Positions 1 through 64,000 of a DNA stretch of 64,000 nt are shown here, piece after piece. The notes beneath the pieces were generated by a model. It was given only the letters and a program-made list of their open reading frames with translations. It was not told where the DNA came from and did not search any database. Within the stretch, counting starts at the first letter, position 1, and each line of letters opens with the position of its first letter. Source of the stretch: a virus. Both the position numbers and the translations under genes were made by a program. Location: IMG/VR virus record IMGVR_UViG_3300015171_000001, positions 93,281 to 157,280 of that record. One strand, given 5' to 3'.

Positions 1-1626
1 AATTATAAAATACAAATTCAAAATGTTAAATTGGCTGGTCAAGTTCCAGGAAGTGATTATGGATTATTTGATCTTGTTGTGCGATCTTTTACAGATACAG
101 ACAGAAGACCATATGTACTTGAAAGATATTCTAATTTATCATTAGATCCATCTTCAGTAAATTATATCGCAAGAAGAATTGGAGATTCTTATAGTTCAAT
201 TGACTATAATGGAAAAATTTTACAATTTGGTACATATAATAATCAAAGTAAATATGTGAGAGTTGAAATGACTGTTTCTCCAATTCCAGTAACAGCAGTT
301 CCTTATGGATTCGATTCTTATGCAAGTCCTATTGGTGGTCAATATGCACATTCAATTCCATTGATGACATATACAAGTGCAAGTATTTATTCTAAACAAC
401 CAGGAAAATATTCAAGTGGTATTGTTTTTCAACCTGCACCTGCTGGTGCTGATGCAGAATTATCCGCATTATATCCTGATGGTACTTCTCAAGGGGCTGA
501 ATTAGATAACTTACAATATTTTGCACCAATTCCAGAAAATTCAGTAACAGGAAATAATTATTTTGATTTAAATGATTTCTGTGGAATTCCTGCTGTATAT
601 AGTCCGTCTAATGAAAGTACTAATATATTGATGAGAAATTTCACATTAGGATTTCAACAAGGATTTGACGGGGGTTCTCCTTCTATTCCTAAATTATTAG
701 GAAATGATATTCTTCCTTCAAATACACAAGGATTAGACTGTACCTCAATTGTTTCCAGTGGAAGCGTTGCTTATAAAAATTGTTTAGATGCATTGTCAAA
801 TGCAGATGAATTTGATATTAACTTATTAGCTACACCAGGAATTCTTTATAACTTACATCCGCATGTTGTAAACTTGGGGGTTAACATTTGTGAAAATCGT
901 GGAGATGCATTTTATATCTTTGATATTTATGCAAATCAAACTGCTGGTGGAAACTCAATTGATAATGTTGTTTCTACTGCGGCTGAATTTGATACTAATT
1001 ATGCAGCTACTTATTATCCTTGGATTAAAATAGTTGATACAAACACAAACCAAATAATAACAGTTCCTCCTTCAGTTGTGATGCCTTCTATTTACGCACA
1101 AAATGATAAAGTTGCTAATGAATGGAATGCACCTGCTGGTTTAAATCGTGGTGGAATTACTCAGGCTGTTGGTGTTGTTGATAGATTGACACAAACAGAT
1201 CGTGATACATTATATGATGGCAGAGTTAATCCAATTGCTTCTTTTCCAGGAACTGGAATTGTTGCGTGGGGTCAAAAAACTCTTCAAGTATTGCCAAGTG
1301 CTCTTGATAGAGTAAATGTAAGAAGATTGTTGATTGCTCTTAAAAAGTTCATTGCAAGTTCTTCAAAGTATTTGTTATTTGAACAAAATGTCGCAACTAC
1401 AAGAAATAAATTCTTAAGTATTGTTAATCCTTATCTTGAAAGTGTTGTGCAACGTAATGGTTTATACGCATTCAGAGTTCAAATGGATGCCAATAATAAT
1501 ACGGCTGCATTAATAGATCAAAATATATTATATGGTAACATATTTTTACAGCCAACCAAATCCATAGAAATAATTTTACTTGATTTCCGTGTACTTCCTA
1601 GTGGAGCCGTGTTCCCAAATGACTAA
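1..1626 (+). CDS. Contractile tail sheath protein (gp18-like), 5'-truncated by the window edge
   Basis: Frame is open from base 1. C-terminal sheath motifs: YAATYYPW, WNAPAGLNRG, RVNPIASFPGTGIVAWGQKTLQ, ALDRVNVRRLL, FEQN, FLQPTKSIEII. Confidence 0.95.
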   Translation, partial: NYKIQIQNVKLAGQVPGSDYGLFDLVVRSFTDTDRRPYVLERYSNLSLDPSSVNYIARRIGDSYSSIDYNGKILQFGTYNNQSKYVRVEMTVSPIPVTAVPYGFDSYASPIGGQYAHSIPLMTYTSASIYSKQPGKYSSGIVFQPAPAGADAELSALYPDGTSQGAELDNLQYFAPIPENSVTGNNYFDLNDFCGIPAVYSPSNESTNILMRNFTLGFQQGFDGGSPSIPKLLGNDILPSNTQGLDCTSIVSSGSVAYKNCLDALSNADEFDINLLATPGILYNLHPHVVNLGVNICENRGDAFYIFDIYANQTAGGNSIDNVVSTAAEFDTNYAATYYPWIKIVDTNTNQIITVPPSVVMPSIYAQNDKVANEWNAPAGLNRGGITQAVGVVDRLTQTDRDTLYDGRVNPIASFPGTGIVAWGQKTLQVLPSALDRVNVRRLLIALKKFIASSSKYLLFEQNVATTRNKFLSIVNPYLESVVQRNGLYAFRVQMDANNNTAALIDQNILYGNIFLQPTKSIEIILLDFRVLPSGAVFPND

Positions 1627-1645
1627 TAATCAATAACTTATAAAC

Positions 1646-1677
1646 AAAAATGGAAACTGTAAAAAGTTTCCATTTTT
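1646..1677 (+). terminator. Rho-independent terminator after the sheath gene
   Basis: Inverted repeat AAAAATGGAAAC...GTTTCCATTTTT. Confidence 0.75.
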
Positions 1678-1722
1678 GTATATTAGTGGATATATTACAA
1701 ATTTATCCATATATGTAAATGT

Positions 1723-2576
1723 GTGGACAAATTACATATATTAAAAGAAGTTTTAGAAAAAAATAAAGAATGTTTTTGGATTGTGTTAAAATCTCACCAT
1801 CCTTTATTATTTAATGAAATCAACGATTTGTCTGGAAAAAATTTTTCGGAAAAAGTATATAAATTTTTAAATAATAATATCATTCCAAAATGTGAGTGTT
1901 GTGGCGGTAATTCTTCTTTTTTAAGTTTATATAAAGGATATTTAAAATATTGTTCTAATAAATGTAGAGGAAAGACGCAAACACAAAATGCGCAAAAAAC
2001 ATTAAATTGTGTTTTTTGTGGTAAAGAATTTTCAAAATTAAATTCAAGAAAAAACATAACTTGTTCTATTGAGTGTGCTAAAAATCATAGTGCTTCTAAA
2101 TCAGTTAGAGATGTGTGTGTAATTAAACAAAAAGAAACAGTATTACAAAAGTATGGGGTTGATCATTTTTCAAAAACAAAAATGTTTTCAGAAAAATTAA
2201 AAAATACAAAATTAATAAGATATGACGACGAAAACTATGTAAATTTTGTTAAAGCAAAAGAAACAAAATTGATTAAATATGGAAATGCTAATTTTAATAA
2301 TAGAGAAAAATCAAATAAGACCTGTTTAAAAAAATATAATGTTGACAGTGTTAGTAAAATTCCAGAAGTAAGAAAAAAAGCAGAAACAACAATGATGCTT
2401 AAATATGGAATTCATTGTGGATTATGCTTACTAATGCAGTTGTTCATTTAACTTCCAAGGAAATTTGGGCTAAAGATAAAAATCGTGTGAAATTATTAGA
2501 ATCCAAAGGATATAATGTAAATATTATATGGGAGGATCATAATAATGAAAGTTTAAGACAATTTGATTTAATTTGA
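1723..2576 (+). pseudogene. Degenerate free-standing homing-endonuclease-like gene (Zn fingers, KYG repeats, out-of-frame Vsr-like C-terminus)
   Basis: ORF 1723-2451 has CxxC...YCSNKC fingers and 'K.T...KYG' repeats. A different frame from about 2448 reads LTSKEIWAKDKNRVKLLESKGYNVNIIWED, a typical Vsr/PD-(D/E)xK tail. The catalytic middle part is missing. Confidence 0.7.
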
Positions 2577-2622
2577 TCTAATATAAAATTAAAATATATT
2601 TATATACTAATTACAAAAAACA

Positions 2623-3168
2623 ATGATTACTTCGAACAATCCAATAGACACATCAGTTTCCAGTTTCAAAATGATTGCAAGTCCACTTGGTGGGGATTTG
2701 TTTCCTATTTTGAGTCAAATTACTGGGAGCGATTGGCAAAATTATAGTATTAGATATATTGATTTACATGATGCAATATTATCATCTGTTACATCTTCTA
2801 TTGTTACTGGTTCTATTCAAAATGCTGTCAGTGCGAGTTATGCGGTTTTTTCAAGGACATCAAATTCTTCTAGTTTTTCTACAAATTCACAAACAGCATC
2901 AATTTCAATTACATCGAGTTATGCATTGACTGCGAGTGGTTTTACAAATAGATCATATAATGCTTCTATTGGTGATGGTACAAGTCAAACATTTGTATTG
3001 GGTCATAATTTAGGGACAAATAGTTTATTATATTCTATGTATGATGTAACTTCTTCACAAGCTGTAATACCGAGTTTAACATTTACAGACAATAATAATG
3101 CTTCTTTACATTTTTCTAGTGTCCCCGCCGCAAATCAATACAGCATTGTTTTATTTAAACCAATTTAA
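2623..3168 (+). CDS. Putative virion/fibre-associated protein
   Basis: SASYA/SSYALTAS repeats shared with the 4309 protein, a C-terminal 'IGDGTSQTFVLGHNLGT' beta domain, and an upstream TATTTATA motif. Confidence 0.6.
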   Translation: MITSNNPIDTSVSSFKMIASPLGGDLFPILSQITGSDWQNYSIRYIDLHDAILSSVTSSIVTGSIQNAVSASYAVFSRTSNSSSFSTNSQTASISITSSYALTASGFTNRSYNASIGDGTSQTFVLGHNLGTNSLLYSMYDVTSSQAVIPSLTFTDNNNASLHFSSVPAANQYSIVLFKPI

Positions 3169-3170
3169 TT

Positions 3171-4271
3171 ATGTTATTAGAATCTTTATCAGAATATAAT
3201 AAAAATTGTATTTCTAGATTTTGTTCATATTGTTTTAAAACTTTAAAGATTGAAAATCCTTGTAAAGTAATAATGTGTTCAGAAACTCCTAGTAAAACTA
3301 GTTTTGCATATTATGACCCGAACAACAAATCTTTAAAAGTTTCTTATAAAAATAGAAATTTGGCAGATGTTTTAAGAAGTATTGCCCACGAAATTGTTCA
3401 TTATAAACAAGATTTATTGGGAATATTACATGAGAAGAGTGGAATTACAGGAAGTAAACACGAGAATCAAGCAAATTCTCTTGCCGGAATTTTAATGAGA
3501 AATTGGGCTAAAAAAGATCCTACTATATTTAAAACATTATTATCTGAATCAAATTCTGGTATTCAATCTAATGAAAAATATTCCAAAATAAAAGAATTAA
3601 TAAAGCAAGAAGTAATTCAAGTATTAAAAATTCTTCCACAGAACGAATCATTTTACAATTTAAAAAAAAAGAATAAACAATATTCAGATATAATAGATGG
3701 GGAAGTTGGGTTAAAAGTAAAAGTTATTGATAGAGTTGTAAATTTTTATATTGTCGTTGAATTTGTTGATAATTTAAAATTGACCGACGATAATTTTATT
3801 TCTGGAATGTATTATGGAAAAGGAAATTCTATTTATTTAAAAATAAAAGCATATAATCCAGAAAGTAAAATATTTAAAGATGATATGTCTGCGATGGTTA
3901 TTGGTGGGAAAAATTATTCTAAGTTTTTAAATTTAACTCCAAGAGATGTTATTTCCTCAAAAACATTGGAAAAAGTAACAGATCACGAAACAGTACATTA
4001 TTTTAATGATAAAATAAATAAAGTGGATCATTCTAATGTTAAACCCCAAGACATAAATTCAAAATACAAATATCTTTCTGAACCAGAAGAAATTCTTGCA
4101 TATACTGCACAATTGGTAAATGATATTAAAAATTCACACGAGAAAACATTAGAAGATTTTCTTAAAAAATCCTCGTGGTGGTTAGAATATGAAAAAGAAG
4201 TTTTTCCAAAAAATCCAAAAATTAGAAGTAAAATGTTATCAAAATTAGCAAATGCATGGAATGCTAAATAA
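3171..4271 (+). CDS. Two-domain zincin-like (HExxH) protein
   Basis: RSIAHEIVHYKQ...ENQANSLAG and DHETVHYFN...YLSEPEEILAY, separated by a Glu/Lys-rich linker. Confidence 0.65.
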   Translation: MLLESLSEYNKNCISRFCSYCFKTLKIENPCKVIMCSETPSKTSFAYYDPNNKSLKVSYKNRNLADVLRSIAHEIVHYKQDLLGILHEKSGITGSKHENQANSLAGILMRNWAKKDPTIFKTLLSESNSGIQSNEKYSKIKELIKQEVIQVLKILPQNESFYNLKKKNKQYSDIIDGEVGLKVKVIDRVVNFYIVVEFVDNLKLTDDNFISGMYYGKGNSIYLKIKAYNPESKIFKDDMSAMVIGGKNYSKFLNLTPRDVISSKTLEKVTDHETVHYFNDKINKVDHSNVKPQDINSKYKYLSEPEEILAYTAQLVNDIKNSHEKTLEDFLKKSSWWLEYEKEVFPKNPKIRSKMLSKLANAWNAK

Positions 4272-4308
4272 ATCAATTTCTAAATAATATTTCATTATAT
4301 TTATAGTT

Positions 4309-7300
4309 ATGTCGATTTATATTCCAAATCAAACAACTATTGCTGGAAACCTTACTGTACAAGGAAGTATTACTGCCTCATATATTCAAGGCACAGCTTC
4401 TTATGTACAAGGAACATCTTCATATTCAACTATTGCTAATTCAGCATCATACGCATCCAGTAGTACATTGTCACAGACATCATCATATGCTTTAAATGCT
4501 GTTGGTTTAAATTCAGGAAGTTTTACAGGATCATTTACAGGATCAATATTAGGAACATCGAGTTTTTCAAATTCTTCTAGTTATGCTTTCAATTCAAATT
4601 TATCACAAACTTCTAGTTATAATTTAAATTCTATTTCGTCAAGTTATTCACTAAATTCAACGACTGCATCTTATGCATTAAATGCAGTAGGTTTAAATAG
4701 TGGATCATTCACTGGAAGTTTTTCGGGTAGTTTATTAGGAACATCTAGTTATTCATTATTATCTTTAAGTAGCAGCTATGCTTCTAGTTCTACTATTTCC
4801 CAAACGGCTTCTTATGTTTTAAATTCAATAAGTGCATCTTATTCACAAAATGCATTAACAGCTTCATACGCTCTTAATGCCATTGGATTAAATTCAGGCT
4901 CATTTACTGGTTCTTTCATAGGATCATTATTGGGAACATCTTCTTACTCAACTATTGCCAATTCTTCGTCTTATGCATCTAGTTCCACATTATCGCAAAC
5001 TTCTAGTTATGCATTAAATGCTATTGGGCTAAATACTGGGAGTTTTACAGGATCGTTTACTGGAAGTTTATTAGGATCTAGTTCATATGCATTAAATTCC
5101 AATAATAGCATAACTGCATCATATGCATCTAGTTCTATTTCTTCATCATTTTCGCAAACATCTTCATATACTAATGGAGGGGCAACGACAGGAAGTAATT
5201 CGTTTGTTGGAAATCAAACAATAACAGGAAATTTAAATGTTATTGGGACGGCATCTATATCTGTAATTTATACAAATTATATAACAGCGTCTACTGAGTA
5301 CAGTACGGGTTCAAATATTTTTGGAAATAGTCAAGCAAATACACATCAATTTACTGGAAGTGTATACATCACTGGAAGTTTAACTTCACCAAATATTACC
5401 GGATCTTTATTAGGAACATCTAGTTATGCAACTTTTTCAAATTCTTCAAGTTATGCTTCCAGTTCTACATTATCACAAACTTCTAGTTATAATTTAAATT
5501 CAGTAAGTTCATCATTTTCTACAACGGCATCTTATGCATTAAATGCTGTGGGTTTAAATTCAGGAAGTTTTACGGGATCATTTACAGGAAGTATTAATGG
5601 TTCAAGCTCTTATTCATCAAATTCTAACAATAGCATAAGTTCGTCGTTTGCATCGAGTTCTATATCTTCGTCATATACAGCAACCGCCTCAATTTCTTAT
5701 AATGTTAGTGGTAGTGGAACTGGTTCATTTACAGGATCGTTTTCTGGAACGCATACGGGGTCATATACTGGTTCTTATACAGGCTCATTTACGGGAAGTT
5801 TCACAGGATCTTTATCCGGCACTTCTTCATATTCTATTACATCTTCTTATGCATTAAATGCTGTGGGTTTAAATTCAGGAAGTTTTACTGGTAGTTTTAC
5901 TGGTTCTCACACAGGAAGTTTTAATGGATCAATGACGGGAAGTCATACAGGATCATTTACCGGATCTTATACTGGATCTTTTATTGGAAATCACACTGGA
6001 TCATATACAGGAAGTTTTAATGGATTAATGTCTGGAAGTTCAACTGGTTCTTTTACGGGATCTTATACTGGTAGTTTTACGGGAAGTTTTCTAGGAACCT
6101 CTTCATTTTCTTTAGTTGCCGGTAATTCAACAACATCATCCTATGCTTTAAATGCTGTCGGTTTAAATACTGGAAGTTTTACTGGGTCATTTACTGGATC
6201 TTTATTAGGATCTAGTTCTTATTCATTAAATTCTAATAATAGCATAAGTTCAAGTTATGCATCGAGTTCAGTATCTTCTTCATTTTCACAAACCTCGTCT
6301 ATTGGTTATAATGTTAGTGGAAGTGGAACGGGGTCATTTACAGGAAGTTTTACTGGAAGCTTTACTGGTATTATTACCGGATCATTACAAGGAACTTCAT
6401 CATTTTCATTTAATTCAGTTACTGCCTCTTATATATTAGGGGGAGCTACAGTTTCTTCTGCTTCTTATGCAACTTTCGCATCTAACGGAAGTGGCTCTTT
6501 TACTGGGTCTTTTTCTGGTTCTTTAACAGGAACATCTAGTTATGCAACGTTTGCAAATTCTGCATCATATGCATCTAGTTCTACATTGTCACAAACTTCC
6601 AGTTATAATTTAAATTCTGTAAGTTCGTCATATTCACAAACTTCTTCAACTTCTTCTTATGCATTAAATGCATTGAATTTAAATACAGGATCATTTACAG
6701 GAAGTTTCACCGGATCATTATTAGGAACATCTAGTTATTCAATAATATCTTTGAGTGGTAGTTATGCTTCCAGTAGTACATTATCACAAACTTCTAGTTA
6801 TAATTTAAATTCAGTATCAAGTTCTTTCTCAAATAATTCTATAAATAGCTTAACTTCTAGTTATGCATCAAGTTCAATATCTTCTTCATTTTCACAAACA
6901 TCATCAATTTCTTATAATGTTAGTGGAAGTGGATCGGGGTCGTTTACCGGAAGTTTTACAGGATCACTATTAGGAACTTCTTCTTATGCATTAAATTCTT
7001 TAACTTCTAGTTATTCAATTAATTCAACAACTGCGTCATATGCCTTAAATGGTGGCTCTAGTTCAACTGGAAGTTTTACTGGTTCATTTACTGGAAGTTT
7101 ATTAGGAACATCAAGTTATTCGTTAATATCTTTAAGTAGTAGTTACGCATCTAGTAGTACATTATCACAGACATCGTCATATGCTCTTAATGCAGTGGGA
7201 TTAAATAGTGGATCGTTTACTGGTTCATTTACTGGATCATTATTAGGATCTTCATCATATTCCATAACTTCTAGTTATTCTTCTACAAGCAATATATCAA

Positions 7301-8502
7301 ATACTGCCAGTTATAATTTAAATTCAATTAGTGCATCTTATTCACAAAATTCAGACACATCATCTTTTTCAAATAATTTATTTGTCTCTGGAAATTTATT
7401 TATATTAAATTCTTCTTCATTTGATAGCGGGTCGTTTATAACTGATGGAAGGGGAAATGTTTCAGGATCTTCATTTACAGGATCATTTAATGGAGTATTT
7501 ACTGGAAGTTTATTTGGCACATCCTCAAATTCAATTAGTGCATCATATTGTGTTAATTCTATAACAGCTTCTTATGCATTAAATTCTAATAATAGCATAA
7601 CTTCTAGCTATGCATCGAGTTCAATATCATCTTCTTTTTCACAAACAGCATCATATGTACTGAATGCAGTAGGTTTAAATAGTGGTTCTTTTACAGGAAG
7701 TTTTACTGGATCATTATTAGGTTCTTCAAGTTATTCAATAACAAGCGCATATTCATTAACTTCGAGCTATTTAAATACAACAATAATAGGAATTCAAGAT
7801 TTTATTGATTTATTAAGTACAGGATCTATTCTTGGTAATAACAATCAAATTATATCAAGTTCCTTATCAAATATTATTGGTTATAATAATTATATTTTAT
7901 TGTCTCCATCTAGTTCCACTATTGGATTTAATAATTCAATGAGTTTTGCGAGTAGGTCCTTCATAGTAGGAAATGGTAATAATATAAGTTCTGGAAGTAG
8001 TATTCATATATTTGGAAGTTCAAATAACATAACAACCGCAAGTAATTCTTATGTATTTGGACATAATATAACATTAACAAATATATCTAATTTAAATTAT
8101 TTTACTGGAAGTACGCGGTTGGATGGTGGAATGGTTAAAACCGATGGATTTGGAAATGTATCGGGATCATCTTTTACAGGTTCATTTAATGGAAATTTAA
8201 TAGGAACTGCCTCATATTCTAATTCATCAAGTTATGCATTCACATCTTCTTATGCATTAAATGCAGTGGGATTAAATACTGGCAGTTTTACTGGCAGTTT
8301 TACTGGATTAATGACTGGAAGTTATACAGGATCATTTACTGGATCATTCACGGGGTCTTTCACCGGAAGTTTATTGGGAACGGCTTCTTATGCATTAAAC
8401 TCTAATAATAGTACATCTTCTTCTTTTTCACAAACATCTAGTTATTTTATTAGTCAATCTATACTAAACAATAATGCAATGTATTACGCAATAGCCCTTT
8501 AA
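4309..8502 (+). CDS. Giant Ser/Gly/Thr-rich repetitive fibre-like virion protein (1397 aa)
   Basis: Recurrent SSYALNAVGLNSGSFTGSFTGSLLGTSSY units and (GSFT)n runs, almost no charged residues, C-terminal YYAIAL, located in the tail module. Confidence 0.7.
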   Translation: MSIYIPNQTTIAGNLTVQGSITASYIQGTASYVQGTSSYSTIANSASYASSSTLSQTSSYALNAVGLNSGSFTGSFTGSILGTSSFSNSSSYAFNSNLSQTSSYNLNSISSSYSLNSTTASYALNAVGLNSGSFTGSFSGSLLGTSSYSLLSLSSSYASSSTISQTASYVLNSISASYSQNALTASYALNAIGLNSGSFTGSFIGSLLGTSSYSTIANSSSYASSSTLSQTSSYALNAIGLNTGSFTGSFTGSLLGSSSYALNSNNSITASYASSSISSSFSQTSSYTNGGATTGSNSFVGNQTITGNLNVIGTASISVIYTNYITASTEYSTGSNIFGNSQANTHQFTGSVYITGSLTSPNITGSLLGTSSYATFSNSSSYASSSTLSQTSSYNLNSVSSSFSTTASYALNAVGLNSGSFTGSFTGSINGSSSYSSNSNNSISSSFASSSISSSYTATASISYNVSGSGTGSFTGSFSGTHTGSYTGSYTGSFTGSFTGSLSGTSSYSITSSYALNAVGLNSGSFTGSFTGSHTGSFNGSMTGSHTGSFTGSYTGSFIGNHTGSYTGSFNGLMSGSSTGSFTGSYTGSFTGSFLGTSSFSLVAGNSTTSSYALNAVGLNTGSFTGSFTGSLLGSSSYSLNSNNSISSSYASSSVSSSFSQTSSIGYNVSGSGTGSFTGSFTGSFTGIITGSLQGTSSFSFNSVTASYILGGATVSSASYATFASNGSGSFTGSFSGSLTGTSSYATFANSASYASSSTLSQTSSYNLNSVSSSYSQTSSTSSYALNALNLNTGSFTGSFTGSLLGTSSYSIISLSGSYASSSTLSQTSSYNLNSVSSSFSNNSINSLTSSYASSSISSSFSQTSSISYNVSGSGSGSFTGSFTGSLLGTSSYALNSLTSSYSINSTTASYALNGGSSSTGSFTGSFTGSLLGTSSYSLISLSSSYASSSTLSQTSSYALNAVGLNSGSFTGSFTGSLLGSSSYSITSSYSSTSNISNTASYNLNSISASYSQNSDTSSFSNNLFVSGNLFILNSSSFDSGSFITDGRGNVSGSSFTGSFNGVFTGSLFGTSSNSISASYCVNSITASYALNSNNSITSSYASSSISSSFSQTASYVLNAVGLNSGSFTGSFTGSLLGSSSYSITSAYSLTSSYLNTTIIGIQDFIDLLSTGSILGNNNQIISSSLSNIIGYNNYILLSPSSSTIGFNNSMSFASRSFIVGNGNNISSGSSIHIFGSSNNITTASNSYVFGHNITLTNISNLNYFTGSTRLDGGMVKTDGFGNVSGSSFTGSFNGNLIGTASYSNSSSYAFTSSYALNAVGLNTGSFTGSFTGLMTGSYTGSFTGSFTGSFTGSLLGTASYALNSNNSTSSSFSQTSSYFISQSILNNNAMYYAIAL

Positions 8503-8512
8503 AAATAAAAAT

Positions 8513-9937
8513 ATGAGAATCGTCATCAAAGATTATACCTTTAACAAAACATCAGGAACTATAACTTTCTCTGATTATACAACAATAACACAAGAAAATA
8601 TATTCTTAATTGTTGATGCTACAAATAATACAATAATATATCAAACTAATGCTAGTGGATTTGGTGGTACTGTTTCTGGTAATGTATTAACATTAATATA
8701 TAATACAAATACATCTGCATTCAATAACACAGACAAATTACAAATTTTTTATGAAGACACCACACCAGTGCAGCTTGTTAGTGGATCTTCGAGTGTTGTA
8801 ATAAAAAACACTCAGCCAGATGGCACGGAAAATGGGTTGCTTGTCAGACCTACAGGAAATACAAGGACTGTTACAGGGTCTTTAACAAATGGACAATTTT
8901 TGCAAATTGCTACTGCGGATTTGGGTGGATTGGGAATAAATGTCAACGGATTGACTGGGTCTCTTTCTGTTTCAGCATCGGTAGACAGTATTAATTTTTC
9001 TTCACTTGGATTATTTTCTTTTTCTGGAGGAACGGGATCAGCTATAATATCGTTAAATGGAAATTACGAATGTTCCATTGGAAATACAAAAGTTGTACAA
9101 ATTACAGCAGATAATGTTACCGGATCTGTCAACTTAACAATGGTTGATACTCTATGGTCAAGACTTACAAAAGTATATCAATCCACTGCTGCTAATTTAC
9201 AAACTGTTTCTTGGTTGTCTGATAGCTCTGGGAAGGGGATTACTAGTAATAGTGGATCATTAAATGTTTTTGTCAGCGGATCTATATTAGCAGCAAATGC
9301 TGCACAAGAAAATGGAAATTTGGCACTTATATTATCCGCATCAAATCAAAGTACTTCTTCTTTATTTCAAATATCATCTTCATTATCTAGTCTTGTTGGA
9401 TTAAATAATATATATGGACAAAAACAAATGGTTAGTAGCAGTGCTGTCGTTATTGCTTCTGATCAAACCCCAATATCTATATCAACAGTATCTACGGCGT
9501 CGTCATTTACTCCGTTAATAACTAGTGGATCTGCATACACTGCCAATCAATTATGTGGATCGGGATCTATGTTATTCACAAATGTCATAAGAAATAATTC
9601 CGGTCTATTAGAATCTATTTATATTAATTGCAAATCTGTACAAACCACCGGACTTAAATTTTATGCATTTAATTCAAATCCGTCCAGCACAACCTGGAAT
9701 GATAAAAGTGCGCCTTCAATTAATGCGGCAGATTTTAATAAATTAATAGGGGTTTATTCTTTAAGTAGTCCAGATAGCGGATTAGGAACTCATACAAATT
9801 ATTGTTTAGACGGTATTGGAAAATCTTTTTATATTTCAGGAAGTACATCATTATATGGTGTTTTAGTTGTGACAGGAACTCCTACATTTTTTAGTACATC
9901 AGATTTAATAATAACTCTAAATATAGTAGAAGATTGA
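8513..9937 (+). CDS. Putative fibre-associated structural protein
   Basis: N-terminal YTFNKTSGTITF...LIVDATNNTIIY...DKLQIFYE domain of a kind seen in large-phage structural proteins. Ser/Gly-rich and directly downstream of the fibre gene. Confidence 0.55.
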   Translation: MRIVIKDYTFNKTSGTITFSDYTTITQENIFLIVDATNNTIIYQTNASGFGGTVSGNVLTLIYNTNTSAFNNTDKLQIFYEDTTPVQLVSGSSSVVIKNTQPDGTENGLLVRPTGNTRTVTGSLTNGQFLQIATADLGGLGINVNGLTGSLSVSASVDSINFSSLGLFSFSGGTGSAIISLNGNYECSIGNTKVVQITADNVTGSVNLTMVDTLWSRLTKVYQSTAANLQTVSWLSDSSGKGITSNSGSLNVFVSGSILAANAAQENGNLALILSASNQSTSSLFQISSSLSSLVGLNNIYGQKQMVSSSAVVIASDQTPISISTVSTASSFTPLITSGSAYTANQLCGSGSMLFTNVIRNNSGLLESIYINCKSVQTTGLKFYAFNSNPSSTTWNDKSAPSINAADFNKLIGVYSLSSPDSGLGTHTNYCLDGIGKSFYISGSTSLYGVLVVTGTPTFFSTSDLIITLNIVED

Positions 9938-9940
9938 TTT

Positions 9941-12583
9941 ATGTTATTTTCGGCACTCAGAAGATCATTGCTGATAGGCAAAGTGAATATTTTGTCTGGA
10001 CTTTACGCACTAAATAGTGCTGTTACTCCATTTACCATGTCTTCGGTAATATCTGGAAATAACGTATTAACAAAATCGGGAATCGGAGCCATATCTTTAA
10101 CTAATAACAATAATTCTTTTTCAAAAGGAATTGCTGTTTCATCGGGAATATTGGGAGGAACAAATTCTAATTGTTTGGGAAGTGGAACTGCTAGTATCTC
10201 AAAAAATGCACAGATACAGTTAGATTGTGGACAAGGTTCTTATACCTCAAGCATTCCGGCGTTTAATGGAAGTGGATCGTTGTTAATTACTGGGAATAAC
10301 CAAATTCAAATCCAAAACACAATAAATGGATTTTCGGGGGGAACTTTTGTTCTGGGGGGTGCAACATTAAATACTCCTCCCAATACATCAATTGCGTCTA
10401 TTTTAGGGACAGGACAACTTTTTATAGATTCTGGGTCTGTTGTGAATATTAATTCACAAAATAACGGATTAAATGCAGGAAACACTCTTCTGTTCAGCGG
10501 AGTGTCTGGTTCTGGTACTATTAATTTTAATGGAACCACAGGTGGGAATACTATACAAACCAAGCAAGTGAGTTCTAGTTTATTTGTCGGTACTATAAAT
10601 ATTAATCCTTCGGGGACTTCTGGTGTTGGAAAAACACAATTAAATTTTACATTAAATCCTTCCGCGTCTATTAATGTAGGAACTAATGGAACTTTATATG
10701 TCGTGAATGGAAATAATTTCCCAGGAAATATTATTTTAAATGGCGGAACTACTGGGGAGACATTGGGACAATTAAGGATAGAAACTTCTGGATCAAATAT
10801 AACGGGAAATGTCATTCTTAGTGGAAGTGTGTCTACGGGAACAATTGGAAATAATGTTACCGGGGTAACGGTGATGATAAGCGGGCCTATTGTTGGAAAT
10901 TTTAGATTAATCAAGACTGGCCCTGGGACAATTATATTTGGAGGCGGAAATACATATACTGGCGGAAGTAATGCAGCAAATCAAGGAACACTTATAAATC
11001 AAGGAGTTATAGTGGCAACTACATTAAATAGTGTGACTGGAAGTGTTTCCTCTTCTAGTTTTGGAGTACCTACTTCGCCATCTGCAGGAACTATAAATTT
11101 GGGAAATGCTACATTGACAGGAAATTTAATAGTTATTAGTCCAGGAGAAACTACCGATAGAATTGTGAATTTGGGAGGATCTACTGGTGGTGGGGCTATA
11201 TATAATAGCGGATCTGGATATTTGAAATTTACAAGCGATCTTTCAATCACAGGAAACGGGACAAAAAGTTTTACTATGGGCGGTACGGGTCCTATGGAAT
11301 TTGTGGGGGCGATAAGTGATAATAGCCCTACAAACAAAACATATGTTACGAAATCAAATGCAAATACGGTAACACTTTCTGGGAATAATACATATACAGG
11401 AAATACACAACTATTAGGAGGGACATTAATGTTGGGAAGTGGAACTGCACTAGGTTCTGCTTCAAACAGTTGTTCTATAAATTTAAGTTCTTCTTTAGAT
11501 TTAAATGGCCAAACAATATTGAATAATATTTTTACAACAGGAGCAACTCCAACAATAACAAATTCAAGTTCTTCAACGGCAACCATAAATTCAACAATTA
11601 CTAATGGAAATGCCCCAATTTTTATTAGTGGTAGTAGTGGTAATATAGTATTACAAACAGTTACAGGAACTAGTGGATTAACTATTACAAAAAATGGAAC
11701 AAATACTTTAATATTATCCGGTTCTTCAGATAATGCATTTTGTGCATTAAAAATAAATAACGGACTTGTTGTGTTAAATAAATCTGGATCAGGACATTCT
11801 TCTAACAATTTAACCTTGATAAGTGGGACGGTGCAGTTTGGATCTAATAATGTTTCATTGTTAACAGGAACTGGTCAGTTGGCCACAACAACTATACATG
11901 GCGGAACATTTGATTTAAGTGGATCTACTGGAAACAATACCACATTAGGGTCTTTGAGTGGAAGTGGTGGTATTATAACAAATAATGGGTCTGTATCTTC
12001 TACACTGACTATTGGAGGAAATAATGGTGGCGGAGCTAATTATGCAGGAACTCTTCAGAATGGAACAAATACATTATTTTTAACAAAAATAGGAACTGCG
12101 GCAATAACTATGTCTGGAAATAGTACCCATACAGGATCGACTAGTATAACAGGAGGAGAACTACAAATTAACGGTTCTTTTAGTGGATCTACTATATTAA
12201 TAAATGGAGGAAGATTGAGTGGGACGGGTTCGGTGGGTAGTGTAATTTTATCAAATACCGCAAATTCAGTAATTGTTGGGGGTCTTGGTACTGGAAGTTT
12301 TGGGTCATTACTTATGACTGGGTCTTTATATTTTTCAGGGTCTACTTGTGCGTTGGATGTGTATGGAAATGGGTCAACGGCGGCATCTTCAATAGCTGTT
12401 AGTGGATCTACTACATTGAACAGTGCCACTATTAATTTTTTACAAACATTAAACACTGGGACTTATAATTTAATAACAAATACAGTATCGTGCGCGGGGC
12501 TAACTACAATAGGAACTAATAATACTGGACATACCCCATCATGTTCAATAGTTGGGAATAATTTAATTGCTACGATAACATAA
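9941..12583 (+). CDS. Adhesin-like beta-solenoid with passenger-associated transport repeats (PATR); candidate receptor-binding protein
   Basis: Five repeats: LTKSGIGAISLTNNNNSFS, LIKTGPGTIIFGGGNTYTGG, VTKSNANTVTLSGNNTYTGNT, ITKNGTNTLILSGSSDN, LTKIGTAAITMSGNSTHTGST. No autotransporter beta-barrel. Confidence 0.75.
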   Translation: MLFSALRRSLLIGKVNILSGLYALNSAVTPFTMSSVISGNNVLTKSGIGAISLTNNNNSFSKGIAVSSGILGGTNSNCLGSGTASISKNAQIQLDCGQGSYTSSIPAFNGSGSLLITGNNQIQIQNTINGFSGGTFVLGGATLNTPPNTSIASILGTGQLFIDSGSVVNINSQNNGLNAGNTLLFSGVSGSGTINFNGTTGGNTIQTKQVSSSLFVGTININPSGTSGVGKTQLNFTLNPSASINVGTNGTLYVVNGNNFPGNIILNGGTTGETLGQLRIETSGSNITGNVILSGSVSTGTIGNNVTGVTVMISGPIVGNFRLIKTGPGTIIFGGGNTYTGGSNAANQGTLINQGVIVATTLNSVTGSVSSSSFGVPTSPSAGTINLGNATLTGNLIVISPGETTDRIVNLGGSTGGGAIYNSGSGYLKFTSDLSITGNGTKSFTMGGTGPMEFVGAISDNSPTNKTYVTKSNANTVTLSGNNTYTGNTQLLGGTLMLGSGTALGSASNSCSINLSSSLDLNGQTILNNIFTTGATPTITNSSSSTATINSTITNGNAPIFISGSSGNIVLQTVTGTSGLTITKNGTNTLILSGSSDNAFCALKINNGLVVLNKSGSGHSSNNLTLISGTVQFGSNNVSLLTGTGQLATTTIHGGTFDLSGSTGNNTTLGSLSGSGGIITNNGSVSSTLTIGGNNGGGANYAGTLQNGTNTLFLTKIGTAAITMSGNSTHTGSTSITGGELQINGSFSGSTILINGGRLSGTGSVGSVILSNTANSVIVGGLGTGSFGSLLMTGSLYFSGSTCALDVYGNGSTAASSIAVSGSTTLNSATINFLQTLNTGTYNLITNTVSCAGLTTIGTNNTGHTPSCSIVGNNLIATIT

Positions 12584-12593
12584 CCCAAAAACA

Positions 12594-12812
12594 ATGACAA
12601 CAATAACAACATCCGCTATATTTACTATAGGACCAATAACAGACAATATGATAGACACTGTATCAGCCACAATATATTTATCTGGAACAAACATGACTTC
12701 TTTGAATATGACATTATGGTCTGGTCAAGATTATATTAATATTGGAAACTGGACAAATGACCAAGCTATTTCAAGAATTACTTCTTTATTAAATTCTGGC
12801 GCGGGTTCTTAA
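12594..12812 (+). CDS. Small hypothetical protein, possibly a fibre chaperone or tip protein
   Basis: 72 aa with LWSGQDYINIGNWTNDQAISRI, tightly following the PATR gene. Confidence 0.55.
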   Translation: MTTITTSAIFTIGPITDNMIDTVSATIYLSGTNMTSLNMTLWSGQDYINIGNWTNDQAISRITSLLNSGAGS

Positions 12813-13072
12813 TTATAATTAAAATAATTCTAAAATCGGTTTTAAGCGTTATAATTAATGAAATGGTGTCTTCATATTGAATTCTGTTAAAAATGTCACC
12901 TTGGTACATCCTGAGCCAAATAAACGGCAGTTGACAACTGATATTAAATTGCAAAACAATGACACCTTGAAAAATGAATTATTTAATTTAAATAAATTTT
13001 TGTTTTTTATAAATTATTTATTACTAATTATAAGAATATTATTAATTTATTATTATTAATTTATTATTATTA

Positions 13073-13184
13073 ATTTATTAATTTATTAATTTATTAATTT
13101 ATTAATTTATTAATTTATTAATTTATTAATTTATTAATTTATTAATTTATTAATTTATTAATTTATTAATTTATTAATTTATTA
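13073..13184. repeat. (ATTTATTA)14 tandem microsatellite within an AT-only tract
   Basis: 14 perfect 8-mers counted directly, preceded by ATTTATTATTATTA variants from about 13045. Confidence 0.95.
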
Positions 13185-13338
13185 TTATTAATACAAATAA
13201 TTGTAAAATATAATAATTAACGAGTCAAGTTAAAATAAATATTTATTGTGTTTTTTCTGAAAATTCCAGATTGAATTTTCCATATTTGAATTCCCAATCG
13301 TTGTTAATTAATTTAGAGTTATATTTATAACATACGAT

Positions 13339-14619
13339 ATGATCAGAGAAAATACATTTAAAATATATGGGAATAATCTAAATCCAAAAATTTGGAAATC
13401 TGATGGGACTATAAAAACAGAAATTAGAGAAAAATTATTAGAAATTGCTGATAATTTTTATAAAGATTTAGAATTCAATTTTCCTTATTCAGATATTTTA
13501 TTATTAGGATCTAATGCAAATTATGATTGGAATGAATTTTCAGACATAGATTTGCATATTTTAATTGATAGTAAAAAACTAGGTATTAATGATAAATATA
13601 TACAACCATTCTTGGATGGATTGAAAGATAAATGGAATATTAAACACAAAATAACTTTACACGATATTCCTGTCGAAATGTATATTCAAAATATTGATGA
13701 TAAAAATGCTGCTCTTGGAATATTTTCTTTATTGAATAATAAATGGATTAAATTTCCAAAAAAACAAAAAATTTCATTTAATAAAGAAAAAGTAAAAGAA
13801 GATTTTAAAAATATAACTGGGATCATCAATCATATTATAAATAATAATGAATTAGAAAAAGGAAAAAAATTAGAAGATAAAATTTGGGAAATTAGAAAAC
13901 AAGGATTGGGAAATAGAGGAGAATTTTCTGATGGAAATATTTTATTTAAATTATTAAGAAGTTCTGGTTATATTAAAAAACTTATAGATTTTACAAATAA
14001 GTCATATGATGAGAAAGAATCTTTAAAAGAAAAAATTATTGGAGAAGGACTTAATGATCCACATATATTTAAAGCTATATTTATGGCAGGAATTCCTGGT
14101 GCCGGAAAAACAGAAGTATCAAAATATATTAAAGGTGGAACTGGATTGAAAGTAGTAAATATTGATATTTTTAATGAATGGTATTTGAAAAATAAAAAAG
14201 CAATTGATTTTGATAAATTTGATCAATTAATTAATTCTCAATTAAGTACATATATTCAAGGACATTTAGGACTTATTATAGATAAAACTTCCAGTGATTT
14301 TGATATGACATTAAAAACCAAAGAATCTCTTGAATTATTTGGATATGATACCGCTATGATATTTGTCACTGCTGATTTAGAAATAGCAAAACAAAGAGTA
14401 ATTAATAGACAAAAAGAAAATGGGAGAGAGGTAGATACTGATTATATTGATAAAGTCCACACAGCTTTGCAAAAAAGTATAGAGAAGTATACAAAAATTT
14501 TTAAAAATAATTTATTTATTATAGATAATACAGAAAATATTGATTTTGGTAGATTAAATAAACAAGTTAATAAATTTATTAATTCCCCTGTTAAAAATCC
14601 TCTGAGCAAAATTAATTAA
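13339..14619 (+). CDS. Fusion of a Pol-beta-superfamily nucleotidyltransferase and a zeta-toxin/AAA_33-like P-loop kinase
   Basis: LLGSNANYDWNEFSDIDLH (GS...DxD) in the N-half. KAIFMAGIPGAGKT Walker A, LIIDKT and R...R...GR lid in the C-half. Confidence 0.8.
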   Translation: MIRENTFKIYGNNLNPKIWKSDGTIKTEIREKLLEIADNFYKDLEFNFPYSDILLLGSNANYDWNEFSDIDLHILIDSKKLGINDKYIQPFLDGLKDKWNIKHKITLHDIPVEMYIQNIDDKNAALGIFSLLNNKWIKFPKKQKISFNKEKVKEDFKNITGIINHIINNNELEKGKKLEDKIWEIRKQGLGNRGEFSDGNILFKLLRSSGYIKKLIDFTNKSYDEKESLKEKIIGEGLNDPHIFKAIFMAGIPGAGKTEVSKYIKGGTGLKVVNIDIFNEWYLKNKKAIDFDKFDQLINSQLSTYIQGHLGLIIDKTSSDFDMTLKTKESLELFGYDTAMIFVTADLEIAKQRVINRQKENGREVDTDYIDKVHTALQKSIEKYTKIFKNNLFIIDNTENIDFGRLNKQVNKFINSPVKNPLSKIN

Positions 14620-14620
14620 T

Positions 14621-15385
14621 ATGAAATTAAAAACACTTTTAACCGAAATTGAGTCTGAACAAGATCAAATATCAATTCTAAAAAAAGAATGCCCATTTGC
14701 TATTGAAATATATAAAAAATTTAATTATTTGTTTTTTAGAGGATCAAAAAATGTTTCTGTATTTGAAAAAATAAAACCTCTAGTTAATAGATTATCAAGA
14801 GATTCTTCTAATGTTGCTAATTTATTATTTGATAATAATAAAGACAATTCTTCCTATCAAAAAAGATCGAGTTCTATTATTTTTTCTGGAATTAAAAGAG
14901 TTGCTGAAATTTATGGGAATGTACATGTGTTTTTTCCAAAAGGAAATGCAAAAATAACATTTTCTAAAAGTGATTTTATATATACAAAATTAATAAATGT
15001 TCCTATGATATTAGATACATTTGGAAATGAGACTTTTAATTTTTTGTTTGATATTATAGCACCAGAACAAACAAAAGCAACTAGTTTTGAACAACTTGTT
15101 AAATATTTTAAAATAATAGACACGATGGACAAAAAACATTTATCCGAAATGACTTTCTCCAATACTAAATTTCAAGAATTTGTGTATAAGCCGTTTATAA
15201 AAAATAATGTTAAAAATTCATATGATTATTTTTCTAGTTTTGTTTCTAATAAAAATTTGAATTTCGTGGGGAATATATTAATGTCTGAATTGAATAATAT
15301 AAAACATCCCGAATTGTGGACACAAGAAGAAGGATATATGATAGATTTTAAACATTTTTATGATAATTTGAGAAATAAATTATGA
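14621..15385 (+). CDS. ADP-ribosyltransferase-like paralog 1
   Basis: FFRG...NLLFDNN...KRSSSIIFSG...AEIYG...FPKG...PELW, an R-S-E-type motif order. Confidence 0.55.
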   Translation: MKLKTLLTEIESEQDQISILKKECPFAIEIYKKFNYLFFRGSKNVSVFEKIKPLVNRLSRDSSNVANLLFDNNKDNSSYQKRSSSIIFSGIKRVAEIYGNVHVFFPKGNAKITFSKSDFIYTKLINVPMILDTFGNETFNFLFDIIAPEQTKATSFEQLVKYFKIIDTMDKKHLSEMTFSNTKFQEFVYKPFIKNNVKNSYDYFSSFVSNKNLNFVGNILMSELNNIKHPELWTQEEGYMIDFKHFYDNLRNKL

Positions 15386-16167
15386 TTAAGTTAAAAAATA
15401 TACTCAGAGAAATTCAAGAAGTAGATCAACATGTTGCCTTGTTACAAAGGGATTGTGGATTAGCAATTCAAAAAATTGTAAATGAACATTTGGTATTTTA
15501 TAGAGGAGAAAAGGGTTCTGAATTTTTTATAGAAAGGACCGCAAGACCTAGAGTTAGTTTGGATGGGCCCAATATAGCCAATTTATTATTTGATAACAAT
15601 CCCGATAATGTACATTATACAAAAAGAGGGAAGTGTTTGATTTTTAGTTCTAACCAAGAGACTGCTAAACAATTTGGTCATTTACATGTTTTTATTCCAA
15701 AAGGAAATCCTTCTATATCATATATAAAAAGAGATTTTGTTGACTGTTATTTAATAAATCCTCCTCTAACAATATCCTATTTGGATAATATTAGCTATAT
15801 TTTTCGTAAAATACTTGATACTCCTGTAAAAATAAGGACAGTTGATTTCATAAAGAATGCTTGTAAATTTATAGATGATCATCCATTATTTAATGAAGAA
15901 GAAGAGGCTCTATCAATGTTAAAACGTTTGTATATGACCGAGGTGCATTTTACTGAGTGGATACTTCCTGTTTTATTGGGAGACGTAAAAAATTCTTATG
16001 AATATTTTTTGGAAAGCGCGTCTTATGAAAATATTTCAGACACAAATGGAAATAAAAATTTATCAGAATTTCGCAAAACTGATATATTTGACGAATTTTG
16101 GTCAGATTGTTCTGGTTATCTTATAAACAACGATTATTTTGTAAATTCTATTTTTCCAAAATTATGA
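15382..16167 (+). CDS. ADP-ribosyltransferase-like paralog 2
   Basis: FYRG...NLLFDNN...LIFSSNQETAKQFG...IPKG...DEFW. ATGA overlap with paralog 1. Confidence 0.55.
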   Translation: MIKLKNILREIQEVDQHVALLQRDCGLAIQKIVNEHLVFYRGEKGSEFFIERTARPRVSLDGPNIANLLFDNNPDNVHYTKRGKCLIFSSNQETAKQFGHLHVFIPKGNPSISYIKRDFVDCYLINPPLTISYLDNISYIFRKILDTPVKIRTVDFIKNACKFIDDHPLFNEEEEALSMLKRLYMTEVHFTEWILPVLLGDVKNSYEYFLESASYENISDTNGNKNLSEFRKTDIFDEFWSDCSGYLINNDYFVNSIFPKL

Positions 16168-16937
16168 AATTAATGTCCATTTTAAATAATATTAGATTAG
16201 TGGAATCTTATCAGCATATTGATATAAAGGATAAGTCAAATCATGATAATTTTATAAATGAATTTCATTCAAAATGTCAAGTGGCCATAAACAAATATAA
16301 AGAAGGTGTTAGATTTTATAGAGGATTTCCGGCTCCAGAAAAAGATATTGTATATTATATAGATCCCACAAATTATACGAGAAAAGCATCAGAAACGCAT
16401 AATTATATAAATTTATTATTTGATAATAATGCAGAATTGGGTCATGTTGGTAAAAGAAGCAAATCTGTAATAACTTGTACAGATTTTGGACAATCAGATA
16501 GATATGGAAAATCATACATTATTTTTCCAATAGGAGATCCATATATGTCATATGGAAAATCTCCAGACTTTTGGTATAACTTTGAGAACACAATTGGCCA
16601 CGTCGATGTAGTAAATTCCGAAATTAAGAGTATTTTAACCGACGCGCATCAAGATACAAATGATTCGGATATTAATATATTAAAAAAATCATTGAGAAAA
16701 GCACAAGAAATTTTGAAATATAGAGGGGAAGATGAAGAAGTTCAGTATTCTACAGAAGATTATTTTACCGAAGATAAAGATATAGTTGAGAATTTTTTTG
16801 ATAGATTAAATCCACAAAAAAATGGAATAGAATCAAAAAAATTATCGACAATGGGAAGAATGACTAGAAAAGAAATTTGGACAGAAGTACCGTGTTATGC
16901 AATAGATTATTATAAAATATATCAAATATTACCATGA
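16164..16937 (+). CDS. ADP-ribosyltransferase-like paralog 3 (start reassigned to ATG 16164)
   Basis: MKLMSIL start with ATGA overlap. FYRG...NLLFDNN...KRSKSVITCT...YG...FPIG...KEIW. Confidence 0.55.
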   Translation: MKLMSILNNIRLVESYQHIDIKDKSNHDNFINEFHSKCQVAINKYKEGVRFYRGFPAPEKDIVYYIDPTNYTRKASETHNYINLLFDNNAELGHVGKRSKSVITCTDFGQSDRYGKSYIIFPIGDPYMSYGKSPDFWYNFENTIGHVDVVNSEIKSILTDAHQDTNDSDINILKKSLRKAQEILKYRGEDEEVQYSTEDYFTEDKDIVENFFDRLNPQKNGIESKKLSTMGRMTRKEIWTEVPCYAIDYYKIYQILP

Positions 16938-17707
16938 AACTAAAATCTATATTAAAAGAAGTTATATCAAAACAAGAAGTTGAACAACAAAGTTCTTTAG
17001 CAATTCAAAAGGCTAGGGAAGGAGTTTTATTATTTCGTGGGGACAAATCAGAAGAAAAATTTTTCTATAGAGATCCATCAACTAGAGTTAGAAAATCATT
17101 GTCTGGTTATAATATTGTAAATTTATTATTTGATAATAATCCACATTTAGAACATGCTCAAAAAAGAAGTAAGTCTATTATATTTTCAAGACAACAGGAC
17201 ATTGCTAATTATTATGGAAATAAATACATTGTTCTTCCAACACAAGATCCTTATATTTCTTTTATTAATGAAGACTTTGTTTATATAAAACCAAAAATAA
17301 GTGGAAGCACTATGAATAATAGTGCATTTGAATTACATTTATTATCTATAGCAAATATTTGTGGACATGATAATAGATTGTTTGATACATTTGATGAGGT
17401 TAGAGCATGTATTCAAAGTATTGATAAAAATATAAAACCAATGAAATTTGATCGCACACAGAATTATTCAATACTTTGGAATTTTTGTTTAAAAAATAAA
17501 GGACATTTATTGCAATCTATTTTTGAAGTATTTTCTCCAAAAGGACTTGGGGTAACAACAAAAAAATTATCTCAATTAACAAAGTCTGATAATTTCTTAG
17601 AAGGTTGGACTGAACAATCATGTTGGTTTATTAATAATGTTGAATTAAAAAATGAGTTTGGGGTAAAATTTAAAGATAATAAAAAAACCTCGTCAAAATA
17701 TGTTTGA
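16934..17707 (+). CDS. ADP-ribosyltransferase-like paralog 4
   Basis: LFRG...NLLFDNN...KRSKSIIFSR...ANYYG...LEGW. ATGA overlap. Confidence 0.55.
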   Translation: MKLKSILKEVISKQEVEQQSSLAIQKAREGVLLFRGDKSEEKFFYRDPSTRVRKSLSGYNIVNLLFDNNPHLEHAQKRSKSIIFSRQQDIANYYGNKYIVLPTQDPYISFINEDFVYIKPKISGSTMNNSAFELHLLSIANICGHDNRLFDTFDEVRACIQSIDKNIKPMKFDRTQNYSILWNFCLKNKGHLLQSIFEVFSPKGLGVTTKKLSQLTKSDNFLEGWTEQSCWFINNVELKNEFGVKFKDNKKTSSKYV

Positions 17708-17731
17708 CAAGAAGTATCAATTGGTTATAAT
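17704..17731 (+). promoter_or_regulatory. Sigma70-type (early) promoter
   Basis: TTGACA-16 nt-TATAAT, 6 nt upstream of ATG 17738. Confidence 0.65.
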
Positions 17732-17737
17732 ATTTTA

Positions 17738-17902
17738 ATGAAATTTTATACGGGAATAGGTAGTAGAAAAACGCCTATTGATATTAAGACGTTAATTATT
17801 AATATTACTAAAACACTTGCCAATAATTCTTATATTTTAAGAAGTGGAGGTGCCGATGGAGCAAATTTGTTTTTTGAAGAAACTAGAAAAAAGTTTATGT
17901 GA
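17738..17902 (+). pseudogene. Truncated DprA/Smf (SLOG-family) gene, 54 aa
   Basis: Manual translation MKFYTGIGSRKTP...ILRSGGADGANLFFEE matches the N-terminal GSR and SGGAxGAD motifs, then stops early. Confidence 0.7.
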
Positions 17903-18531
17903 AAGAGAATTTAAAAAAAGTTAAATTTCTTAGATTTGGTGGATTATCTCCAGTTATCCAATATGGATATGGAAATAATACTTTTCATGCACCACCAGCA
18001 AAAAAAGGTATTTATGCTTTCCCATATCCATTTATAGAATGGTTTTTGCTCGGGGGTAATTATGCAGATCCAAAAAAATCTATTGTAAAAAATCCAACAA
18101 ATAGAATTCAATATCTTAGAGATAAAAAAGGAAATTTAATTGATACTAATCATCCCGATTATGAAAAACATTCTGCCTGTGACAAAAATTGGACGGCAGA
18201 TAGAAGAAAAACAGAAGAAGATGATTTTTATGGTGTTTTATATCGTCCAAGTTCTAGAAAAATTTTCGAGTATAAAGGCGACATTTGGCATCACTTAGAA
18301 TGTAAAAATAATTTTGTGGTCAATAGACATAATGACTGGATTTTAACTAATTATAAAAACTATACAGATTGTTTATCAAAGCATATTCATAAACAAAAGT
18401 TTGATAGAATGCATGGCAAGTTTATGTGGTTAGATTCTAAAACTTGTTTTGGAGGAAATACAGTATTAAAAGCTCCACAATCTTTTTTTAATAAAGATGA
18501 CATTGAGGTTTTTATTGAAAGAATAAAATAA
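17899..18531 (+). CDS. Hypothetical protein
   Basis: 210 aa ORF with GTGA overlap and normal composition. Confidence 0.7.
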   Translation: MKENLKKVKFLRFGGLSPVIQYGYGNNTFHAPPAKKGIYAFPYPFIEWFLLGGNYADPKKSIVKNPTNRIQYLRDKKGNLIDTNHPDYEKHSACDKNWTADRRKTEEDDFYGVLYRPSSRKIFEYKGDIWHHLECKNNFVVNRHNDWILTNYKNYTDCLSKHIHKQKFDRMHGKFMWLDSKTCFGGNTVLKAPQSFFNKDDIEVFIERIK

Positions 18532-18569
18532 ATGTTGACTTTTTGTGAATTTATATTATAATAAATAAT

Positions 18570-18758
18570 ATGAATTATTTAAATGAAAGATTGTTGAGAA
18601 TGTTTGTAGAAGATAGATTTTTAGAAGATATGAAGAAATTTAATATAATTTCTAAAGATATTATAAATTCTTTAAAGAATAAAATTATACACCACGAAGG
18701 TAATAGACGGTTGGTAGTTAATAATAGAATAATCGAAGCATATCCAGAACTATTGTGA
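18570..18758 (+). CDS. Small hypothetical protein
   Basis: Preceded by TTGACT-16-TATAAT (18535-18562). Confidence 0.5.
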   Translation: MNYLNERLLRMFVEDRFLEDMKKFNIISKDIINSLKNKIIHHEGNRRLVVNNRIIEAYPELL

Positions 18759-20243
18759 AATTGGATTGTTCCATATCCATTTAGAATCTCCACAATCCCA
18801 TATTCTATCCCAATTGTTATTTCTCATATTTTCCCATTCGGATAAATTTTCATCAAAATTATTGACAATATCTTTTAATTTGTTTTTTGTAAAATACATT
18901 TTTGGATATGCTTCTTTGTAATCATCTGTGTAATAATATCTTGGAAGTGTATTGTCAAAAAATACAAATCCTAATTTTGAATAAACTTCCCCAGTAAAAA
19001 ATCGGCGGTCACTAAAAGATACTACACTATTTGGATTATAATTTTTAATAAAATGTTTGAATATTTTACTAATCCCACCAATAATAATTGTATTTAATTT
19101 ACAACAATACCTACTAACTTCCCATTCTATTTGTTGATTAAATTTGCTCTTACAAAGTGTCATTAAACTAACTAACTCGTCTTTATAATATAATCCCAAC
19201 TTAACTCCACTCTTATCTTCACCATTTAAATCATTGTTTTCTAGAAATGTACTACTATCAATATTATCCACTTCTTTAATTACACATTTTCTAGCACCTA
19301 TTTTATTTGATATGTTGCCCAATTTATTATTTATAATAGATTTTATTATTTCTGTTTTGTTTTGCCAATCGTCACTCTGAATCTGTAATAAGGTAATTCC
19401 ATTGATAATACATTTTTTTAATTTGTTTAAATGATATACCTTATTCTTTTTTCCGCCAATTTCACTGTGCCAATATATTCCATTATATTCTAATGCAATT
19501 TTTTTTGTGGGTATATAGAAATCTAATTCTTTTCCAGATAATATTTCTCTATCTCTTCTTGCAATAATTTCTTTTGTTGCCTCAGATAAAAATAAAAATA
19601 ATTCATTCTCGGCTTTCATTCTATATGGATTGCATTTTTCACAAAATATGTTGTTTGTGTTGTATGCTGTAATATAAAAAGTCAAGTCGCATACATTACA
19701 TTTAACTGGATATTTATTCTTCCAGTTATATCCTTTGTAGTCAGATATTTGAAAAAGTTCTGTCAGTTTTTCTTTTTTTAAAATAGATATTATTTTGTGA
19801 TAATTATTATCTCTTCTAGTTTGATTTTCTTTTTTTTTAAAAGCCTCTACTTTTGCAGCATTATCTACTCCATATCTTTCCAATAAAGTAGATTCACATT
19901 TTTCTAGATTATTATAATTCTCGTCTCCATATCTTTCTAATTTGGTGGATTTTACTTTATTAATATAATCTGGATGTTTGCTATAATGGTCCACCCCATA
20001 TTTTTCCAATAAAGATTTTTTTAAACTTTCTTTTCCGACATTACATTGCATGTGATGTCCACCATAATTTTTCAATAAAGTTTTTTTAACACCATCTCTA
20101 TTTTTTTGTTTTATAATAGGATTTGAACTAGAACACTTTTTAGAGCAAAATACTCTTTTTCTAATTTTTGGACTCTCAAAATTTATTCCACATGTTAAAC
20201 ATGGTTTAGTTTCATTGGTGTTTGGATCTTTTTTTCTAGGCAT
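18750..20243 (-). CDS. Hef-like free-standing homing endonuclease (Zn finger, KYG repeats, PD-(D/E)xK nuclease, GNAT-like C-terminus)
   Basis: CLTC...FCSKKC, LEKYGVD/LERYGDE repeats, ELDFYIP..KIALEYNGIYWHS, WEVSRYC, SFSDRRF, WDRIWDCG. Likely start is MPRKK at 20243. Confidence 0.75.
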   Translation of the reverse strand: MPRKKDPNTNETKPCLTCGINFESPKIRKRVFCSKKCSSSNPIIKQKNRDGVKKTLLKNYGGHHMQCNVGKESLKKSLLEKYGVDHYSKHPDYINKVKSTKLERYGDENYNNLEKCESTLLERYGVDNAAKVEAFKKKENQTRRDNNYHKIISILKKEKLTELFQISDYKGYNWKNKYPVKCNVCDLTFYITAYNTNNIFCEKCNPYRMKAENELFLFLSEATKEIIARRDREILSGKELDFYIPTKKIALEYNGIYWHSEIGGKKNKVYHLNKLKKCIINGITLLQIQSDDWQNKTEIIKSIINNKLGNISNKIGARKCVIKEVDNIDSSTFLENNDLNGEDKSGVKLGLYYKDELVSLMTLCKSKFNQQIEWEVSRYCCKLNTIIIGGISKIFKHFIKNYNPNSVVSFSDRRFFTGEVYSKLGFVFFDNTLPRYYYTDDYKEAYPKMYFTKNKLKDIVNNFDENLSEWENMRNNNWDRIWDCGDSKWIWNNPISQ

Positions 20244-20359
20244 ATATGTGTTTAGTTCTAATATAGCCAATATATTACTCTATTTTTCAAAACATGTCTA
20301 TTTATTTTAATAATTATTATTTATAATAGAACAAACAACTAAATTAACTTGACAAATAT

Positions 20360-20848
20360 ATGGCACAACTGATAGAATCCAATGAAATATTCTTTACGGC
20401 ATTCGAGCCAAAAGTGAGTAACCGCTTTATCATGTACATTGATGGAGTACCTGCTTTCTTGATCAAAGGCGTAAAAAGACCCTCAATCAATCTTAACACA
20501 ATAAAACTAGACCACATCAACATTTATCGTAAATTAAAAGGTAAAGCAGAGTGGGAAGATGTGTCTTTAACTTTGTACGATCCCGTATCACCATCTGGCG
20601 CACAAACAGTAATGGAATGGATTAGATTATCACACGAATCGGTGTCGGGCCGAGATGGGTATGGGGACTTCTATAAAAAGGATGTATCTATTCAAGTATT
20701 AGGTCCCGTGGGAGATGTTGTAGAAGAATGGACCCTTAAGGGGGCCTTTGTGTCTGCTGCTGAATTTGGAGAACTTAATTGGGAAACCGGCGATCCAATC
20801 ATGATTAATGTAACGCTCTCGATGGATTATTGCATACTTCAATTCTAG
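20360..20848 (+). CDS. Tail tube protein (gp19-like)
   Basis: FEPKVSNRF, GKAEWEDVSLTLYDP, YKKD..IQVLGPVGDVVEEWTLKGAF, LSMDY. Confidence 0.92.
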   Translation: MAQLIESNEIFFTAFEPKVSNRFIMYIDGVPAFLIKGVKRPSINLNTIKLDHINIYRKLKGKAEWEDVSLTLYDPVSPSGAQTVMEWIRLSHESVSGRDGYGDFYKKDVSIQVLGPVGDVVEEWTLKGAFVSAAEFGELNWETGDPIMINVTLSMDYCILQF

Positions 20849-20886
20849 TTTTTTATGTGAGTTTTATAATCAATTACTTACAAAAT

Positions 20887-20920
20887 AAAAAGACCAAATT
20901 TTAATTAATTTGGTCTTTTT
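20887..20920 (+). terminator. Rho-independent terminator after the tube gene
   Basis: AAAAAGACCAAATT...AATTTGGTCTTTTT hairpin with T tail. Confidence 0.8.
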
Positions 20921-20974
20921 TATTAATTACTTGAATAGATTGCCGCGAGAGTGTCTTACAACATTTCACAAAAT

Positions 20975-21412
20975 AAATAGAAAATTATTGTTTTTATAAG
21001 AAATTTGATCTATATATTTCCGAAAGTTTCAAGATTAAAACAAAAGGTTTTTGGATTTGATCACAAAAAATTTCAATTTTTTGCTCGTGTTAAAATTTGA
21101 GATGATCTTTTTAACAGATTTGATCGCAAGATCAAATCGGAGAGGAGCCTAGAGTCCCTCTTGTCCAAAGAAGTAGAATAAATTTCTATGAAATTTTCAA
21201 CTCTGTGCTAGAGATGGTTATCCAAATTTATATACTCCGAAATTTATTTTAGAAAACAAATATTAAAACAAAAATTATCCATATTTGATAAAGATCTTAC
21301 TGAATGGGGAAACATGAAATTGAATGGATATGATAGAATTTTGGACTGTGGCAATATTAAATACGAAATGATTTTTAATAGATTAATTCTATACTCTCAT
21401 ATATTTATATGA
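20975..21412 (+). pseudogene. Eroded remnant of a Hef-like endonuclease gene
   Basis: Fragments NRKLL..EI/DLYISE (about 20976-21023) and KQKLSIFDKDLTEWGNMKLNGYDRILDCGNIKY (about 21266-21364) align with the 18750 protein (DREILSGKELDFYIP and NFDENLSEWENMRNNNWDRIWDCGDSKW). Confidence 0.7.
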
Positions 21413-21416
21413 ACAT

Positions 21417-22670
21417 ATGCCATTATTATCGTATTATTCTATATTGTCTGGAGGAAAAATAATTTCAATTATATCTGGTGGAGGAAATGGGGTGACATTT
21501 AGCCCAACCAACTCTGGAGCCAATATTACACTTCATAACGGCAATATCACTGCCACCGACACAGTTAACTCAACTAATAGGGCGATGTCGTATCTTACAA
21601 GTACAATAACTAACTTACAAAAGGTGTACCTAGAGTTTACTGTAAATATAGCAGGGTCCACAGTTGGTTCTCCTTATATTCCTCCAATTATAGGTGTATC
21701 AGATAACATCACACTCAACAATACAGCATATCCAGGAGGTTTCTCAAATGGTTTTGGCATAGAAGGAGGGAATGGAGGTCAATTTAGTGGCACTGTATCA
21801 GAACCATCCGGTAATCCGACAATAACAATGGCAAATGGAGATGTGATAGGATTGGCTATTAACGGTGTGACTGGAAATATATGGCTTAGTAAAAATGGCA
21901 CGTATGTTTTATCAGGAAATCCAGCAACAGCGACCAGTCCATCTTTTAATTTCTCGCCACCTCCGTCAAATTATTATCCATGTGTGGGGTTAATATCAGA
22001 CGGCACCAACGCAGGTAATATAAGTTTGAATTCAATATTAATTTACACCCCTCCTAGTGGATTTGTTTCTTTGACAGCAGCAACTCCCGTAATAGCTTTT
22101 GATGGAGCACACACTAATATACAAGGCATATTGACAAGTTCAGAATCGGTATTTGCAATGCAATCAGTTGGTGGATATATAAATTCCTTTATAAACTATG
22201 GAGCATCTAGTGGCAAAAGGTACATAGAATTTAAGATTCTATGTACTAATAGCGTCACTTGCGCAGTGGGAGCATCTACTTCCAGAAATTTAACCACTCA
22301 AATTGGGAATGTTGCCAATGGGTTTGCGGTTTATAATGCAGGCAGTGGAATAGGACAAACTGGACTTACTAACGACAATAACGCACCTTCCTACACTACT
22401 AATGACGTAGCAATGATAGCAGTTGATTTCTCATTAGGATACGCTTGGTACGGAAAAAATGGAACTTGGTTAACAAATACTGGAGGTGTTGGCAATCCAG
22501 TTTCTGGAACAAACCCATCATTTAATGGGGCGAATTTACAATCTGGTACTTGGTATCCTGGTGCAACTGTATCTGCCGGGACATCTACTCCTATAGTCCA
22601 AGTATACGCCCCTGCTTCTTCCTGGAATTATACTCGCCCCACAGGATTCTTAGGTTGGGACGGAAGTTAA
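21417..22670 (+). CDS. Tandem SPRY/concanavalin-like domain protein, likely virion-associated
   Basis: Two repeats: KVYLEF...GDVIGLAI...IWLSKNGTY...GNPAT...YYPCV and KRYIEF...NDVAMIAVD...AWYGKNGTW...GNPVS...WYPGA. Confidence 0.75.
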   Translation: MPLLSYYSILSGGKIISIISGGGNGVTFSPTNSGANITLHNGNITATDTVNSTNRAMSYLTSTITNLQKVYLEFTVNIAGSTVGSPYIPPIIGVSDNITLNNTAYPGGFSNGFGIEGGNGGQFSGTVSEPSGNPTITMANGDVIGLAINGVTGNIWLSKNGTYVLSGNPATATSPSFNFSPPPSNYYPCVGLISDGTNAGNISLNSILIYTPPSGFVSLTAATPVIAFDGAHTNIQGILTSSESVFAMQSVGGYINSFINYGASSGKRYIEFKILCTNSVTCAVGASTSRNLTTQIGNVANGFAVYNAGSGIGQTGLTNDNNAPSYTTNDVAMIAVDFSLGYAWYGKNGTWLTNTGGVGNPVSGTNPSFNGANLQSGTWYPGATVSAGTSTPIVQVYAPASSWNYTRPTGFLGWDGS

Positions 22671-22736
22671 TAAATTAAATTAAATTGGAAAAATTTTTAT
22701 ATTTAAAATTTAATTAGTATTCTATTTATTTAGATA

Positions 22737-23798
22737 ATGATAAAGAAAAAGGTTTTATTTATTTTAAAAAGTAGAGAAGAGCCATTTTCAAAGAACGAAG
22801 AAATAACTTCGAAAAAGCAATTAAGTAGTGGATTATTTAATTCTGCTAATTTTGTTAATACATTTTTACAATCCTCCGAAGAATTTGAAAGTAAATTAGT
22901 ACATGTTAATGACAATAATTGCATTGATAGAGAAGTTTATTTATATAGACCCGACATTGTTATTATTGAGGCATATTGGGTAGTGCCGGAAAAATTCGAA
23001 ATTCTCCAAAAGCTACATCCAAAGGTAAAATGGATAATTAGAAATCATAGTGAGGTAGCTTTTTTAGCAAATGAGGGAATTGCATTTGATTGGAGCATTC
23101 GGTATGTAAATTATGATAATGTATATTTGTCTTGTAATGCAAAACAGACATATTTAGATTTTGTAAATATTTTAGAGAATGTTTATGTAGATAAAAAAGA
23201 TATTAAGAATAAAGTTTTATATCTTCCTAATACATACCCGATTGATTTTTGTGGTATAAGTACTAAACAGAAAGAATCGTTGGATATAAGCTGTTTTGGA
23301 GCGATTAGACCATTAAAGAATCACATGGTTCAAGTTATTGCCGCAATTAGATTTGCAAACATGTTAAATATGTCTTTAAATTTTCATATTAATGATGGAA
23401 GAATTGAAATGAAGGGGGATAATATATTAAAAAATATTAAATCTGTATTTAATAAATGTTCACGGCATAAATTAATAGAACATGATTGGATGGATCATTC
23501 TAAATTTAAAAAGGTTATAAAAAATATAGATATTGGATTACAGGTATCCTATACAGAGACATTTAATATTGTTGCGGCAGACCATGTTTCCTCTGGAGTT
23601 CCTGTTGTTGCAAGTAATAATGTTCCTTGGTTATTAGGAGATTTTCCATATTACGAGAATGACTCGACATTAATTGCTGATAAATTATTTGATGTTTATA
23701 ATAATAAAGAGTCATATTTAATTCACCAACAAAATAGATTAAAAGGTTGGAATGATAATAGTGAAAATATTTGGAAACAAATATTATCTAATATATAA
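22737..23798 (+). CDS. GT-B fold glycosyltransferase (GT4-like)
   Basis: CFGAIRPLKN and QVSYTETFNIVAADHVSSGVPVVAS (E-x7-D variant of the GT4 motif). Confidence 0.8.
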   Translation: MIKKKVLFILKSREEPFSKNEEITSKKQLSSGLFNSANFVNTFLQSSEEFESKLVHVNDNNCIDREVYLYRPDIVIIEAYWVVPEKFEILQKLHPKVKWIIRNHSEVAFLANEGIAFDWSIRYVNYDNVYLSCNAKQTYLDFVNILENVYVDKKDIKNKVLYLPNTYPIDFCGISTKQKESLDISCFGAIRPLKNHMVQVIAAIRFANMLNMSLNFHINDGRIEMKGDNILKNIKSVFNKCSRHKLIEHDWMDHSKFKKVIKNIDIGLQVSYTETFNIVAADHVSSGVPVVASNNVPWLLGDFPYYENDSTLIADKLFDVYNNKESYLIHQQNRLKGWNDNSENIWKQILSNI

Positions 23799-23829
23799 GT
23801 GGGAAGTTAATATTATTTTAACTTCCCAC
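23799..23829. terminator. Hairpin between convergent genes (bidirectional terminator)
   Basis: GTGGGAAGTTAA-7 nt-TTAACTTCCCAC, a perfect 12 bp stem. Confidence 0.75.
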
Positions 23830-23841
23830 ATAAATAACTAA

Positions 23842-24081
23842 TTATTTATTATCATGATGTTCGTGATGTTCTCTATCATGTTTTTCTTCTCTATCTTTTT
23901 CTCTTTGTCGTTCTTTTTCTCGTTCATGCTCGCGATCTTTATCATATGATCTATGATGACATCCTCTATCATGATGGTGTTGTGTGTAATAGTCTCCAAA
24001 ATCAAGATCGACAGATTGTGACCAACTGCCAATTGTTGATAATGCGAGCATCATCGTACTTATTATTAATATATTTCTCAT
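23842..24081 (-). CDS. Small secreted His/Glu/Arg-rich protein
   Basis: Signal-peptide-like MRNILIISTMMLALSTIGSWS followed by HHHDRGCHHR...HDREHHEHHDNK. Confidence 0.6.
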   Translation of the reverse strand: MRNILIISTMMLALSTIGSWSQSVDLDFGDYYTQHHHDRGCHHRSYDKDREHEREKERQREKDREEKHDREHHEHHDNK

Positions 24082-24283
24082 ATTTTTATATTTCGTTACC
24101 CAAACCATTTATTTGATTTGTTGATAAAATCCTATCATGGTTTGTTTATTTTTGATATGGGGTATAGTACCCATATTGGATTAACCGGACACAATTTGTC
24201 CATTTTTTCTAATTTAAGATCCAATTATTGAAAAAAATTGATAAAAATCATTTTTATGATATAATTTTTATATTTATATTTAT

Positions 24284-24706
24284 ATGTTATTTTTTAATGA
24301 AGAAACTGATGTTGCTATATTTAAGTCCAAATGGCGTAAACCATTTTCTATTCTTAATAAGATAAATCCTATATGGTGGTTTTTAAATGAAGACGATCCT
24401 ACGCCAACACCAGATTATGCACCAACCAATCCACAATGGTTAAGAAATACACAGTGGAACTTAAGAAATCCTCTTCACAATTTTACTTTTTATGTAATAG
24501 GAGTCAGTGATAGAGACAATGTTCGTTTTGGAAATTCTCCAACAAATGTTTTTGATAAAAAATTAAAGTGGACATGGAGCGTAACTTATGTAAAATATTT
24601 ATATCTTCCATTTATAAGTTATGTTGGATCTTCGATGGCATGGTATATTGGGTGGAGAGATGGTGGTAATTTTGGATTAAAAATAACAAGTGCCAGCAAT
24701 GTTTAA
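24284..24706 (+). CDS. Trp-rich hypothetical protein
   Basis: NPIWWFLNEDD, WNLRNPLHNFTFYVIG, YIGWR, with an upstream TATTTATA. Confidence 0.7.
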   Translation: MLFFNEETDVAIFKSKWRKPFSILNKINPIWWFLNEDDPTPTPDYAPTNPQWLRNTQWNLRNPLHNFTFYVIGVSDRDNVRFGNSPTNVFDKKLKWTWSVTYVKYLYLPFISYVGSSMAWYIGWRDGGNFGLKITSASNV

Positions 24707-24711
24707 AATTT

Positions 24712-25365
24712 ATGCCGAAGAATATAATTAAAAAATTTGAAAAGGAATATGGTAAAGATAAGGGGAAATCTATTTATTATGCCACGGCCAACAAATTAAA
24801 AAGAAATCCAGAAACATTTAAGAAAGATATTTCAGAAAGCAATAGCTCAATGGAAGTTCCTCAGATTTCTGGAGATGTGGTAAAGTTTATTACAGGAAAA
24901 TCAAAAGAAGAATCTCAAGATATTTACATGAAATATATTCTTCCAAGGTCTGTCGAGATTGAAAAAGAAATTAAAAACGCAACGGGAGCAGATGAAAAAC
25001 ATGATATTATGCATAAAATAGTTAAGAAAATATTGTTAGATAAAGGTGTTATTAAAGATAATTCCCTTAAAGAATCAGAGTTAAAAAAGCACATTAAAAC
25101 AATTATTAAAGAAGTTTTATTAGAAACTGATGTGAATAATGCAGAAGAAAAAGAGGAAGTTAAAATTGGAAAAGATATTTTAATAAGATGTGGTAATATT
25201 CTTAAATATAATGATTTGGATGAAGTTGAGGATGTAGAAAAAATACAGGAGTTAGCTAAAAAATTAATAGAAATACATGGTGAAAAAGTAAAACAAGATT
25301 TTGATCCAACTGGAAGACTTAAAAATTATCATCTTGGATTTAAAAAAGGAAACAATCAATTATAA
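24712..25365 (+). CDS. Putative internal head protein / polyprotein
   Basis: N-terminal FEKEYGKDKGKSIYYATANK module and internal LKESELKKHIKTIIKEVLLE tag. Confidence 0.55.
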   Translation: MPKNIIKKFEKEYGKDKGKSIYYATANKLKRNPETFKKDISESNSSMEVPQISGDVVKFITGKSKEESQDIYMKYILPRSVEIEKEIKNATGADEKHDIMHKIVKKILLDKGVIKDNSLKESELKKHIKTIIKEVLLETDVNNAEEKEEVKIGKDILIRCGNILKYNDLDEVEDVEKIQELAKKLIEIHGEKVKQDFDPTGRLKNYHLGFKKGNNQL

Positions 25366-25393
25366 AAATTTTTAAAATATACTTATACATAAT

Positions 25394-26668
25394 ATGAAAC
25401 GATCAGAATTAAAAGAATTAGTAAAACAGGTAATTTCGGAGCAAAAATTTAAAGATGCTCCAAAGGATAAAAAAGTAAAACCAGAACCAACAATTTCAAA
25501 AAATGATATTGGACAGGAAAAAGCTGTCAGAGAATTTCTATCATCAAGAAAGAATTATACATCACATTGTGAGCAATTGGAAGATGTTGCTAAATCATTA
25601 AAAATAAATGTTAAAGATAAGACTGGAAAGAAATTATCAGATGCTATTATAGATGAATTAAATAAGGATAAAAAGAATGTATCAAAGGTTTTCAAAGCTC
25701 TTAAGAGTAAGAAATTAATAACAGAATCTATAGATCAATTGATAGTTAATAAACATTTGAGATTGATTAAAGTGGTATTATTTAAAATGGGCGCAGTCAA
25801 AAATCCTATGGAAGTGGATGTTAAAAAGGACATTTCTTATTATGTTGAACCAGAAGATTTTACTGAATTTTGTGAAAAATTAAAACTCACTCCTCCAATG
25901 TATGATGATTCATTATCAATTGACGAATATGCTAATTTGTGGGCCGAAGAAGATGAAGAAAAAAACACACCAGAATCAACTTTAAAAACTCCAGAAATTA
26001 GCCCAGAAGAAAGAGAAGTAAGAAGATTTTTATCTACAAGAAAAGATACAAATAATCATATTGAACAACTGTTGCAAATATCTCATTTACTTGGAATAAG
26101 TGTAAAGGGAAGTGATATTGATGATTTATTTAAAGTTATTTCGGATAAATTAGATCAAGATCCAATTTCTATTGAAAAAGTATTTGATTTTTTAAAGCAA
26201 ACAAAATTGATTAAAGAAATTAAAAAAATATCTTTAATAGATTTAAGAAATATTATTAAAGAAGTGATTTCTTCTGAAATGGAAGAATCCACGATTAGGA
26301 AACCTAATAAACCATACCCAAGGATTGCTGTTGGACACGAGGCACACGAAACTTCCACAACTAGAAGTTCTTTGGAAAAAGCTAAAAAATTAAATAAAAT
26401 ATATGGGAAACCTACAGAAATTTATTTACAATCTATGCCGCCAGAAGAAAAAGGACCTTTATTTTTAGTCACTGCGACATATGGTGATAAACAACACTCT
26501 TTTGAAGGATTTTCTTGGGGATATAAAGGAGAAGGTTCGTTAGGATTAAAAGAATATTTGTTAAGTGTTGGAATTCCAGAAGGTATTGATAAAATTTATG
26601 AGTTTGATCAGAAATCAAATTATTTATATACCAATGAAGATGGATCATGGCATCTAGAAAGAGAATAA
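25394..26668 (+). CDS. Putative internal head polyprotein with a duplicated domain
   Basis: MKRSELKELVKQVISE start, two copies of VR.FLS.RK....H.EQL...KVF..LK..KLI.E, and internal LRNIIKEVISSE. Confidence 0.55.
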   Translation: MKRSELKELVKQVISEQKFKDAPKDKKVKPEPTISKNDIGQEKAVREFLSSRKNYTSHCEQLEDVAKSLKINVKDKTGKKLSDAIIDELNKDKKNVSKVFKALKSKKLITESIDQLIVNKHLRLIKVVLFKMGAVKNPMEVDVKKDISYYVEPEDFTEFCEKLKLTPPMYDDSLSIDEYANLWAEEDEEKNTPESTLKTPEISPEEREVRRFLSTRKDTNNHIEQLLQISHLLGISVKGSDIDDLFKVISDKLDQDPISIEKVFDFLKQTKLIKEIKKISLIDLRNIIKEVISSEMEESTIRKPNKPYPRIAVGHEAHETSTTRSSLEKAKKLNKIYGKPTEIYLQSMPPEEKGPLFLVTATYGDKQHSFEGFSWGYKGEGSLGLKEYLLSVGIPEGIDKIYEFDQKSNYLYTNEDGSWHLERE

Positions 26669-27021
26669 TGAAAATTGGTATTAAAGAATTAAAGCAAATT
26701 ATTAAAGAAGTTATTTCTGAAAATAATTTGGGAGAAATGGTTCATAATTCAAGAACTGGTGTTGATTGGATTGGAGAAATGGAAAAGGCGGTCAATGCCG
26801 CACCACAACTTAATAATAATCAAGAATTAAAAAAAGTCTTGTTAAAAGCAATTGATGAACTTCATATTGGATCATTAAGAGGAAAATCAGACAAACTTCA
26901 AAATTGGTTAAATCTATTAAAGAAAACATTATCTTCTCCAAATTTTCAAAAAAACTGGAGAGTTTATAATTCAGAATTGACTAATTTTGCCGCCGCCATC
27001 ACAAAATTTGCTCGTTCTTGA
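26668..27021 (+). CDS. Putative internal head protein (start reassigned to 26668)
   Basis: TAATG overlap with the upstream gene. MKIGIKELKQIIKEVISE tag. Confidence 0.55.
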   Translation: MKIGIKELKQIIKEVISENNLGEMVHNSRTGVDWIGEMEKAVNAAPQLNNNQELKKVLLKAIDELHIGSLRGKSDKLQNWLNLLKKTLSSPNFQKNWRVYNSELTNFAAAITKFARS

Positions 27022-27711
27022 AAGCCTTTGTTTCTTTAAGAGATATTGTATCCTAAATTTTTCACTATTTATTAGTGGAGATTGTAGTTTAAAACACTTG
27101 TTGCAATAGTTATCGTATTGTCGCATAGAAAACTTAAAATCGTCGCTTAGAATAGGCACTGTGCATGAATATGCGTTAATCTCATCTAGATAGTTATCCT
27201 CACACACAAAAAAATAATCAGATTCTTTCATGTGAGTTAATATTTGGTTTGTAACATGTTTATATGTTTTGGAAAACATGTGTTTCATAATTCTTTTTTT
27301 GTAACACGGATAAATATTATATATCGCATGAACATATTCGTGTTCTAAAACCAGATAATTTCCAGCACCAATATCAAATACCCCTATCAAATAACATCCT
27401 TCTTTGTAGATTCTTTTTATATATTTTTCTTTTGTGGTCAATTCATTATCATTAAATAATTCAAAAAATTCTTTCATGCACGATGCTGGAATATTATAAC
27501 CCAATACTCTGGTTTTCCAGTTTTTGATATTTTCGTATTTTTTGAATCCTTTCTTGAAGAATTCTTTTATAGTGAATTTGTGATGCAATAATTCTGCATT
27601 GTGGGATTCATAAAAAGCAGATATTCTAAATAACGATTGATTCATATCTTCTGGATTATAAAAATCAAGAACTTGAATCTTTTCATCATGAATCATTGTT
27701 AAAACTCGCAT
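26971..27711 (-). CDS. HExxH metallopeptidase-like protein
   Basis: LEHEYVHAIY...DEINAY. Upstream TTTACA-17-TATTTT promoter-like sequence on the minus strand. Confidence 0.6.
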   Translation of the reverse strand: MRVLTMIHDEKIQVLDFYNPEDMNQSLFRISAFYESHNAELLHHKFTIKEFFKKGFKKYENIKNWKTRVLGYNIPASCMKEFFELFNDNELTTKEKYIKRIYKEGCYLIGVFDIGAGNYLVLEHEYVHAIYNIYPCYKKRIMKHMFSKTYKHVTNQILTHMKESDYFFVCEDNYLDEINAYSCTVPILSDDFKFSMRQYDNYCNKCFKLQSPLINSEKFRIQYLLKKQRLSRTSKFCDGGGKISQF

Positions 27712-27796
27712 AAATTCAAAATATCACATTTTATAAAAAATGTAAAGAACTTTATTTTTGAATTATTTTATTAAATAATTCGTATATATTAGAATC

Positions 27797-28645
27797 ATGA
27801 GCACACAACCAACGATAGTTCCAATTCAGTCTCCAAGTAAAAACGCACCTTCTTATATTCCTAATCAACCAAAGCAAGAGGAGAAAAAGAAAAATACTAA
27901 AGTTTTTAAATTACCAAGTCAAGGATATTTTTATCCAGAAGAATCACCATTAGCAAGTGGAGAAATTGAACTAAAATTTGTCACTGCAAAACACGAAGAT
28001 ATTTTGTCAAGTCAAAATTTTATTAAAAAGGGAATTGTTATTGACGAATTTTTGAAATCTGTTATTTTTGATCCAAAAATTAAACTGGAAGATCTTTTGG
28101 TCGGTGATAAGAATGCTATATTTGTATTTGCCAGAATTCTTGCATATGGAAAGGATTATGAAATTAAACAAAAATGTCCTGCGTGCGGAGAAGAAAATCA
28201 AGTTGTGGTAGATTTGGATAAATTATCTGTCAAGGAAATTGACTTTGAAAAATTTAAAAAGAATGTTAATTTATTTCAATACACTTTTCCTAATTGTCAA
28301 AGAGAAATTTTATTTAAATTATCGACCCACAAAGATGAGCAAGATGTTGATGTTGAACTAAAGAGTTTGGCTAAAGTAACTAAAAATAGTTCTTCACCAA
28401 CAGTTACTACAACATTGAAGAAAATGATCGTTTCTGTTGATGGAAAAGAAGATAAGGGATATATTAAATCTTTTATTGAAAAGGAACTCCCATCGGTTGA
28501 TAGTGCTGAGTTTCGAAAATATCTTAAGACTTTTATGCCAGACGTTGATATGACATATGATTTTACTTGTGATTCGTGTGGTCATACTCAAAAACTATCC
28601 ATCCCAATTGGGGTTAATTTCTTGTGGCCAGATGTTAATAGTTAA
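27797..28645 (+). CDS. Baseplate hub / tail assembly chaperone (T4 gp26/gp51-like), short form
   Basis: LPSQGYFYP, TAKHEDIL, LLVGDKNAI..ARILAYG, CPAC...CDSC, ends FLWPD. Lies upstream of the tape measure gene. Confidence 0.7.
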   Translation: MSTQPTIVPIQSPSKNAPSYIPNQPKQEEKKKNTKVFKLPSQGYFYPEESPLASGEIELKFVTAKHEDILSSQNFIKKGIVIDEFLKSVIFDPKIKLEDLLVGDKNAIFVFARILAYGKDYEIKQKCPACGEENQVVVDLDKLSVKEIDFEKFKKNVNLFQYTFPNCQREILFKLSTHKDEQDVDVELKSLAKVTKNSSSPTVTTTLKKMIVSVDGKEDKGYIKSFIEKELPSVDSAEFRKYLKTFMPDVDMTYDFTCDSCGHTQKLSIPIGVNFLWPDVNS

Positions 28646-28647
28646 TT

Positions 28648-29577
28648 GTGGGATATCCGACAGACATAATTTCACTTCCAAGTGAAGGATATTTTTATCC
28701 AAAAAAAAATCCATTGTCTACAGGTACAGTTGAGGTTAAATATTTGACTGGAAATCATGAGGAAATTTTATCAAATAAAAATTTGATAAAAAAAGGATTA
28801 TCGGTAGATATTGTTTTAAAAGATATTATTGTTGATAAAAATATTCCATATGAAGATATTTTGGTCATGGATAAAGAGGCTTTGATATTGGCCTCCAAAA
28901 TGTTAAGTTATGGTGGGAATCAGAAGTATAACATAAGATGTCCCAATTGTGAAAAAGAAATGGAAGTATCAATAAATTTATATTCATTTGAATCTAGTTT
29001 GTTTAATTTTTCCTGCTTTGAGAGAGGGAAAAATTTTAATTATTGTGAATTACCTTCTGGAGATATTATTTTTTATAAATTTCCAACAATTGCAGATGAG
29101 AGAAAATATTATGGGAAAGAAAAGACAGATTTTTTAAAAACAATAATACTTGCGGTCAATGAATCAAAAAATAAAAAAGTAATATCGAAATATATTGATA
29201 CCGAGTTTCTTTCTAAAGATAGTTTATATTTCAGAAAACATTTGGAAGTTAATTCTCCAGAAATAAATTCCAAATTTGGATTTAATTGTTCTGCGTGTGA
29301 ATATGTTAAAACAATGAAAATGCCTTTGGGAGATGTGTTTTTTAATTTAGATGAATATTATAGACTTAACTTACATGAAGAAATTTTTTCTCTGTGTTAT
29401 TATGGTCAAGGATTTGAAGAAAAAAGTGTTTATGAAATGCCAGTTTATAAGAGAAAGTTGTATTTGCAGAAGTTGAAAGATACTAAGGATAAAGAAAATG
29501 AACAAAATAATTCTTCTGAACCAAAGAAAAGTTCACAACCAAGTTCGGTAAATGTACCTAAACATTTTCACAAGTAA
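28648..29577 (+). CDS. Paralogous baseplate hub / tail assembly chaperone, long form with C-terminal extension
   Basis: LPSEGYFYP, TGNHEEIL, CPNC...CSAC, then YRLNLHEEIFSLCYYGQGF...VYEMPVYKRKLYLQKL. Confidence 0.7.
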   Translation: MGYPTDIISLPSEGYFYPKKNPLSTGTVEVKYLTGNHEEILSNKNLIKKGLSVDIVLKDIIVDKNIPYEDILVMDKEALILASKMLSYGGNQKYNIRCPNCEKEMEVSINLYSFESSLFNFSCFERGKNFNYCELPSGDIIFYKFPTIADERKYYGKEKTDFLKTIILAVNESKNKKVISKYIDTEFLSKDSLYFRKHLEVNSPEINSKFGFNCSACEYVKTMKMPLGDVFFNLDEYYRLNLHEEIFSLCYYGQGFEEKSVYEMPVYKRKLYLQKLKDTKDKENEQNNSSEPKKSSQPSSVNVPKHFHK

Positions 29578-29629
29578 ATAATATTAAAAAAAGTATTGAC
29601 TTTTTTTATTTTTGTCGTATATTATAATA

Positions 29630-30010
29630 ATGTATATAATATTTCTTATAATTGTTGCTTCCTATCTAATACTTATTCGTGTCCAAGATGGCACATCGCC
29701 GAAATTATCTGAGAGATTGTCAATGACAGATCCAGAACATAGAAAATTGTATTATGAGGCAAAAGAAGCTAAAGATATTGCTGATAATGATGTTAATAAT
29801 TGTCCAGGAAAAACATATCAAGAAAGAAAAGATAATCTTCTGAAATATTGTCGGGAAGAATTAAGTCCTGAACGCATGATGGAAATACAAGTTAGAACTA
29901 TGAGTAAAGATTCGTGGGAAGCTTACGAAAAAGAACATCCACTTATATTTATTAAATATGCAAATATGTTAAATGAAATTTTAAAAGATAAATCAAAGTG
30001 GCTGATATAG
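29630..30010 (+). CDS. Membrane-anchored hypothetical protein (start likely ATG 29630)
   Basis: N-terminal hydrophobic MYIIFLIIVASYLILI. Own sigma70-like promoter TTGACT-16-TATATT (29596-29623). Confidence 0.6.
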   Translation: MYIIFLIIVASYLILIRVQDGTSPKLSERLSMTDPEHRKLYYEAKEAKDIADNDVNNCPGKTYQERKDNLLKYCREELSPERMMEIQVRTMSKDSWEAYEKEHPLIFIKYANMLNEILKDKSKWLI

Positions 30011-33000
30011 ATAATAAAAATATAAAAAATGCAAAAGATGTTGCTGATAATATAGATTTATCAAAAAACGCATCTAAAGCCATTGCTAGTTATTGGGAAA
30101 TTATTTCCAATAAACTAGGAATTTCTTCGGACAAATCGTCAGAAATTGCTAAATTGGCAAAAGACCATTCTAATTCTCAAGAAAAATTTAATTTATTAAA
30201 AGCTAAAGAAAATGATCTTGTTGAGAAAATTGGAAAACAATCAAATAAAGAAGAATTAAATATTAAAGAGTTGATTAAACACAAACAAGAACTTTTAAAA
30301 AATACACAATCTAATATAGAATTTGATAAGAAATCCCACGAAGAAGGAAAATTATCAGAAATTGATCATGAAAAATTGATAAAAGATATTCAAAAAGAAA
30401 TGGATATAAAGAAAGAAATAGAAATTTTGCAATTATCAACAAAAGAATCCTTGACTCAACAAATAATAGATACAAAAATTTTATCAAAATCTCAGAAGGA
30501 TATATCCGATAGGTTACAAAATCAATTAAAATCTGTCAAAAAACAAGATGAATTACAAAAAAGTATTATTGGGCATGTTAGTAATATTTCTGGATCTTTT
30601 GGAGAAGTTGGAAAGTCTTTAGAAGCATTGGGTATTATTATAGAAGGAGTTATTGCAAATCCTTTGACTATTATTTTAGTATTATTGGGAATGGCAGTAA
30701 AATTATTTGTTGATCTTGATGCAGCAGGGGGAGAATTATCAAAGACTACACACCTTCTCCAATCTCAGACAGTAGATTTAAAAAAACAAATACAGGATAT
30801 AACTGTAGAATATTCTAAATATGGTATAACAGCTTCGGATGTTGCTAAAACTCAGGCAGGTATATTAGAATCAACAAATGATAATAATTTTGCTACATTA
30901 AAAACTGCAGCCTCAGTTGCATTAATGGATAAAAGATTGGGAGTCTCTGCAGAAAGTTCTACTGATGTATTGTCAATATTTAGAGGAATGAGTGGGATGT
31001 CTAGCGATGCCGCACTTAATTTGTCTGCACAGACAATACAAATGGCAAAATTGGCACATGTCGCCCCTGGTAAAATATTTGAGGATATTGCAAAATCTTC
31101 TGGAAAGGCATTGGTGTATATGAAAGGAGATGCTACTGCATTAGTTAAGGCCGCAATAGAAGCCAGACGGTTTGGTTCGTCTTTAGATGCAGTAGCATCC
31201 AGTGCAGATAGTTTACTAGATTTTGAAACTTCTATTAATTCAGAAATGAATTTGTCTCAAATGTTGGGAAAAAATATAAATCTTCAAAAAATGAGAGAAC
31301 TTGCATTTAATAAAGATTTGGGGGGATTAGCAAAAGCACAATCTGAATTTTTAAGAGAACAAGGTGGATTGCAAAATATGAATGTATTTGCACAAAAAGC
31401 AGCAGGACAAGCACTAGGACTCACTCTTGAACAAATGACAAAAATAAATGACCAAAACGCAATCCAAGATGATTTTGCTAAAGAAATGGCCGAAGCAAAA
31501 ACGAAAGATCCTGTTCATTATGCAGAAATGGATAAGTTTCAAAAGGATCAAATACAATATGAAAAACAAAAGGCTGATTTAGGAAAAAAATCAAAACTTT
31601 CTGGATATGAATCCTTAAAACAATTAGCCGAACAAGAAAAAACTCAGACTCAATTAGCAGATATGCAGGCAAAATTTAATGGACTGGTGGCGAAGTTAGG
31701 TGCAGCATTATTACCAATTGTATCTAAAATAATACTCCCATTATTACAAAAAATAACTGATGGAATCACATCATGGACTGGATCTACAGAAGATTTTTCT
31801 AAAGCACTCGACGACAATATTTCCAAATATAAGTGGTTATTAAAACTTATATATGAAATCTCAATTGGTGTATTTAAAATTTCTTCTTTAGTTGTATATT
31901 TTGTATTATTAGGAAAAATATTGTCTAGAATTGGAGTTTTTGGTGAAGAGTTTACGGAAACAATTTTGAAGTGGGTTGAAAGTATAAAAAATGTATTTTC
32001 GTGGTTTTCTAAAATATTTAAATTTATTCCAATTATTGGAAAATTTGGTGCGGCATTTTTAGAAGCTATTCCTGGGTTGGGAGAAATTATAATAGCCATT
32101 CAAACAATTTGGTCTGTTATTTCAAATGTTATTAAAAATTGGGACACATTGAAACAACAACTTATGAGTGGGGATATTGCTGGTTTATTCAAAACAATTG
32201 GAAAGATTATATTTGATACATTAACGGATGTTTTATTTTCTCCATTTGTTAGTTTATTAAATTGGGTCGGAAGTTTTTTTGGTGTTAAACTTGGAGATAT
32301 TTCCTTGAGTGCAGTTAAAGGATTATCAAAATTAATTTACGTGTATGCAATAGAACCAATTATAGATATTGGTCAAGCATTTATTGATATGTTCAAAAAT
32401 ATTTACAATGCGTTTAAATCTGGAATTTGGTCTGGAATTGGAGCACTAATATTAGAACCATTTAAATTTATCGCAAAAGCTTTGTACGATTGGTTTATTT
32501 CCCCATTTGTTAATGTATTAGATTGGATTGGGAGCTTTTTTGGTGCGCATCTAAAAGATTTTATTTTGGATGGATTAAAATCGGCAGGGAATTTAGCATA
32601 TGATATTTTAATACAACCTTTTATGGATGTATGGAATTGGTTAAAGAAAACATTTTTTGGCAATTCGCCATCCGAATTAGGATTGTTGATTGTGAATGGC
32701 ATAGGGGCCATAGGTGGATTATTATTGGATGTATTACTATCTCCATATAAAATGGCCTGGACATTGATTACAGACCTTTTTAGTTTTAACAACATAGGAA
32801 AGACAATAATGGAAACATTTGAAAAAATTGCGCCAATGATATTTGGGGCATTAATTTCTCCATTTCAAGATATTATAAAGTATATTCCTGATAATTTACT
32901 TCCAAAGGGAGTAAAGAATATATTTACAAATATTCCTGATAAAACATCCAAACCAGAAGATTTTCAATCCACAAACACTCAAGAACAATCAAAGCAATCT

Positions 33001-33156
33001 GTTAAAGTAGATTCTACTAATACAGACTTAAATGATGTTCTTTCTAAGTTAACTGCTGCAATAAACATATTGATGAATAATGGAATTACTGTAGAACTTG
33101 ATGGTCAAAAAGTAACAAAAGCAATAACTAGTAGGGTTGCTACACAGAACGTTTAA
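29998..33156 (+). CDS. Tape measure protein
   Basis: 1052 aa helical protein with SLLDFETSINSEM core, Trp/Phe-periodic amphipathic repeats and C-terminal VELDGQKV. Lies between chaperone and baseplate genes. Confidence 0.85.
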   Translation: MADIDNKNIKNAKDVADNIDLSKNASKAIASYWEIISNKLGISSDKSSEIAKLAKDHSNSQEKFNLLKAKENDLVEKIGKQSNKEELNIKELIKHKQELLKNTQSNIEFDKKSHEEGKLSEIDHEKLIKDIQKEMDIKKEIEILQLSTKESLTQQIIDTKILSKSQKDISDRLQNQLKSVKKQDELQKSIIGHVSNISGSFGEVGKSLEALGIIIEGVIANPLTIILVLLGMAVKLFVDLDAAGGELSKTTHLLQSQTVDLKKQIQDITVEYSKYGITASDVAKTQAGILESTNDNNFATLKTAASVALMDKRLGVSAESSTDVLSIFRGMSGMSSDAALNLSAQTIQMAKLAHVAPGKIFEDIAKSSGKALVYMKGDATALVKAAIEARRFGSSLDAVASSADSLLDFETSINSEMNLSQMLGKNINLQKMRELAFNKDLGGLAKAQSEFLREQGGLQNMNVFAQKAAGQALGLTLEQMTKINDQNAIQDDFAKEMAEAKTKDPVHYAEMDKFQKDQIQYEKQKADLGKKSKLSGYESLKQLAEQEKTQTQLADMQAKFNGLVAKLGAALLPIVSKIILPLLQKITDGITSWTGSTEDFSKALDDNISKYKWLLKLIYEISIGVFKISSLVVYFVLLGKILSRIGVFGEEFTETILKWVESIKNVFSWFSKIFKFIPIIGKFGAAFLEAIPGLGEIIIAIQTIWSVISNVIKNWDTLKQQLMSGDIAGLFKTIGKIIFDTLTDVLFSPFVSLLNWVGSFFGVKLGDISLSAVKGLSKLIYVYAIEPIIDIGQAFIDMFKNIYNAFKSGIWSGIGALILEPFKFIAKALYDWFISPFVNVLDWIGSFFGAHLKDFILDGLKSAGNLAYDILIQPFMDVWNWLKKTFFGNSPSELGLLIVNGIGAIGGLLLDVLLSPYKMAWTLITDLFSFNNIGKTIMETFEKIAPMIFGALISPFQDIIKYIPDNLLPKGVKNIFTNIPDKTSKPEDFQSTNTQEQSKQSVKVDSTNTDLNDVLSKLTAAINILMNNGITVELDGQKVTKAITSRVATQNV

Positions 33157-33207
33157 TCATTAGTAAATAAAACAATAGTAGTTTTTTCTTTTTTAATATT
33201 TATATTC

Positions 33208-35037
33208 ATGTCCGATGCTTTTGTAAATAATAATTTATCACAAACGTTTAATAATAATAATTCCACCACAATTTATGGTGTGTCCAATTATTCTGCATTT
33301 ATAGCAGGTTCTGATCAGGAAAATAATCCAACTGGAGGACCAGTTCCAACAGAATATTCTATTAATGCAGCAAGATTTAATGACGCTATTAATAATGTTT
33401 ATGGAGGATCGGATGTATATAATTCAGATAATCCCGCGTTGGATGTTGGGTTTAGACAACCATATGTTTATACAAAATTGACTGATTCTGATCTTATTAA
33501 ATATATTAAGAAATACGACACTAGAGCATTTCCAATAGGATCAACTGTTCAAGATACAGAGAGAATAGGTAAATTAATGATTTCTGGAAAGGGAATATTA
33601 TTCAATGCCACTCAATTTTTTTTACAAGGATATAATGCATTTAATGAAACTAGTTTATATAATCCATTGATGCCAATAACCGCAGTTGCTTCTTATGTTG
33701 GAATGGGATTAGTGCCAAGACCAAGAAGGTTTATTAATATTTCTAATTTTTCTATAGGATCTCTATTTGGATTTGGTAATTTAAATAGTCCTCCTCCAAC
33801 AGGAACTTTAGTATCAGCCGTTTCTAAGAATAATATTACTGTTAATGCACCAGAGGCATCATATGGAAACGGGACCACATATGCTGGATTACAGAGAGCA
33901 AGAACTGCATCGGCAGCATACAAAACATTTTCTAATATTTGGGGAACACAAACAAGTGACACTCCAAGTTTTTTAGCAACATTAGCATCAACATTTCTGC
34001 CAAGCAATTTGGCTCCAATGCCAACACAAAATGGAATTTATAAAATAGGAGATACCACAACATATGATATAATGACTGTAGATAAGATTGGAAGATTTAC
34101 TTCTGGGAAATATGTGAGAAATGGATCAATTGCAACATATTCTCCAAATTCTGTTATAGTTGCGGAGGTCATGCCAAATACACCAGATAATGTATATGAC
34201 GTTTCGGATTCAAATGATTTAGATGTTCCTATAGACAATAGTACCTCAAATTTGGTAAGTTTAATTTCTTCATTAACAAATACAAACACAAGATTTGGAA
34301 AAATAAATTCTTCTTTAACAAGTAAACAACAATACCAAAATTTACCAAATCCAACCGCACCAGCAAATATACAATCTGGAAATAATTATGAATCTCAAAT
34401 AAGCATAGCTTCTGGATCATATATCACAAAGTATGGGTTTTCGACACTGGGTATAAATGGTCAGGGGGATCAAATTAATGAATCATTTACCGTAACAAGC
34501 AATTCCGATATTAAAGATCTTGCCAAATTTTATTTTTATGATGTTTATAATAAAAAATATTTGCCATTTAGAAATACAATAACCGATTTGAATTTTTCAA
34601 CTAATGCAGAATGGGAAGAATATTCTTATATTGGTAGAGCAGATAATCTGTATACATATAAAGGATTTTCACGAACTTTGAGTTTTTCCTTTATAGTATA
34701 TGCAAATAGATTAGATGAACTTGGTCCAAGTTGGGCAAGAGCAAATTATTTGGCATCATTATTAGAGCCAATTGATTATGTTCAAGAATTTATTGTTCCA
34801 CCATTTGTTAAAGTTACTATCGGAAATTTATTTGTTGATCAACCTTGTATTTTGGATTCCTTTCAAATATCTATAGTTAATGAACAAACTTGGGATATTG
34901 ACAATGGATTACCACAATCATTTTCATGTGCAGTAGATCTAAAAGTTCTTCAAAAAGATGTTCCTAATATTGCCAATTTAAAATTTGCAGAGACTAAGAT
35001 AGTGACGGATGTGTATCAACTTACAGGAGCACAATGA
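33208..35037 (+). CDS. Baseplate / tail-tube initiator protein
   Basis: C-terminal tube-like domain PFR..ITD.....AEWEEYSYIGRADNLYTYKGFSRTLSFSF...PPFVKVTIGNL. Confidence 0.7.
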   Translation: MSDAFVNNNLSQTFNNNNSTTIYGVSNYSAFIAGSDQENNPTGGPVPTEYSINAARFNDAINNVYGGSDVYNSDNPALDVGFRQPYVYTKLTDSDLIKYIKKYDTRAFPIGSTVQDTERIGKLMISGKGILFNATQFFLQGYNAFNETSLYNPLMPITAVASYVGMGLVPRPRRFINISNFSIGSLFGFGNLNSPPPTGTLVSAVSKNNITVNAPEASYGNGTTYAGLQRARTASAAYKTFSNIWGTQTSDTPSFLATLASTFLPSNLAPMPTQNGIYKIGDTTTYDIMTVDKIGRFTSGKYVRNGSIATYSPNSVIVAEVMPNTPDNVYDVSDSNDLDVPIDNSTSNLVSLISSLTNTNTRFGKINSSLTSKQQYQNLPNPTAPANIQSGNNYESQISIASGSYITKYGFSTLGINGQGDQINESFTVTSNSDIKDLAKFYFYDVYNKKYLPFRNTITDLNFSTNAEWEEYSYIGRADNLYTYKGFSRTLSFSFIVYANRLDELGPSWARANYLASLLEPIDYVQEFIVPPFVKVTIGNLFVDQPCILDSFQISIVNEQTWDIDNGLPQSFSCAVDLKVLQKDVPNIANLKFAETKIVTDVYQLTGAQ

Positions 35038-35339
35038 TGAACAGATATTCAACAACAATAACAGGTTCTAGTTATAATGGAAAAAGATTTTATAATACGA
35101 CAATATACCCAATAATTTATCCTTCGCAAAATGATATATACATAATTTCTAAAGAAACTGATAGGTTAGATTTTTTATCATTAAAATATTATAAAGATAA
35201 AACATTATGGTGGATTATTGCGCAGGCAAATAATTTAGGAAAAGGTTCGTTAAGTATTCCAACAGGTATACAAATTACAATACCAAATCCCTCAAATATT
35301 GATCAAATATTAAATAATTTTACATTAATAAATTCTTAA
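35034..35339 (+). CDS. LysM-like baseplate wedge protein (gp53-like)
   Basis: DRLDFLSLKYYKDKTLWWIIAQAN...IPTGIQITIP. Confidence 0.8.
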   Translation: MMNRYSTTITGSSYNGKRFYNTTIYPIIYPSQNDIYIISKETDRLDFLSLKYYKDKTLWWIIAQANNLGKGSLSIPTGIQITIPNPSNIDQILNNFTLINS

Positions 35340-35340
35340 T

Positions 35341-37548
35341 ATGGCGGATACGATATTATCGACAACTCCCTTTCACCAAATAACTTCAATTGAACCTTTT
35401 GTTATTGATGAATTAACAAGAAGATCAAAAGACTATAATTTAGTAAATTCTAAAGCGGGTCAGGCAGATTATAATTCAAATTATAGAGGACCACAAAAAG
35501 TTTTTGCCAGATTTTTTTCCAATGCTTATTCTAAAGACAATTCCAATGGATTCTTAATGTATAATTCAACAGGGCATACAAAATTTGAGCAGTTTTATGG
35601 AATTGATAAAAGTGGAAAACAAATTATAGGATTTGATATAAACTTAAATCCAATATCAATAGATATTATTCAGCAGGGATTGCCTAGACCTGGAATTGTT
35701 TCTATAAATGTAGAAACAATGGGAGATTCCGAAGTTGCTGGTGGAAAATATAGAAAAACAGAAGTTAAATGGATGTGTTTTGGATTTGATCAATTAAATT
35801 ATTTATCGCAATATTTTATGTCTCTTGGAACATATTGTTTTGTTGATTGGGGCTGGAATAATTGTGGAGCATCAAACATCATACCTTTAAGTGATTCTTC
35901 TTTAATTCAAATGCATTCTGATGAGAATTTTTTGTGGAATAAAATAACAAATTCTAAAGGAAATTACGACGCATCTTTAGGAATAATAAGTCATTATTCA
36001 TATACACAAAATTCAAATGGTTCTTTTGAGGTAACAACAATAATATCTAATACATTAAAAAATATTGGGGGAATCCAAATTGGAAATATAAAAACTCAAC
36101 CAGATGGAAATAATAAACAAAATTTAAAAGATTGGAGTGTAAATTATTTTGAAAAATATATTTCTTCTAATGGACATACGGGGGTTGCGGAAATTGATTT
36201 GGATGGTGTTAATGTTGAGAATAGATTCTTCGTTCCACAAGATGTAGACAGTAAACAGTCTTCTGGATTTTCTGTCAGTAATGGAAATTCAGATATTTGG
36301 GTTAGAATGGATTTGTTTGTTGATATTTTAAATACATTTTGTGCAATGTCAATGAAAGATTCTGTATTAAAATCATATGTTATAGACATATCTAATTCTT
36401 GGATTATGGGAAATCCAAATTTAAAATCTTCTAATGGAAATATTTTATTGATACCAAATTCATGTGCGCCAAAGGGGGTGCCAAAAGATCTTGATGATAA
36501 TAATAATGATTCTCCATCACCAATCGCAAATAATGTTTTATTTAAAATATTACAAACACATGCTAGAGATGATCATAATGCTATTTTGAATAAAAATTTT
36601 AGTGCCGACACATCATTTCCATTTTATGGAAATATAAATCCTGGTGTCGATGTGAATCAATATCCTGGATATGCTGGTAAAATTGGAAATTTATTTTTAA
36701 AATTATCTTTTTTAAAAGAATCAATTAATAACAATGACTCGTTTGAGAATTTAATGTCCGATATTCTTTCTAAAATGTCTTCAGCAGCAGGAGGAATTTG
36801 GAATTTTGATGTCAGACAAGTTGGATATAAATCTGGAGGACAATCACAAAGAGTTACGATAGCAGATACTAATTTTATTGGATTCAAATCTATACAAGAT
36901 TTGATTAGTAGAACAACAAAAAATTCAAATTCCACATCGGCAGACGGAAATTCAATTTATGTTTTTGAAATAGCAAAGAAAAATTCCGTTGTTATAAATT
37001 ATGGAAGCACAGTGGATATAACAAAAGAGGTAGCAATTAATACAATGGCCAATAATTTTAAAAATGCCCAAGGAGTTCCTAATTTTGGGGGAATAAATAG
37101 ACCTATTTTTGAACCAAAAAATATTGGAGAAGATGCCCCAAAATCTCCAGCAGTTAATGATAATTTGGAAATCTCAAAAAGACAACCATCTGATGATAAC
37201 TTTTTTTATTTAAAAATTAAAAAAACAGGAGGCCAAGGATTTTTCCATACATTTTTATGCGAACCAAATATAGGAGTTTTGTCTAAGTTATTACAGGACA
37301 ATTCTCCATTAAATGGAAATAATGTTGGGTGTATTCCGGGAATGACAATTGATCTTGAATTGTTGGGGATTTCTGGAATTAAATTTATGGATGGGTTTTT
37401 AATAGATCCCGCACCAAAAATATACGACCAAACTTTATTTCAAGTTACTAAGGTCTCGTATGAGATAAGTGATTCTCAGTGGATAACTAAAATAACTGCA
37501 TTAATAAGACCATTATTTTCAACTAATGTGGGGACAGGACAAAAATAA
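35341..37548 (+). CDS. Putative baseplate hub protein
   Basis: PRPGIVSINV, VDWGW, ELLGISGIKF..F, FQVTKVSYEISDSQWITKI. Follows the LysM gene. Confidence 0.6.
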   Translation: MADTILSTTPFHQITSIEPFVIDELTRRSKDYNLVNSKAGQADYNSNYRGPQKVFARFFSNAYSKDNSNGFLMYNSTGHTKFEQFYGIDKSGKQIIGFDINLNPISIDIIQQGLPRPGIVSINVETMGDSEVAGGKYRKTEVKWMCFGFDQLNYLSQYFMSLGTYCFVDWGWNNCGASNIIPLSDSSLIQMHSDENFLWNKITNSKGNYDASLGIISHYSYTQNSNGSFEVTTIISNTLKNIGGIQIGNIKTQPDGNNKQNLKDWSVNYFEKYISSNGHTGVAEIDLDGVNVENRFFVPQDVDSKQSSGFSVSNGNSDIWVRMDLFVDILNTFCAMSMKDSVLKSYVIDISNSWIMGNPNLKSSNGNILLIPNSCAPKGVPKDLDDNNNDSPSPIANNVLFKILQTHARDDHNAILNKNFSADTSFPFYGNINPGVDVNQYPGYAGKIGNLFLKLSFLKESINNNDSFENLMSDILSKMSSAAGGIWNFDVRQVGYKSGGQSQRVTIADTNFIGFKSIQDLISRTTKNSNSTSADGNSIYVFEIAKKNSVVINYGSTVDITKEVAINTMANNFKNAQGVPNFGGINRPIFEPKNIGEDAPKSPAVNDNLEISKRQPSDDNFFYLKIKKTGGQGFFHTFLCEPNIGVLSKLLQDNSPLNGNNVGCIPGMTIDLELLGISGIKFMDGFLIDPAPKIYDQTLFQVTKVSYEISDSQWITKITALIRPLFSTNVGTGQK

Positions 37549-37916
37549 TGGATTCTATATCAACATATGATTTAATTAAAAAATCTATTGGAACTTATTA
37601 TTATCCAATATATTCTCATCCATTACCAACATCGCAAGATTATATTAATGGATATTTTGATAGATATTTTTATAAAAAAATAAATGCCAAAAATTTTATT
37701 GAAATAACTGAAAAGGATTATAATATGGTTTTATATAATTCATTTTGTCAAACATTAACATTTAAATGGATAATTATTGGAGCAAGAAATAATATTGTTG
37801 TCAATAATGTTTTGGAGGTTATGGGTGTGGAGGAACAAAATAAAGAAATATTGGCAATATACCCACAATTAAAAACTATATTAATTAATTTTTTGGAGTT
37901 TTGGCAAGGATATTAA
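37548..37916 (+). CDS. Hypothetical protein (baseplate cluster)
   Basis: PTSQDYINGYFDRYF...EI, with TAATG overlap. Confidence 0.65.
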   Translation: MDSISTYDLIKKSIGTYYYPIYSHPLPTSQDYINGYFDRYFYKKINAKNFIEITEKDYNMVLYNSFCQTLTFKWIIIGARNNIVVNNVLEVMGVEEQNKEILAIYPQLKTILINFLEFWQGY

Positions 37917-37963
37917 TATAAAATCTTTCCTAATTCATTAAAATGTTGTATTGTTAATATAAC

Positions 37964-39292
37964 ATGGTTTTGCGATCTATTGAAGAATTTTCAGTTTTAA
38001 CCGAAGGAAATTACTTTGTTCATATATTTTATACGAACAGCGATCATCCAAGTATATCAAATATGTCCTGCATTTGCGTTAAGAACCTCTCCACGGGGAC
38101 ATCTTATATAATATTGATCAATCATCTAGATTCTTTGGGAAAGTTGTTCCTAGTGGATATTAGGAATTTTTTTAATAATAGAAATTTTACTTTTTACGTT
38201 TTAGATAAAAAAAGTGTCATACAACAGCTTGATTTTAAGTGTGAAATTTATGATTTGAATTTATTAAGATACTTTCATTTTGGTACGGCGTATGAGCACA
38301 AGTATTCAAAATTAGAAAATGTTTATTTAAACAATGGATATTGCATTTATTCAGTAATTCCGAGTCTTTTAGTTTTATCAATATTTGAAGACATTTTTGA
38401 GAAGAATAAAAAATATTTTGTATTAAATAAATCTGAAGGGTATTTAACTGTAAACAATCTATATTTTAAGAATTTTTCTATAATTGAAAAGAATGGAATT
38501 TATGTGGACCCAGAATTATTTTTTGAATTTTTTAATAAGAAAAAATTAATTTGTGAATCATTAGTTCATACGCAATATAATTTATATTCCTCAACAGGTA
38601 GACCATCAAATAGATTTGGTGGTGTTAATTATTCAGCTTTAGAAAAGAAATCTGGTTGTCGAAAATCATTCATATCTAGATTTGGAGATGATGGAATTTT
38701 ATGTATGTTTGATTTTTCAGCATTTCACCCACGATTAATCTCAAATTTAATTAATTATAAATTTGAATATGATGATGAAATTTATAAGGATTTTGCAAAA
38801 CAATTGAATGAGGGAGAATATTCTGAAGAAAAAGTTTCTGAAGTTAAGACTTTAATTTTCGAAATTTTGTATGGGGGTATTGAAAACAAATTATCAAAGA
38901 CATTATATTTTAGAATGGTAAATGAATATATTGAATCTTTGTGGAAGTTTTTTCAAGAATATGGATATATTGAAACTACATTATTAAAAAGAAAAATAAC
39001 AAAAGATATTTTAAAGGATTGTACCCCAAATAAAGTTTTTAATTATCTTCTTCAATCCTATGAGTTTGAATTTAGTTTGGAGTTAATAGATCAAATAAAT
39101 AATATTTTAAATGATCATGAGTGTAAGTTAATCTTATACACATATGATTCTTTCTTATTTGATTTGCCTAAAAATGAGATTGGATTATTGACAAAAATAA
39201 GAGATATTTTAGAGAAAAATAAGACATTTCCAACAAAGTTGTATTTTGGTAAAAATTACAATGAAATGATTAAAATAGATAAAATAAATTGA
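37964..39292 (+). CDS. Family A DNA polymerase-like protein without a 5'-3' exonuclease domain
   Basis: STGRPSN, motif A FDFSAFHPRL, motif B KTLIFEILYGG, NYLLQS, motif C YTYDSFLFD. Confidence 0.8.
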   Translation: MVLRSIEEFSVLTEGNYFVHIFYTNSDHPSISNMSCICVKNLSTGTSYIILINHLDSLGKLFLVDIRNFFNNRNFTFYVLDKKSVIQQLDFKCEIYDLNLLRYFHFGTAYEHKYSKLENVYLNNGYCIYSVIPSLLVLSIFEDIFEKNKKYFVLNKSEGYLTVNNLYFKNFSIIEKNGIYVDPELFFEFFNKKKLICESLVHTQYNLYSSTGRPSNRFGGVNYSALEKKSGCRKSFISRFGDDGILCMFDFSAFHPRLISNLINYKFEYDDEIYKDFAKQLNEGEYSEEKVSEVKTLIFEILYGGIENKLSKTLYFRMVNEYIESLWKFFQEYGYIETTLLKRKITKDILKDCTPNKVFNYLLQSYEFEFSLELIDQINNILNDHECKLILYTYDSFLFDLPKNEIGLLTKIRDILEKNKTFPTKLYFGKNYNEMIKIDKIN

Positions 39293-39375
39293 GTCTTTTT
39301 GATTTTTTCTATATCGTTATTTATATGTATGTTTCTTATAAAAGAATTAAAATATAGAGCTACTAAATATAAAAT

Positions 39376-40194
39376 ATGAATGTTATCGACGATGTATTGA
39401 TTGAAATTTCTGCAAAAGCCAGCAATGGGTTAGTAGATTTTACAAAACCAGAAAGTTTAAGATTGTTAAGAGAGTTTCTTCAGAAAAATAAATTAGAAGA
39501 ATCTGAAATTAAATCTACTATAAATAAAATTATTAGTATACTAATCCCAGAAAGGATTGCTTATAATTCAGAAGGATATGCAGTAATTTTTGAAAATGAG
39601 GAAGATAAGATTAGTTCTCTTGGAAATGGTGATGTAACAGAAGAACCACCAAAAGATCCAACAAAATTCTCTTATAAAAATGATGATACTGTGACAAAAG
39701 ATGCTCCAAAACCAGTACCACAACAAAATCCTCCTGCACAAAAACAAAAAGCTCCACAGCCAGAGAATCAAACAGATTTGAATAAAATAGATGCCACTGT
39801 CGATCCTGAACAAAGAACTGGCAGTGAAGTAAAACAACCTGATACTACACCACAAAAAAATACAGACGGTTCTCCTAATGCACCAACAACGCCAGCAAGT
39901 TTATCTGATTGGAAACATTCTCCAGAAGAAACTAGAGCAAAAGCCGATGCGTTGGGGTGGGAACAAGATGAATTAGGATATTTTTGGTTACATGGTAAAT
40001 TACAAGCAATAACAACAAGAAAAGGTTATATTATGCCAATTTTAAATGGCGATAAAGCCACTCCCACAGATTGGCCAGAAGCAGAAGTATCCGATAATGA
40101 GAAATCATCAGAAGATGCTCCTGCACCAAAAGAGGAACCAACACCTGTTCCACAACAACCTGTAAAAGCACCAGTTGTTCCTCCAGCGAAATAA
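39376..40194 (+). CDS. Pro/Gln-rich hypothetical protein
   Basis: 272 aa ORF with low-complexity linkers and an upstream TATTTATA. Confidence 0.7.
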   Translation: MNVIDDVLIEISAKASNGLVDFTKPESLRLLREFLQKNKLEESEIKSTINKIISILIPERIAYNSEGYAVIFENEEDKISSLGNGDVTEEPPKDPTKFSYKNDDTVTKDAPKPVPQQNPPAQKQKAPQPENQTDLNKIDATVDPEQRTGSEVKQPDTTPQKNTDGSPNAPTTPASLSDWKHSPEETRAKADALGWEQDELGYFWLHGKLQAITTRKGYIMPILNGDKATPTDWPEAEVSDNEKSSEDAPAPKEEPTPVPQQPVKAPVVPPAK

Positions 40195-40197
40195 TTT

Positions 40198-40608
40198 ATG
40201 GCAAATAACCAAAGTACGCAATTGTTATGTACGTTTTCGACAAATCAAGATCAACAAGAAGATATTGATAATATTATTGAGAAGTATTTTATTCCAAATA
40301 AACAAATTTATATTTTTAAAGAAGATGTTGATAATTCAGAAGCAGTGTTTTTAACATACAATGCTGAAGTAAATAGAGATCAAAATATAGAACATTATAA
40401 AAAGACAATCGCAGTTCATAGAAAAAAGATAGGAAATACATTTTACACAATCAATGCTTTGAATGAATTGATTAAGGAAAAAAATGATGGGGTTTTAGAT
40501 AAAACTTTTAAATTAGATTGGGAAGAATATAAAGACACTTTCATTTTACTTGGTAAAGAAAGTTATAAAATTATTCCTTTCTTCTTTTTTAAAATAAAAA
40601 GATTTTGA
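40198..40608 (+). CDS. Hypothetical protein preceding SSB
   Basis: QLLCTF, LTYN, VHRKK..NTFYTINALN, W..Y motifs. Confidence 0.7.
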   Translation: MANNQSTQLLCTFSTNQDQQEDIDNIIEKYFIPNKQIYIFKEDVDNSEAVFLTYNAEVNRDQNIEHYKKTIAVHRKKIGNTFYTINALNELIKEKNDGVLDKTFKLDWEEYKDTFILLGKESYKIIPFFFFKIKRF

Positions 40609-40733
40609 TAGATAGTATTTAATATAAATTTAAATACTTGTTCTTTTATAGTACACTTTAACTTGTGAATAATTGATATTGTTTACAAGTTATCAAACAA
40701 AAATACAAAAATAATAAATAACAAATAAAATAT

Positions 40734-41525
40734 ATGGCATTAGACATGAATAAAATGAAAGAGAGATTGGCAGCATCTAAAACAAAAGGAAAGGGGTCTC
40801 CTACATGGAAACCCGTTGCTGGTAAACAAACAATTAGAATAGTTCCTAACAAGTTCTCACCAGGAGATCCAATTGTAGATTTAGATTTCCACTACGGAAT
40901 TAACAATAAAACATTTTTGTCTCCAAAATCATTTGGAAGAAAAGATCCTATTGTTGAATTTGCTGAGAAGTTAATGAAATCTGGAAATTCTGAAGAATAT
41001 AAGGAAGGAAAGAAATTGTATCCAAAAACCAGACACCATCTCCCAATCTTGCTACGTGGAAGTGAATCTGAGGGTGTTAAAATTTGGGCATTTGGAAATG
41101 ATGTATATAATCAAATAGTGTCTATTATGTCTAATGAAGAAGAGTATGGAGACATTACTAGTCTTAAAAGTGGGCATGATATAATACTGGATTTTACACC
41201 AGGAGAAGGAAGCAATTATGCAAAAACAACCATAACAGCAAGAGTGGCAAAAACTCCAGTCACTACTGATAAGGAAGTCTTATTAAAGATTGATCAACAA
41301 AAAAATATTGTTGAACTTTTTAAGGAGCCAACTTATGCAGAATTGGAAAGTGAGTTTCAAAAGCACTTGAATCCCGAAACTGAGGAAGTTCCAGAAATTC
41401 CTGTAGATGACAATGAGGAAGAATCTACTTCAGAAGTTTCTACTAAAAAGTCCGAAACACCTACTGAAAAGGAAGAATCTTCAGATGATTTGATGGACGA
41501 ATTTGAAAAGATGTTCGCAAAGTAA
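40734..41525 (+). CDS. Single-stranded DNA-binding protein (gp32-like)
   Basis: WKP..GKQTIRIVP, FHYG, YGDIT....G.D, acidic C-terminal tail DDLMDEFEKMF. Confidence 0.85.
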   Translation: MALDMNKMKERLAASKTKGKGSPTWKPVAGKQTIRIVPNKFSPGDPIVDLDFHYGINNKTFLSPKSFGRKDPIVEFAEKLMKSGNSEEYKEGKKLYPKTRHHLPILLRGSESEGVKIWAFGNDVYNQIVSIMSNEEEYGDITSLKSGHDIILDFTPGEGSNYAKTTITARVAKTPVTTDKEVLLKIDQQKNIVELFKEPTYAELESEFQKHLNPETEEVPEIPVDDNEEESTSEVSTKKSETPTEKEESSDDLMDEFEKMFAK

Positions 41526-41540
41526 ATTAAAAACATGATT

Positions 41541-41579
41541 ATACTCGCTATCAATATAAAGTTGATAGCGAGTATTTTT
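41541..41579 (+). terminator. Rho-independent terminator
   Basis: ATACTCGCTATCAA-7-TTGATAGCGAGTAT followed by a T run. Confidence 0.8.
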
Positions 41580-41593
41580 ATTTAGGAGAAAAT

Positions 41594-42763
41594 ATGGCAA
41601 AGAAAAATGATCTGACAAAAAAGGTAGAAGTAGATGATAGAGATAGAGATAAAATTACAAATGAAATAGTTTCTATATTAAATAAAGAATCTAAAGATCT
41701 AGGAGATGTTGCGTTTTTTTTAAATGATGGAGACGTTACTAAAATATCAGATTGGGTTTCTACTGGAATTGACGAATTAGATCTTAAAATTTCTAATAGA
41801 AAAAATGGCGGATTACCAGCTTCTAGAATTATTGAAATAAATGCTGCTGAAGGCGCAGGTAAGTCATTATTAGCAGCAAATTTGGTAGTTTCTACTCAGA
41901 AAAAAGGAGGAATTGCCGTTTTATTTGATACGGAAAATGCTATATGTACAGAATTTTTAAAAGCTGTTGGTGTCAAATTTGATGGAAGTTTTATTTTATT
42001 TAAAAAGTTGCATTCAGTTGAAGATGTTTTTGCCAATATAGAAAGAATGATAATGCTTTTAAATGAAAAAAATAAAGATACTTTAGTAACTATTATTGTG
42101 GATTCATTGACAGCTATAATGCCAAAAATAACATTGGTAGCAGATTATGAAGCTGAAGGATATGGAACACAGAAAGCAAAATTATTATCTATATTTTTAG
42201 CTAAGTTAAATCCTTTGGTAGAACGAAATAAGGTTTGTCTAGTATTTACCAATCAATTAAGAGAAAAGATTGGTGTCATGGGATTTGGAGACAAAACTAC
42301 GACATCTGGAGGAAAAGCTTTGGGGTATTATGCTTCTGTAAGAATAAGACTAAAGGCTATTGGAAAAATAACAGATGCAAAAACTAAAGAGGTTCTTGGA
42401 GTAAAAACCGAAGCTATTATATATAAAAATAGAATGGGTCCACCACACAGAAAAAGTACATTCATGATTTATTTTGAATCTGGAACAGATAATGTTGAAA
42501 ATTGGATTACTGTATTAAAAGATCATGGAATTTCAACAGGGGCCAAGAAACCTCATAAATATAAAACGGATGCTGGAGAAGAGATTGAATTAACAAAACA
42601 AAATGTTAAGAAAATTTTAAGAGAAAAGGGAGATCTTTATAATGAATTATACGAAAAATTTTCTAAGGCATTAATTAAAGAATATAAAGAATATGATTCT
42701 GATATTGAAGTTGTGAATATAGATAATGGTGATAATGATGATTGTGAAGTTAATTTAGAATAG
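41594..42763 (+). CDS. uvsX: RecA/UvsX recombinase
   Basis: STG...LD, GGLP..RIIE, AEGAGKS, DTENA, IVDS, FTNQLR, TSGGKALGYYASVR, KNR. AGGAG RBS upstream. Confidence 0.92.
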   Translation: MAKKNDLTKKVEVDDRDRDKITNEIVSILNKESKDLGDVAFFLNDGDVTKISDWVSTGIDELDLKISNRKNGGLPASRIIEINAAEGAGKSLLAANLVVSTQKKGGIAVLFDTENAICTEFLKAVGVKFDGSFILFKKLHSVEDVFANIERMIMLLNEKNKDTLVTIIVDSLTAIMPKITLVADYEAEGYGTQKAKLLSIFLAKLNPLVERNKVCLVFTNQLREKIGVMGFGDKTTTSGGKALGYYASVRIRLKAIGKITDAKTKEVLGVKTEAIIYKNRMGPPHRKSTFMIYFESGTDNVENWITVLKDHGISTGAKKPHKYKTDAGEEIELTKQNVKKILREKGDLYNELYEKFSKALIKEYKEYDSDIEVVNIDNGDNDDCEVNLE

Positions 42764-42777
42764 AGTATTTTTTGGTG

Positions 42778-42813
42778 AGAAGCTACTGATTGATAATTTC
42801 GGTAGCTTCTTTT
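42778..42813 (+). terminator. Rho-independent terminator
   Basis: AGAAGCTAC...GTAGCTTCT followed by TTT. Confidence 0.7.
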
Positions 42814-42867
42814 ATTTAAAATATATTGGTTTTATGTTTAAAATGTAGTAATATTTAATTACAGGTT

Positions 42868-43929
42868 ATGGATATTGAGGAGAAGAGAAAATTGTGGTCA
42901 TTATTTAAAAATGTTGAAAATAAAGAAGAGATTTTTAATAGAAAACAAAAAACAAAAAATAGTGATGTATTAATAGTTGATTTTTTAAATTGTGTGATTC
43001 GTTGTTTTGCTGCCAACCCACAATTAGACACTAATGGTGAACATGTTGGTGCTATTGTTGGAACATTAAAGAGTATTGGTTATGCTATTCGACAAATAAA
43101 TCCAACTCGTTGTATTTTAGTTTGTGATGGTTCTGGTGGATCTGCAAGAAGAAGAAAGATATTTCCTGCTTATAAAGCTAAAAGAAAAACTCGTATAAAA
43201 CTAAATAGGAGTTATATTGATACAGTTACAGTAGATTCCGAAGAAAAGAATTTATTAAATCAAGTTTATAAGTTAGTAAAATATTTTGATAATCTTCCTG
43301 TCACAGTCGCCTCTGTTGATGGTATTGAAGCTGATGACACTATCGCTTATTTATCTCAGGTTGTCTTTAGGGACAGCGAATCTGTCACAATCATGTCAAC
43401 AGACAAAGATTTTTATCAAATCGTTACAGACAAGATTAAGGTGTGGAGTCCAACAAAGAAAAGAATTTATGGACCCAATGAAATATTAAATGAATATGGA
43501 ATATCTGCCAAGAATTTTATTTATTATAGAATATTAGATGGAGATGTTTCTGACAATATTTCGGGAGTAAAAGGAGCCGGACTAGCCACAATCAAAAAAT
43601 GTTTTCCATTTCTATCAGAAGATGCACAAACAAATTTAGAAGAAATAATTAAACATGCCGTCTCAAATAAAAATAAATATAAAATCTATCAAACTTTATT
43701 AGATTCTAGTACAATAGTTGATAGAAATTATAAATTAATGCAATTGAATACATCTATCATACCAAGTTATCTAGAAATAGTTATACGAGATATTTCTGAA
43801 AAACAAATTCCAAAAATAAACAAGACGGAATTTTTAAAGTTATTAATAAATGATTCCCTACAAGACTCTATACCAAATCCTCATGTCTGGTTAGCAGAAA
43901 CATTTACAATATTGAATTCATTTGTTTGA
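42868..43929 (+). CDS. 5'-3' exonuclease / flap endonuclease (T4 RNase H-like)
   Basis: LIVD, YKAKR, EADDTIA, STDKDFYQ, GDVSDNISGVKGAG. Confidence 0.9.
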   Translation: MDIEEKRKLWSLFKNVENKEEIFNRKQKTKNSDVLIVDFLNCVIRCFAANPQLDTNGEHVGAIVGTLKSIGYAIRQINPTRCILVCDGSGGSARRRKIFPAYKAKRKTRIKLNRSYIDTVTVDSEEKNLLNQVYKLVKYFDNLPVTVASVDGIEADDTIAYLSQVVFRDSESVTIMSTDKDFYQIVTDKIKVWSPTKKRIYGPNEILNEYGISAKNFIYYRILDGDVSDNISGVKGAGLATIKKCFPFLSEDAQTNLEEIIKHAVSNKNKYKIYQTLLDSSTIVDRNYKLMQLNTSIIPSYLEIVIRDISEKQIPKINKTEFLKLLINDSLQDSIPNPHVWLAETFTILNSFV

Positions 43930-44011
43930 ATTTTAATATAAATAAAAATCCAAATTAAATTATGTACAATAGGTTACATATGTCCAACAGCAAAGAAAAA
44001 TAATAAGAAAT

Positions 44012-45334
44012 ATGCAACAAAATCCAATAGACAGTTTATCAAAGTTCGGAATATCATTTCAACAAAAATGTATTTCTAGTTTATTATCCGACAAAACATT
44101 TATTGAACAAATAATAGATATTTTAGATCCAACATATTTTGATAATGATGCACATCAATGGATTATTACGGAGATCAAAAGTTATTTTAATAATTATAAA
44201 CAATTAATTACCTTGGACGTATTTAAAGTTAGAATTGATACTTTGAGCGGGGAAGAATTAAAAAGATCTATTATTGATCAATTAAAATTAATTTATCAAA
44301 AGATTAAAGATCAAGACATCATTTATATTAAAGAACAATTTTTAAATTTCTGCAAAAATCAAAAATTAAAAACTGCAATTTGTGATTCTGTTGATTTATT
44401 GAAAATTGGCCAATATGAAAAAATTAAACAATTGGTTGATGACGCACTAAAAGCAGGAATGGAACAAAATGTTGGTCATGATTATTTGAACGATATTGAT
44501 GAAAGAATGACTAATATTATTAGACAAACAGTTTCTACTAATTGGGAAGTTATTGATGAATTAATGGATGGTGGATTAGGTTCTGGAGAATTGGGAGTTA
44601 TTGTTGCCCCTGCTGGGATTGGAAAAAGTTGGGGATTGGTTAAGTTAGGTGCGGAAGCAATGAAGTCTGGAAAGAATGTTGCTCATATTACACTTGAATT
44701 GAATGAAAATTATGTTGGCAGAAGATATGATTCTTGTTTTACTAGAATAGATTTTAAAGATATACCAAACGAAATTGGATTAGTAAAAGAGTCTTTAAAT
44801 AAAGTTACTGGAAAATTATTTATTAAAAAATATCCAATTAAATCAATTAGTGCAAATAGTATAAAAGCTTATGTTGAAAGATTGCGAATGTTAGGAACAA
44901 GAATAGATTTACTTGTGGTGGATTATGCAGATATTTTAAGGTCAATGTCTAGTGATAAAAATAGTAATTCTTATAGTGATGCCGGGAATATTTACGAAGA
45001 GTTAAGAACTGTTTTGGATGAATTGGGTATACCTGGGTGGACGGCGAGTCAAACAAATCGTTGCCTTTCTTTACAAACCATTGTGTATAAAGAAGTTACA
45101 AACGAATGTAAAATTTCGGAACTAAAAATAGGAGATAAAATATTAACAAACAATGGTTATAAAAAAGTCAGCAATATATTTCCAATAATAAAACAACCAG
45201 TTTATAGAATAAAATTAAAAAGTGGGAAATCAATAGATTGTTCTATAAACCACAAATTCCCCACAAGATATGGGAAGTTTTTAAGTATAGAACATGGATT
45301 ATCTGTTGGAGATAAATTATTTGTAAAAAAGTAG
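44012..45334 (+). CDS. dnaB: Replicative helicase (DnaB/gp41) N-terminal part fused to split-intein N-fragment
   Basis: APAGIGKS Walker A, TLEL, VVDYAD, WTASQTNR, followed by CLSLQT intein start. Confidence 0.93.
   Translation: MQQNPIDSLSKFGISFQQKCISSLLSDKTFIEQIIDILDPTYFDNDAHQWIITEIKSYFNNYKQLITLDVFKVRIDTLSGEELKRSIIDQLKLIYQKIKDQDIIYIKEQFLNFCKNQKLKTAICDSVDLLKIGQYEKIKQLVDDALKAGMEQNVGHDYLNDIDERMTNIIRQTVSTNWEVIDELMDGGLGSGELGVIVAPAGIGKSWGLVKLGAEAMKSGKNVAHITLELNENYVGRRYDSCFTRIDFKDIPNEIGLVKESLNKVTGKLFIKKYPIKSISANSIKAYVERLRMLGTRIDLLVVDYADILRSMSSDKNSNSYSDAGNIYEELRTVLDELGIPGWTASQTNRCLSLQTIVYKEVTNECKISELKIGDKILTNNGYKKVSNIFPIIKQPVYRIKLKSGKSIDCSINHKFPTRYGKFLSIEHGLSVGDKLFVKK
45062..45331 (+). mobile_element. 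Split intein N-fragment (90 aa)
   Basis: Block A CLSLQTIV, KISELKIGD, block B IDCSINHKF, ends LSVGDKLFVKK then stop. Confidence 0.9.
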
Positions 45335-45359
45335 TTTTTATCTGTTTCCATCCATATAA

Positions 45360-45806
45360 ATATGGACGGCAACATATTTCAAAACTATAGAACAATTATT
45401 AAATCAAAAACCATTTTTACCATTTAAAAATTTAGTTAATGCTCATACACTAACACAAATAGATATTCTTATTAAAAAATATACCAAATATTTTTTAATA
45501 AATTTGAGAAAAGAAATGGTGGTAAATTTAATAAAATATAATGTAGATGGAGATTGGCTTTTTAGATTGGAAGAAAGTAAAAAATATAGAAAAGATGGAT
45601 TTTCTTTGGAATCTTGTAAATTAAGATATGGAGAAATAATCGGAACAAAATTATATGAAGATAGAAGAAAATCCATAATAACAAAAAGAGAAAATTACAC
45701 AGATATTACATGGAAAGAACTGTGTAATAAAAAAATAAGTAATTTAGGATTGAATGGATATATTAATAAATATGGAAAAGAATTAGGAGAAAAAAATTAT
45801 GCGTGA
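45360..45806 (+). pseudogene. Truncated endonuclease-like ORF between the split-intein halves
   Basis: Frame is open from 45360 but ATG 45362 is out of frame. LRYGEIIG and NKYGKELGEK repeats, no nuclease domain before the stop. Confidence 0.55.
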
Positions 45807-46257
45807 ACATGGATTAAATAATAAGGATTTTATATTAGATGAAATTGAGAGTATAGAATTAATGGGAGATCAAGAAACAATAGATATTACTGTAGAAGAT
45901 ACACATATGTTTTTTGCAAATGATATATATACTCACAATTCTGGTTCTGAACAAGATATTGTTCAGGCAGGAAGTATTGCAGATTCTTATAGAAAAATTA
46001 TGACAGCAGATTTTGTATTGTCTCTTTCTAGAAAGATAAATGATAAAGAAAATAGCACTGCTAGGTTTCATGTTATCAAAAATAGATTTGGTTCGGATGG
46101 AATGACATTTCCAGCAATTATGAATACTTCTAATGGTGATATCAGATTATTTAAGTCTGATTCAGAAGAAGGAATGAATATTCAATCAAAAATGAACGAT
46201 GTAGAAAATTCAGTAAAAAAGATGTTAAAAGATAAATGGAACAGTAGAGAAGAGTGA
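45799..46257 (+). CDS. dnaB: Split-intein C-fragment (47 aa, 45799-45939) fused to the helicase C-terminal part
   Basis: DEIESIE..G..ETIDITVEDTHMFFANDIYTHN|S, then IADSYRKIMTADF and IKNRFG. Confidence 0.93.
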   Translation: MREHGLNNKDFILDEIESIELMGDQETIDITVEDTHMFFANDIYTHNSGSEQDIVQAGSIADSYRKIMTADFVLSLSRKINDKENSTARFHVIKNRFGSDGMTFPAIMNTSNGDIRLFKSDSEEGMNIQSKMNDVENSVKKMLKDKWNSREE

Positions 46258-46357
46258 GTAAGTAGTTTTGAAAAAAATAAAGGGGTTATATTGGTAGAAA
46301 TTAAAAAAATTTATATTAGAAAATATAGTTTGATTGGGACTACTTATAAGTCCATAA

Positions 46358-48625
46358 ATGAATACAATAATGAGCACAAAAGAGATTTTAGTTAAAAAAA
46401 GAAATGGTGAATTAGAACCATTAAATATTGAGAAAATCAATAAGGTTATATCATGGGCAATAGAAGGATTAGAAGATGTTTCTATTTCAGATATAGAAAT
46501 GAATGCCAAGATTAATTTTATTGATGGAATTACTACTAAAGATATACACAACATCATTATTGAGAGTGCTGTAAATCTAATTGATATTGATCATAGTGAC
46601 TATCAATATGTTGCATCAAGACTTTTAAATTATTCACTTCGTAAAGATGTTTGGGGTGGAAAAAGACCGCCCAAATTATCAGATTTAATTAAGAAAAATA
46701 TAAAAAATGGTAAATATTCTCCTGCATTATTAGAAACATATACTGAATCAGAAATTAATAAATTTGATGAAATAATTGATCATGATAGAGATTTTAAATA
46801 TACCTACGCTGGTATAAAACAAATGACAGATAAATATCTATTAAAAGATTTATCAAAAGATGTTTTCTTTGAAACGCCACAATTTGCACATATGGCAGCA
46901 GGTATGTTTGTTTTTCAAAAATATTCAAAACTAAAAAGAGTAGAATATGTTAAACGATATTATAAAATGGCATCTGATTTTAAAGTGAATTGGAGCACTC
47001 CATTATTAAGTAAGCTTAGAACACCAGATTCTGCATTAGCTAGTTGCTGCCTTTTGGAACTAAATGACACAAAAGAATCCATCGATGCTGTTAATTATGC
47101 GGTTTCTGCTGCTACTTATAATGGTTATGGAATTGGTGTTAATATGGGAAGAATGCGAGGAATTGGTTCTCCAATTAACAAAGGAAAGATGTTCCATCCA
47201 GGAGTAATTCCATTTTTAAGAATTATTGAATCGGAGGTTAAAGCATGGACGCAAATTTCGAGGGGTGGGAGTGCAACTTGCACATTTCCTCTGTGGCATT
47301 ATGAGATTGAAGATATCTTACAATTAAAAAATGCGGTATCTGGAACTGCCCAAAATAGAATTTTTAATTTAGATTATACAATTGGAATTTCGCAATTATT
47401 TTATTCTAGATTTGTAAAAAACGAGAATATAACATTGTTTTCTCCTAGTGAAGTTCCTGATTTATATGATGCATATGGCACTGATAAATTTGAAGAACTT
47501 TATAAAAAATATGAATCGGATGATTCCATAATTGGTAGAAAAGTTATTTCTGCTAAACAATTATTTGAACTTTTGATTAAAGAAAGATTTGAATCTGGAA
47601 GAATTTATATATTAAATGTAGATAATGCAAACAAACATGGTAGTTGGTGTAACTCTATCTATATGAGCAACTTATGCTTAGAAATACTTCAGGATATTGT
47701 ACCATTGAAAAGTTTATGGGATGAAACATCAGAAATTGGAACATGTCTTTTAAGTGCGATAAATTGGTTAGAAGTAAAAACCGAACACGAAATGGAGAGG
47801 GCATGTGATTTAGTAATTAGAGTATTGGATGAAGTAGCAGATTTACAATCTTATTTTCATCCAGCAGCAGAGAGATTTACTAAACAAAAAAGAAGTTTGG
47901 GAGTAGGAATAACCAATTTGGCCGGATTTCTAGCATATCATAAATTAAAATATTCAGATAAAGAAGCATTGGAATTAGTACATAATAAAATTGAACAACA
48001 ACAATATTATCTTCTGAAATCAAGTAATCAATTGGCAATAGAGAAAGGAAAGTGTGAAAAGTTTGATACATCAAAATATTCTATTGGAAAACTTCCTATT
48101 GATTGGTATAATAAAAATGTTGATACCCTTATTTCAAATAATTTAAAAATGGACTGGGAAACTATTAGAAATTCAATTAAAGAACATGGTTTGAGAAATA
48201 CGACAGTCTCTGCAATTATGCCATGCGAAAGTTCGAGTGTCTGCAATAATTCAACAAATGGAGTTGAACCAGTGCGAGCTTTGTCCGTATTTAAAGGTTC
48301 TAAAAAGGGGTTGATTTCATTTTTAGTTCCCAATGTAAAAACTCATGGAGAACATTATACATTGGCTTTTGAACAACCAGATAATATTGGATATTTAAAT
48401 ATTTGTGCAATTATTCAAAAATTTACAGATATGGGGATGTCTATTAATGTTTATTATAATCCCGCCAATTATTCAGATAAAAAAGTTCCTTATCAAATCA
48501 TGTTAAAAGAAATGTTATATCATTCAAAAATGGGTGGAAAAACAATGTATTATTCAAATACACAAGATGGAAATAAACAATTTGAATCTAAGAATAATTG
48601 TAGTTCGGGGGCATGTTCCTTATAA
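46358..48625 (+). CDS. nrdA: Ribonucleotide reductase class Ia alpha subunit
   Basis: ATP cone VKKRNG, ASCCL, SNLCLEI, MPCESSS, KTMYY, C-terminal CSSGAC. Confidence 0.95.
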   Translation: MNTIMSTKEILVKKRNGELEPLNIEKINKVISWAIEGLEDVSISDIEMNAKINFIDGITTKDIHNIIIESAVNLIDIDHSDYQYVASRLLNYSLRKDVWGGKRPPKLSDLIKKNIKNGKYSPALLETYTESEINKFDEIIDHDRDFKYTYAGIKQMTDKYLLKDLSKDVFFETPQFAHMAAGMFVFQKYSKLKRVEYVKRYYKMASDFKVNWSTPLLSKLRTPDSALASCCLLELNDTKESIDAVNYAVSAATYNGYGIGVNMGRMRGIGSPINKGKMFHPGVIPFLRIIESEVKAWTQISRGGSATCTFPLWHYEIEDILQLKNAVSGTAQNRIFNLDYTIGISQLFYSRFVKNENITLFSPSEVPDLYDAYGTDKFEELYKKYESDDSIIGRKVISAKQLFELLIKERFESGRIYILNVDNANKHGSWCNSIYMSNLCLEILQDIVPLKSLWDETSEIGTCLLSAINWLEVKTEHEMERACDLVIRVLDEVADLQSYFHPAAERFTKQKRSLGVGITNLAGFLAYHKLKYSDKEALELVHNKIEQQQYYLLKSSNQLAIEKGKCEKFDTSKYSIGKLPIDWYNKNVDTLISNNLKMDWETIRNSIKEHGLRNTTVSAIMPCESSSVCNNSTNGVEPVRALSVFKGSKKGLISFLVPNVKTHGEHYTLAFEQPDNIGYLNICAIIQKFTDMGMSINVYYNPANYSDKKVPYQIMLKEMLYHSKMGGKTMYYSNTQDGNKQFESKNNCSSGACSL

Positions 48626-48630
48626 ATATT

Positions 48631-49686
48631 ATGAAAACCGTTTTAAATTTAATAAATGTGCCAGTAGAAGAACGCATAATGTTTTTAGGACCAGAATTGT
48701 CCTTGCAGAGATTTGATCAAGTAAAATATCCAAAATTTCTAGAAATTTATGAAAAAATGGAGACTTTTAGATGGCAACCATCTAGAATAAATTTAAATAA
48801 AGATAGAATTGATTATGAAAAAATGAGTGATGTTGAATTACATGTTTTTCAATCTAATATCAGATGGCAGACAGCAGTAGATGCTTGTTTAAGTAGATCT
48901 ATTCATAATATTTCTCAATACATAACTAATTGTGAACTTGAAATTTGTTGTACGTCATGGGCATCGTTTGAAACGCTTCACTCATTTTCGTATACTTTTT
49001 TGTTTAAAAATGTTACAAAAGATGCGACAAAATTCTTTGATTCGATATTAGAAGATCCAATGATTATTGAGAGAGCAAAAAATATTACTAGTGCATATGA
49101 TTCTTTTTTTGGCAATCCAACAGATATAAAACAAACTATTTTTGATGCAATTTTAAATACTCAAGCAGTTGAGGGAGTTAGTTTTTATACTAGTTTTATA
49201 TGTTCTTTTTATTTTGGTGCAAAAGAAAAAATGACTGGATCTGCTGATATTATAAAAGAAATTGCCAGAGATGAAGCATTACATGTTTCTATTACGCAAA
49301 ATATATTTAAAAATTGGAAAACACATCCAGAAGAGGGATTTCAAGAATTATTGAAAAGAAATGAAGAAAAAGTATATGAATTTTATAAATTAATTGTTAA
49401 GCAAGAATCTGATTGGACTGATTATCTTTTTAGTAAAGGTTCATTATTGGGACTTAATTCCGAAATATTAAAATCATATACCGAATATATTGCCAATAAT
49501 CGACTTGCTAGTATGGGATATAAAAAGATATTTAAAACTAAAAATGATCCCACTGTTGGATGGTCTGCTGGATATTTTGATTCTTCTATTTCTCAACCAG
49601 CACCACAAGAAACAGAAATAACTTCTTATCTATCTAATGCGGCGAATACTGATTTGAATTTGAATGAATTTGAAGGATTATTATAA
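48631..49686 (+). CDS. nrdB: Ribonucleotide reductase class Ia beta subunit
   Basis: FETLHSFSY, EGVSFY, DEALH, APQETEITSY. Confidence 0.95.
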   Translation: MKTVLNLINVPVEERIMFLGPELSLQRFDQVKYPKFLEIYEKMETFRWQPSRINLNKDRIDYEKMSDVELHVFQSNIRWQTAVDACLSRSIHNISQYITNCELEICCTSWASFETLHSFSYTFLFKNVTKDATKFFDSILEDPMIIERAKNITSAYDSFFGNPTDIKQTIFDAILNTQAVEGVSFYTSFICSFYFGAKEKMTGSADIIKEIARDEALHVSITQNIFKNWKTHPEEGFQELLKRNEEKVYEFYKLIVKQESDWTDYLFSKGSLLGLNSEILKSYTEYIANNRLASMGYKKIFKTKNDPTVGWSAGYFDSSISQPAPQETEITSYLSNAANTDLNLNEFEGLL

Positions 49687-49798
49687 ATGTATGTAATATC
49701 AAGATTAGTCATAAAAAATAATATTTTATAAAATTCGTGTAAAAAGTTATTTATTAAAAATAAGTTTAATATTTATTTTAAATGATAAATTTCACACA

Positions 49799-50137
49799 AT
49801 GAGTCCTGAATTAATTACAGCATTAACAACAACTGCAACAGCATTAATAACCGCAATATCAACATGGTGGTTATCCAAGCCAAAAGACAAAAACGATTAT
49901 TTTAAAACTTTACTTGAAGCAAATGAGAAATTTAGAGAGGAAGTTAGGGAAGATTTAAAGTCTGCAAAAGCAGAAATAGAAAAATATAAAGAGAAAATTG
50001 AAGAATTGGATGCTTCTATATCTAGTTATTGCGATAAATTACTTGAATATGAACGACTTATAAAGACTTACGAATCACAAATATCCGAAAATAAAGAGGA
50101 AATAAGTTATTTAAGAAATAAATATGAAACAAAGTAA
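49799..50137 (+). CDS. Membrane-anchored coiled-coil protein (holin-like)
   Basis: N-terminal ELITALTTTATALITAISTWWLS followed by a long heptad coiled coil. Confidence 0.45.
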   Translation: MSPELITALTTTATALITAISTWWLSKPKDKNDYFKTLLEANEKFREEVREDLKSAKAEIEKYKEKIEELDASISSYCDKLLEYERLIKTYESQISENKEEISYLRNKYETK

Positions 50138-50537
50138 TGTGCAAGAGGTTCTTTTAGTGGATGACGATCCTATTTTTCTAAAATTATTTTCCATTTATTT
50201 TAAGGAAAATTTTCCCAATTTTAATATAATAAAAACAACTTCTCCAATAGAAGCTCTTAAAATATTTAGAAATAAGATAAAAAAGAAAACCCCAATTACA
50301 TTTTCTGTTATTGATTGGAAAATGCCAGAAATTACTGGAGAATTTTTATCAGTCATGTTTAAAAAGGAATCTGATAAAATTAAAACAGTGTTATTGACAG
50401 GTTCTAGTGATTCTGTATTTTTAAAACATTTCTCGGCATATAAATTTGATTTGATATTATCAAAAAGAGATAAAATAGAGGATATATTTGAAAAATTGAG
50501 AAATCTGATAAAAGTGGAAGATTGTTGTCAGAAATAA
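50124..50537 (+). CDS. Stand-alone response-regulator receiver (CheY-like)
   Basis: VLLVDDD, IDWKMPEITG (phospho-acceptor Asp), LLTG, SK. Confidence 0.85.
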   Translation: MKQSNVQEVLLVDDDPIFLKLFSIYFKENFPNFNIIKTTSPIEALKIFRNKIKKKTPITFSVIDWKMPEITGEFLSVMFKKESDKIKTVLLTGSSDSVFLKHFSAYKFDLILSKRDKIEDIFEKLRNLIKVEDCCQK

Positions 50538-50573
50538 TGTTTTTAATGTGTTCGCGCAATATTTATATAGATT

Positions 50574-51050
50574 ATGGCAATAAAGACTTTAAGACAGTTG
50601 GTTAACGAAATTACACAATCTACTTCTGAACACCAAAGAAGTGTAAATAAATATGTTCAAGAAATTGAAAAAGTTTTGAAGAAAGAGATGGGAGACTATT
50701 GTTCGGTAAATGTTGATGATAGTCAAGTGATTATACTGGATGATGGTGAGTCTGGAAATGCATTTGATGTTCATATTCGAGTTTTATCAAGAAACTTATT
50801 TTCACTAGAATGTTTTATTGGTGGAAAACATGGTAAAAAGTATACAGAAACTAATCTTACTATGGACGATCTTTTAGATTGGATCAAGAATGAACTTAAA
50901 CAAGAAGTTGAAGAATTGGACAAGTCTACTGAAGATGATTTGGATGAAAAGGGTTATGATGGTTCTGAAAAAGGAAAAAAGAAAGAAGATAAATCTTTTA
51001 CAATTTCAAGCAAAGATTTAAATAGAAAAGCAGGCGGTCCACAAAAATAA
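50574..51050 (+). CDS. Hypothetical acidic protein, possible internal head protein
   Basis: MAIKTLRQLVNE tag, with TATTTATA 6 nt upstream. Confidence 0.55.
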   Translation: MAIKTLRQLVNEITQSTSEHQRSVNKYVQEIEKVLKKEMGDYCSVNVDDSQVIILDDGESGNAFDVHIRVLSRNLFSLECFIGGKHGKKYTETNLTMDDLLDWIKNELKQEVEELDKSTEDDLDEKGYDGSEKGKKKEDKSFTISSKDLNRKAGGPQK

Positions 51051-51055
51051 TTTAT

Positions 51056-51943
51056 ATGGTTTTTGATATCAATGAGGAAATTTTAAAATATCCCAAGCCC
51101 ATTGATTTGTTTATAAAAGATTTTCAATGGAAACTTTTAGTTAGAAATTTCTTACAAAAAAAGAATGCTTTATTAGTAGGATTGAGTGGAACAGGAAAAA
51201 CAATTTCAATAAAGAAATTGGTAGATGTTACAAAACAACAAGATAATTTTTATTATTTTAACTTAGGAGCCTCACAAGATCCAAGGTCTGTTTTTATAGG
51301 TAATACTCATTATGATAAAGATAAAGGAACTTTTTTTGATGAGTCCGATTTTATTAAAGCAATTACTACGGAAAATAGTATTATTTTATTAGATGAAATT
51401 TCTAGATGTCATCCAGATGGTTGGAATATTTTATTAAGTGTATTAGATGATCACCAAAAATATATTAGATTGGACGAGAAAGTTGGGAATAAGGTTATTA
51501 AGGTCGCTAAGGGGGTTATATTCTTCGCAACGGCAAATGTTGGCTCTGCATACACATCAACGAGAATAATGGACAGGGCGTTAATTGGGAGATTTAATAA
51601 CCAATTAATTATTGATCCATTAACTGGAAATCAAGAAGAAGAATTTTTAAATCAACAATATCCAGAAATAACCGAGTTTAATTTTATAATATCTGATATA
51701 GCTGGTCACACAAGAGAAGAAATTAAAAAATCATCAGCCAAATTGACAAATTATTTATCTACCAGGGAAACTAAAGAAATGTGTGAATTGTATATGGATG
51801 GATTTTCAATTGAAGAAATTGCTGATTTGTGTATATATCCCAATTTTTCTGATGATGGAGGAATAGAATCTGAACGAGTTTATATTAAACAGTATGTACA
51901 AAAACATATTAGGAGAGAATCCGATCCAAATTCATTGTTTTAA
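51056..51943 (+). CDS. MoxR-family AAA+ ATPase (CobS/NorQ-like)
   Basis: GLSGTGKT, LLDEISR, ATAN, MDRALIGRF, STR. Confidence 0.88.
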   Translation: MVFDINEEILKYPKPIDLFIKDFQWKLLVRNFLQKKNALLVGLSGTGKTISIKKLVDVTKQQDNFYYFNLGASQDPRSVFIGNTHYDKDKGTFFDESDFIKAITTENSIILLDEISRCHPDGWNILLSVLDDHQKYIRLDEKVGNKVIKVAKGVIFFATANVGSAYTSTRIMDRALIGRFNNQLIIDPLTGNQEEEFLNQQYPEITEFNFIISDIAGHTREEIKKSSAKLTNYLSTRETKEMCELYMDGFSIEEIADLCIYPNFSDDGGIESERVYIKQYVQKHIRRESDPNSLF

Positions 51944-53817
51944 TGAGCGAAAAACTACATTCTAATTTTTGGTTAAATAAAGACATATTACAAAACATTT
52001 TTGAAGCAAATAATGTTCTTGGATATATTCTTTATAAAAAGATTATAAGCAATTATGTAAATATAATAGCAAATGAAGATCTTGAAATAACATTTAGTGA
52101 TGATGAAAAAAATCAAACAAATGGAAAAACGATAACAATTTCTTCAAAATTAGATTTTGATAAATTTGATGTTAATATTGGTGTAGCTTTGCATGAAGCA
52201 TCTCATATTAGATTAACAGACTTTACAAAATTATTAGATTTTTCAAGAAAAATTCCATTGGATTTATATGATATAAGAAGGCATAAAAATATTGGTATTG
52301 ATATTTTTGAGAAATTTTGTTTTTTGGTTTTTAATTATATAGAAGACAAATTTATAGACGACTATATTTATACTAATTTTTTAGGATACCGACCTTATTA
52401 TATAGCAATGTATAATGAATATTTTAATTCCGAAGTGGTAACTAAAATTTTAGAATCTGATTACTATAGAAAATCAGATTTGAATTCATATGAATTTAGA
52501 TTAATAAATTTATCCAATGAAAAATCAGATTATTTAGCTCTTCCAAAATTAAAAGAGATTTATGATTTAATAAACTATAAAAATATTTCTAGATTAAAAA
52601 AGATAGAAGATAGATTAAATTTATCATTTGATATAAGTAAGGTTATTTTGCAAGAAATTTCTGTGTGCAAAGGCGAAAAAAACTATTCTCTATTTAATAA
52701 GAGTGAAATTAAAATTGACGAGGGAAAAGAAGTTGATAATAAAGAAAATGAAGTTCCTGAATCAATTAATAAATTAAAAGATAATCAAAAACGACTTATT
52801 AATGGAGAGTTAAGAAAAAGTACTATCAGCAAAGATGTAAAATCCCAAATAGATTCATTACAAAATTGTGATATACATTATAAATTGATTGGAGATGGTA
52901 CAGATAAAATTCCTAATGTCCCATGTATTATTATAGAAAGAATAACAAAAGAATATTTAATGTCTCTCGAAGATAAAATAACATTAAGATTAGAAAATAA
53001 AAATAATGAGAAATTTATAAATAGAGGAATTTGTAGGGGAGATTTATTATACAATAAAGTAAAATTTTTCCCTGAGATACTACAAGAAATAATGCAGAAT
53101 AAAAATTCTGGGAAATTGGATAAGAAAAAATTATATTCTGCAGAATTTAATGAAAATATTTTTTATAAAAAAGAAGGTGCTTCTAAGGAAAGAAAGATTT
53201 TTGTGCATATATCTATTGATGCTTCTGGCTCTATGGATGGTATAAAATGGGAACAAACTATTGTTTTTGTAATGTCATTGGCAAGATTATTCTCAAAAAT
53301 AAAATTGGTAGATTATATTGTGTCTTTTAGAGAAACAACAAAATCAAAAACATCATCTTATCCTTTATTGACGATTGGGTTTGATTCTAAAAAAGATAAT
53401 TTTGAAAAATTAAAAGATTTGTTTAGATATACTATTCCACATTCTTCTACTCCAGAGGGATTGTGTTTTCAGGCAATGGGAAAATATTTTGATGATTCAT
53501 GCCCAAATTATTTGATAAATATTTCTGATGGTGCTCCATGTTATAAATTTCCAAATGGAAAAGTATATTCTGGAAAATCAGCAGCAATGCATACAAAGAA
53601 ACAAATAGAAATGCTCCTTAGAAAAGGAATACATGTGTTTTCTTATTTTATTTATGATAAAAATGAAAATAATGGAAAAGAAATATCTTATATAACAAGT
53701 TTTTTATTTAAAATAATGTATGAAAAACATGGATATTTAATTGATACTGACCAACTTACACAAGTTTCTGAGTCATTAACCAAAGAATTTTATAAAAAAT
53801 TACTTGACCAATTATAA
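51943..53817 (+). CDS. VWA-domain partner protein with N-terminal HExxH (CobT-like)
   Basis: ALHEASH, NYIED, MIDAS motif IDASGSM, TPEG, ISDGAP. Confidence 0.82.
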   Translation: MSEKLHSNFWLNKDILQNIFEANNVLGYILYKKIISNYVNIIANEDLEITFSDDEKNQTNGKTITISSKLDFDKFDVNIGVALHEASHIRLTDFTKLLDFSRKIPLDLYDIRRHKNIGIDIFEKFCFLVFNYIEDKFIDDYIYTNFLGYRPYYIAMYNEYFNSEVVTKILESDYYRKSDLNSYEFRLINLSNEKSDYLALPKLKEIYDLINYKNISRLKKIEDRLNLSFDISKVILQEISVCKGEKNYSLFNKSEIKIDEGKEVDNKENEVPESINKLKDNQKRLINGELRKSTISKDVKSQIDSLQNCDIHYKLIGDGTDKIPNVPCIIIERITKEYLMSLEDKITLRLENKNNEKFINRGICRGDLLYNKVKFFPEILQEIMQNKNSGKLDKKKLYSAEFNENIFYKKEGASKERKIFVHISIDASGSMDGIKWEQTIVFVMSLARLFSKIKLVDYIVSFRETTKSKTSSYPLLTIGFDSKKDNFEKLKDLFRYTIPHSSTPEGLCFQAMGKYFDDSCPNYLINISDGAPCYKFPNGKVYSGKSAAMHTKKQIEMLLRKGIHVFSYFIYDKNENNGKEISYITSFLFKIMYEKHGYLIDTDQLTQVSESLTKEFYKKLLDQL

Positions 53818-53840
53818 AAAGTGTAGTATTGTTTTATAAT

Positions 53841-55925
53841 ATGATTCTAAATGATGTTATTGCACCAGTGGAAAAGAACAATGTTTCTAACGAACATGTA
53901 TTTAAAATAAAAACCTCAAGTAAGGCATTTGAGATTTTGAGTAAAAGCATTTATTCAGATCCTATTGCTGCTCCAATTAGAGAACTTTCGGCAAATGCTT
54001 GGGATTCTCATAAACGCGCAAAAAATCCAGAACAATTTATTGTTCATTTGCCAAATGAGATGAACTCTACTTTTTATGTTCGCGATTTTGGCACAGGAAT
54101 GTCTGAAGAAGATATTCATAATATTTATACAACATATTTTGAATCAACAAAATCTAATTCAAATGATGAAATTGGATGTCTTGGCTTAGGAAGCAAAACA
54201 CCATTTTGTTGTACAGATATTTTTGTGGTAACATCCTTTTTTAATGGAATTAAGAAAATTTTTAGTGCATTTTTGGAGAATGGTCTTCCAAAGATTGCTA
54301 AGATGCACGAAGAACCAACAGATGAAAAAAATGGATTAATGGTTGCTTTTTCTGTTAAATCTTCAGACTTTTCTAATTTTTATCAAAAGGCAAAATCTAT
54401 TTTTTCTAATTTCAATGAAAAACCAAAAATCATTGGACATGAAATTACTTTTGAAGATTGTAATCCTGTACATATTGGCCACGGTTGGATTACATATGAT
54501 AAACAATCTTATTATAGTGGAACAGCATCTGCATTAATGGGCAATATTTTGTATCCAATTAAGTCTGACCAAATTGGGTTAACTCGCTCAGATAGTGAGT
54601 TGATCCAGTCTATTAAACTTGTGTTGAAATTTGATATTGGAGAAATTGAAATGTCTGCCTCTAGGGAACACTTGCAGTATACATCAAAAACAATCTTGGC
54701 AATTAATGAAAAACTCCAATTTTTTAAGAAAGACTATATTGAGATTTTTGAGAAAGAAATTTTGGCACAACCAGATTTTTATTCTGCAAAAATGGTTTAT
54801 TTTAAATACGAGAATATTTTAAATAAATTGAAATCTTCGTTTGTTGCAAATAAGTCTGGATGGATTTTTGATGGGAAAGATTTGAAAGATGATATTGTTC
54901 ATCAATCAGGCAACCCATATGAAGTAACATATTTTCCTCCAAATTCAAAAAAATCAAAAAAATCAAAAAAGGCTAAATTTTATGTTAATCAGTATATTGT
55001 ATGTTATATTGGGGATGCTAAAAATTCTATTGGAAGAATTAAACAAGATTTTAATAATTGTGGCGCGTGTTTATTTAATCCTATTGATGATGCTCAATTG
55101 ATAAAAAATATTCAAGATTACTATGGATCTAGTCTAGTTTTTAGGAAGACTTCTGACTTAACAGATACTCCAAAATTAAAACAGGCACCCAGAGAAAGAA
55201 ATATTAAGTCTTTGTATGTTTTTAATAGAATGTCGGATTCATGTTCAAGAAATTCTTATTATGATTCTAAAAATAGAATCCGAGATTGGCATTTAGAAGA
55301 TGTTGATGTTACTTCATCAGACCCAATTATTTATTTTAATATTAGGAATTATGATTTTGTGGATTTCTCTGAACATGATTCTCTTTGTATTAGAAAATCA
55401 ATTTCTGTATTTTTAAATAAAATAGATCCAACTAGAACAATAAAAATATATGGTTTGAATAAAAAACTTACCAATATGTCAAGCACATTTATTAATTTTT
55501 CTGATTTTATTTTGAAGTACAAAAAAGAAATACAAGAATTATATTCTGAATTGGAAATATTTAAATTTTTTGATGAATATAACAACAAAATAATTAAAGA
55601 TTTAAGTAAGAATTATAAATCTATTAAAAATAAGAATTCTATTGCACATAAAAACTTTCGTAAAATTGCCGCATTAGAAAAATATGTAAAAATTTGTAAG
55701 AAAAAAAATGTAAAAGATAATTCACATAAATTTGATATGATTAATGTGCATACATTTGAATATTTATTTAATAAGGATGCGAAAATGCCGTTGAAAAAGA
55801 TTATTGGTGATTATAAAATGGAATTGTTTACTAAATATCCAATGTTGGGACTTATAAATGAAGCCTTGGTACAAAACACACAAGAAATTTTGATTGATTA
55901 TATTAATTTCATTGACAAAGTATAA
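53841..55925 (+). CDS. rIIA: rIIA-like protein (GHKL ATPase)
   Basis: IYSD....IRELSANAWDSH, DFGTGMS, YFESTK, GCLGLGSK, SREHLQY. Adjacent to rIIB. Confidence 0.85.
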   Translation: MILNDVIAPVEKNNVSNEHVFKIKTSSKAFEILSKSIYSDPIAAPIRELSANAWDSHKRAKNPEQFIVHLPNEMNSTFYVRDFGTGMSEEDIHNIYTTYFESTKSNSNDEIGCLGLGSKTPFCCTDIFVVTSFFNGIKKIFSAFLENGLPKIAKMHEEPTDEKNGLMVAFSVKSSDFSNFYQKAKSIFSNFNEKPKIIGHEITFEDCNPVHIGHGWITYDKQSYYSGTASALMGNILYPIKSDQIGLTRSDSELIQSIKLVLKFDIGEIEMSASREHLQYTSKTILAINEKLQFFKKDYIEIFEKEILAQPDFYSAKMVYFKYENILNKLKSSFVANKSGWIFDGKDLKDDIVHQSGNPYEVTYFPPNSKKSKKSKKAKFYVNQYIVCYIGDAKNSIGRIKQDFNNCGACLFNPIDDAQLIKNIQDYYGSSLVFRKTSDLTDTPKLKQAPRERNIKSLYVFNRMSDSCSRNSYYDSKNRIRDWHLEDVDVTSSDPIIYFNIRNYDFVDFSEHDSLCIRKSISVFLNKIDPTRTIKIYGLNKKLTNMSSTFINFSDFILKYKKEIQELYSELEIFKFFDEYNNKIIKDLSKNYKSIKNKNSIAHKNFRKIAALEKYVKICKKKNVKDNSHKFDMINVHTFEYLFNKDAKMPLKKIIGDYKMELFTKYPMLGLINEALVQNTQEILIDYINFIDKV

Positions 55926-55946
55926 AAAATAACATAATATATTACT

Positions 55947-56768
55947 ATGAATATTCCACAAGTTATTACATCAAACGGAACAGTAAACTATGTTTTAGAC
56001 GGAAAGTCATTTCTTTTTCACAAAGAAAATCCATTTCACTCAAAGATTTTGGATGCTTTACATAAGTCAAACACTGAAATATTAAAGAAGTATTCGGATG
56101 TCTCTAACACAATTAATGAATGGGGATGTGGAAGAGTATTTTCTAGATGTGGAAACATTTATATTAAAACTGATAGCGAAGAAATCTTGTTAAGTGATAA
56201 AATTCATGAGAGGATTATTACTTTAATTCATGATAATATTGACTGTAATTATTTAATTAGATTTTTATTTAATTTGATGGAAAACAAGTCAGTAGAATCT
56301 ATCAAGTCTATGTATGATTTTCTTCAACACAAGAATTTGCCATTGACAGATGATGGGTGTTTTCTAGCATATAAAGCCGTCAGTAATAATTATTATGATA
56401 AGCATAGTGGAAAATTTTTAAATACTGTTGGATCTATTTTAGAGATTCCAATAGAACAAGTAGATCCTAATAGGAACAACGAATGTTCTTATGGATTGCA
56501 TGTAGGTGCTATTGATTATGTTATTGATTTTGGAAATTTGGAAAGGAATTTTAAAATTCCTGTTGAAGATTCCGAGACCAAGTATTTTGGAGATAGAGTG
56601 GTTATTGTAAAAGTAAATCCTAGAGATGCTATTGCTGTTCCAATAGATTGCAATTTCCAAAAACTGAGAGTGTGTAGATATGAAGTAATCAGCGAATTAC
56701 TTGATGGAGAGTCTTTTTATACAGACTCTGTTGTACATGTCTCCAAATATTTAACAAACGAAGAATAA
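55947..56768 (+). CDS. rIIB: rIIB-like protein
   Basis: LPLTDDGCFLAYKAV, VDPNR..ECSYGLHVG, VKVNPRD..AVP.D...KLRVCRYEV. Confidence 0.88.
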   Translation: MNIPQVITSNGTVNYVLDGKSFLFHKENPFHSKILDALHKSNTEILKKYSDVSNTINEWGCGRVFSRCGNIYIKTDSEEILLSDKIHERIITLIHDNIDCNYLIRFLFNLMENKSVESIKSMYDFLQHKNLPLTDDGCFLAYKAVSNNYYDKHSGKFLNTVGSILEIPIEQVDPNRNNECSYGLHVGAIDYVIDFGNLERNFKIPVEDSETKYFGDRVVIVKVNPRDAIAVPIDCNFQKLRVCRYEVISELLDGESFYTDSVVHVSKYLTNEE

Positions 56769-56771
56769 ATT

Positions 56772-57161
56772 ATGAATAAACAAAAACCAGAAACAAAAAC
56801 AAAGAGAGCAAAATTAGAAGTAAATTTTCCAAATGGATATTTTACTGTTGAAGATTTGCAAAACTTATATAAAGATGCCGTGAATATAACCCTTAGATTC
56901 AAATTGACAAAGGCAAAGGAGTCAAAACGGGTTGTTACGATTGGAACTATTAAACGCGACATAGGAAGACCGCAATTGATTTTTGCTAAAAAGCCTATTT
57001 CAAATGAGACTTTAATTAAAGCCAATAATGTTAAAGAAATTACGCTAGATTCGGAATATGCTGTTCAAGTTGTTGAGGCTTTGAAAATTAGGAATACTTC
57101 TAAAAAAGAAGATGTTGAAGAAACTCAGAAAGTTGAAACTTCTGAACATGCTTCTGTTTAA
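56772..57161 (+). CDS. Small basic protein, possibly winged-helix DNA-binding
   Basis: FTVEDL...ITLRFKL...GRPQLIF. Confidence 0.5.
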   Translation: MNKQKPETKTKRAKLEVNFPNGYFTVEDLQNLYKDAVNITLRFKLTKAKESKRVVTIGTIKRDIGRPQLIFAKKPISNETLIKANNVKEITLDSEYAVQVVEALKIRNTSKKEDVEETQKVETSEHASV

Positions 57162-57187
57162 TTAAAATAAATTTTTATTTTAAACAA

Positions 57188-57218
57188 AAAGACGTATAAT
57201 TTAATATTATACGTCTTT
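57188..57218 (+). terminator. Terminator-like hairpin
   Basis: AAAGACGTATAAT-5-ATTATACGTCTTT. Confidence 0.7.
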
Positions 57219-57225
57219 CATTTTT

Positions 57226-57510
57226 ATGGATTATTATTTACTTGAATTGAATTCTACAAAATTTATTTTGTTTGATGATAAGTTTGGAATAGAAGGAGAA
57301 GGGTCTACTCCAATTGGGTCTTTTTCTCCTAGAGAAACTATTGCATGTTTGACAAAAGGAAATTTGCAAAAATTATCTAAAGAACTTAATAAAATTGGAG
57401 AAGATGATTCCAAAGCAGTGTTTTATTACATGCGAAAAGTTGGAAAATTATATAAGTGTGTAGAAGGACTTCCTCAAAAATTTAAATATTTAATAAAGGC
57501 GGGAAAATGA
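57226..57510 (+). CDS. Hypothetical protein
   Basis: 94 aa ORF in operon context. Confidence 0.6.
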   Translation: MDYYLLELNSTKFILFDDKFGIEGEGSTPIGSFSPRETIACLTKGNLQKLSKELNKIGEDDSKAVFYYMRKVGKLYKCVEGLPQKFKYLIKAGK

Positions 57511-57713
57511 TTTATTTTGTTTTATTTTTATTTTTAACACAGATTGTATTTGCATATATCGTTATTATAAAGATTTCGAATATTATTGATGTAATTACAG
57601 AACAAAAATCTTTGTTAAATAAACAAGCATCACAAGTTAATTCTTATATGAACAAGATTTCCGAAGTATATAAGACGATAAATCAACTCAAAAAAAGTTT
57701 AAAAAATAAATAA
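57507..57713 (+). CDS. Small membrane protein
   Basis: Hydrophobic N-terminus plus coiled coil, ATGA overlap. Confidence 0.55.
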   Translation: MIYFVLFLFLTQIVFAYIVIIKISNIIDVITEQKSLLNKQASQVNSYMNKISEVYKTINQLKKSLKNK

Positions 57714-57721
57714 CATATTTT

Positions 57722-57964
57722 ATGGAAATTCCTATTTTAAAAATTGGAGATGAATTAATATTTAATATATTTAAAGTTTCTTTGTTGATTCCATCTATTT
57801 TTGTCAAAAAAATTCATGGTAATGAATGGTGTGATGATAATTTAATTAAAATGGGGGTTATTGTAGACACCAAGATTTATTTCGAAAAATCAGATAGTCA
57901 TTGGGGATTTATATTTTGTATTTTTGGATTTGGATTTTGTCTTAATAGACAATGGGGTTATTAA
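57722..57964 (+). CDS. Hypothetical protein
   Basis: 80 aa ORF filling the gap before polB. Confidence 0.5.
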   Translation: MEIPILKIGDELIFNIFKVSLLIPSIFVKKIHGNEWCDDNLIKMGVIVDTKIYFEKSDSHWGFIFCIFGFGFCLNRQWGY

Positions 57965-57967
57965 AGC

Positions 57968-59638
57968 ATGTATAAATCTATTTTTTATGATAGACGATCT
58001 CAATTTATTCATATTAACGATGATAAAAAGGGATGGGTTAGATTTCCATATAAAAAATATGCATATAGGTTATGTTCCACTGGGACATATAGAAGTATGT
58101 TTGGTCAGAAATTAGAAAAGATAACAAAAGTAGATCCTAATGAAGAAGGATTATTTGAAAGCGATGTTCCGGTAGAAACTCGAATTTTAGTTGATGGGTA
58201 TTATGAAAGCAATGAATCATCTAAAGGTCATAGTATAATTTATTTTGATATTGAGACAGAAGTTGATAAAGGACTTCCAAATCCACAAAACGCATTACAA
58301 CGAATAACAGCTATATCGTTATATTCGAATAATCTTAAAAAATATTATGCGTTGATTTTGGATGAACATAATAAGTTATCTGAGTTTGAATATCCAAATG
58401 TTGAAATTCTTAGATTTGATAATGAAGAAGATTTGTTATTAGAATTTTTGAAAATTTATAAAATGTGCAAACCAGATATTTTAACTGGGTGGAACAGCGA
58501 TTTTTTTGATATTCCATTTATTTATAATAGATTGGGAAGATTGTTTGGTGACAATAAGGCTAAGGAATTATCTCCATTGGGTATTTGTTATTATAATGAT
58601 TTTAAAAAGAGGATGGTTATTGGGGGAGTTTCTTGTTTAGATTATTTAATTGTGTATAAGAAATTTTCTGGAGAACCTGCACCAAATTACAGATTAGACA
58701 CAATTGCAAAAAAAGTTTTGGGAAGAGGGAAAATACAATATGATGGAAATTTAAATGATCTTTTAGAAAATGATCTAAAGAAATTTTTAGAATATAGCAT
58801 TAATGATACTGAATTATTAGTTGAGATGGATGCGAAGTTGAGTTTTATTCAATTATCAATAGATATTTGTCATTCGGCTCATGTACAATATGAAGATTTT
58901 GGAACATCTTCTAAGATAATGGAAGGAGTTTTATTATGTTTGTTGAAAAATAAAGGATTGGTTGCTCCTAATAAACCTGCACAAAAAGAGGATTATGATT
59001 ATGAAGAGGATGAAGAAAAATTTGCTGGTGCGTATGTTAAAGAACCAATTCCTGGTTTATATGAATGGGTTATTAATGCCGATTTAAATTCTCTATATCC
59101 AAATACTATTAGAACATTAAATATTTCGCCAGAAACAAAAAAAGGAAAGGTTTTAAATTGGAAAGAAATAATAGATGTTAATGAAATTGGGAATTTAAAA
59201 TCTATAAAAGATGAAAGTGAAATTCAATTGCAAATAATTAATACAAAAGAGGTTGTTAAATTAACAAAAGAAAAGTTTCTAAAATTAATAAAATATAAAA
59301 ACTTTTCTGTCAGTGGCAATGGCATTTTATATGATCAAAGTAAAGATGGTTTGTTAAAACAAATTATTAATACTTGGTATTCTTTGAGAAAAGAATATAA
59401 GGCAAAAATGAAAAATGCTATCGAAAATAAAAATAAAGAAGAAGAATCTTTTTGGTCTAGAAGAGAACAGGTTCAAAAGATTTTGCTTAACTCACTTTAT
59501 GGTGTACTTGGACTAAAGTCAGGAAGATTATTTGATTTAGATAATGCTGAAGCAGTAACATTGTCAGCACAATTAATTATAAAAAATAGTTCTGTATTAG
59601 CAAATAATTATTTTGGTAAAATTAAAAGAAATTTGTAA
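57968..59638 (+). CDS. Family B DNA polymerase, N-terminal subunit (3'-5' exonuclease plus motifs A and B)
   Basis: YFDIET, GWNSDFFD, YSIND, DLNSLYPN, KILLNSLYG. Confidence 0.92.
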   Translation: MYKSIFYDRRSQFIHINDDKKGWVRFPYKKYAYRLCSTGTYRSMFGQKLEKITKVDPNEEGLFESDVPVETRILVDGYYESNESSKGHSIIYFDIETEVDKGLPNPQNALQRITAISLYSNNLKKYYALILDEHNKLSEFEYPNVEILRFDNEEDLLLEFLKIYKMCKPDILTGWNSDFFDIPFIYNRLGRLFGDNKAKELSPLGICYYNDFKKRMVIGGVSCLDYLIVYKKFSGEPAPNYRLDTIAKKVLGRGKIQYDGNLNDLLENDLKKFLEYSINDTELLVEMDAKLSFIQLSIDICHSAHVQYEDFGTSSKIMEGVLLCLLKNKGLVAPNKPAQKEDYDYEEDEEKFAGAYVKEPIPGLYEWVINADLNSLYPNTIRTLNISPETKKGKVLNWKEIIDVNEIGNLKSIKDESEIQLQIINTKEVVKLTKEKFLKLIKYKNFSVSGNGILYDQSKDGLLKQIINTWYSLRKEYKAKMKNAIENKNKEEESFWSRREQVQKILLNSLYGVLGLKSGRLFDLDNAEAVTLSAQLIIKNSSVLANNYFGKIKRNL

Positions 59639-60520
59639 ATGAATGATGAAAATATAATATATTGTGATACAGATTCTTTGTATTTATCTACTAATCAATT
59701 ACTTACAGAAGAAAATAAAAAAGACAGAGAATTTTGTAAAAAATACACAGCAAAGTTTTGTCAAGATGTCTCGGAGTATATTAATAATTCATATTTTGAG
59801 TTGACGACAGATATTTTTAATACCAAAGAACATTTTTTAAATATTGAAGCAGATGCCTGTTCGGAAACAGTATTGTGGACTGGAAAAAAGAAATATGCCA
59901 TGAATTTATTTTGTGAATTGAGTAAAAATAAATGGTATGATTCTCCAAAATTAAAGGTTATTGGATTAGATACAAAAAGATCTTCTTTTCCAAAATTATT
60001 TAAGGAATTGATGGAAAAAATTATTTCTAAAATCTTAAATAAAGAAGATAATAATGCAGTTAATATATTAATTGAAGAATATAAAAAAATAGTAAAAACT
60101 TGTGATTATGTTGATTTGTCTAAGAATACTGCGGTCAAGGAGATATCAAAATATGAACAGAGGGATAGAACACCATTTAATACAAAATTCATCAAGAAGA
60201 CCCCTTCTCACGTAAAAGCTGCCATATCTTATAATGACTTCATAAAGTTTAAGAATCTAACAAAAACTTGTGAGTTAATTACCGATGGAGAAAAAATCAA
60301 ATGTCTTTATTTAAAAGACAATCCTTATAAATTAGAAGTTCTCGCCTTTAGGAATGACGGGAAAGATCCAAAAGAATTAATTGAATATATTGAAAAATAT
60401 ATTGATAGAAATAAAACATATGCTTCTGAGATTGAAAATAAAATTGAGTCTTTTTATAATGCAATGAAATGGAAGTTGAAATCTGATAATGAAGATAAAT
60501 TTAATGAATTCTTTTCATAA
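59639..60520 (+). CDS. Family B DNA polymerase, C-terminal subunit (motif C and thumb)
   Basis: IYCDTDSLY, KKKYA, GLDTKRSS, HVKAA, C-terminal clamp-binding-like NEFF. Confidence 0.92.
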   Translation: MNDENIIYCDTDSLYLSTNQLLTEENKKDREFCKKYTAKFCQDVSEYINNSYFELTTDIFNTKEHFLNIEADACSETVLWTGKKKYAMNLFCELSKNKWYDSPKLKVIGLDTKRSSFPKLFKELMEKIISKILNKEDNNAVNILIEEYKKIVKTCDYVDLSKNTAVKEISKYEQRDRTPFNTKFIKKTPSHVKAAISYNDFIKFKNLTKTCELITDGEKIKCLYLKDNPYKLEVLAFRNDGKDPKELIEYIEKYIDRNKTYASEIENKIESFYNAMKWKLKSDNEDKFNEFFS

Positions 60521-60572
60521 AAACATTAAAATAATTTGAAATAAAAAACAAATTGATATATTATTAATAATA

Positions 60573-61301
60573 ATGAAAAAATCAAATATATTAAGATTTA
60601 TATCAAAATACAATTTGTCTACCATTGAACAAGTAAAATTAATTAGTTCAAAAAAAGATAGACAGTTATCTACTTCATTTGTTTCAGATGATAAATCAGT
60701 TTTGGGAAAAGTTCTTTTTAAAGATTTTGATTCAGAAGATTTTCAAGTGGGAATATCTGAAACAGATAGATTAAAATCTCTTCTTTCTGTATTGGAAGAA
60801 GATATTGAGATTTCTTATAAAAAAGAAGGAGATAAGATTACTTCTCTTACATTATCTGATAAAACAACTAATATTGATTATGTAACTTGCGAGGAATGTG
60901 TTATTCCTAAAGTTCCAATTCTTTCTAAAATTCCAGTTTTTGATGTTGAGCTTATTTGTGATAAGGATTTTATTACCAAATTTATAAAAGCTAAAAATGC
61001 ATTACCAGAATCCAATACATTTGCAATTGTTCAGGATGATTCTAAATTAAATATTTATTTGGGGTATTCCTCAAATAATACAAATAGAGTTAAATTAGAA
61101 GTGAAAGGTGTTTCTGGCAAGGACAAAATTCCAAAAACAATTCATTTTTCTTCGAAATATTTTAAGGAAATACTAGTAGCAAATTCCGAAGTAACTGAAT
61201 TTAAATTTTATGTTTCATCAAAGGGATTAGCTAAAGTAGAATTTGAAAAAGATAATTTCTTTTCGGAGTATTTCTTTGTAGAAATAAAAATAGAAGATTA
61301 A
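60573..61301 (+). CDS. Sliding clamp (gp45/PCNA-like)
   Basis: 242 aa two-domain beta-rich protein between polB and the clamp loader, with FSSKYFKEIL...VSSKGLAKVEF. Confidence 0.7.
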   Translation: MKKSNILRFISKYNLSTIEQVKLISSKKDRQLSTSFVSDDKSVLGKVLFKDFDSEDFQVGISETDRLKSLLSVLEEDIEISYKKEGDKITSLTLSDKTTNIDYVTCEECVIPKVPILSKIPVFDVELICDKDFITKFIKAKNALPESNTFAIVQDDSKLNIYLGYSSNNTNRVKLEVKGVSGKDKIPKTIHFSSKYFKEILVANSEVTEFKFYVSSKGLAKVEFEKDNFFSEYFFVEIKIED

Positions 61302-61304
61302 TAT

Positions 61305-61922
61305 ATGGCAAATGACTCGCAAGAATGTATTAAAACTTTTTTAATTGGAGAAGATTTTGACGCTCCATTATTAGAAAAATTCTTAGTTTTTCATAATAAA
61401 GTCGTTGCCGATTCTGATACAGAAGCTATAATTTATATAAATTCTTTTGGAGGAAATATGGATGTATTAAGTTCTATAATTAGTTTAATACAAAGTACGG
61501 ATGTAATTTATCATACTGTAAATATTGGATGTTGTTGTAGTGCAGCATGTCTTTTAGCTGGATTAGGAACAATAAGATGGGCATCTTCTATCAGTACATA
61601 TTTGTTTCACGATTATTTGGTTACTATGAATGGTAATAAAAAACAAATAATGGAAAATATGCAATGGAATGATGAGTTTGCCAAAAAGATGTTTGATGTT
61701 TTTTCAAAAAGAACAAATAAAAATTTGTCTTGGTGGTTAGAAAATGCATATAATAAGAAAACCCATAATTTTTGTTTTGATGCAAAAAAAGCAATTGAAT
61801 TTGGTGTGGCAGATATAATTGGATTGCCAAAAGTAAAAAATCAATTAAATAGTTATATAGAATATCCATCGGGGTTTTTAAATAAATTTCAAAAGAAAAT
61901 AAAAAGTGAGAAGATTAAATAG
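61305..61922 (+). CDS. ClpP-like protease
   Basis: IYINSFGG, GCCCSAA (catalytic Ser position), LFHD, FDAKKAIEFGVAD. Confidence 0.8.
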   Translation: MANDSQECIKTFLIGEDFDAPLLEKFLVFHNKVVADSDTEAIIYINSFGGNMDVLSSIISLIQSTDVIYHTVNIGCCCSAACLLAGLGTIRWASSISTYLFHDYLVTMNGNKKQIMENMQWNDEFAKKMFDVFSKRTNKNLSWWLENAYNKKTHNFCFDAKKAIEFGVADIIGLPKVKNQLNSYIEYPSGFLNKFQKKIKSEKIK

Positions 61923-62070
61923 AAATATTAAATTACGATCTAATGATTTTGGTGCATATAATATAATATCTTATATTAAAGATGCTAAAGTTGATGCGAA
62001 ATTAAGAAGAAGAATTAAATTAACTAGAAAATTTATTTTTGATAGGAATTTGGAAGAGATTAATAAATGA
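61906..62070 (+). CDS. Small basic hypothetical protein (54 aa, not in the ORF track)
   Basis: GTG start MRRLNRNIKLRS...EEINK, filling the gap and ending in an ATGA overlap with the clamp loader. Confidence 0.4.
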   Translation: MRRLNRNIKLRSNDFGAYNIISYIKDAKVDAKLRRRIKLTRKFIFDRNLEEINK

Positions 62071-63017
62071 ATTTTTTTGATGTAAATGTAGATGAAGAAA
62101 ATCCAAAAGAGCAACATTCTTTGTGGGTAGAAAAATATAGACCGACTATATTGGATAATTACTTAGGTAATGAATCCTTTAAAAAGGATCTAAAAAAATT
62201 TATTGATCAGCAAGATATAACTCATATTTTGTTGTGTGGAGCGGCTGGAATTGGTAAAAGCAGTGCTGCAAAATTAATTGTTAAAAATATTAATTGTGAT
62301 TATATAATTATTAATGCATCCGAAGAAAATGGCATTGATATAATTCGCACAAAAGTTAAAAATTTTGCCAGCACAATAGGATTTAAAAAACTAAAAGTTA
62401 TTGTTTTTGAAGAATCAGATGGATTATCTTCCGAAGCCCAAAATTCTTTAAAAGCAATTATAGAAACATATTCAAGTCATACAAGATTTATTTTTACATG
62501 TAATCATATTGAAAAAATTATTCCTCCATTAATAAGCAGATTTGAAATATACAAATTGCAATCGCCAGTAAAAAAAGAAATAGCTCTCCATTTAGTTAAA
62601 ATATTAAAAAATGAAAATGTTACTTTTAATTTAAAAGATATTGGATTAATTGTAGACGCTTACTATCCAGATATTAGAAGTATTATTAAATTTGCTCAGC
62701 AGTCAACATTTAATAATAAGTTAGAAATTAATACTACGGAGATTGTTAATAGTGATATTAAATTAAAATTTTTGGAACTCTTAAAAGTAAACACCGATTT
62801 CAATATTATTCGTCAATTTTTCGCCGATAATAAAGTTAAAGATTTTTCGGAATTTTATTCTTTATTATATGAAAAAATAGATTTGTTTGCTAAAAACAAA
62901 GTTGGTGAAGTTATTTTAATTTTAGCAGATTCTCAATATAAAGAATCATTTGTAGTAGATCGAGAAATTAATTTTTCTTCTTGTATTTATCAAATATTAA
63001 TGGAAATTAATAAATAA
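62067..63017 (+). CDS. Clamp loader AAA+ subunit (gp44/RFC-like)
   Basis: WVEKYRP, GAAGIGKS, INAS, EESD, FTCN, SRF, DIR. Confidence 0.92.
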   Translation: MNFFDVNVDEENPKEQHSLWVEKYRPTILDNYLGNESFKKDLKKFIDQQDITHILLCGAAGIGKSSAAKLIVKNINCDYIIINASEENGIDIIRTKVKNFASTIGFKKLKVIVFEESDGLSSEAQNSLKAIIETYSSHTRFIFTCNHIEKIIPPLISRFEIYKLQSPVKKEIALHLVKILKNENVTFNLKDIGLIVDAYYPDIRSIIKFAQQSTFNNKLEINTTEIVNSDIKLKFLELLKVNTDFNIIRQFFADNKVKDFSEFYSLLYEKIDLFAKNKVGEVILILADSQYKESFVVDREINFSSCIYQILMEINK

Positions 63018-63022
63018 TATTT

Positions 63023-63706
63023 ATGCCACGCACGCTTATTATTTCTGATTTGCATAACAGAGTTGATTGGGTAGAAGATTTTATAAAAAAAATTAATCCT
63101 GATTTCACAGTATTTTTGGGAGATTATTTTGATAGTAAAAATGATAGCAAAGAAATAACTGCTAAAACAGCATATTGGTTAAAGAAATCTATTAAACATA
63201 AAAATAGGTGGCATTTGCTTGGAAATCATGATTTAGCTTATTTCTTTTCACAGAATAAACATATAAGAATAACTCCTGGGTTTACACAATATAATTTAGA
63301 AACCATATCATCCATTTTAACTACAGAAGAAATAGATAATTGTTTTAATTTAGTATGTTTTATTGAAGGATATACACTATCTCATGCGGGATTTTCTCCA
63401 GAATTATTTGATGATAACCCAGATGAAAAAGAAATTGCCAGACAATGTGACGAAGCATTGCTTTTATTAAAAACGGGCCAAATCCCAAAAATAGTAAATT
63501 ATTGGCCAGGATGGAATGGTTGTCAAATAGAAGGATGTTTGATGTGTAGATGGGAAGAATTGGGGATAATTTATAATTTAAAACAAATTGTTGGACATAG
63601 TGTGGGAAAAGATGTAAAATATAATTTCAATAATGTTTGTCTGGACACGGCGAATAAACATTATGGTATAATTGAAAATGGAAAATTAGAAATATATGAA
63701 AGATAA
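63023..63706 (+). CDS. Calcineurin-like metallophosphoesterase
   Basis: SDLH, GDYFD, GNHD, SHAG, VGH, CLDT. Confidence 0.88.
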   Translation: MPRTLIISDLHNRVDWVEDFIKKINPDFTVFLGDYFDSKNDSKEITAKTAYWLKKSIKHKNRWHLLGNHDLAYFFSQNKHIRITPGFTQYNLETISSILTTEEIDNCFNLVCFIEGYTLSHAGFSPELFDDNPDEKEIARQCDEALLLLKTGQIPKIVNYWPGWNGCQIEGCLMCRWEELGIIYNLKQIVGHSVGKDVKYNFNNVCLDTANKHYGIIENGKLEIYER

Positions 63707-63729
63707 TTTAAAGAAAAGGAAACATTTTT

Positions 63730-63843
63730 ATGGAAATTGATTTATATGGGTTGACACAACCAGCAATTATTTTAGTAAATGATAGTGGAACAAAATATAC
63801 TAATCAAACTGCTGGGGTTGCCAACAGTGACTCGATTTTCTAA
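63730..63843 (+). pseudogene. Short ORF, probably interrupted by the downstream IS remnant
   Basis: MEIDLYGLTQPAIILVNDSGTKYTNQTAGV, then an abrupt stop just before TnpB-derived sequence. Confidence 0.35.
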
Positions 63844-64000
63844 ATAAATTAAAGAAAATTAAAATATTTTGACATTTTTTAAGAAGGATGATCTAACTTT
63901 GAAGAATAGGACATATGAATGTGTTAAGTGTGGTAATGTAATTGATAGAGATTACAATGCATCATTAAATTTGAAGAAGTGTGGAGAAGAATTTTTAAAA
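63825..64000 (+). mobile_element. tnpB: Internally deleted TnpB-family (IS200/IS605 or IS607) element remnant
   Basis: 63881-64000 translates [31 protein letters not shown], the C-terminal Zn ribbon plus DRDxNA RuvC-III motif, with no upstream coding part. The left boundary is approximate. Confidence 0.8.

Follow-up and report, generated by a model that had tools for sequence, protein, structure and literature searches.

Why do otherwise unrelated proteins of one uncultured phage begin with nearly the same short peptide? We analyzed a 64,000-nt stretch of viral DNA (the window; positions 93,281 to 157,280 of IMG/VR record IMGVR_UViG_3300015171_000001) together with the whole 157-kb, T4-like contig that contains it. 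A core L-K-x-h-h-x-E peptide (h, hydrophobic) stands at the N terminus of 11 ORFs of this contig and lies inside two more, frequently in an extended form, L-K-x-L-I-K-E-[CV]-[IL]-x-E. The peptide is probably this lineage's version of the T4 capsid-targeting sequence, in which case the proteins that carry it would enter the head, lose the peptide to the prohead protease, and be injected with the DNA. The mechanism itself is already known; what is new is the lineage and the cargo, and the interest of the case lies in its breadth, its cargo, and a set of testable cut sites.

A Recurrent Peptide Tag

How far does the motif exceed chance? An iteratively built weight matrix, with which the whole 157-kb contig was scanned, gave 13 to 14 matches of at least 23 bits—all on the coding strand and within real ORFs—and a runner-up of only 13.6 bits. 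With a leave-one-out matrix, eight sites scored above the best match in five shuffled proteomes, four more fell near the null maximum (12 to 15 bits vs. null maxima of 15 to 16), and the site at genome coordinate 68207 was weak (7 bits). As a null for the N termini, residues 2 to 22 of every protein were shuffled 2000 times: LK.[LIVM][LIVM].E occurs in 7 N termini vs. 0.17 expected and a looser core in 11 vs. 0.71 expected, counts that 0 of the 2000 shuffles reached. De novo EM discovery on the N termini returned the same sites as its top matches. The preliminary description of this DNA had named an equal frequency in replication proteins as evidence against its reading; in the matrix scan of the contig, those proteins carried no tag.

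Among the 13 sites, 12 have Glu at motif position 8 and 9 have it at position 12, with [LIV]-x before each. A Cys after K-E is invariant in six long-form tags; this Cys of the head-module tags is replaced by Val in the window, and short-form tags lack Cys altogether. The minimal site, [LIV]-x-E, is common (737 in the proteome vs. 661 expected), and single internal h-x-E sites taken by themselves therefore carry little weight. Most tag copies differ from one another by synonymous codons, and the DNA upstream of them is unrelated. Because the codons vary synonymously, selection acts on the peptide.

The sites are collected in Table 1. Every peptide quoted in the preliminary description is present in its ORF, and the full set is larger than was recognized there, with seven more strong sites upstream of the window, on ORFs in or near the head module. 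Its eight N-terminal examples are of unequal strength: by the matrix, those at 14621, 16934, 25394, and 26668 are strong and those at 3171, 16164, and 50574 weak (the peptides at 3171 and 16164 have no matrix support), while that at 15382 scores low but consists of the same ten residues that begin head-module ORFs of relatives. Among the internal examples, those in ORF 24712 and at aa 283 to 295 of ORF 25394 are strong, whereas the junction peptide of ORF 13339 reaches only 2.5 bits; this peptide exists, at aa 227 to 236 rather than at the position first assigned to it. The carriers had been called unrelated, which does not hold for four of the eight N-terminal examples, these being paralogs, but does for all other carriers, which show no similarity when compared without their first 25 aa. 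The start codon of ORF 16164 was checked, and its ATG overlaps the preceding stop as ATGA; the start of ORF 26668 has a 1-nt overlap with the preceding stop.

Table 1. Tag sites, candidate sites, and associated elements (window coordinates unless marked; aa, amino acids)
Feature	Position	ORF	Strand	Score or basis
Candidate 8-aa N-terminal tag, double-HExxH protein	3171..3194	3171-4271	+	Position in G003 homolog
Candidate internal site (ends L-L-S-E), end of domain 1	3528..3548	3171-4271	+	G003 homology stops at aa 121
Second tag-like helix	3585-3614	3171-4271	+	Only 6.9 bits
TATTTATA element, 9 nt upstream of ATG	13322..13329	13339-14619	+	
Nucleotidyltransferase/P-loop kinase linker, ends I-G-E before G-L-N-D	14017..14046	13339-14619	+	Pfam and PHROG domain limits (10-225, 228-422)
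Short-form 9-aa N-terminal tag (ends L-T-E), ART-like paralog 1	14621..14647	14621-15385	+	25.8 bits; tag family-wide
10-aa N-terminal tag, ART-like paralog 2	15382..15411	15382-16167	+	8.8 bits
Degenerate N-terminal tag, ART-like paralog 3	16164..16205	16164-16937	+	Aligned to paralogs' tags
9-aa N-terminal tag, ART-like paralog 4	16934..16960	16934-17707	+	27.9 bits
Further TATTTATA copies	24271-24278, 24277-24284, 50560-50567			
Long-form internal tag, aa 123-138	25078..25125	24712-25365	+	30.0 bits; 18.1 leave-one-out
16-aa long-form N-terminal tag	25394..25441	25394-26668	+	28.3 bits
End of internal repeat 1 (K-K-L-I-T-E)	25709..25726	25394-26668	+	Repeat alignment
End of internal repeat 2 (K-L-I-K-E)	26204-26218	25394-26668	+	Repeat alignment
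Long-form internal tag, aa 283-295	26240..26278	25394-26668	+	24.6 bits
18-aa long-form N-terminal tag	26668..26721	26668-27021	+	23.8 bits
Possible tag (ends L-V-N-E)	50574..50609	50574-51050	+	Loose core only; 5.2 bits
Seven strong sites upstream of the window	41457, 63266, 63861, 68207, 77567, 77972, 85985 (genome coordinates)			

Head Genes and the Tag in Relatives

Does the tag keep company with head genes? A gp21-type prohead protease is encoded by ORF 74605-76284 (genome coordinates; PF03420 above the cut-off and PHROG 207), which is split by an intein-like insert and starts ...L-L-I-E, as in T4 gp21. The capsid protein (a PHROG 138 match) has an N-terminal domain that aligns with that of T4 gp23, and its Q-L-[LV]-x-E before [AS], kept across 40 relatives, aligns with the gp23 cut site, F-L-T-E before A. 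Tagged genes lie within the head module, both here and in relatives. In 16 relatives a short-form tag sits between the protease and capsid genes, on ORFs differing in size and sequence; the first ten residues of 15382 are identical on the small ORF between these genes in G003 and L036, and close variants begin the equivalent small ORF in other relatives. Own tag variants are also found on several small ORFs beside the head genes of relative G001 and of the cultured Flavobacterium phage immuto, and in a set of 1,983 clade ORFs the loose motif is about nine times denser in residues 1 to 10 than elsewhere. Furthermore, 21 plus-strand copies of TATTTATA lie 1 to 50 nt upstream of start codons, mostly of structural genes (the prohead protease included), and ORF 50574 is preceded by this element as structural genes are. 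The preliminary description had read the peptide as a T4-type targeting and cleavage tag, and at the level of sequence every testable prediction of that reading—protease, capsid site, gene position, absence from replication proteins, location outside the folded domain, and homologs—was borne out.

Candidate Cargo and Fused Genes

What might the tag carry? Likely cargo in the window comprises four ADP-ribosyltransferase-like (ART-like) paralogs, a nucleotidyltransferase–kinase fusion (ORF 13339), a double-HExxH protein (ORF 3171), and the products of ORFs 24712, 25394, and 26668 (fold unknown). The paralogs—14621, 15382, 16164, and 16934 (E 1e-9 to 1e-31)—are part of a family that comprises 2,966 representative clusters and whose members nearly always start M-[RK]-h-x-x-h-h-x-E. 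An h-h-x-E falls within the first 16 aa of 103 of 146, whereas a control window placed internally contains it in 6 of 146. On other viral contigs, arrays of family and non-family ORFs carry one phage-specific tag, in some cases nearly that of T4 itself (IPI, IPII, and IPIII from NC_000866).

An AF2 model of ORF 16934 (pLDDT 91) gives the first 10 residues a pLDDT of 63 vs. >90 for the fold and so places the tag outside the folded domain. A Foldseek search of the PDB with the paralog model returned nothing at E ≤ 0.001. In a wide VIA-align search the top matches were Arr (Z 6.3, rmsd 3.8, 96 aligned) and diphtheria toxin (Z 4.9). Many of the top 50 had the ART fold (e.g., Tpt1, PARPs, DarT), but every Z value lay below the 7 to 8 typical of best matches by chance. 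Across 123 family members, R35, S81, and E223 vary little or not at all; they follow the sequence Arg ... Ser ... Glu and are candidate catalytic residues. No Pfam family, and so no curated ART model, matched the paralogs at E ≤ 0.01; their sole profile matches are PHROGs 12810 and 11975, of unknown function, and as far as we found the family is so far uncharacterized.

Fused genes place tag-like peptides at internal boundaries. ORF 13339 has no clear tag at its own N terminus, and eight stand-alone homologs of its kinase begin with a tag whose final Glu aligns to the linker Glu of ORF 13339. The kinase half is 35.5% identical over 245 aa to gp53 of phage Atu_ph07, a fused homolog (87 kDa) that was most abundant in gel band 9 (about 21 kDa), beside 21- to 22-kDa proteins. 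Residues 1 to 121 of ORF 3171 align, from residue 1, to aa 629 to 754 of a multidomain protein (1,294 aa) of relative G003, in which a similar L-L-x-x-x-L-S-E peptide is internal. Thus, the 13339 junction and the 3171 N terminus are positional equivalents of homologs' N-terminal tags or internal linkers. In ORF 25394, which contains two repeats (aa 25 to 111 vs. 188 to 275; alignment score 142 vs. 38 ± 6.6 shuffled), the tag at aa 283 to 295 directly precedes a C-terminal module (about aa 300 to 424) that resembles stand-alone, mostly viral proteins of 106 to 146 aa (ESM Atlas structure search; TM 0.60 to 0.73, hit-normalized). Because internal sites fall where stand-alone homologs start with a tag, it is plausible that the head protease would cut fused cargo into separate modules; the positional equivalence and the migration of gp53 support such cutting indirectly.

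Comparison with Known Systems

How does this tag compare with those of better-studied phages? In T4, the first 10 aa of IPIII are enough for head targeting (PMC9026906), and the tag may allow T4-like phages to load varied proteins (PMC3012670). As in T4, a 9- to 18-aa N-terminal peptide ending hydrophobic-hydrophobic-x-Glu is found on unrelated proteins, the phage encodes a protease of the gp21 type as well as a capsid protein of the gp23 type that has this site form, and the cargo genes are variable and often in arrays. Because the N-terminal peptide is built like the T4 sequence, head loading, trimming, and injection would be the most likely fate of its carriers. The consensus here, L-K-x-h-h-x-E, is not that of T4; it is often doubled and has Cys or Val following K-E. 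Sites are also more numerous (at least 13 strong ones, whereas T4 has three IPs plus Alt), larger and mostly enzyme-like proteins make up the cargo, and the tag, known from sequence, is found inside ORFs as well. Alt of T4 is an ADP-ribosyltransferase that is packaged in the head and has a short propeptide at its N terminus. The paralogs may recall it in their ART-like fold signal and their conserved Arg, Ser, and Glu; however, the fold similarity is weak (best Z 6.3), and the paralogs are about 255 aa long vs. 682 aa and have no detectable sequence homology to Alt.

In phiKZ-like phages the cleavage site is small residue-x-Glu, not hydrophobic-x-Glu, and we know of no single short address tag defined as common to all of their cargo. 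There is nonetheless a likeness, since in the giants 201phi2-1, phiKZ, and SPN3US a gp21-related protease cuts propeptides after Glu, and many head-internal proteins, including paralog families, are processed (PMC9026906). The window paralogs match gp53-gp60 of the Agrobacterium jumbo phage Atu_ph07, likewise tandem and translationally coupled, and all members checked there (gp53-gp60) share a short starting tag that closes with L-[TN]-E. That tag has a form of its own, M-[RK]-W-x-x-L-[TN]-E, and the Atu_ph07 kinase is fused to an ART-like domain, whereas the kinase of ORF 13339 is fused to a nucleotidyltransferase. Atu_ph07 gp53-65 appear in a published virion proteome (ESI-MS/MS) with 3 to 31 unique peptides each (PMC6102473, Table S5), from a PEG-purified preparation in which a few replication proteins were also detected, with 1 to 3 peptides (PMC6102473). 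This is strong evidence that gp53-65 are associated with virions, though it does not prove that they lie within heads. They were described as hypothetical virion proteins by Attai et al. 2018 (PMC6102473); searched for the paralogs, their text does not discuss the array.

Alternative Explanations

Could the pattern arise without head targeting? In so AT-rich a genome (28% G+C), the motif might be a compositional artefact of Lys/Ile/Leu/Glu-rich N termini plus paralogy, and four of the preliminary examples are indeed paralogs; the composition-keeping N-terminal shuffles, the leave-one-out scores above the shuffled-proteome maxima, and the unrelated carriers make this hardly credible, and we reject it. 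It is very unlikely that the tag is a by-product of DNA cassette shuffling or local duplication, i.e., a recombination-promoting 5' gene end without targeting function. The internal tag of ORF 25394 and the tag of ORF 26668 do have about 20 of 21 nt in common (counted from codons), codon identity at shared residues is in slight excess (291 vs. 251 expected), and homology in the tag-coding DNA may help T-even phages to swap genes for internal proteins. However, the synonymous differences and unrelated upstream DNA of most copies speak against shuffling as the cause, as does a peptide kept across phages of far-diverged DNA, and shuffling would in any case be compatible with a targeting function.

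A modifying enzyme (e.g., a radical-SAM/SPASM enzyme acting on the conserved Cys) might instead recognize the tag as its leader. Three radical-SAM ORFs in the genome, together with the invariance of that Cys, fit this idea, but the enzyme ORFs lie at 12 to 20 kb and the tagged genes at 41 to 120 kb (most at 63 to 120 kb), the Cys is missing from window and short-form tags alike, and the short-form tags belong to a family that has tags matching the T4 capsid-targeting sequence and members found in virions; we consider such a role highly improbable. In phage RB43, an insensitive search with the tag alignment returned no match. Nor is it likely that the tag is a helix with another destination (baseplate or tail interior, chaperone, or membrane) or a general oligomerization element, not removed by the protease. 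Its character as a generic amphipathic K/E-rich helix would suit such a role, ORFs 24712-27021 adjoin baseplate-hub genes, and in relatives a loosely similar helix begins the large terminase, a protein that is not cargo of the head. Yet the same tags, in this phage as in its relatives, occur on head-module genes that lie between those for the protease and the capsid protein, they all end in h-h-x-E, the form of the capsid protein's maturation site, and they are too charged for a membrane or signal peptide.

Proposed Mechanism and Implications

How would a capsid-targeting tag work in this phage? A short amphipathic N-terminal helix, often doubled with a second h-x-E, would bind the scaffolding core during prohead building, and given such binding any carrier would be enclosed in the prohead. 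The gp21-type protease would cut after the Glu of h-h-x-E, the site form of the capsid protein, releasing mature cargo in the head, ready for ejection with the DNA. At fused-cargo junctions, where the tag or a minimal h-x-E end persists, the protease would probably separate the modules. Core binding, cleavage, packaging, and injection are steps that we infer for the phage studied here. A broader reading, to which we give slightly less than an even chance, is that a general "address plus scissors" grammar is common to T4-like and jumbo phages, one in which a protease site can take the place of a gene boundary and vice versa. The same enzyme modules (ART-like, zeta-toxin-like P-loop kinase, nucleotidyltransferases, HExxH) would travel either singly, each as a tagged gene within a coupled array, or joined in polyproteins that reach 2,645 aa and have h-x-E ahead of S/G at every junction; the head protease would resolve these into an injected multi-enzyme toolkit.

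The tag offers a simple sequence rule for spotting injected proteins in uncultured phages, as well as new tags, validated by nature, with which non-coli phages could be loaded with foreign proteins, and it suggests that the head protease matures fused cargo genes. It also singles out, as virion cargo, a very large family of ART-like proteins, which, if the broader grammar holds, would be the largest unrecognized family of injected phage effectors. If the tags act as in T4, this phage and the large aquatic clade around it would inject ready-made enzymes with their DNA, and such injection would likely be a first line of host takeover or counter-defense.

A Short Peptide Tag Recurs at the Starts of Mostly Unrelated Proteins

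Is the short peptide that recurs in several predicted proteins (core L-K-x-h-h-x-E, where h is hydrophobic; ORFs are named by their start in the window) a genuine motif? All of the peptides quoted in the preliminary description were found at the ORFs to which it had assigned them, although the peptide at the domain junction of ORF 13339 had to be repositioned, to aa 227–236. A 13-column weight matrix, built iteratively and run over all six frames of the contig, gave 14 matches of at least 23 bits, every one within a real plus-strand ORF, with the next best at 13.6 bits. With a leave-one-out matrix, eight sites exceeded the top score of five shuffled proteomes. For an N-terminal null, residues 2–22 of each protein were shuffled 2,000 times with their Lys-rich composition preserved. 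The core LK.[LIVM][LIVM].E was observed at 7 N-termini versus 0.17 expected and a looser form at 11 versus 0.71, and none of the 2,000 shuffles equaled the observed count for either. De novo (EM) motif discovery over the N-termini converged on the tag already proposed, its best matches being the same sites. These sites follow the consensus [EQK]-L-K-x-[LI]-I-[KR]-E-[CV]-[IL]-x-E. The two forms of the tag distinguished earlier are both real, yet they constitute one motif rather than two, as the short one (M-K-L-K-x-[IL]-L-x-E) corresponds to the opening half of the long one.

Not every proposed site is equally strong. The tags suggested for ORFs 16164 and 50574, the N-terminus of 3171, and the 13339 junction fell below significance as matrix matches; the latter two are supported by comparison with homologs despite their scores. 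The tag of ORF 15382 reaches only 8.8 bits; the ten residues with which this ORF begins, however, also open a small head-module ORF, unchanged, in two relatives (G003 and L036), and near variants occur in others. A 23-bit match within the nucleotidyltransferase domain of 13339 (aa 24–36) is probably a chance helix.

The tagged proteins had been described as unrelated. Four of them (14621, 15382, 16164, and 16934) are in fact paralogs, at E values of 1e-9 to 1e-31, but the description holds for all others, which show no mutual similarity after deletion of the first 25 residues; the unrelated carrier families number about ten. Composition and paralogy are thus excluded as sources of the motif by the shuffles and the unrelated carriers. 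Tag copies vary freely at synonymous positions, and the DNA upstream of them is unrelated; therefore, it is the peptide that is conserved, not the DNA. DNA-level shuffling may have helped the tag to spread, as the near identity in DNA of the tags at 26240 and 26686 would suggest, but it is no substitute for a peptide function.

Features of the tag system (genome coordinates are those of the whole contig)
Feature	Coordinates	Location
Strong N-terminal sites	ORFs 14621, 16934, 25394, 26668	window
Strong internal site	ORF 24712, aa 123–138	window
Strong internal site	ORF 25394, aa 283–295	window
Seven more strong N-terminal sites	genome 41457, 63266, 63861, 68207, 77567, 77972, 85985	outside window
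Large terminase	genome 65106–68159	head module, just upstream of window
Portal	genome 68588–72808	head module, just upstream of window
S77 prohead protease	genome 74605–76284	head module, just upstream of window
Capsid protein	genome 80020–81645	head module, just upstream of window
Tagged ORFs	63248, 63849	just before terminase
Tagged ORFs	77549, 77954	between protease and capsid genes
Tagged ORFs	85386, 85973	just after head genes
TATTTATA copies before genes	window 2597, 4298, 13322, 20318, 21402, 24271, 33197, 39318, 50560	12 more upstream of window

The Tag Ending Matches the Probable Cut Site of the Head Protease

The source, an IMG/VR virus contig (157,280 bp, 28% G+C; the window is its final 64 kb), belongs to a distant T4-like myovirus. 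Judged by its capsid protein, its closest relatives in culture are Flavobacterium phage vB_FspM_immuto (52% identity) and Microcystis phage Mel-JY01, with Rhodothermus phage RM378 more distant. Among the genes of the window are the last part of the tail sheath gene, fiber genes, and those for the tail tube and the baseplate hub; the window also encodes a ssDNA-binding protein, a RecA-like recombinase, ribonucleotide reductase, rIIA/rIIB, and a split DNA polymerase. ORFs outside the window are simple calls made for this analysis.

The prohead protease matches PF03420 and PHROG 207, and its N-terminus reads ...L-L-I-E, like that of T4 gp21. At its N-terminus, the capsid protein has a domain that can be aligned with its counterpart in T4 gp23; the gp23 cut site, F-L-T-E before A, then falls on Q-L-[LV]-x-E before [AS] here and in 40 relatives. 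Because of this alignment, the protease's preference for hydrophobic-hydrophobic-x-Glu is very probably conserved; the same ending is common to every tag. In T4, replacing the final Glu of the tag with Asp prevents processing, whereas targeting is retained. On the question raised earlier of whether the tag is just as frequent in replication proteins, no replication or nucleotide-metabolism protein scored above 14 bits.

What else might such a peptide be? A radical-SAM enzyme leader was rejected, being without gene linkage in this phage and leaving the Cys-free tags unexplained. An address for another destination, or an assembly helix that stays uncleaved, would agree with the baseplate-side position of the 24712–27021 group but is at odds with the copies in the head module and with the protease-site ending, both of which favor a capsid-targeting sequence. 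Loose matches alone are not diagnostic, since the large terminase, which is not head cargo, starts in relatives (e.g., at 58144 in the complete relative G001 and 696 in locus L010) with a tag look-alike, L-K-x-[IV]-I-x-E-E-Y. Judged by eye, this start is presumably like an internal helix of T4 gp17.

The head genes have peculiarities of their own. The protease (559 aa), large terminase (1,017 aa), and portal (1,406 aa) are all far longer than in relatives, and each carries intein- or HNH-like inserts; the PF03420 match of the protease falls in two pieces (aa 12–75 and 446–532). An HNH-type homing endonuclease ORF also lies at window 1723–2451, between the tail sheath gene and structural genes. 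The conserved tail of the protease (genome 76180–76284, and the protease ORFs of 56 relatives) has a site of the form [VM]-N-E before S and then an amphipathic ...I-I-x-E-[IL] helix similar to the cargo tag. This tail may be a core-docking peptide of the protease itself, a role also suspected for the two ends of T4 gp21.

Tags Are Conserved, with Variation, among Relatives

How widespread is the tag among related phages? A capsid-protein search returned 596 related viral loci, 80 of which were kept. When the 13-column tag alignment was used as the query, three weak matches turned up in five relatives, whereas RB43, T4, and Atu_ph07 gave no match; this search was too insensitive, so the whole sequences of the relatives were scanned by script. 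Across 1,983 ORFs from the kept loci and two complete relatives, the loose motif is ~9 times denser in residues 1–10, and 5 times denser in residues 11–20, than elsewhere. The top N-terminal motif in G001 is its own variant, M-K-x-S-E-L-x-x-I-I-R-E-E, borne by no fewer than five small ORFs, of which two lie immediately before the capsid gene. In 16 relatives, the protease and capsid genes flank small ORFs of differing sizes and sequences that start with the short form M-[IL]-K-L-[KR]-x-[IL]-L-x-E. In the cultured phage immuto, gp072, gp080, gp094, and gp095 bear the long form, and gp076, gp077, and gp092 have a second leader in common.

The Four Paralogs Belong to a Large Tagged Family

The relatives of the four paralogs were reached only by profile search and then via a central member: tblastn of ORFs 14621 and 25394 against 50,697 phage records found no match, and a word-index homolog search with ORF 16934 returned only itself. 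The profile of the four matched 2,966 representative clusters (1,192 at E ≤ 1e-10), whose members are mostly stand-alone proteins of about 255 aa. The h-h-x-E ending occurs within the first 16 residues of 103 of 146 non-self representatives, versus 6 of 146 in an internal control window, and 49 of the 146 have the exact start M-[KR]-h-x-x-h-h-x-[EQD]. In viral loci, 129 members were found across 39 loci, with a maximum of nine per locus. At several of these, adjoining non-family ORFs bear the same phage-specific tag. At two, the tag is M-[IK]-T-F-K-Q-F-[LI]-x-E, which is almost that of T4 itself (NC_000866; M-K-T-Y-Q-E-F-I-A-E in IPII and IPIII, M-K-T-F-K-E-F in IPI).

The cultured Agrobacterium jumbo phage Atu_ph07 carries the family as a tandem array, gp53–gp60, all starting M-[RK]-W-x-x-L-[TN]-E. 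The proteome of its PEG-purified virions lists gp53 through gp65, with 3–31 unique peptides each (PMC6102473, Table S5). A virion study of RsoM2USA, covering ten gel bands only, does not mention the family.

What fold do the paralogs adopt? The AlphaFold model of ORF 16934 has a pLDDT of 91, with the first ten residues at 63, which places the tag outside the fold. Foldseek with this model found no match in the PDB. An exhaustive structural comparison put ADP-ribosyltransferase (ART)-fold proteins on top (Arr, Z 6.3; diphtheria toxin, Z 4.9; and many further rows, including Tpt1, PARPs, and DarT), with scores too low to settle the fold; the ART assignment is weak. Across the family, Arg35, Ser81, and Glu223 show little or no variation.

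A common cassette logic, in which a zeta-toxin-like kinase accompanies a tandem array of ART-like paralogs with overlapping starts and stops, is seen at window 13339–17707 and at 35–48 kb in Atu_ph07; the first phage is aquatic (157 kb), the second a jumbo phage from soil (490 kb). The fusion partner of the kinase differs, being a nucleotidyltransferase here and an ART-like domain in Atu_ph07.

Tag-Like Peptides Mark the Junctions of Fused Proteins

Are the internal copies equivalent to the N-terminal ones? In eight stand-alone proteins homologous to the kinase half of 13339, the last Glu of an N-terminal tag precedes [GS]-[IV]-x-D-x-G-[IL]-[FL]-K-A. The equivalent Glu in 13339 is aa 236 (I-G-E), in the linker after the nucleotidyltransferase domain, and that in Atu_ph07 gp53 (V-T-E) comes after the ART-like domain. 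The 13339 junction is therefore the positional equivalent of the tag. Residues 1–121 of ORF 3171 align from residue 1 to aa 629–754 of a 1,294-aa multidomain protein of G003, in which a similar L-L-x-x-x-L-S-E peptide lies internally; the homology stops where 3171 reads ...L-L-S-E. ORF 25394 (window 25394–26668) contains a tandem repeat of about 87 aa (aa 25–111 and 188–275, z about 15). Both repeats end in K-L-I-[TK]-E, and an internal long tag and a C-terminal module follow. This module resembles small stand-alone, mostly viral proteins in the ESM Atlas; a homolog search with it found nothing, nor did a Pfam search of eight tagged ORFs outside the window.

There are other fused forms. The 87-kDa gp53 of Atu_ph07, whose candidate junctions lie after aa 239 or 252, 458, and 582, peaks in abundance in gel band 9, alongside 21- to 22-kDa proteins, and a metagenomic protein of 2,645 aa (P0009) has one strong and several weaker ART-like domain copies, each preceded by h-x-E before S, along with other repeated modules. 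Taken together, the kinase junction, ORFs 3171 and 25394, and these other fusions make cleavage of fused cargo by the head protease plausible.

ORF 3171 (window 3171–4271; 366 aa) has two HExxH motifs (aa 83–87 and 273–277) in halves separated by a tag-like linker, and only weak matches to metalloprotease families. The multidomain G003 protein (182017–185901) is encoded immediately before the head module. It combines a cytidylyltransferase-like N-terminus with three further parts, namely a hydrophobic stretch rich in Gly and Ala, the HExxH domain seen in ORF 3171, and a K-x-D-G domain of ligase-like type, and h-x-E peptides occur at several of the junctions.

Some Tagged Genes Share an Upstream Element with Virion Genes

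Regions upstream of genes show no enrichment of the canonical T4 late promoter, TATAAATA, but they are enriched in its complement-like form, the octamer TATTTATA. Twenty-one plus-strand genes have a copy 1–50 nt upstream of their ATG, often just 3–5 nt away, versus about 3 expected from its 82 genomic copies. The genes it precedes are mostly structural (fibers, baseplate, sheath, tube, and prohead protease); it also precedes 13339 (head of a five-gene cassette), 24284 (head of the 24712–27021 group), 63248, and 50574. We infer that TATTTATA is probably the late-promoter element of this lineage. Its proximity to start codons suggests very short or absent leaders, and its distribution fits coexpression of cargo with virion genes.

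Discussion

The capsid-targeting sequence of T4 and its removal by gp21 are established, and the idea that this tag lets T4-like phages load varied proteins is already published (PMC9026906, PMC3012670). A limited literature search found no paper on the paralog family or on the tags described here, and none on phage Mel-JY01. What our analysis adds is a divergent tag consensus found in a large aquatic clade, a tag-bearing ART-like family that is very large and for which one cultured phage provides virion evidence, and comparative evidence pointing to tags that persist at fusion junctions. The tagged proteins of this phage are predicted from their sequences to be packaged, cleaved, and injected, and the predicted set of enzyme-like cargo would be far larger than before.
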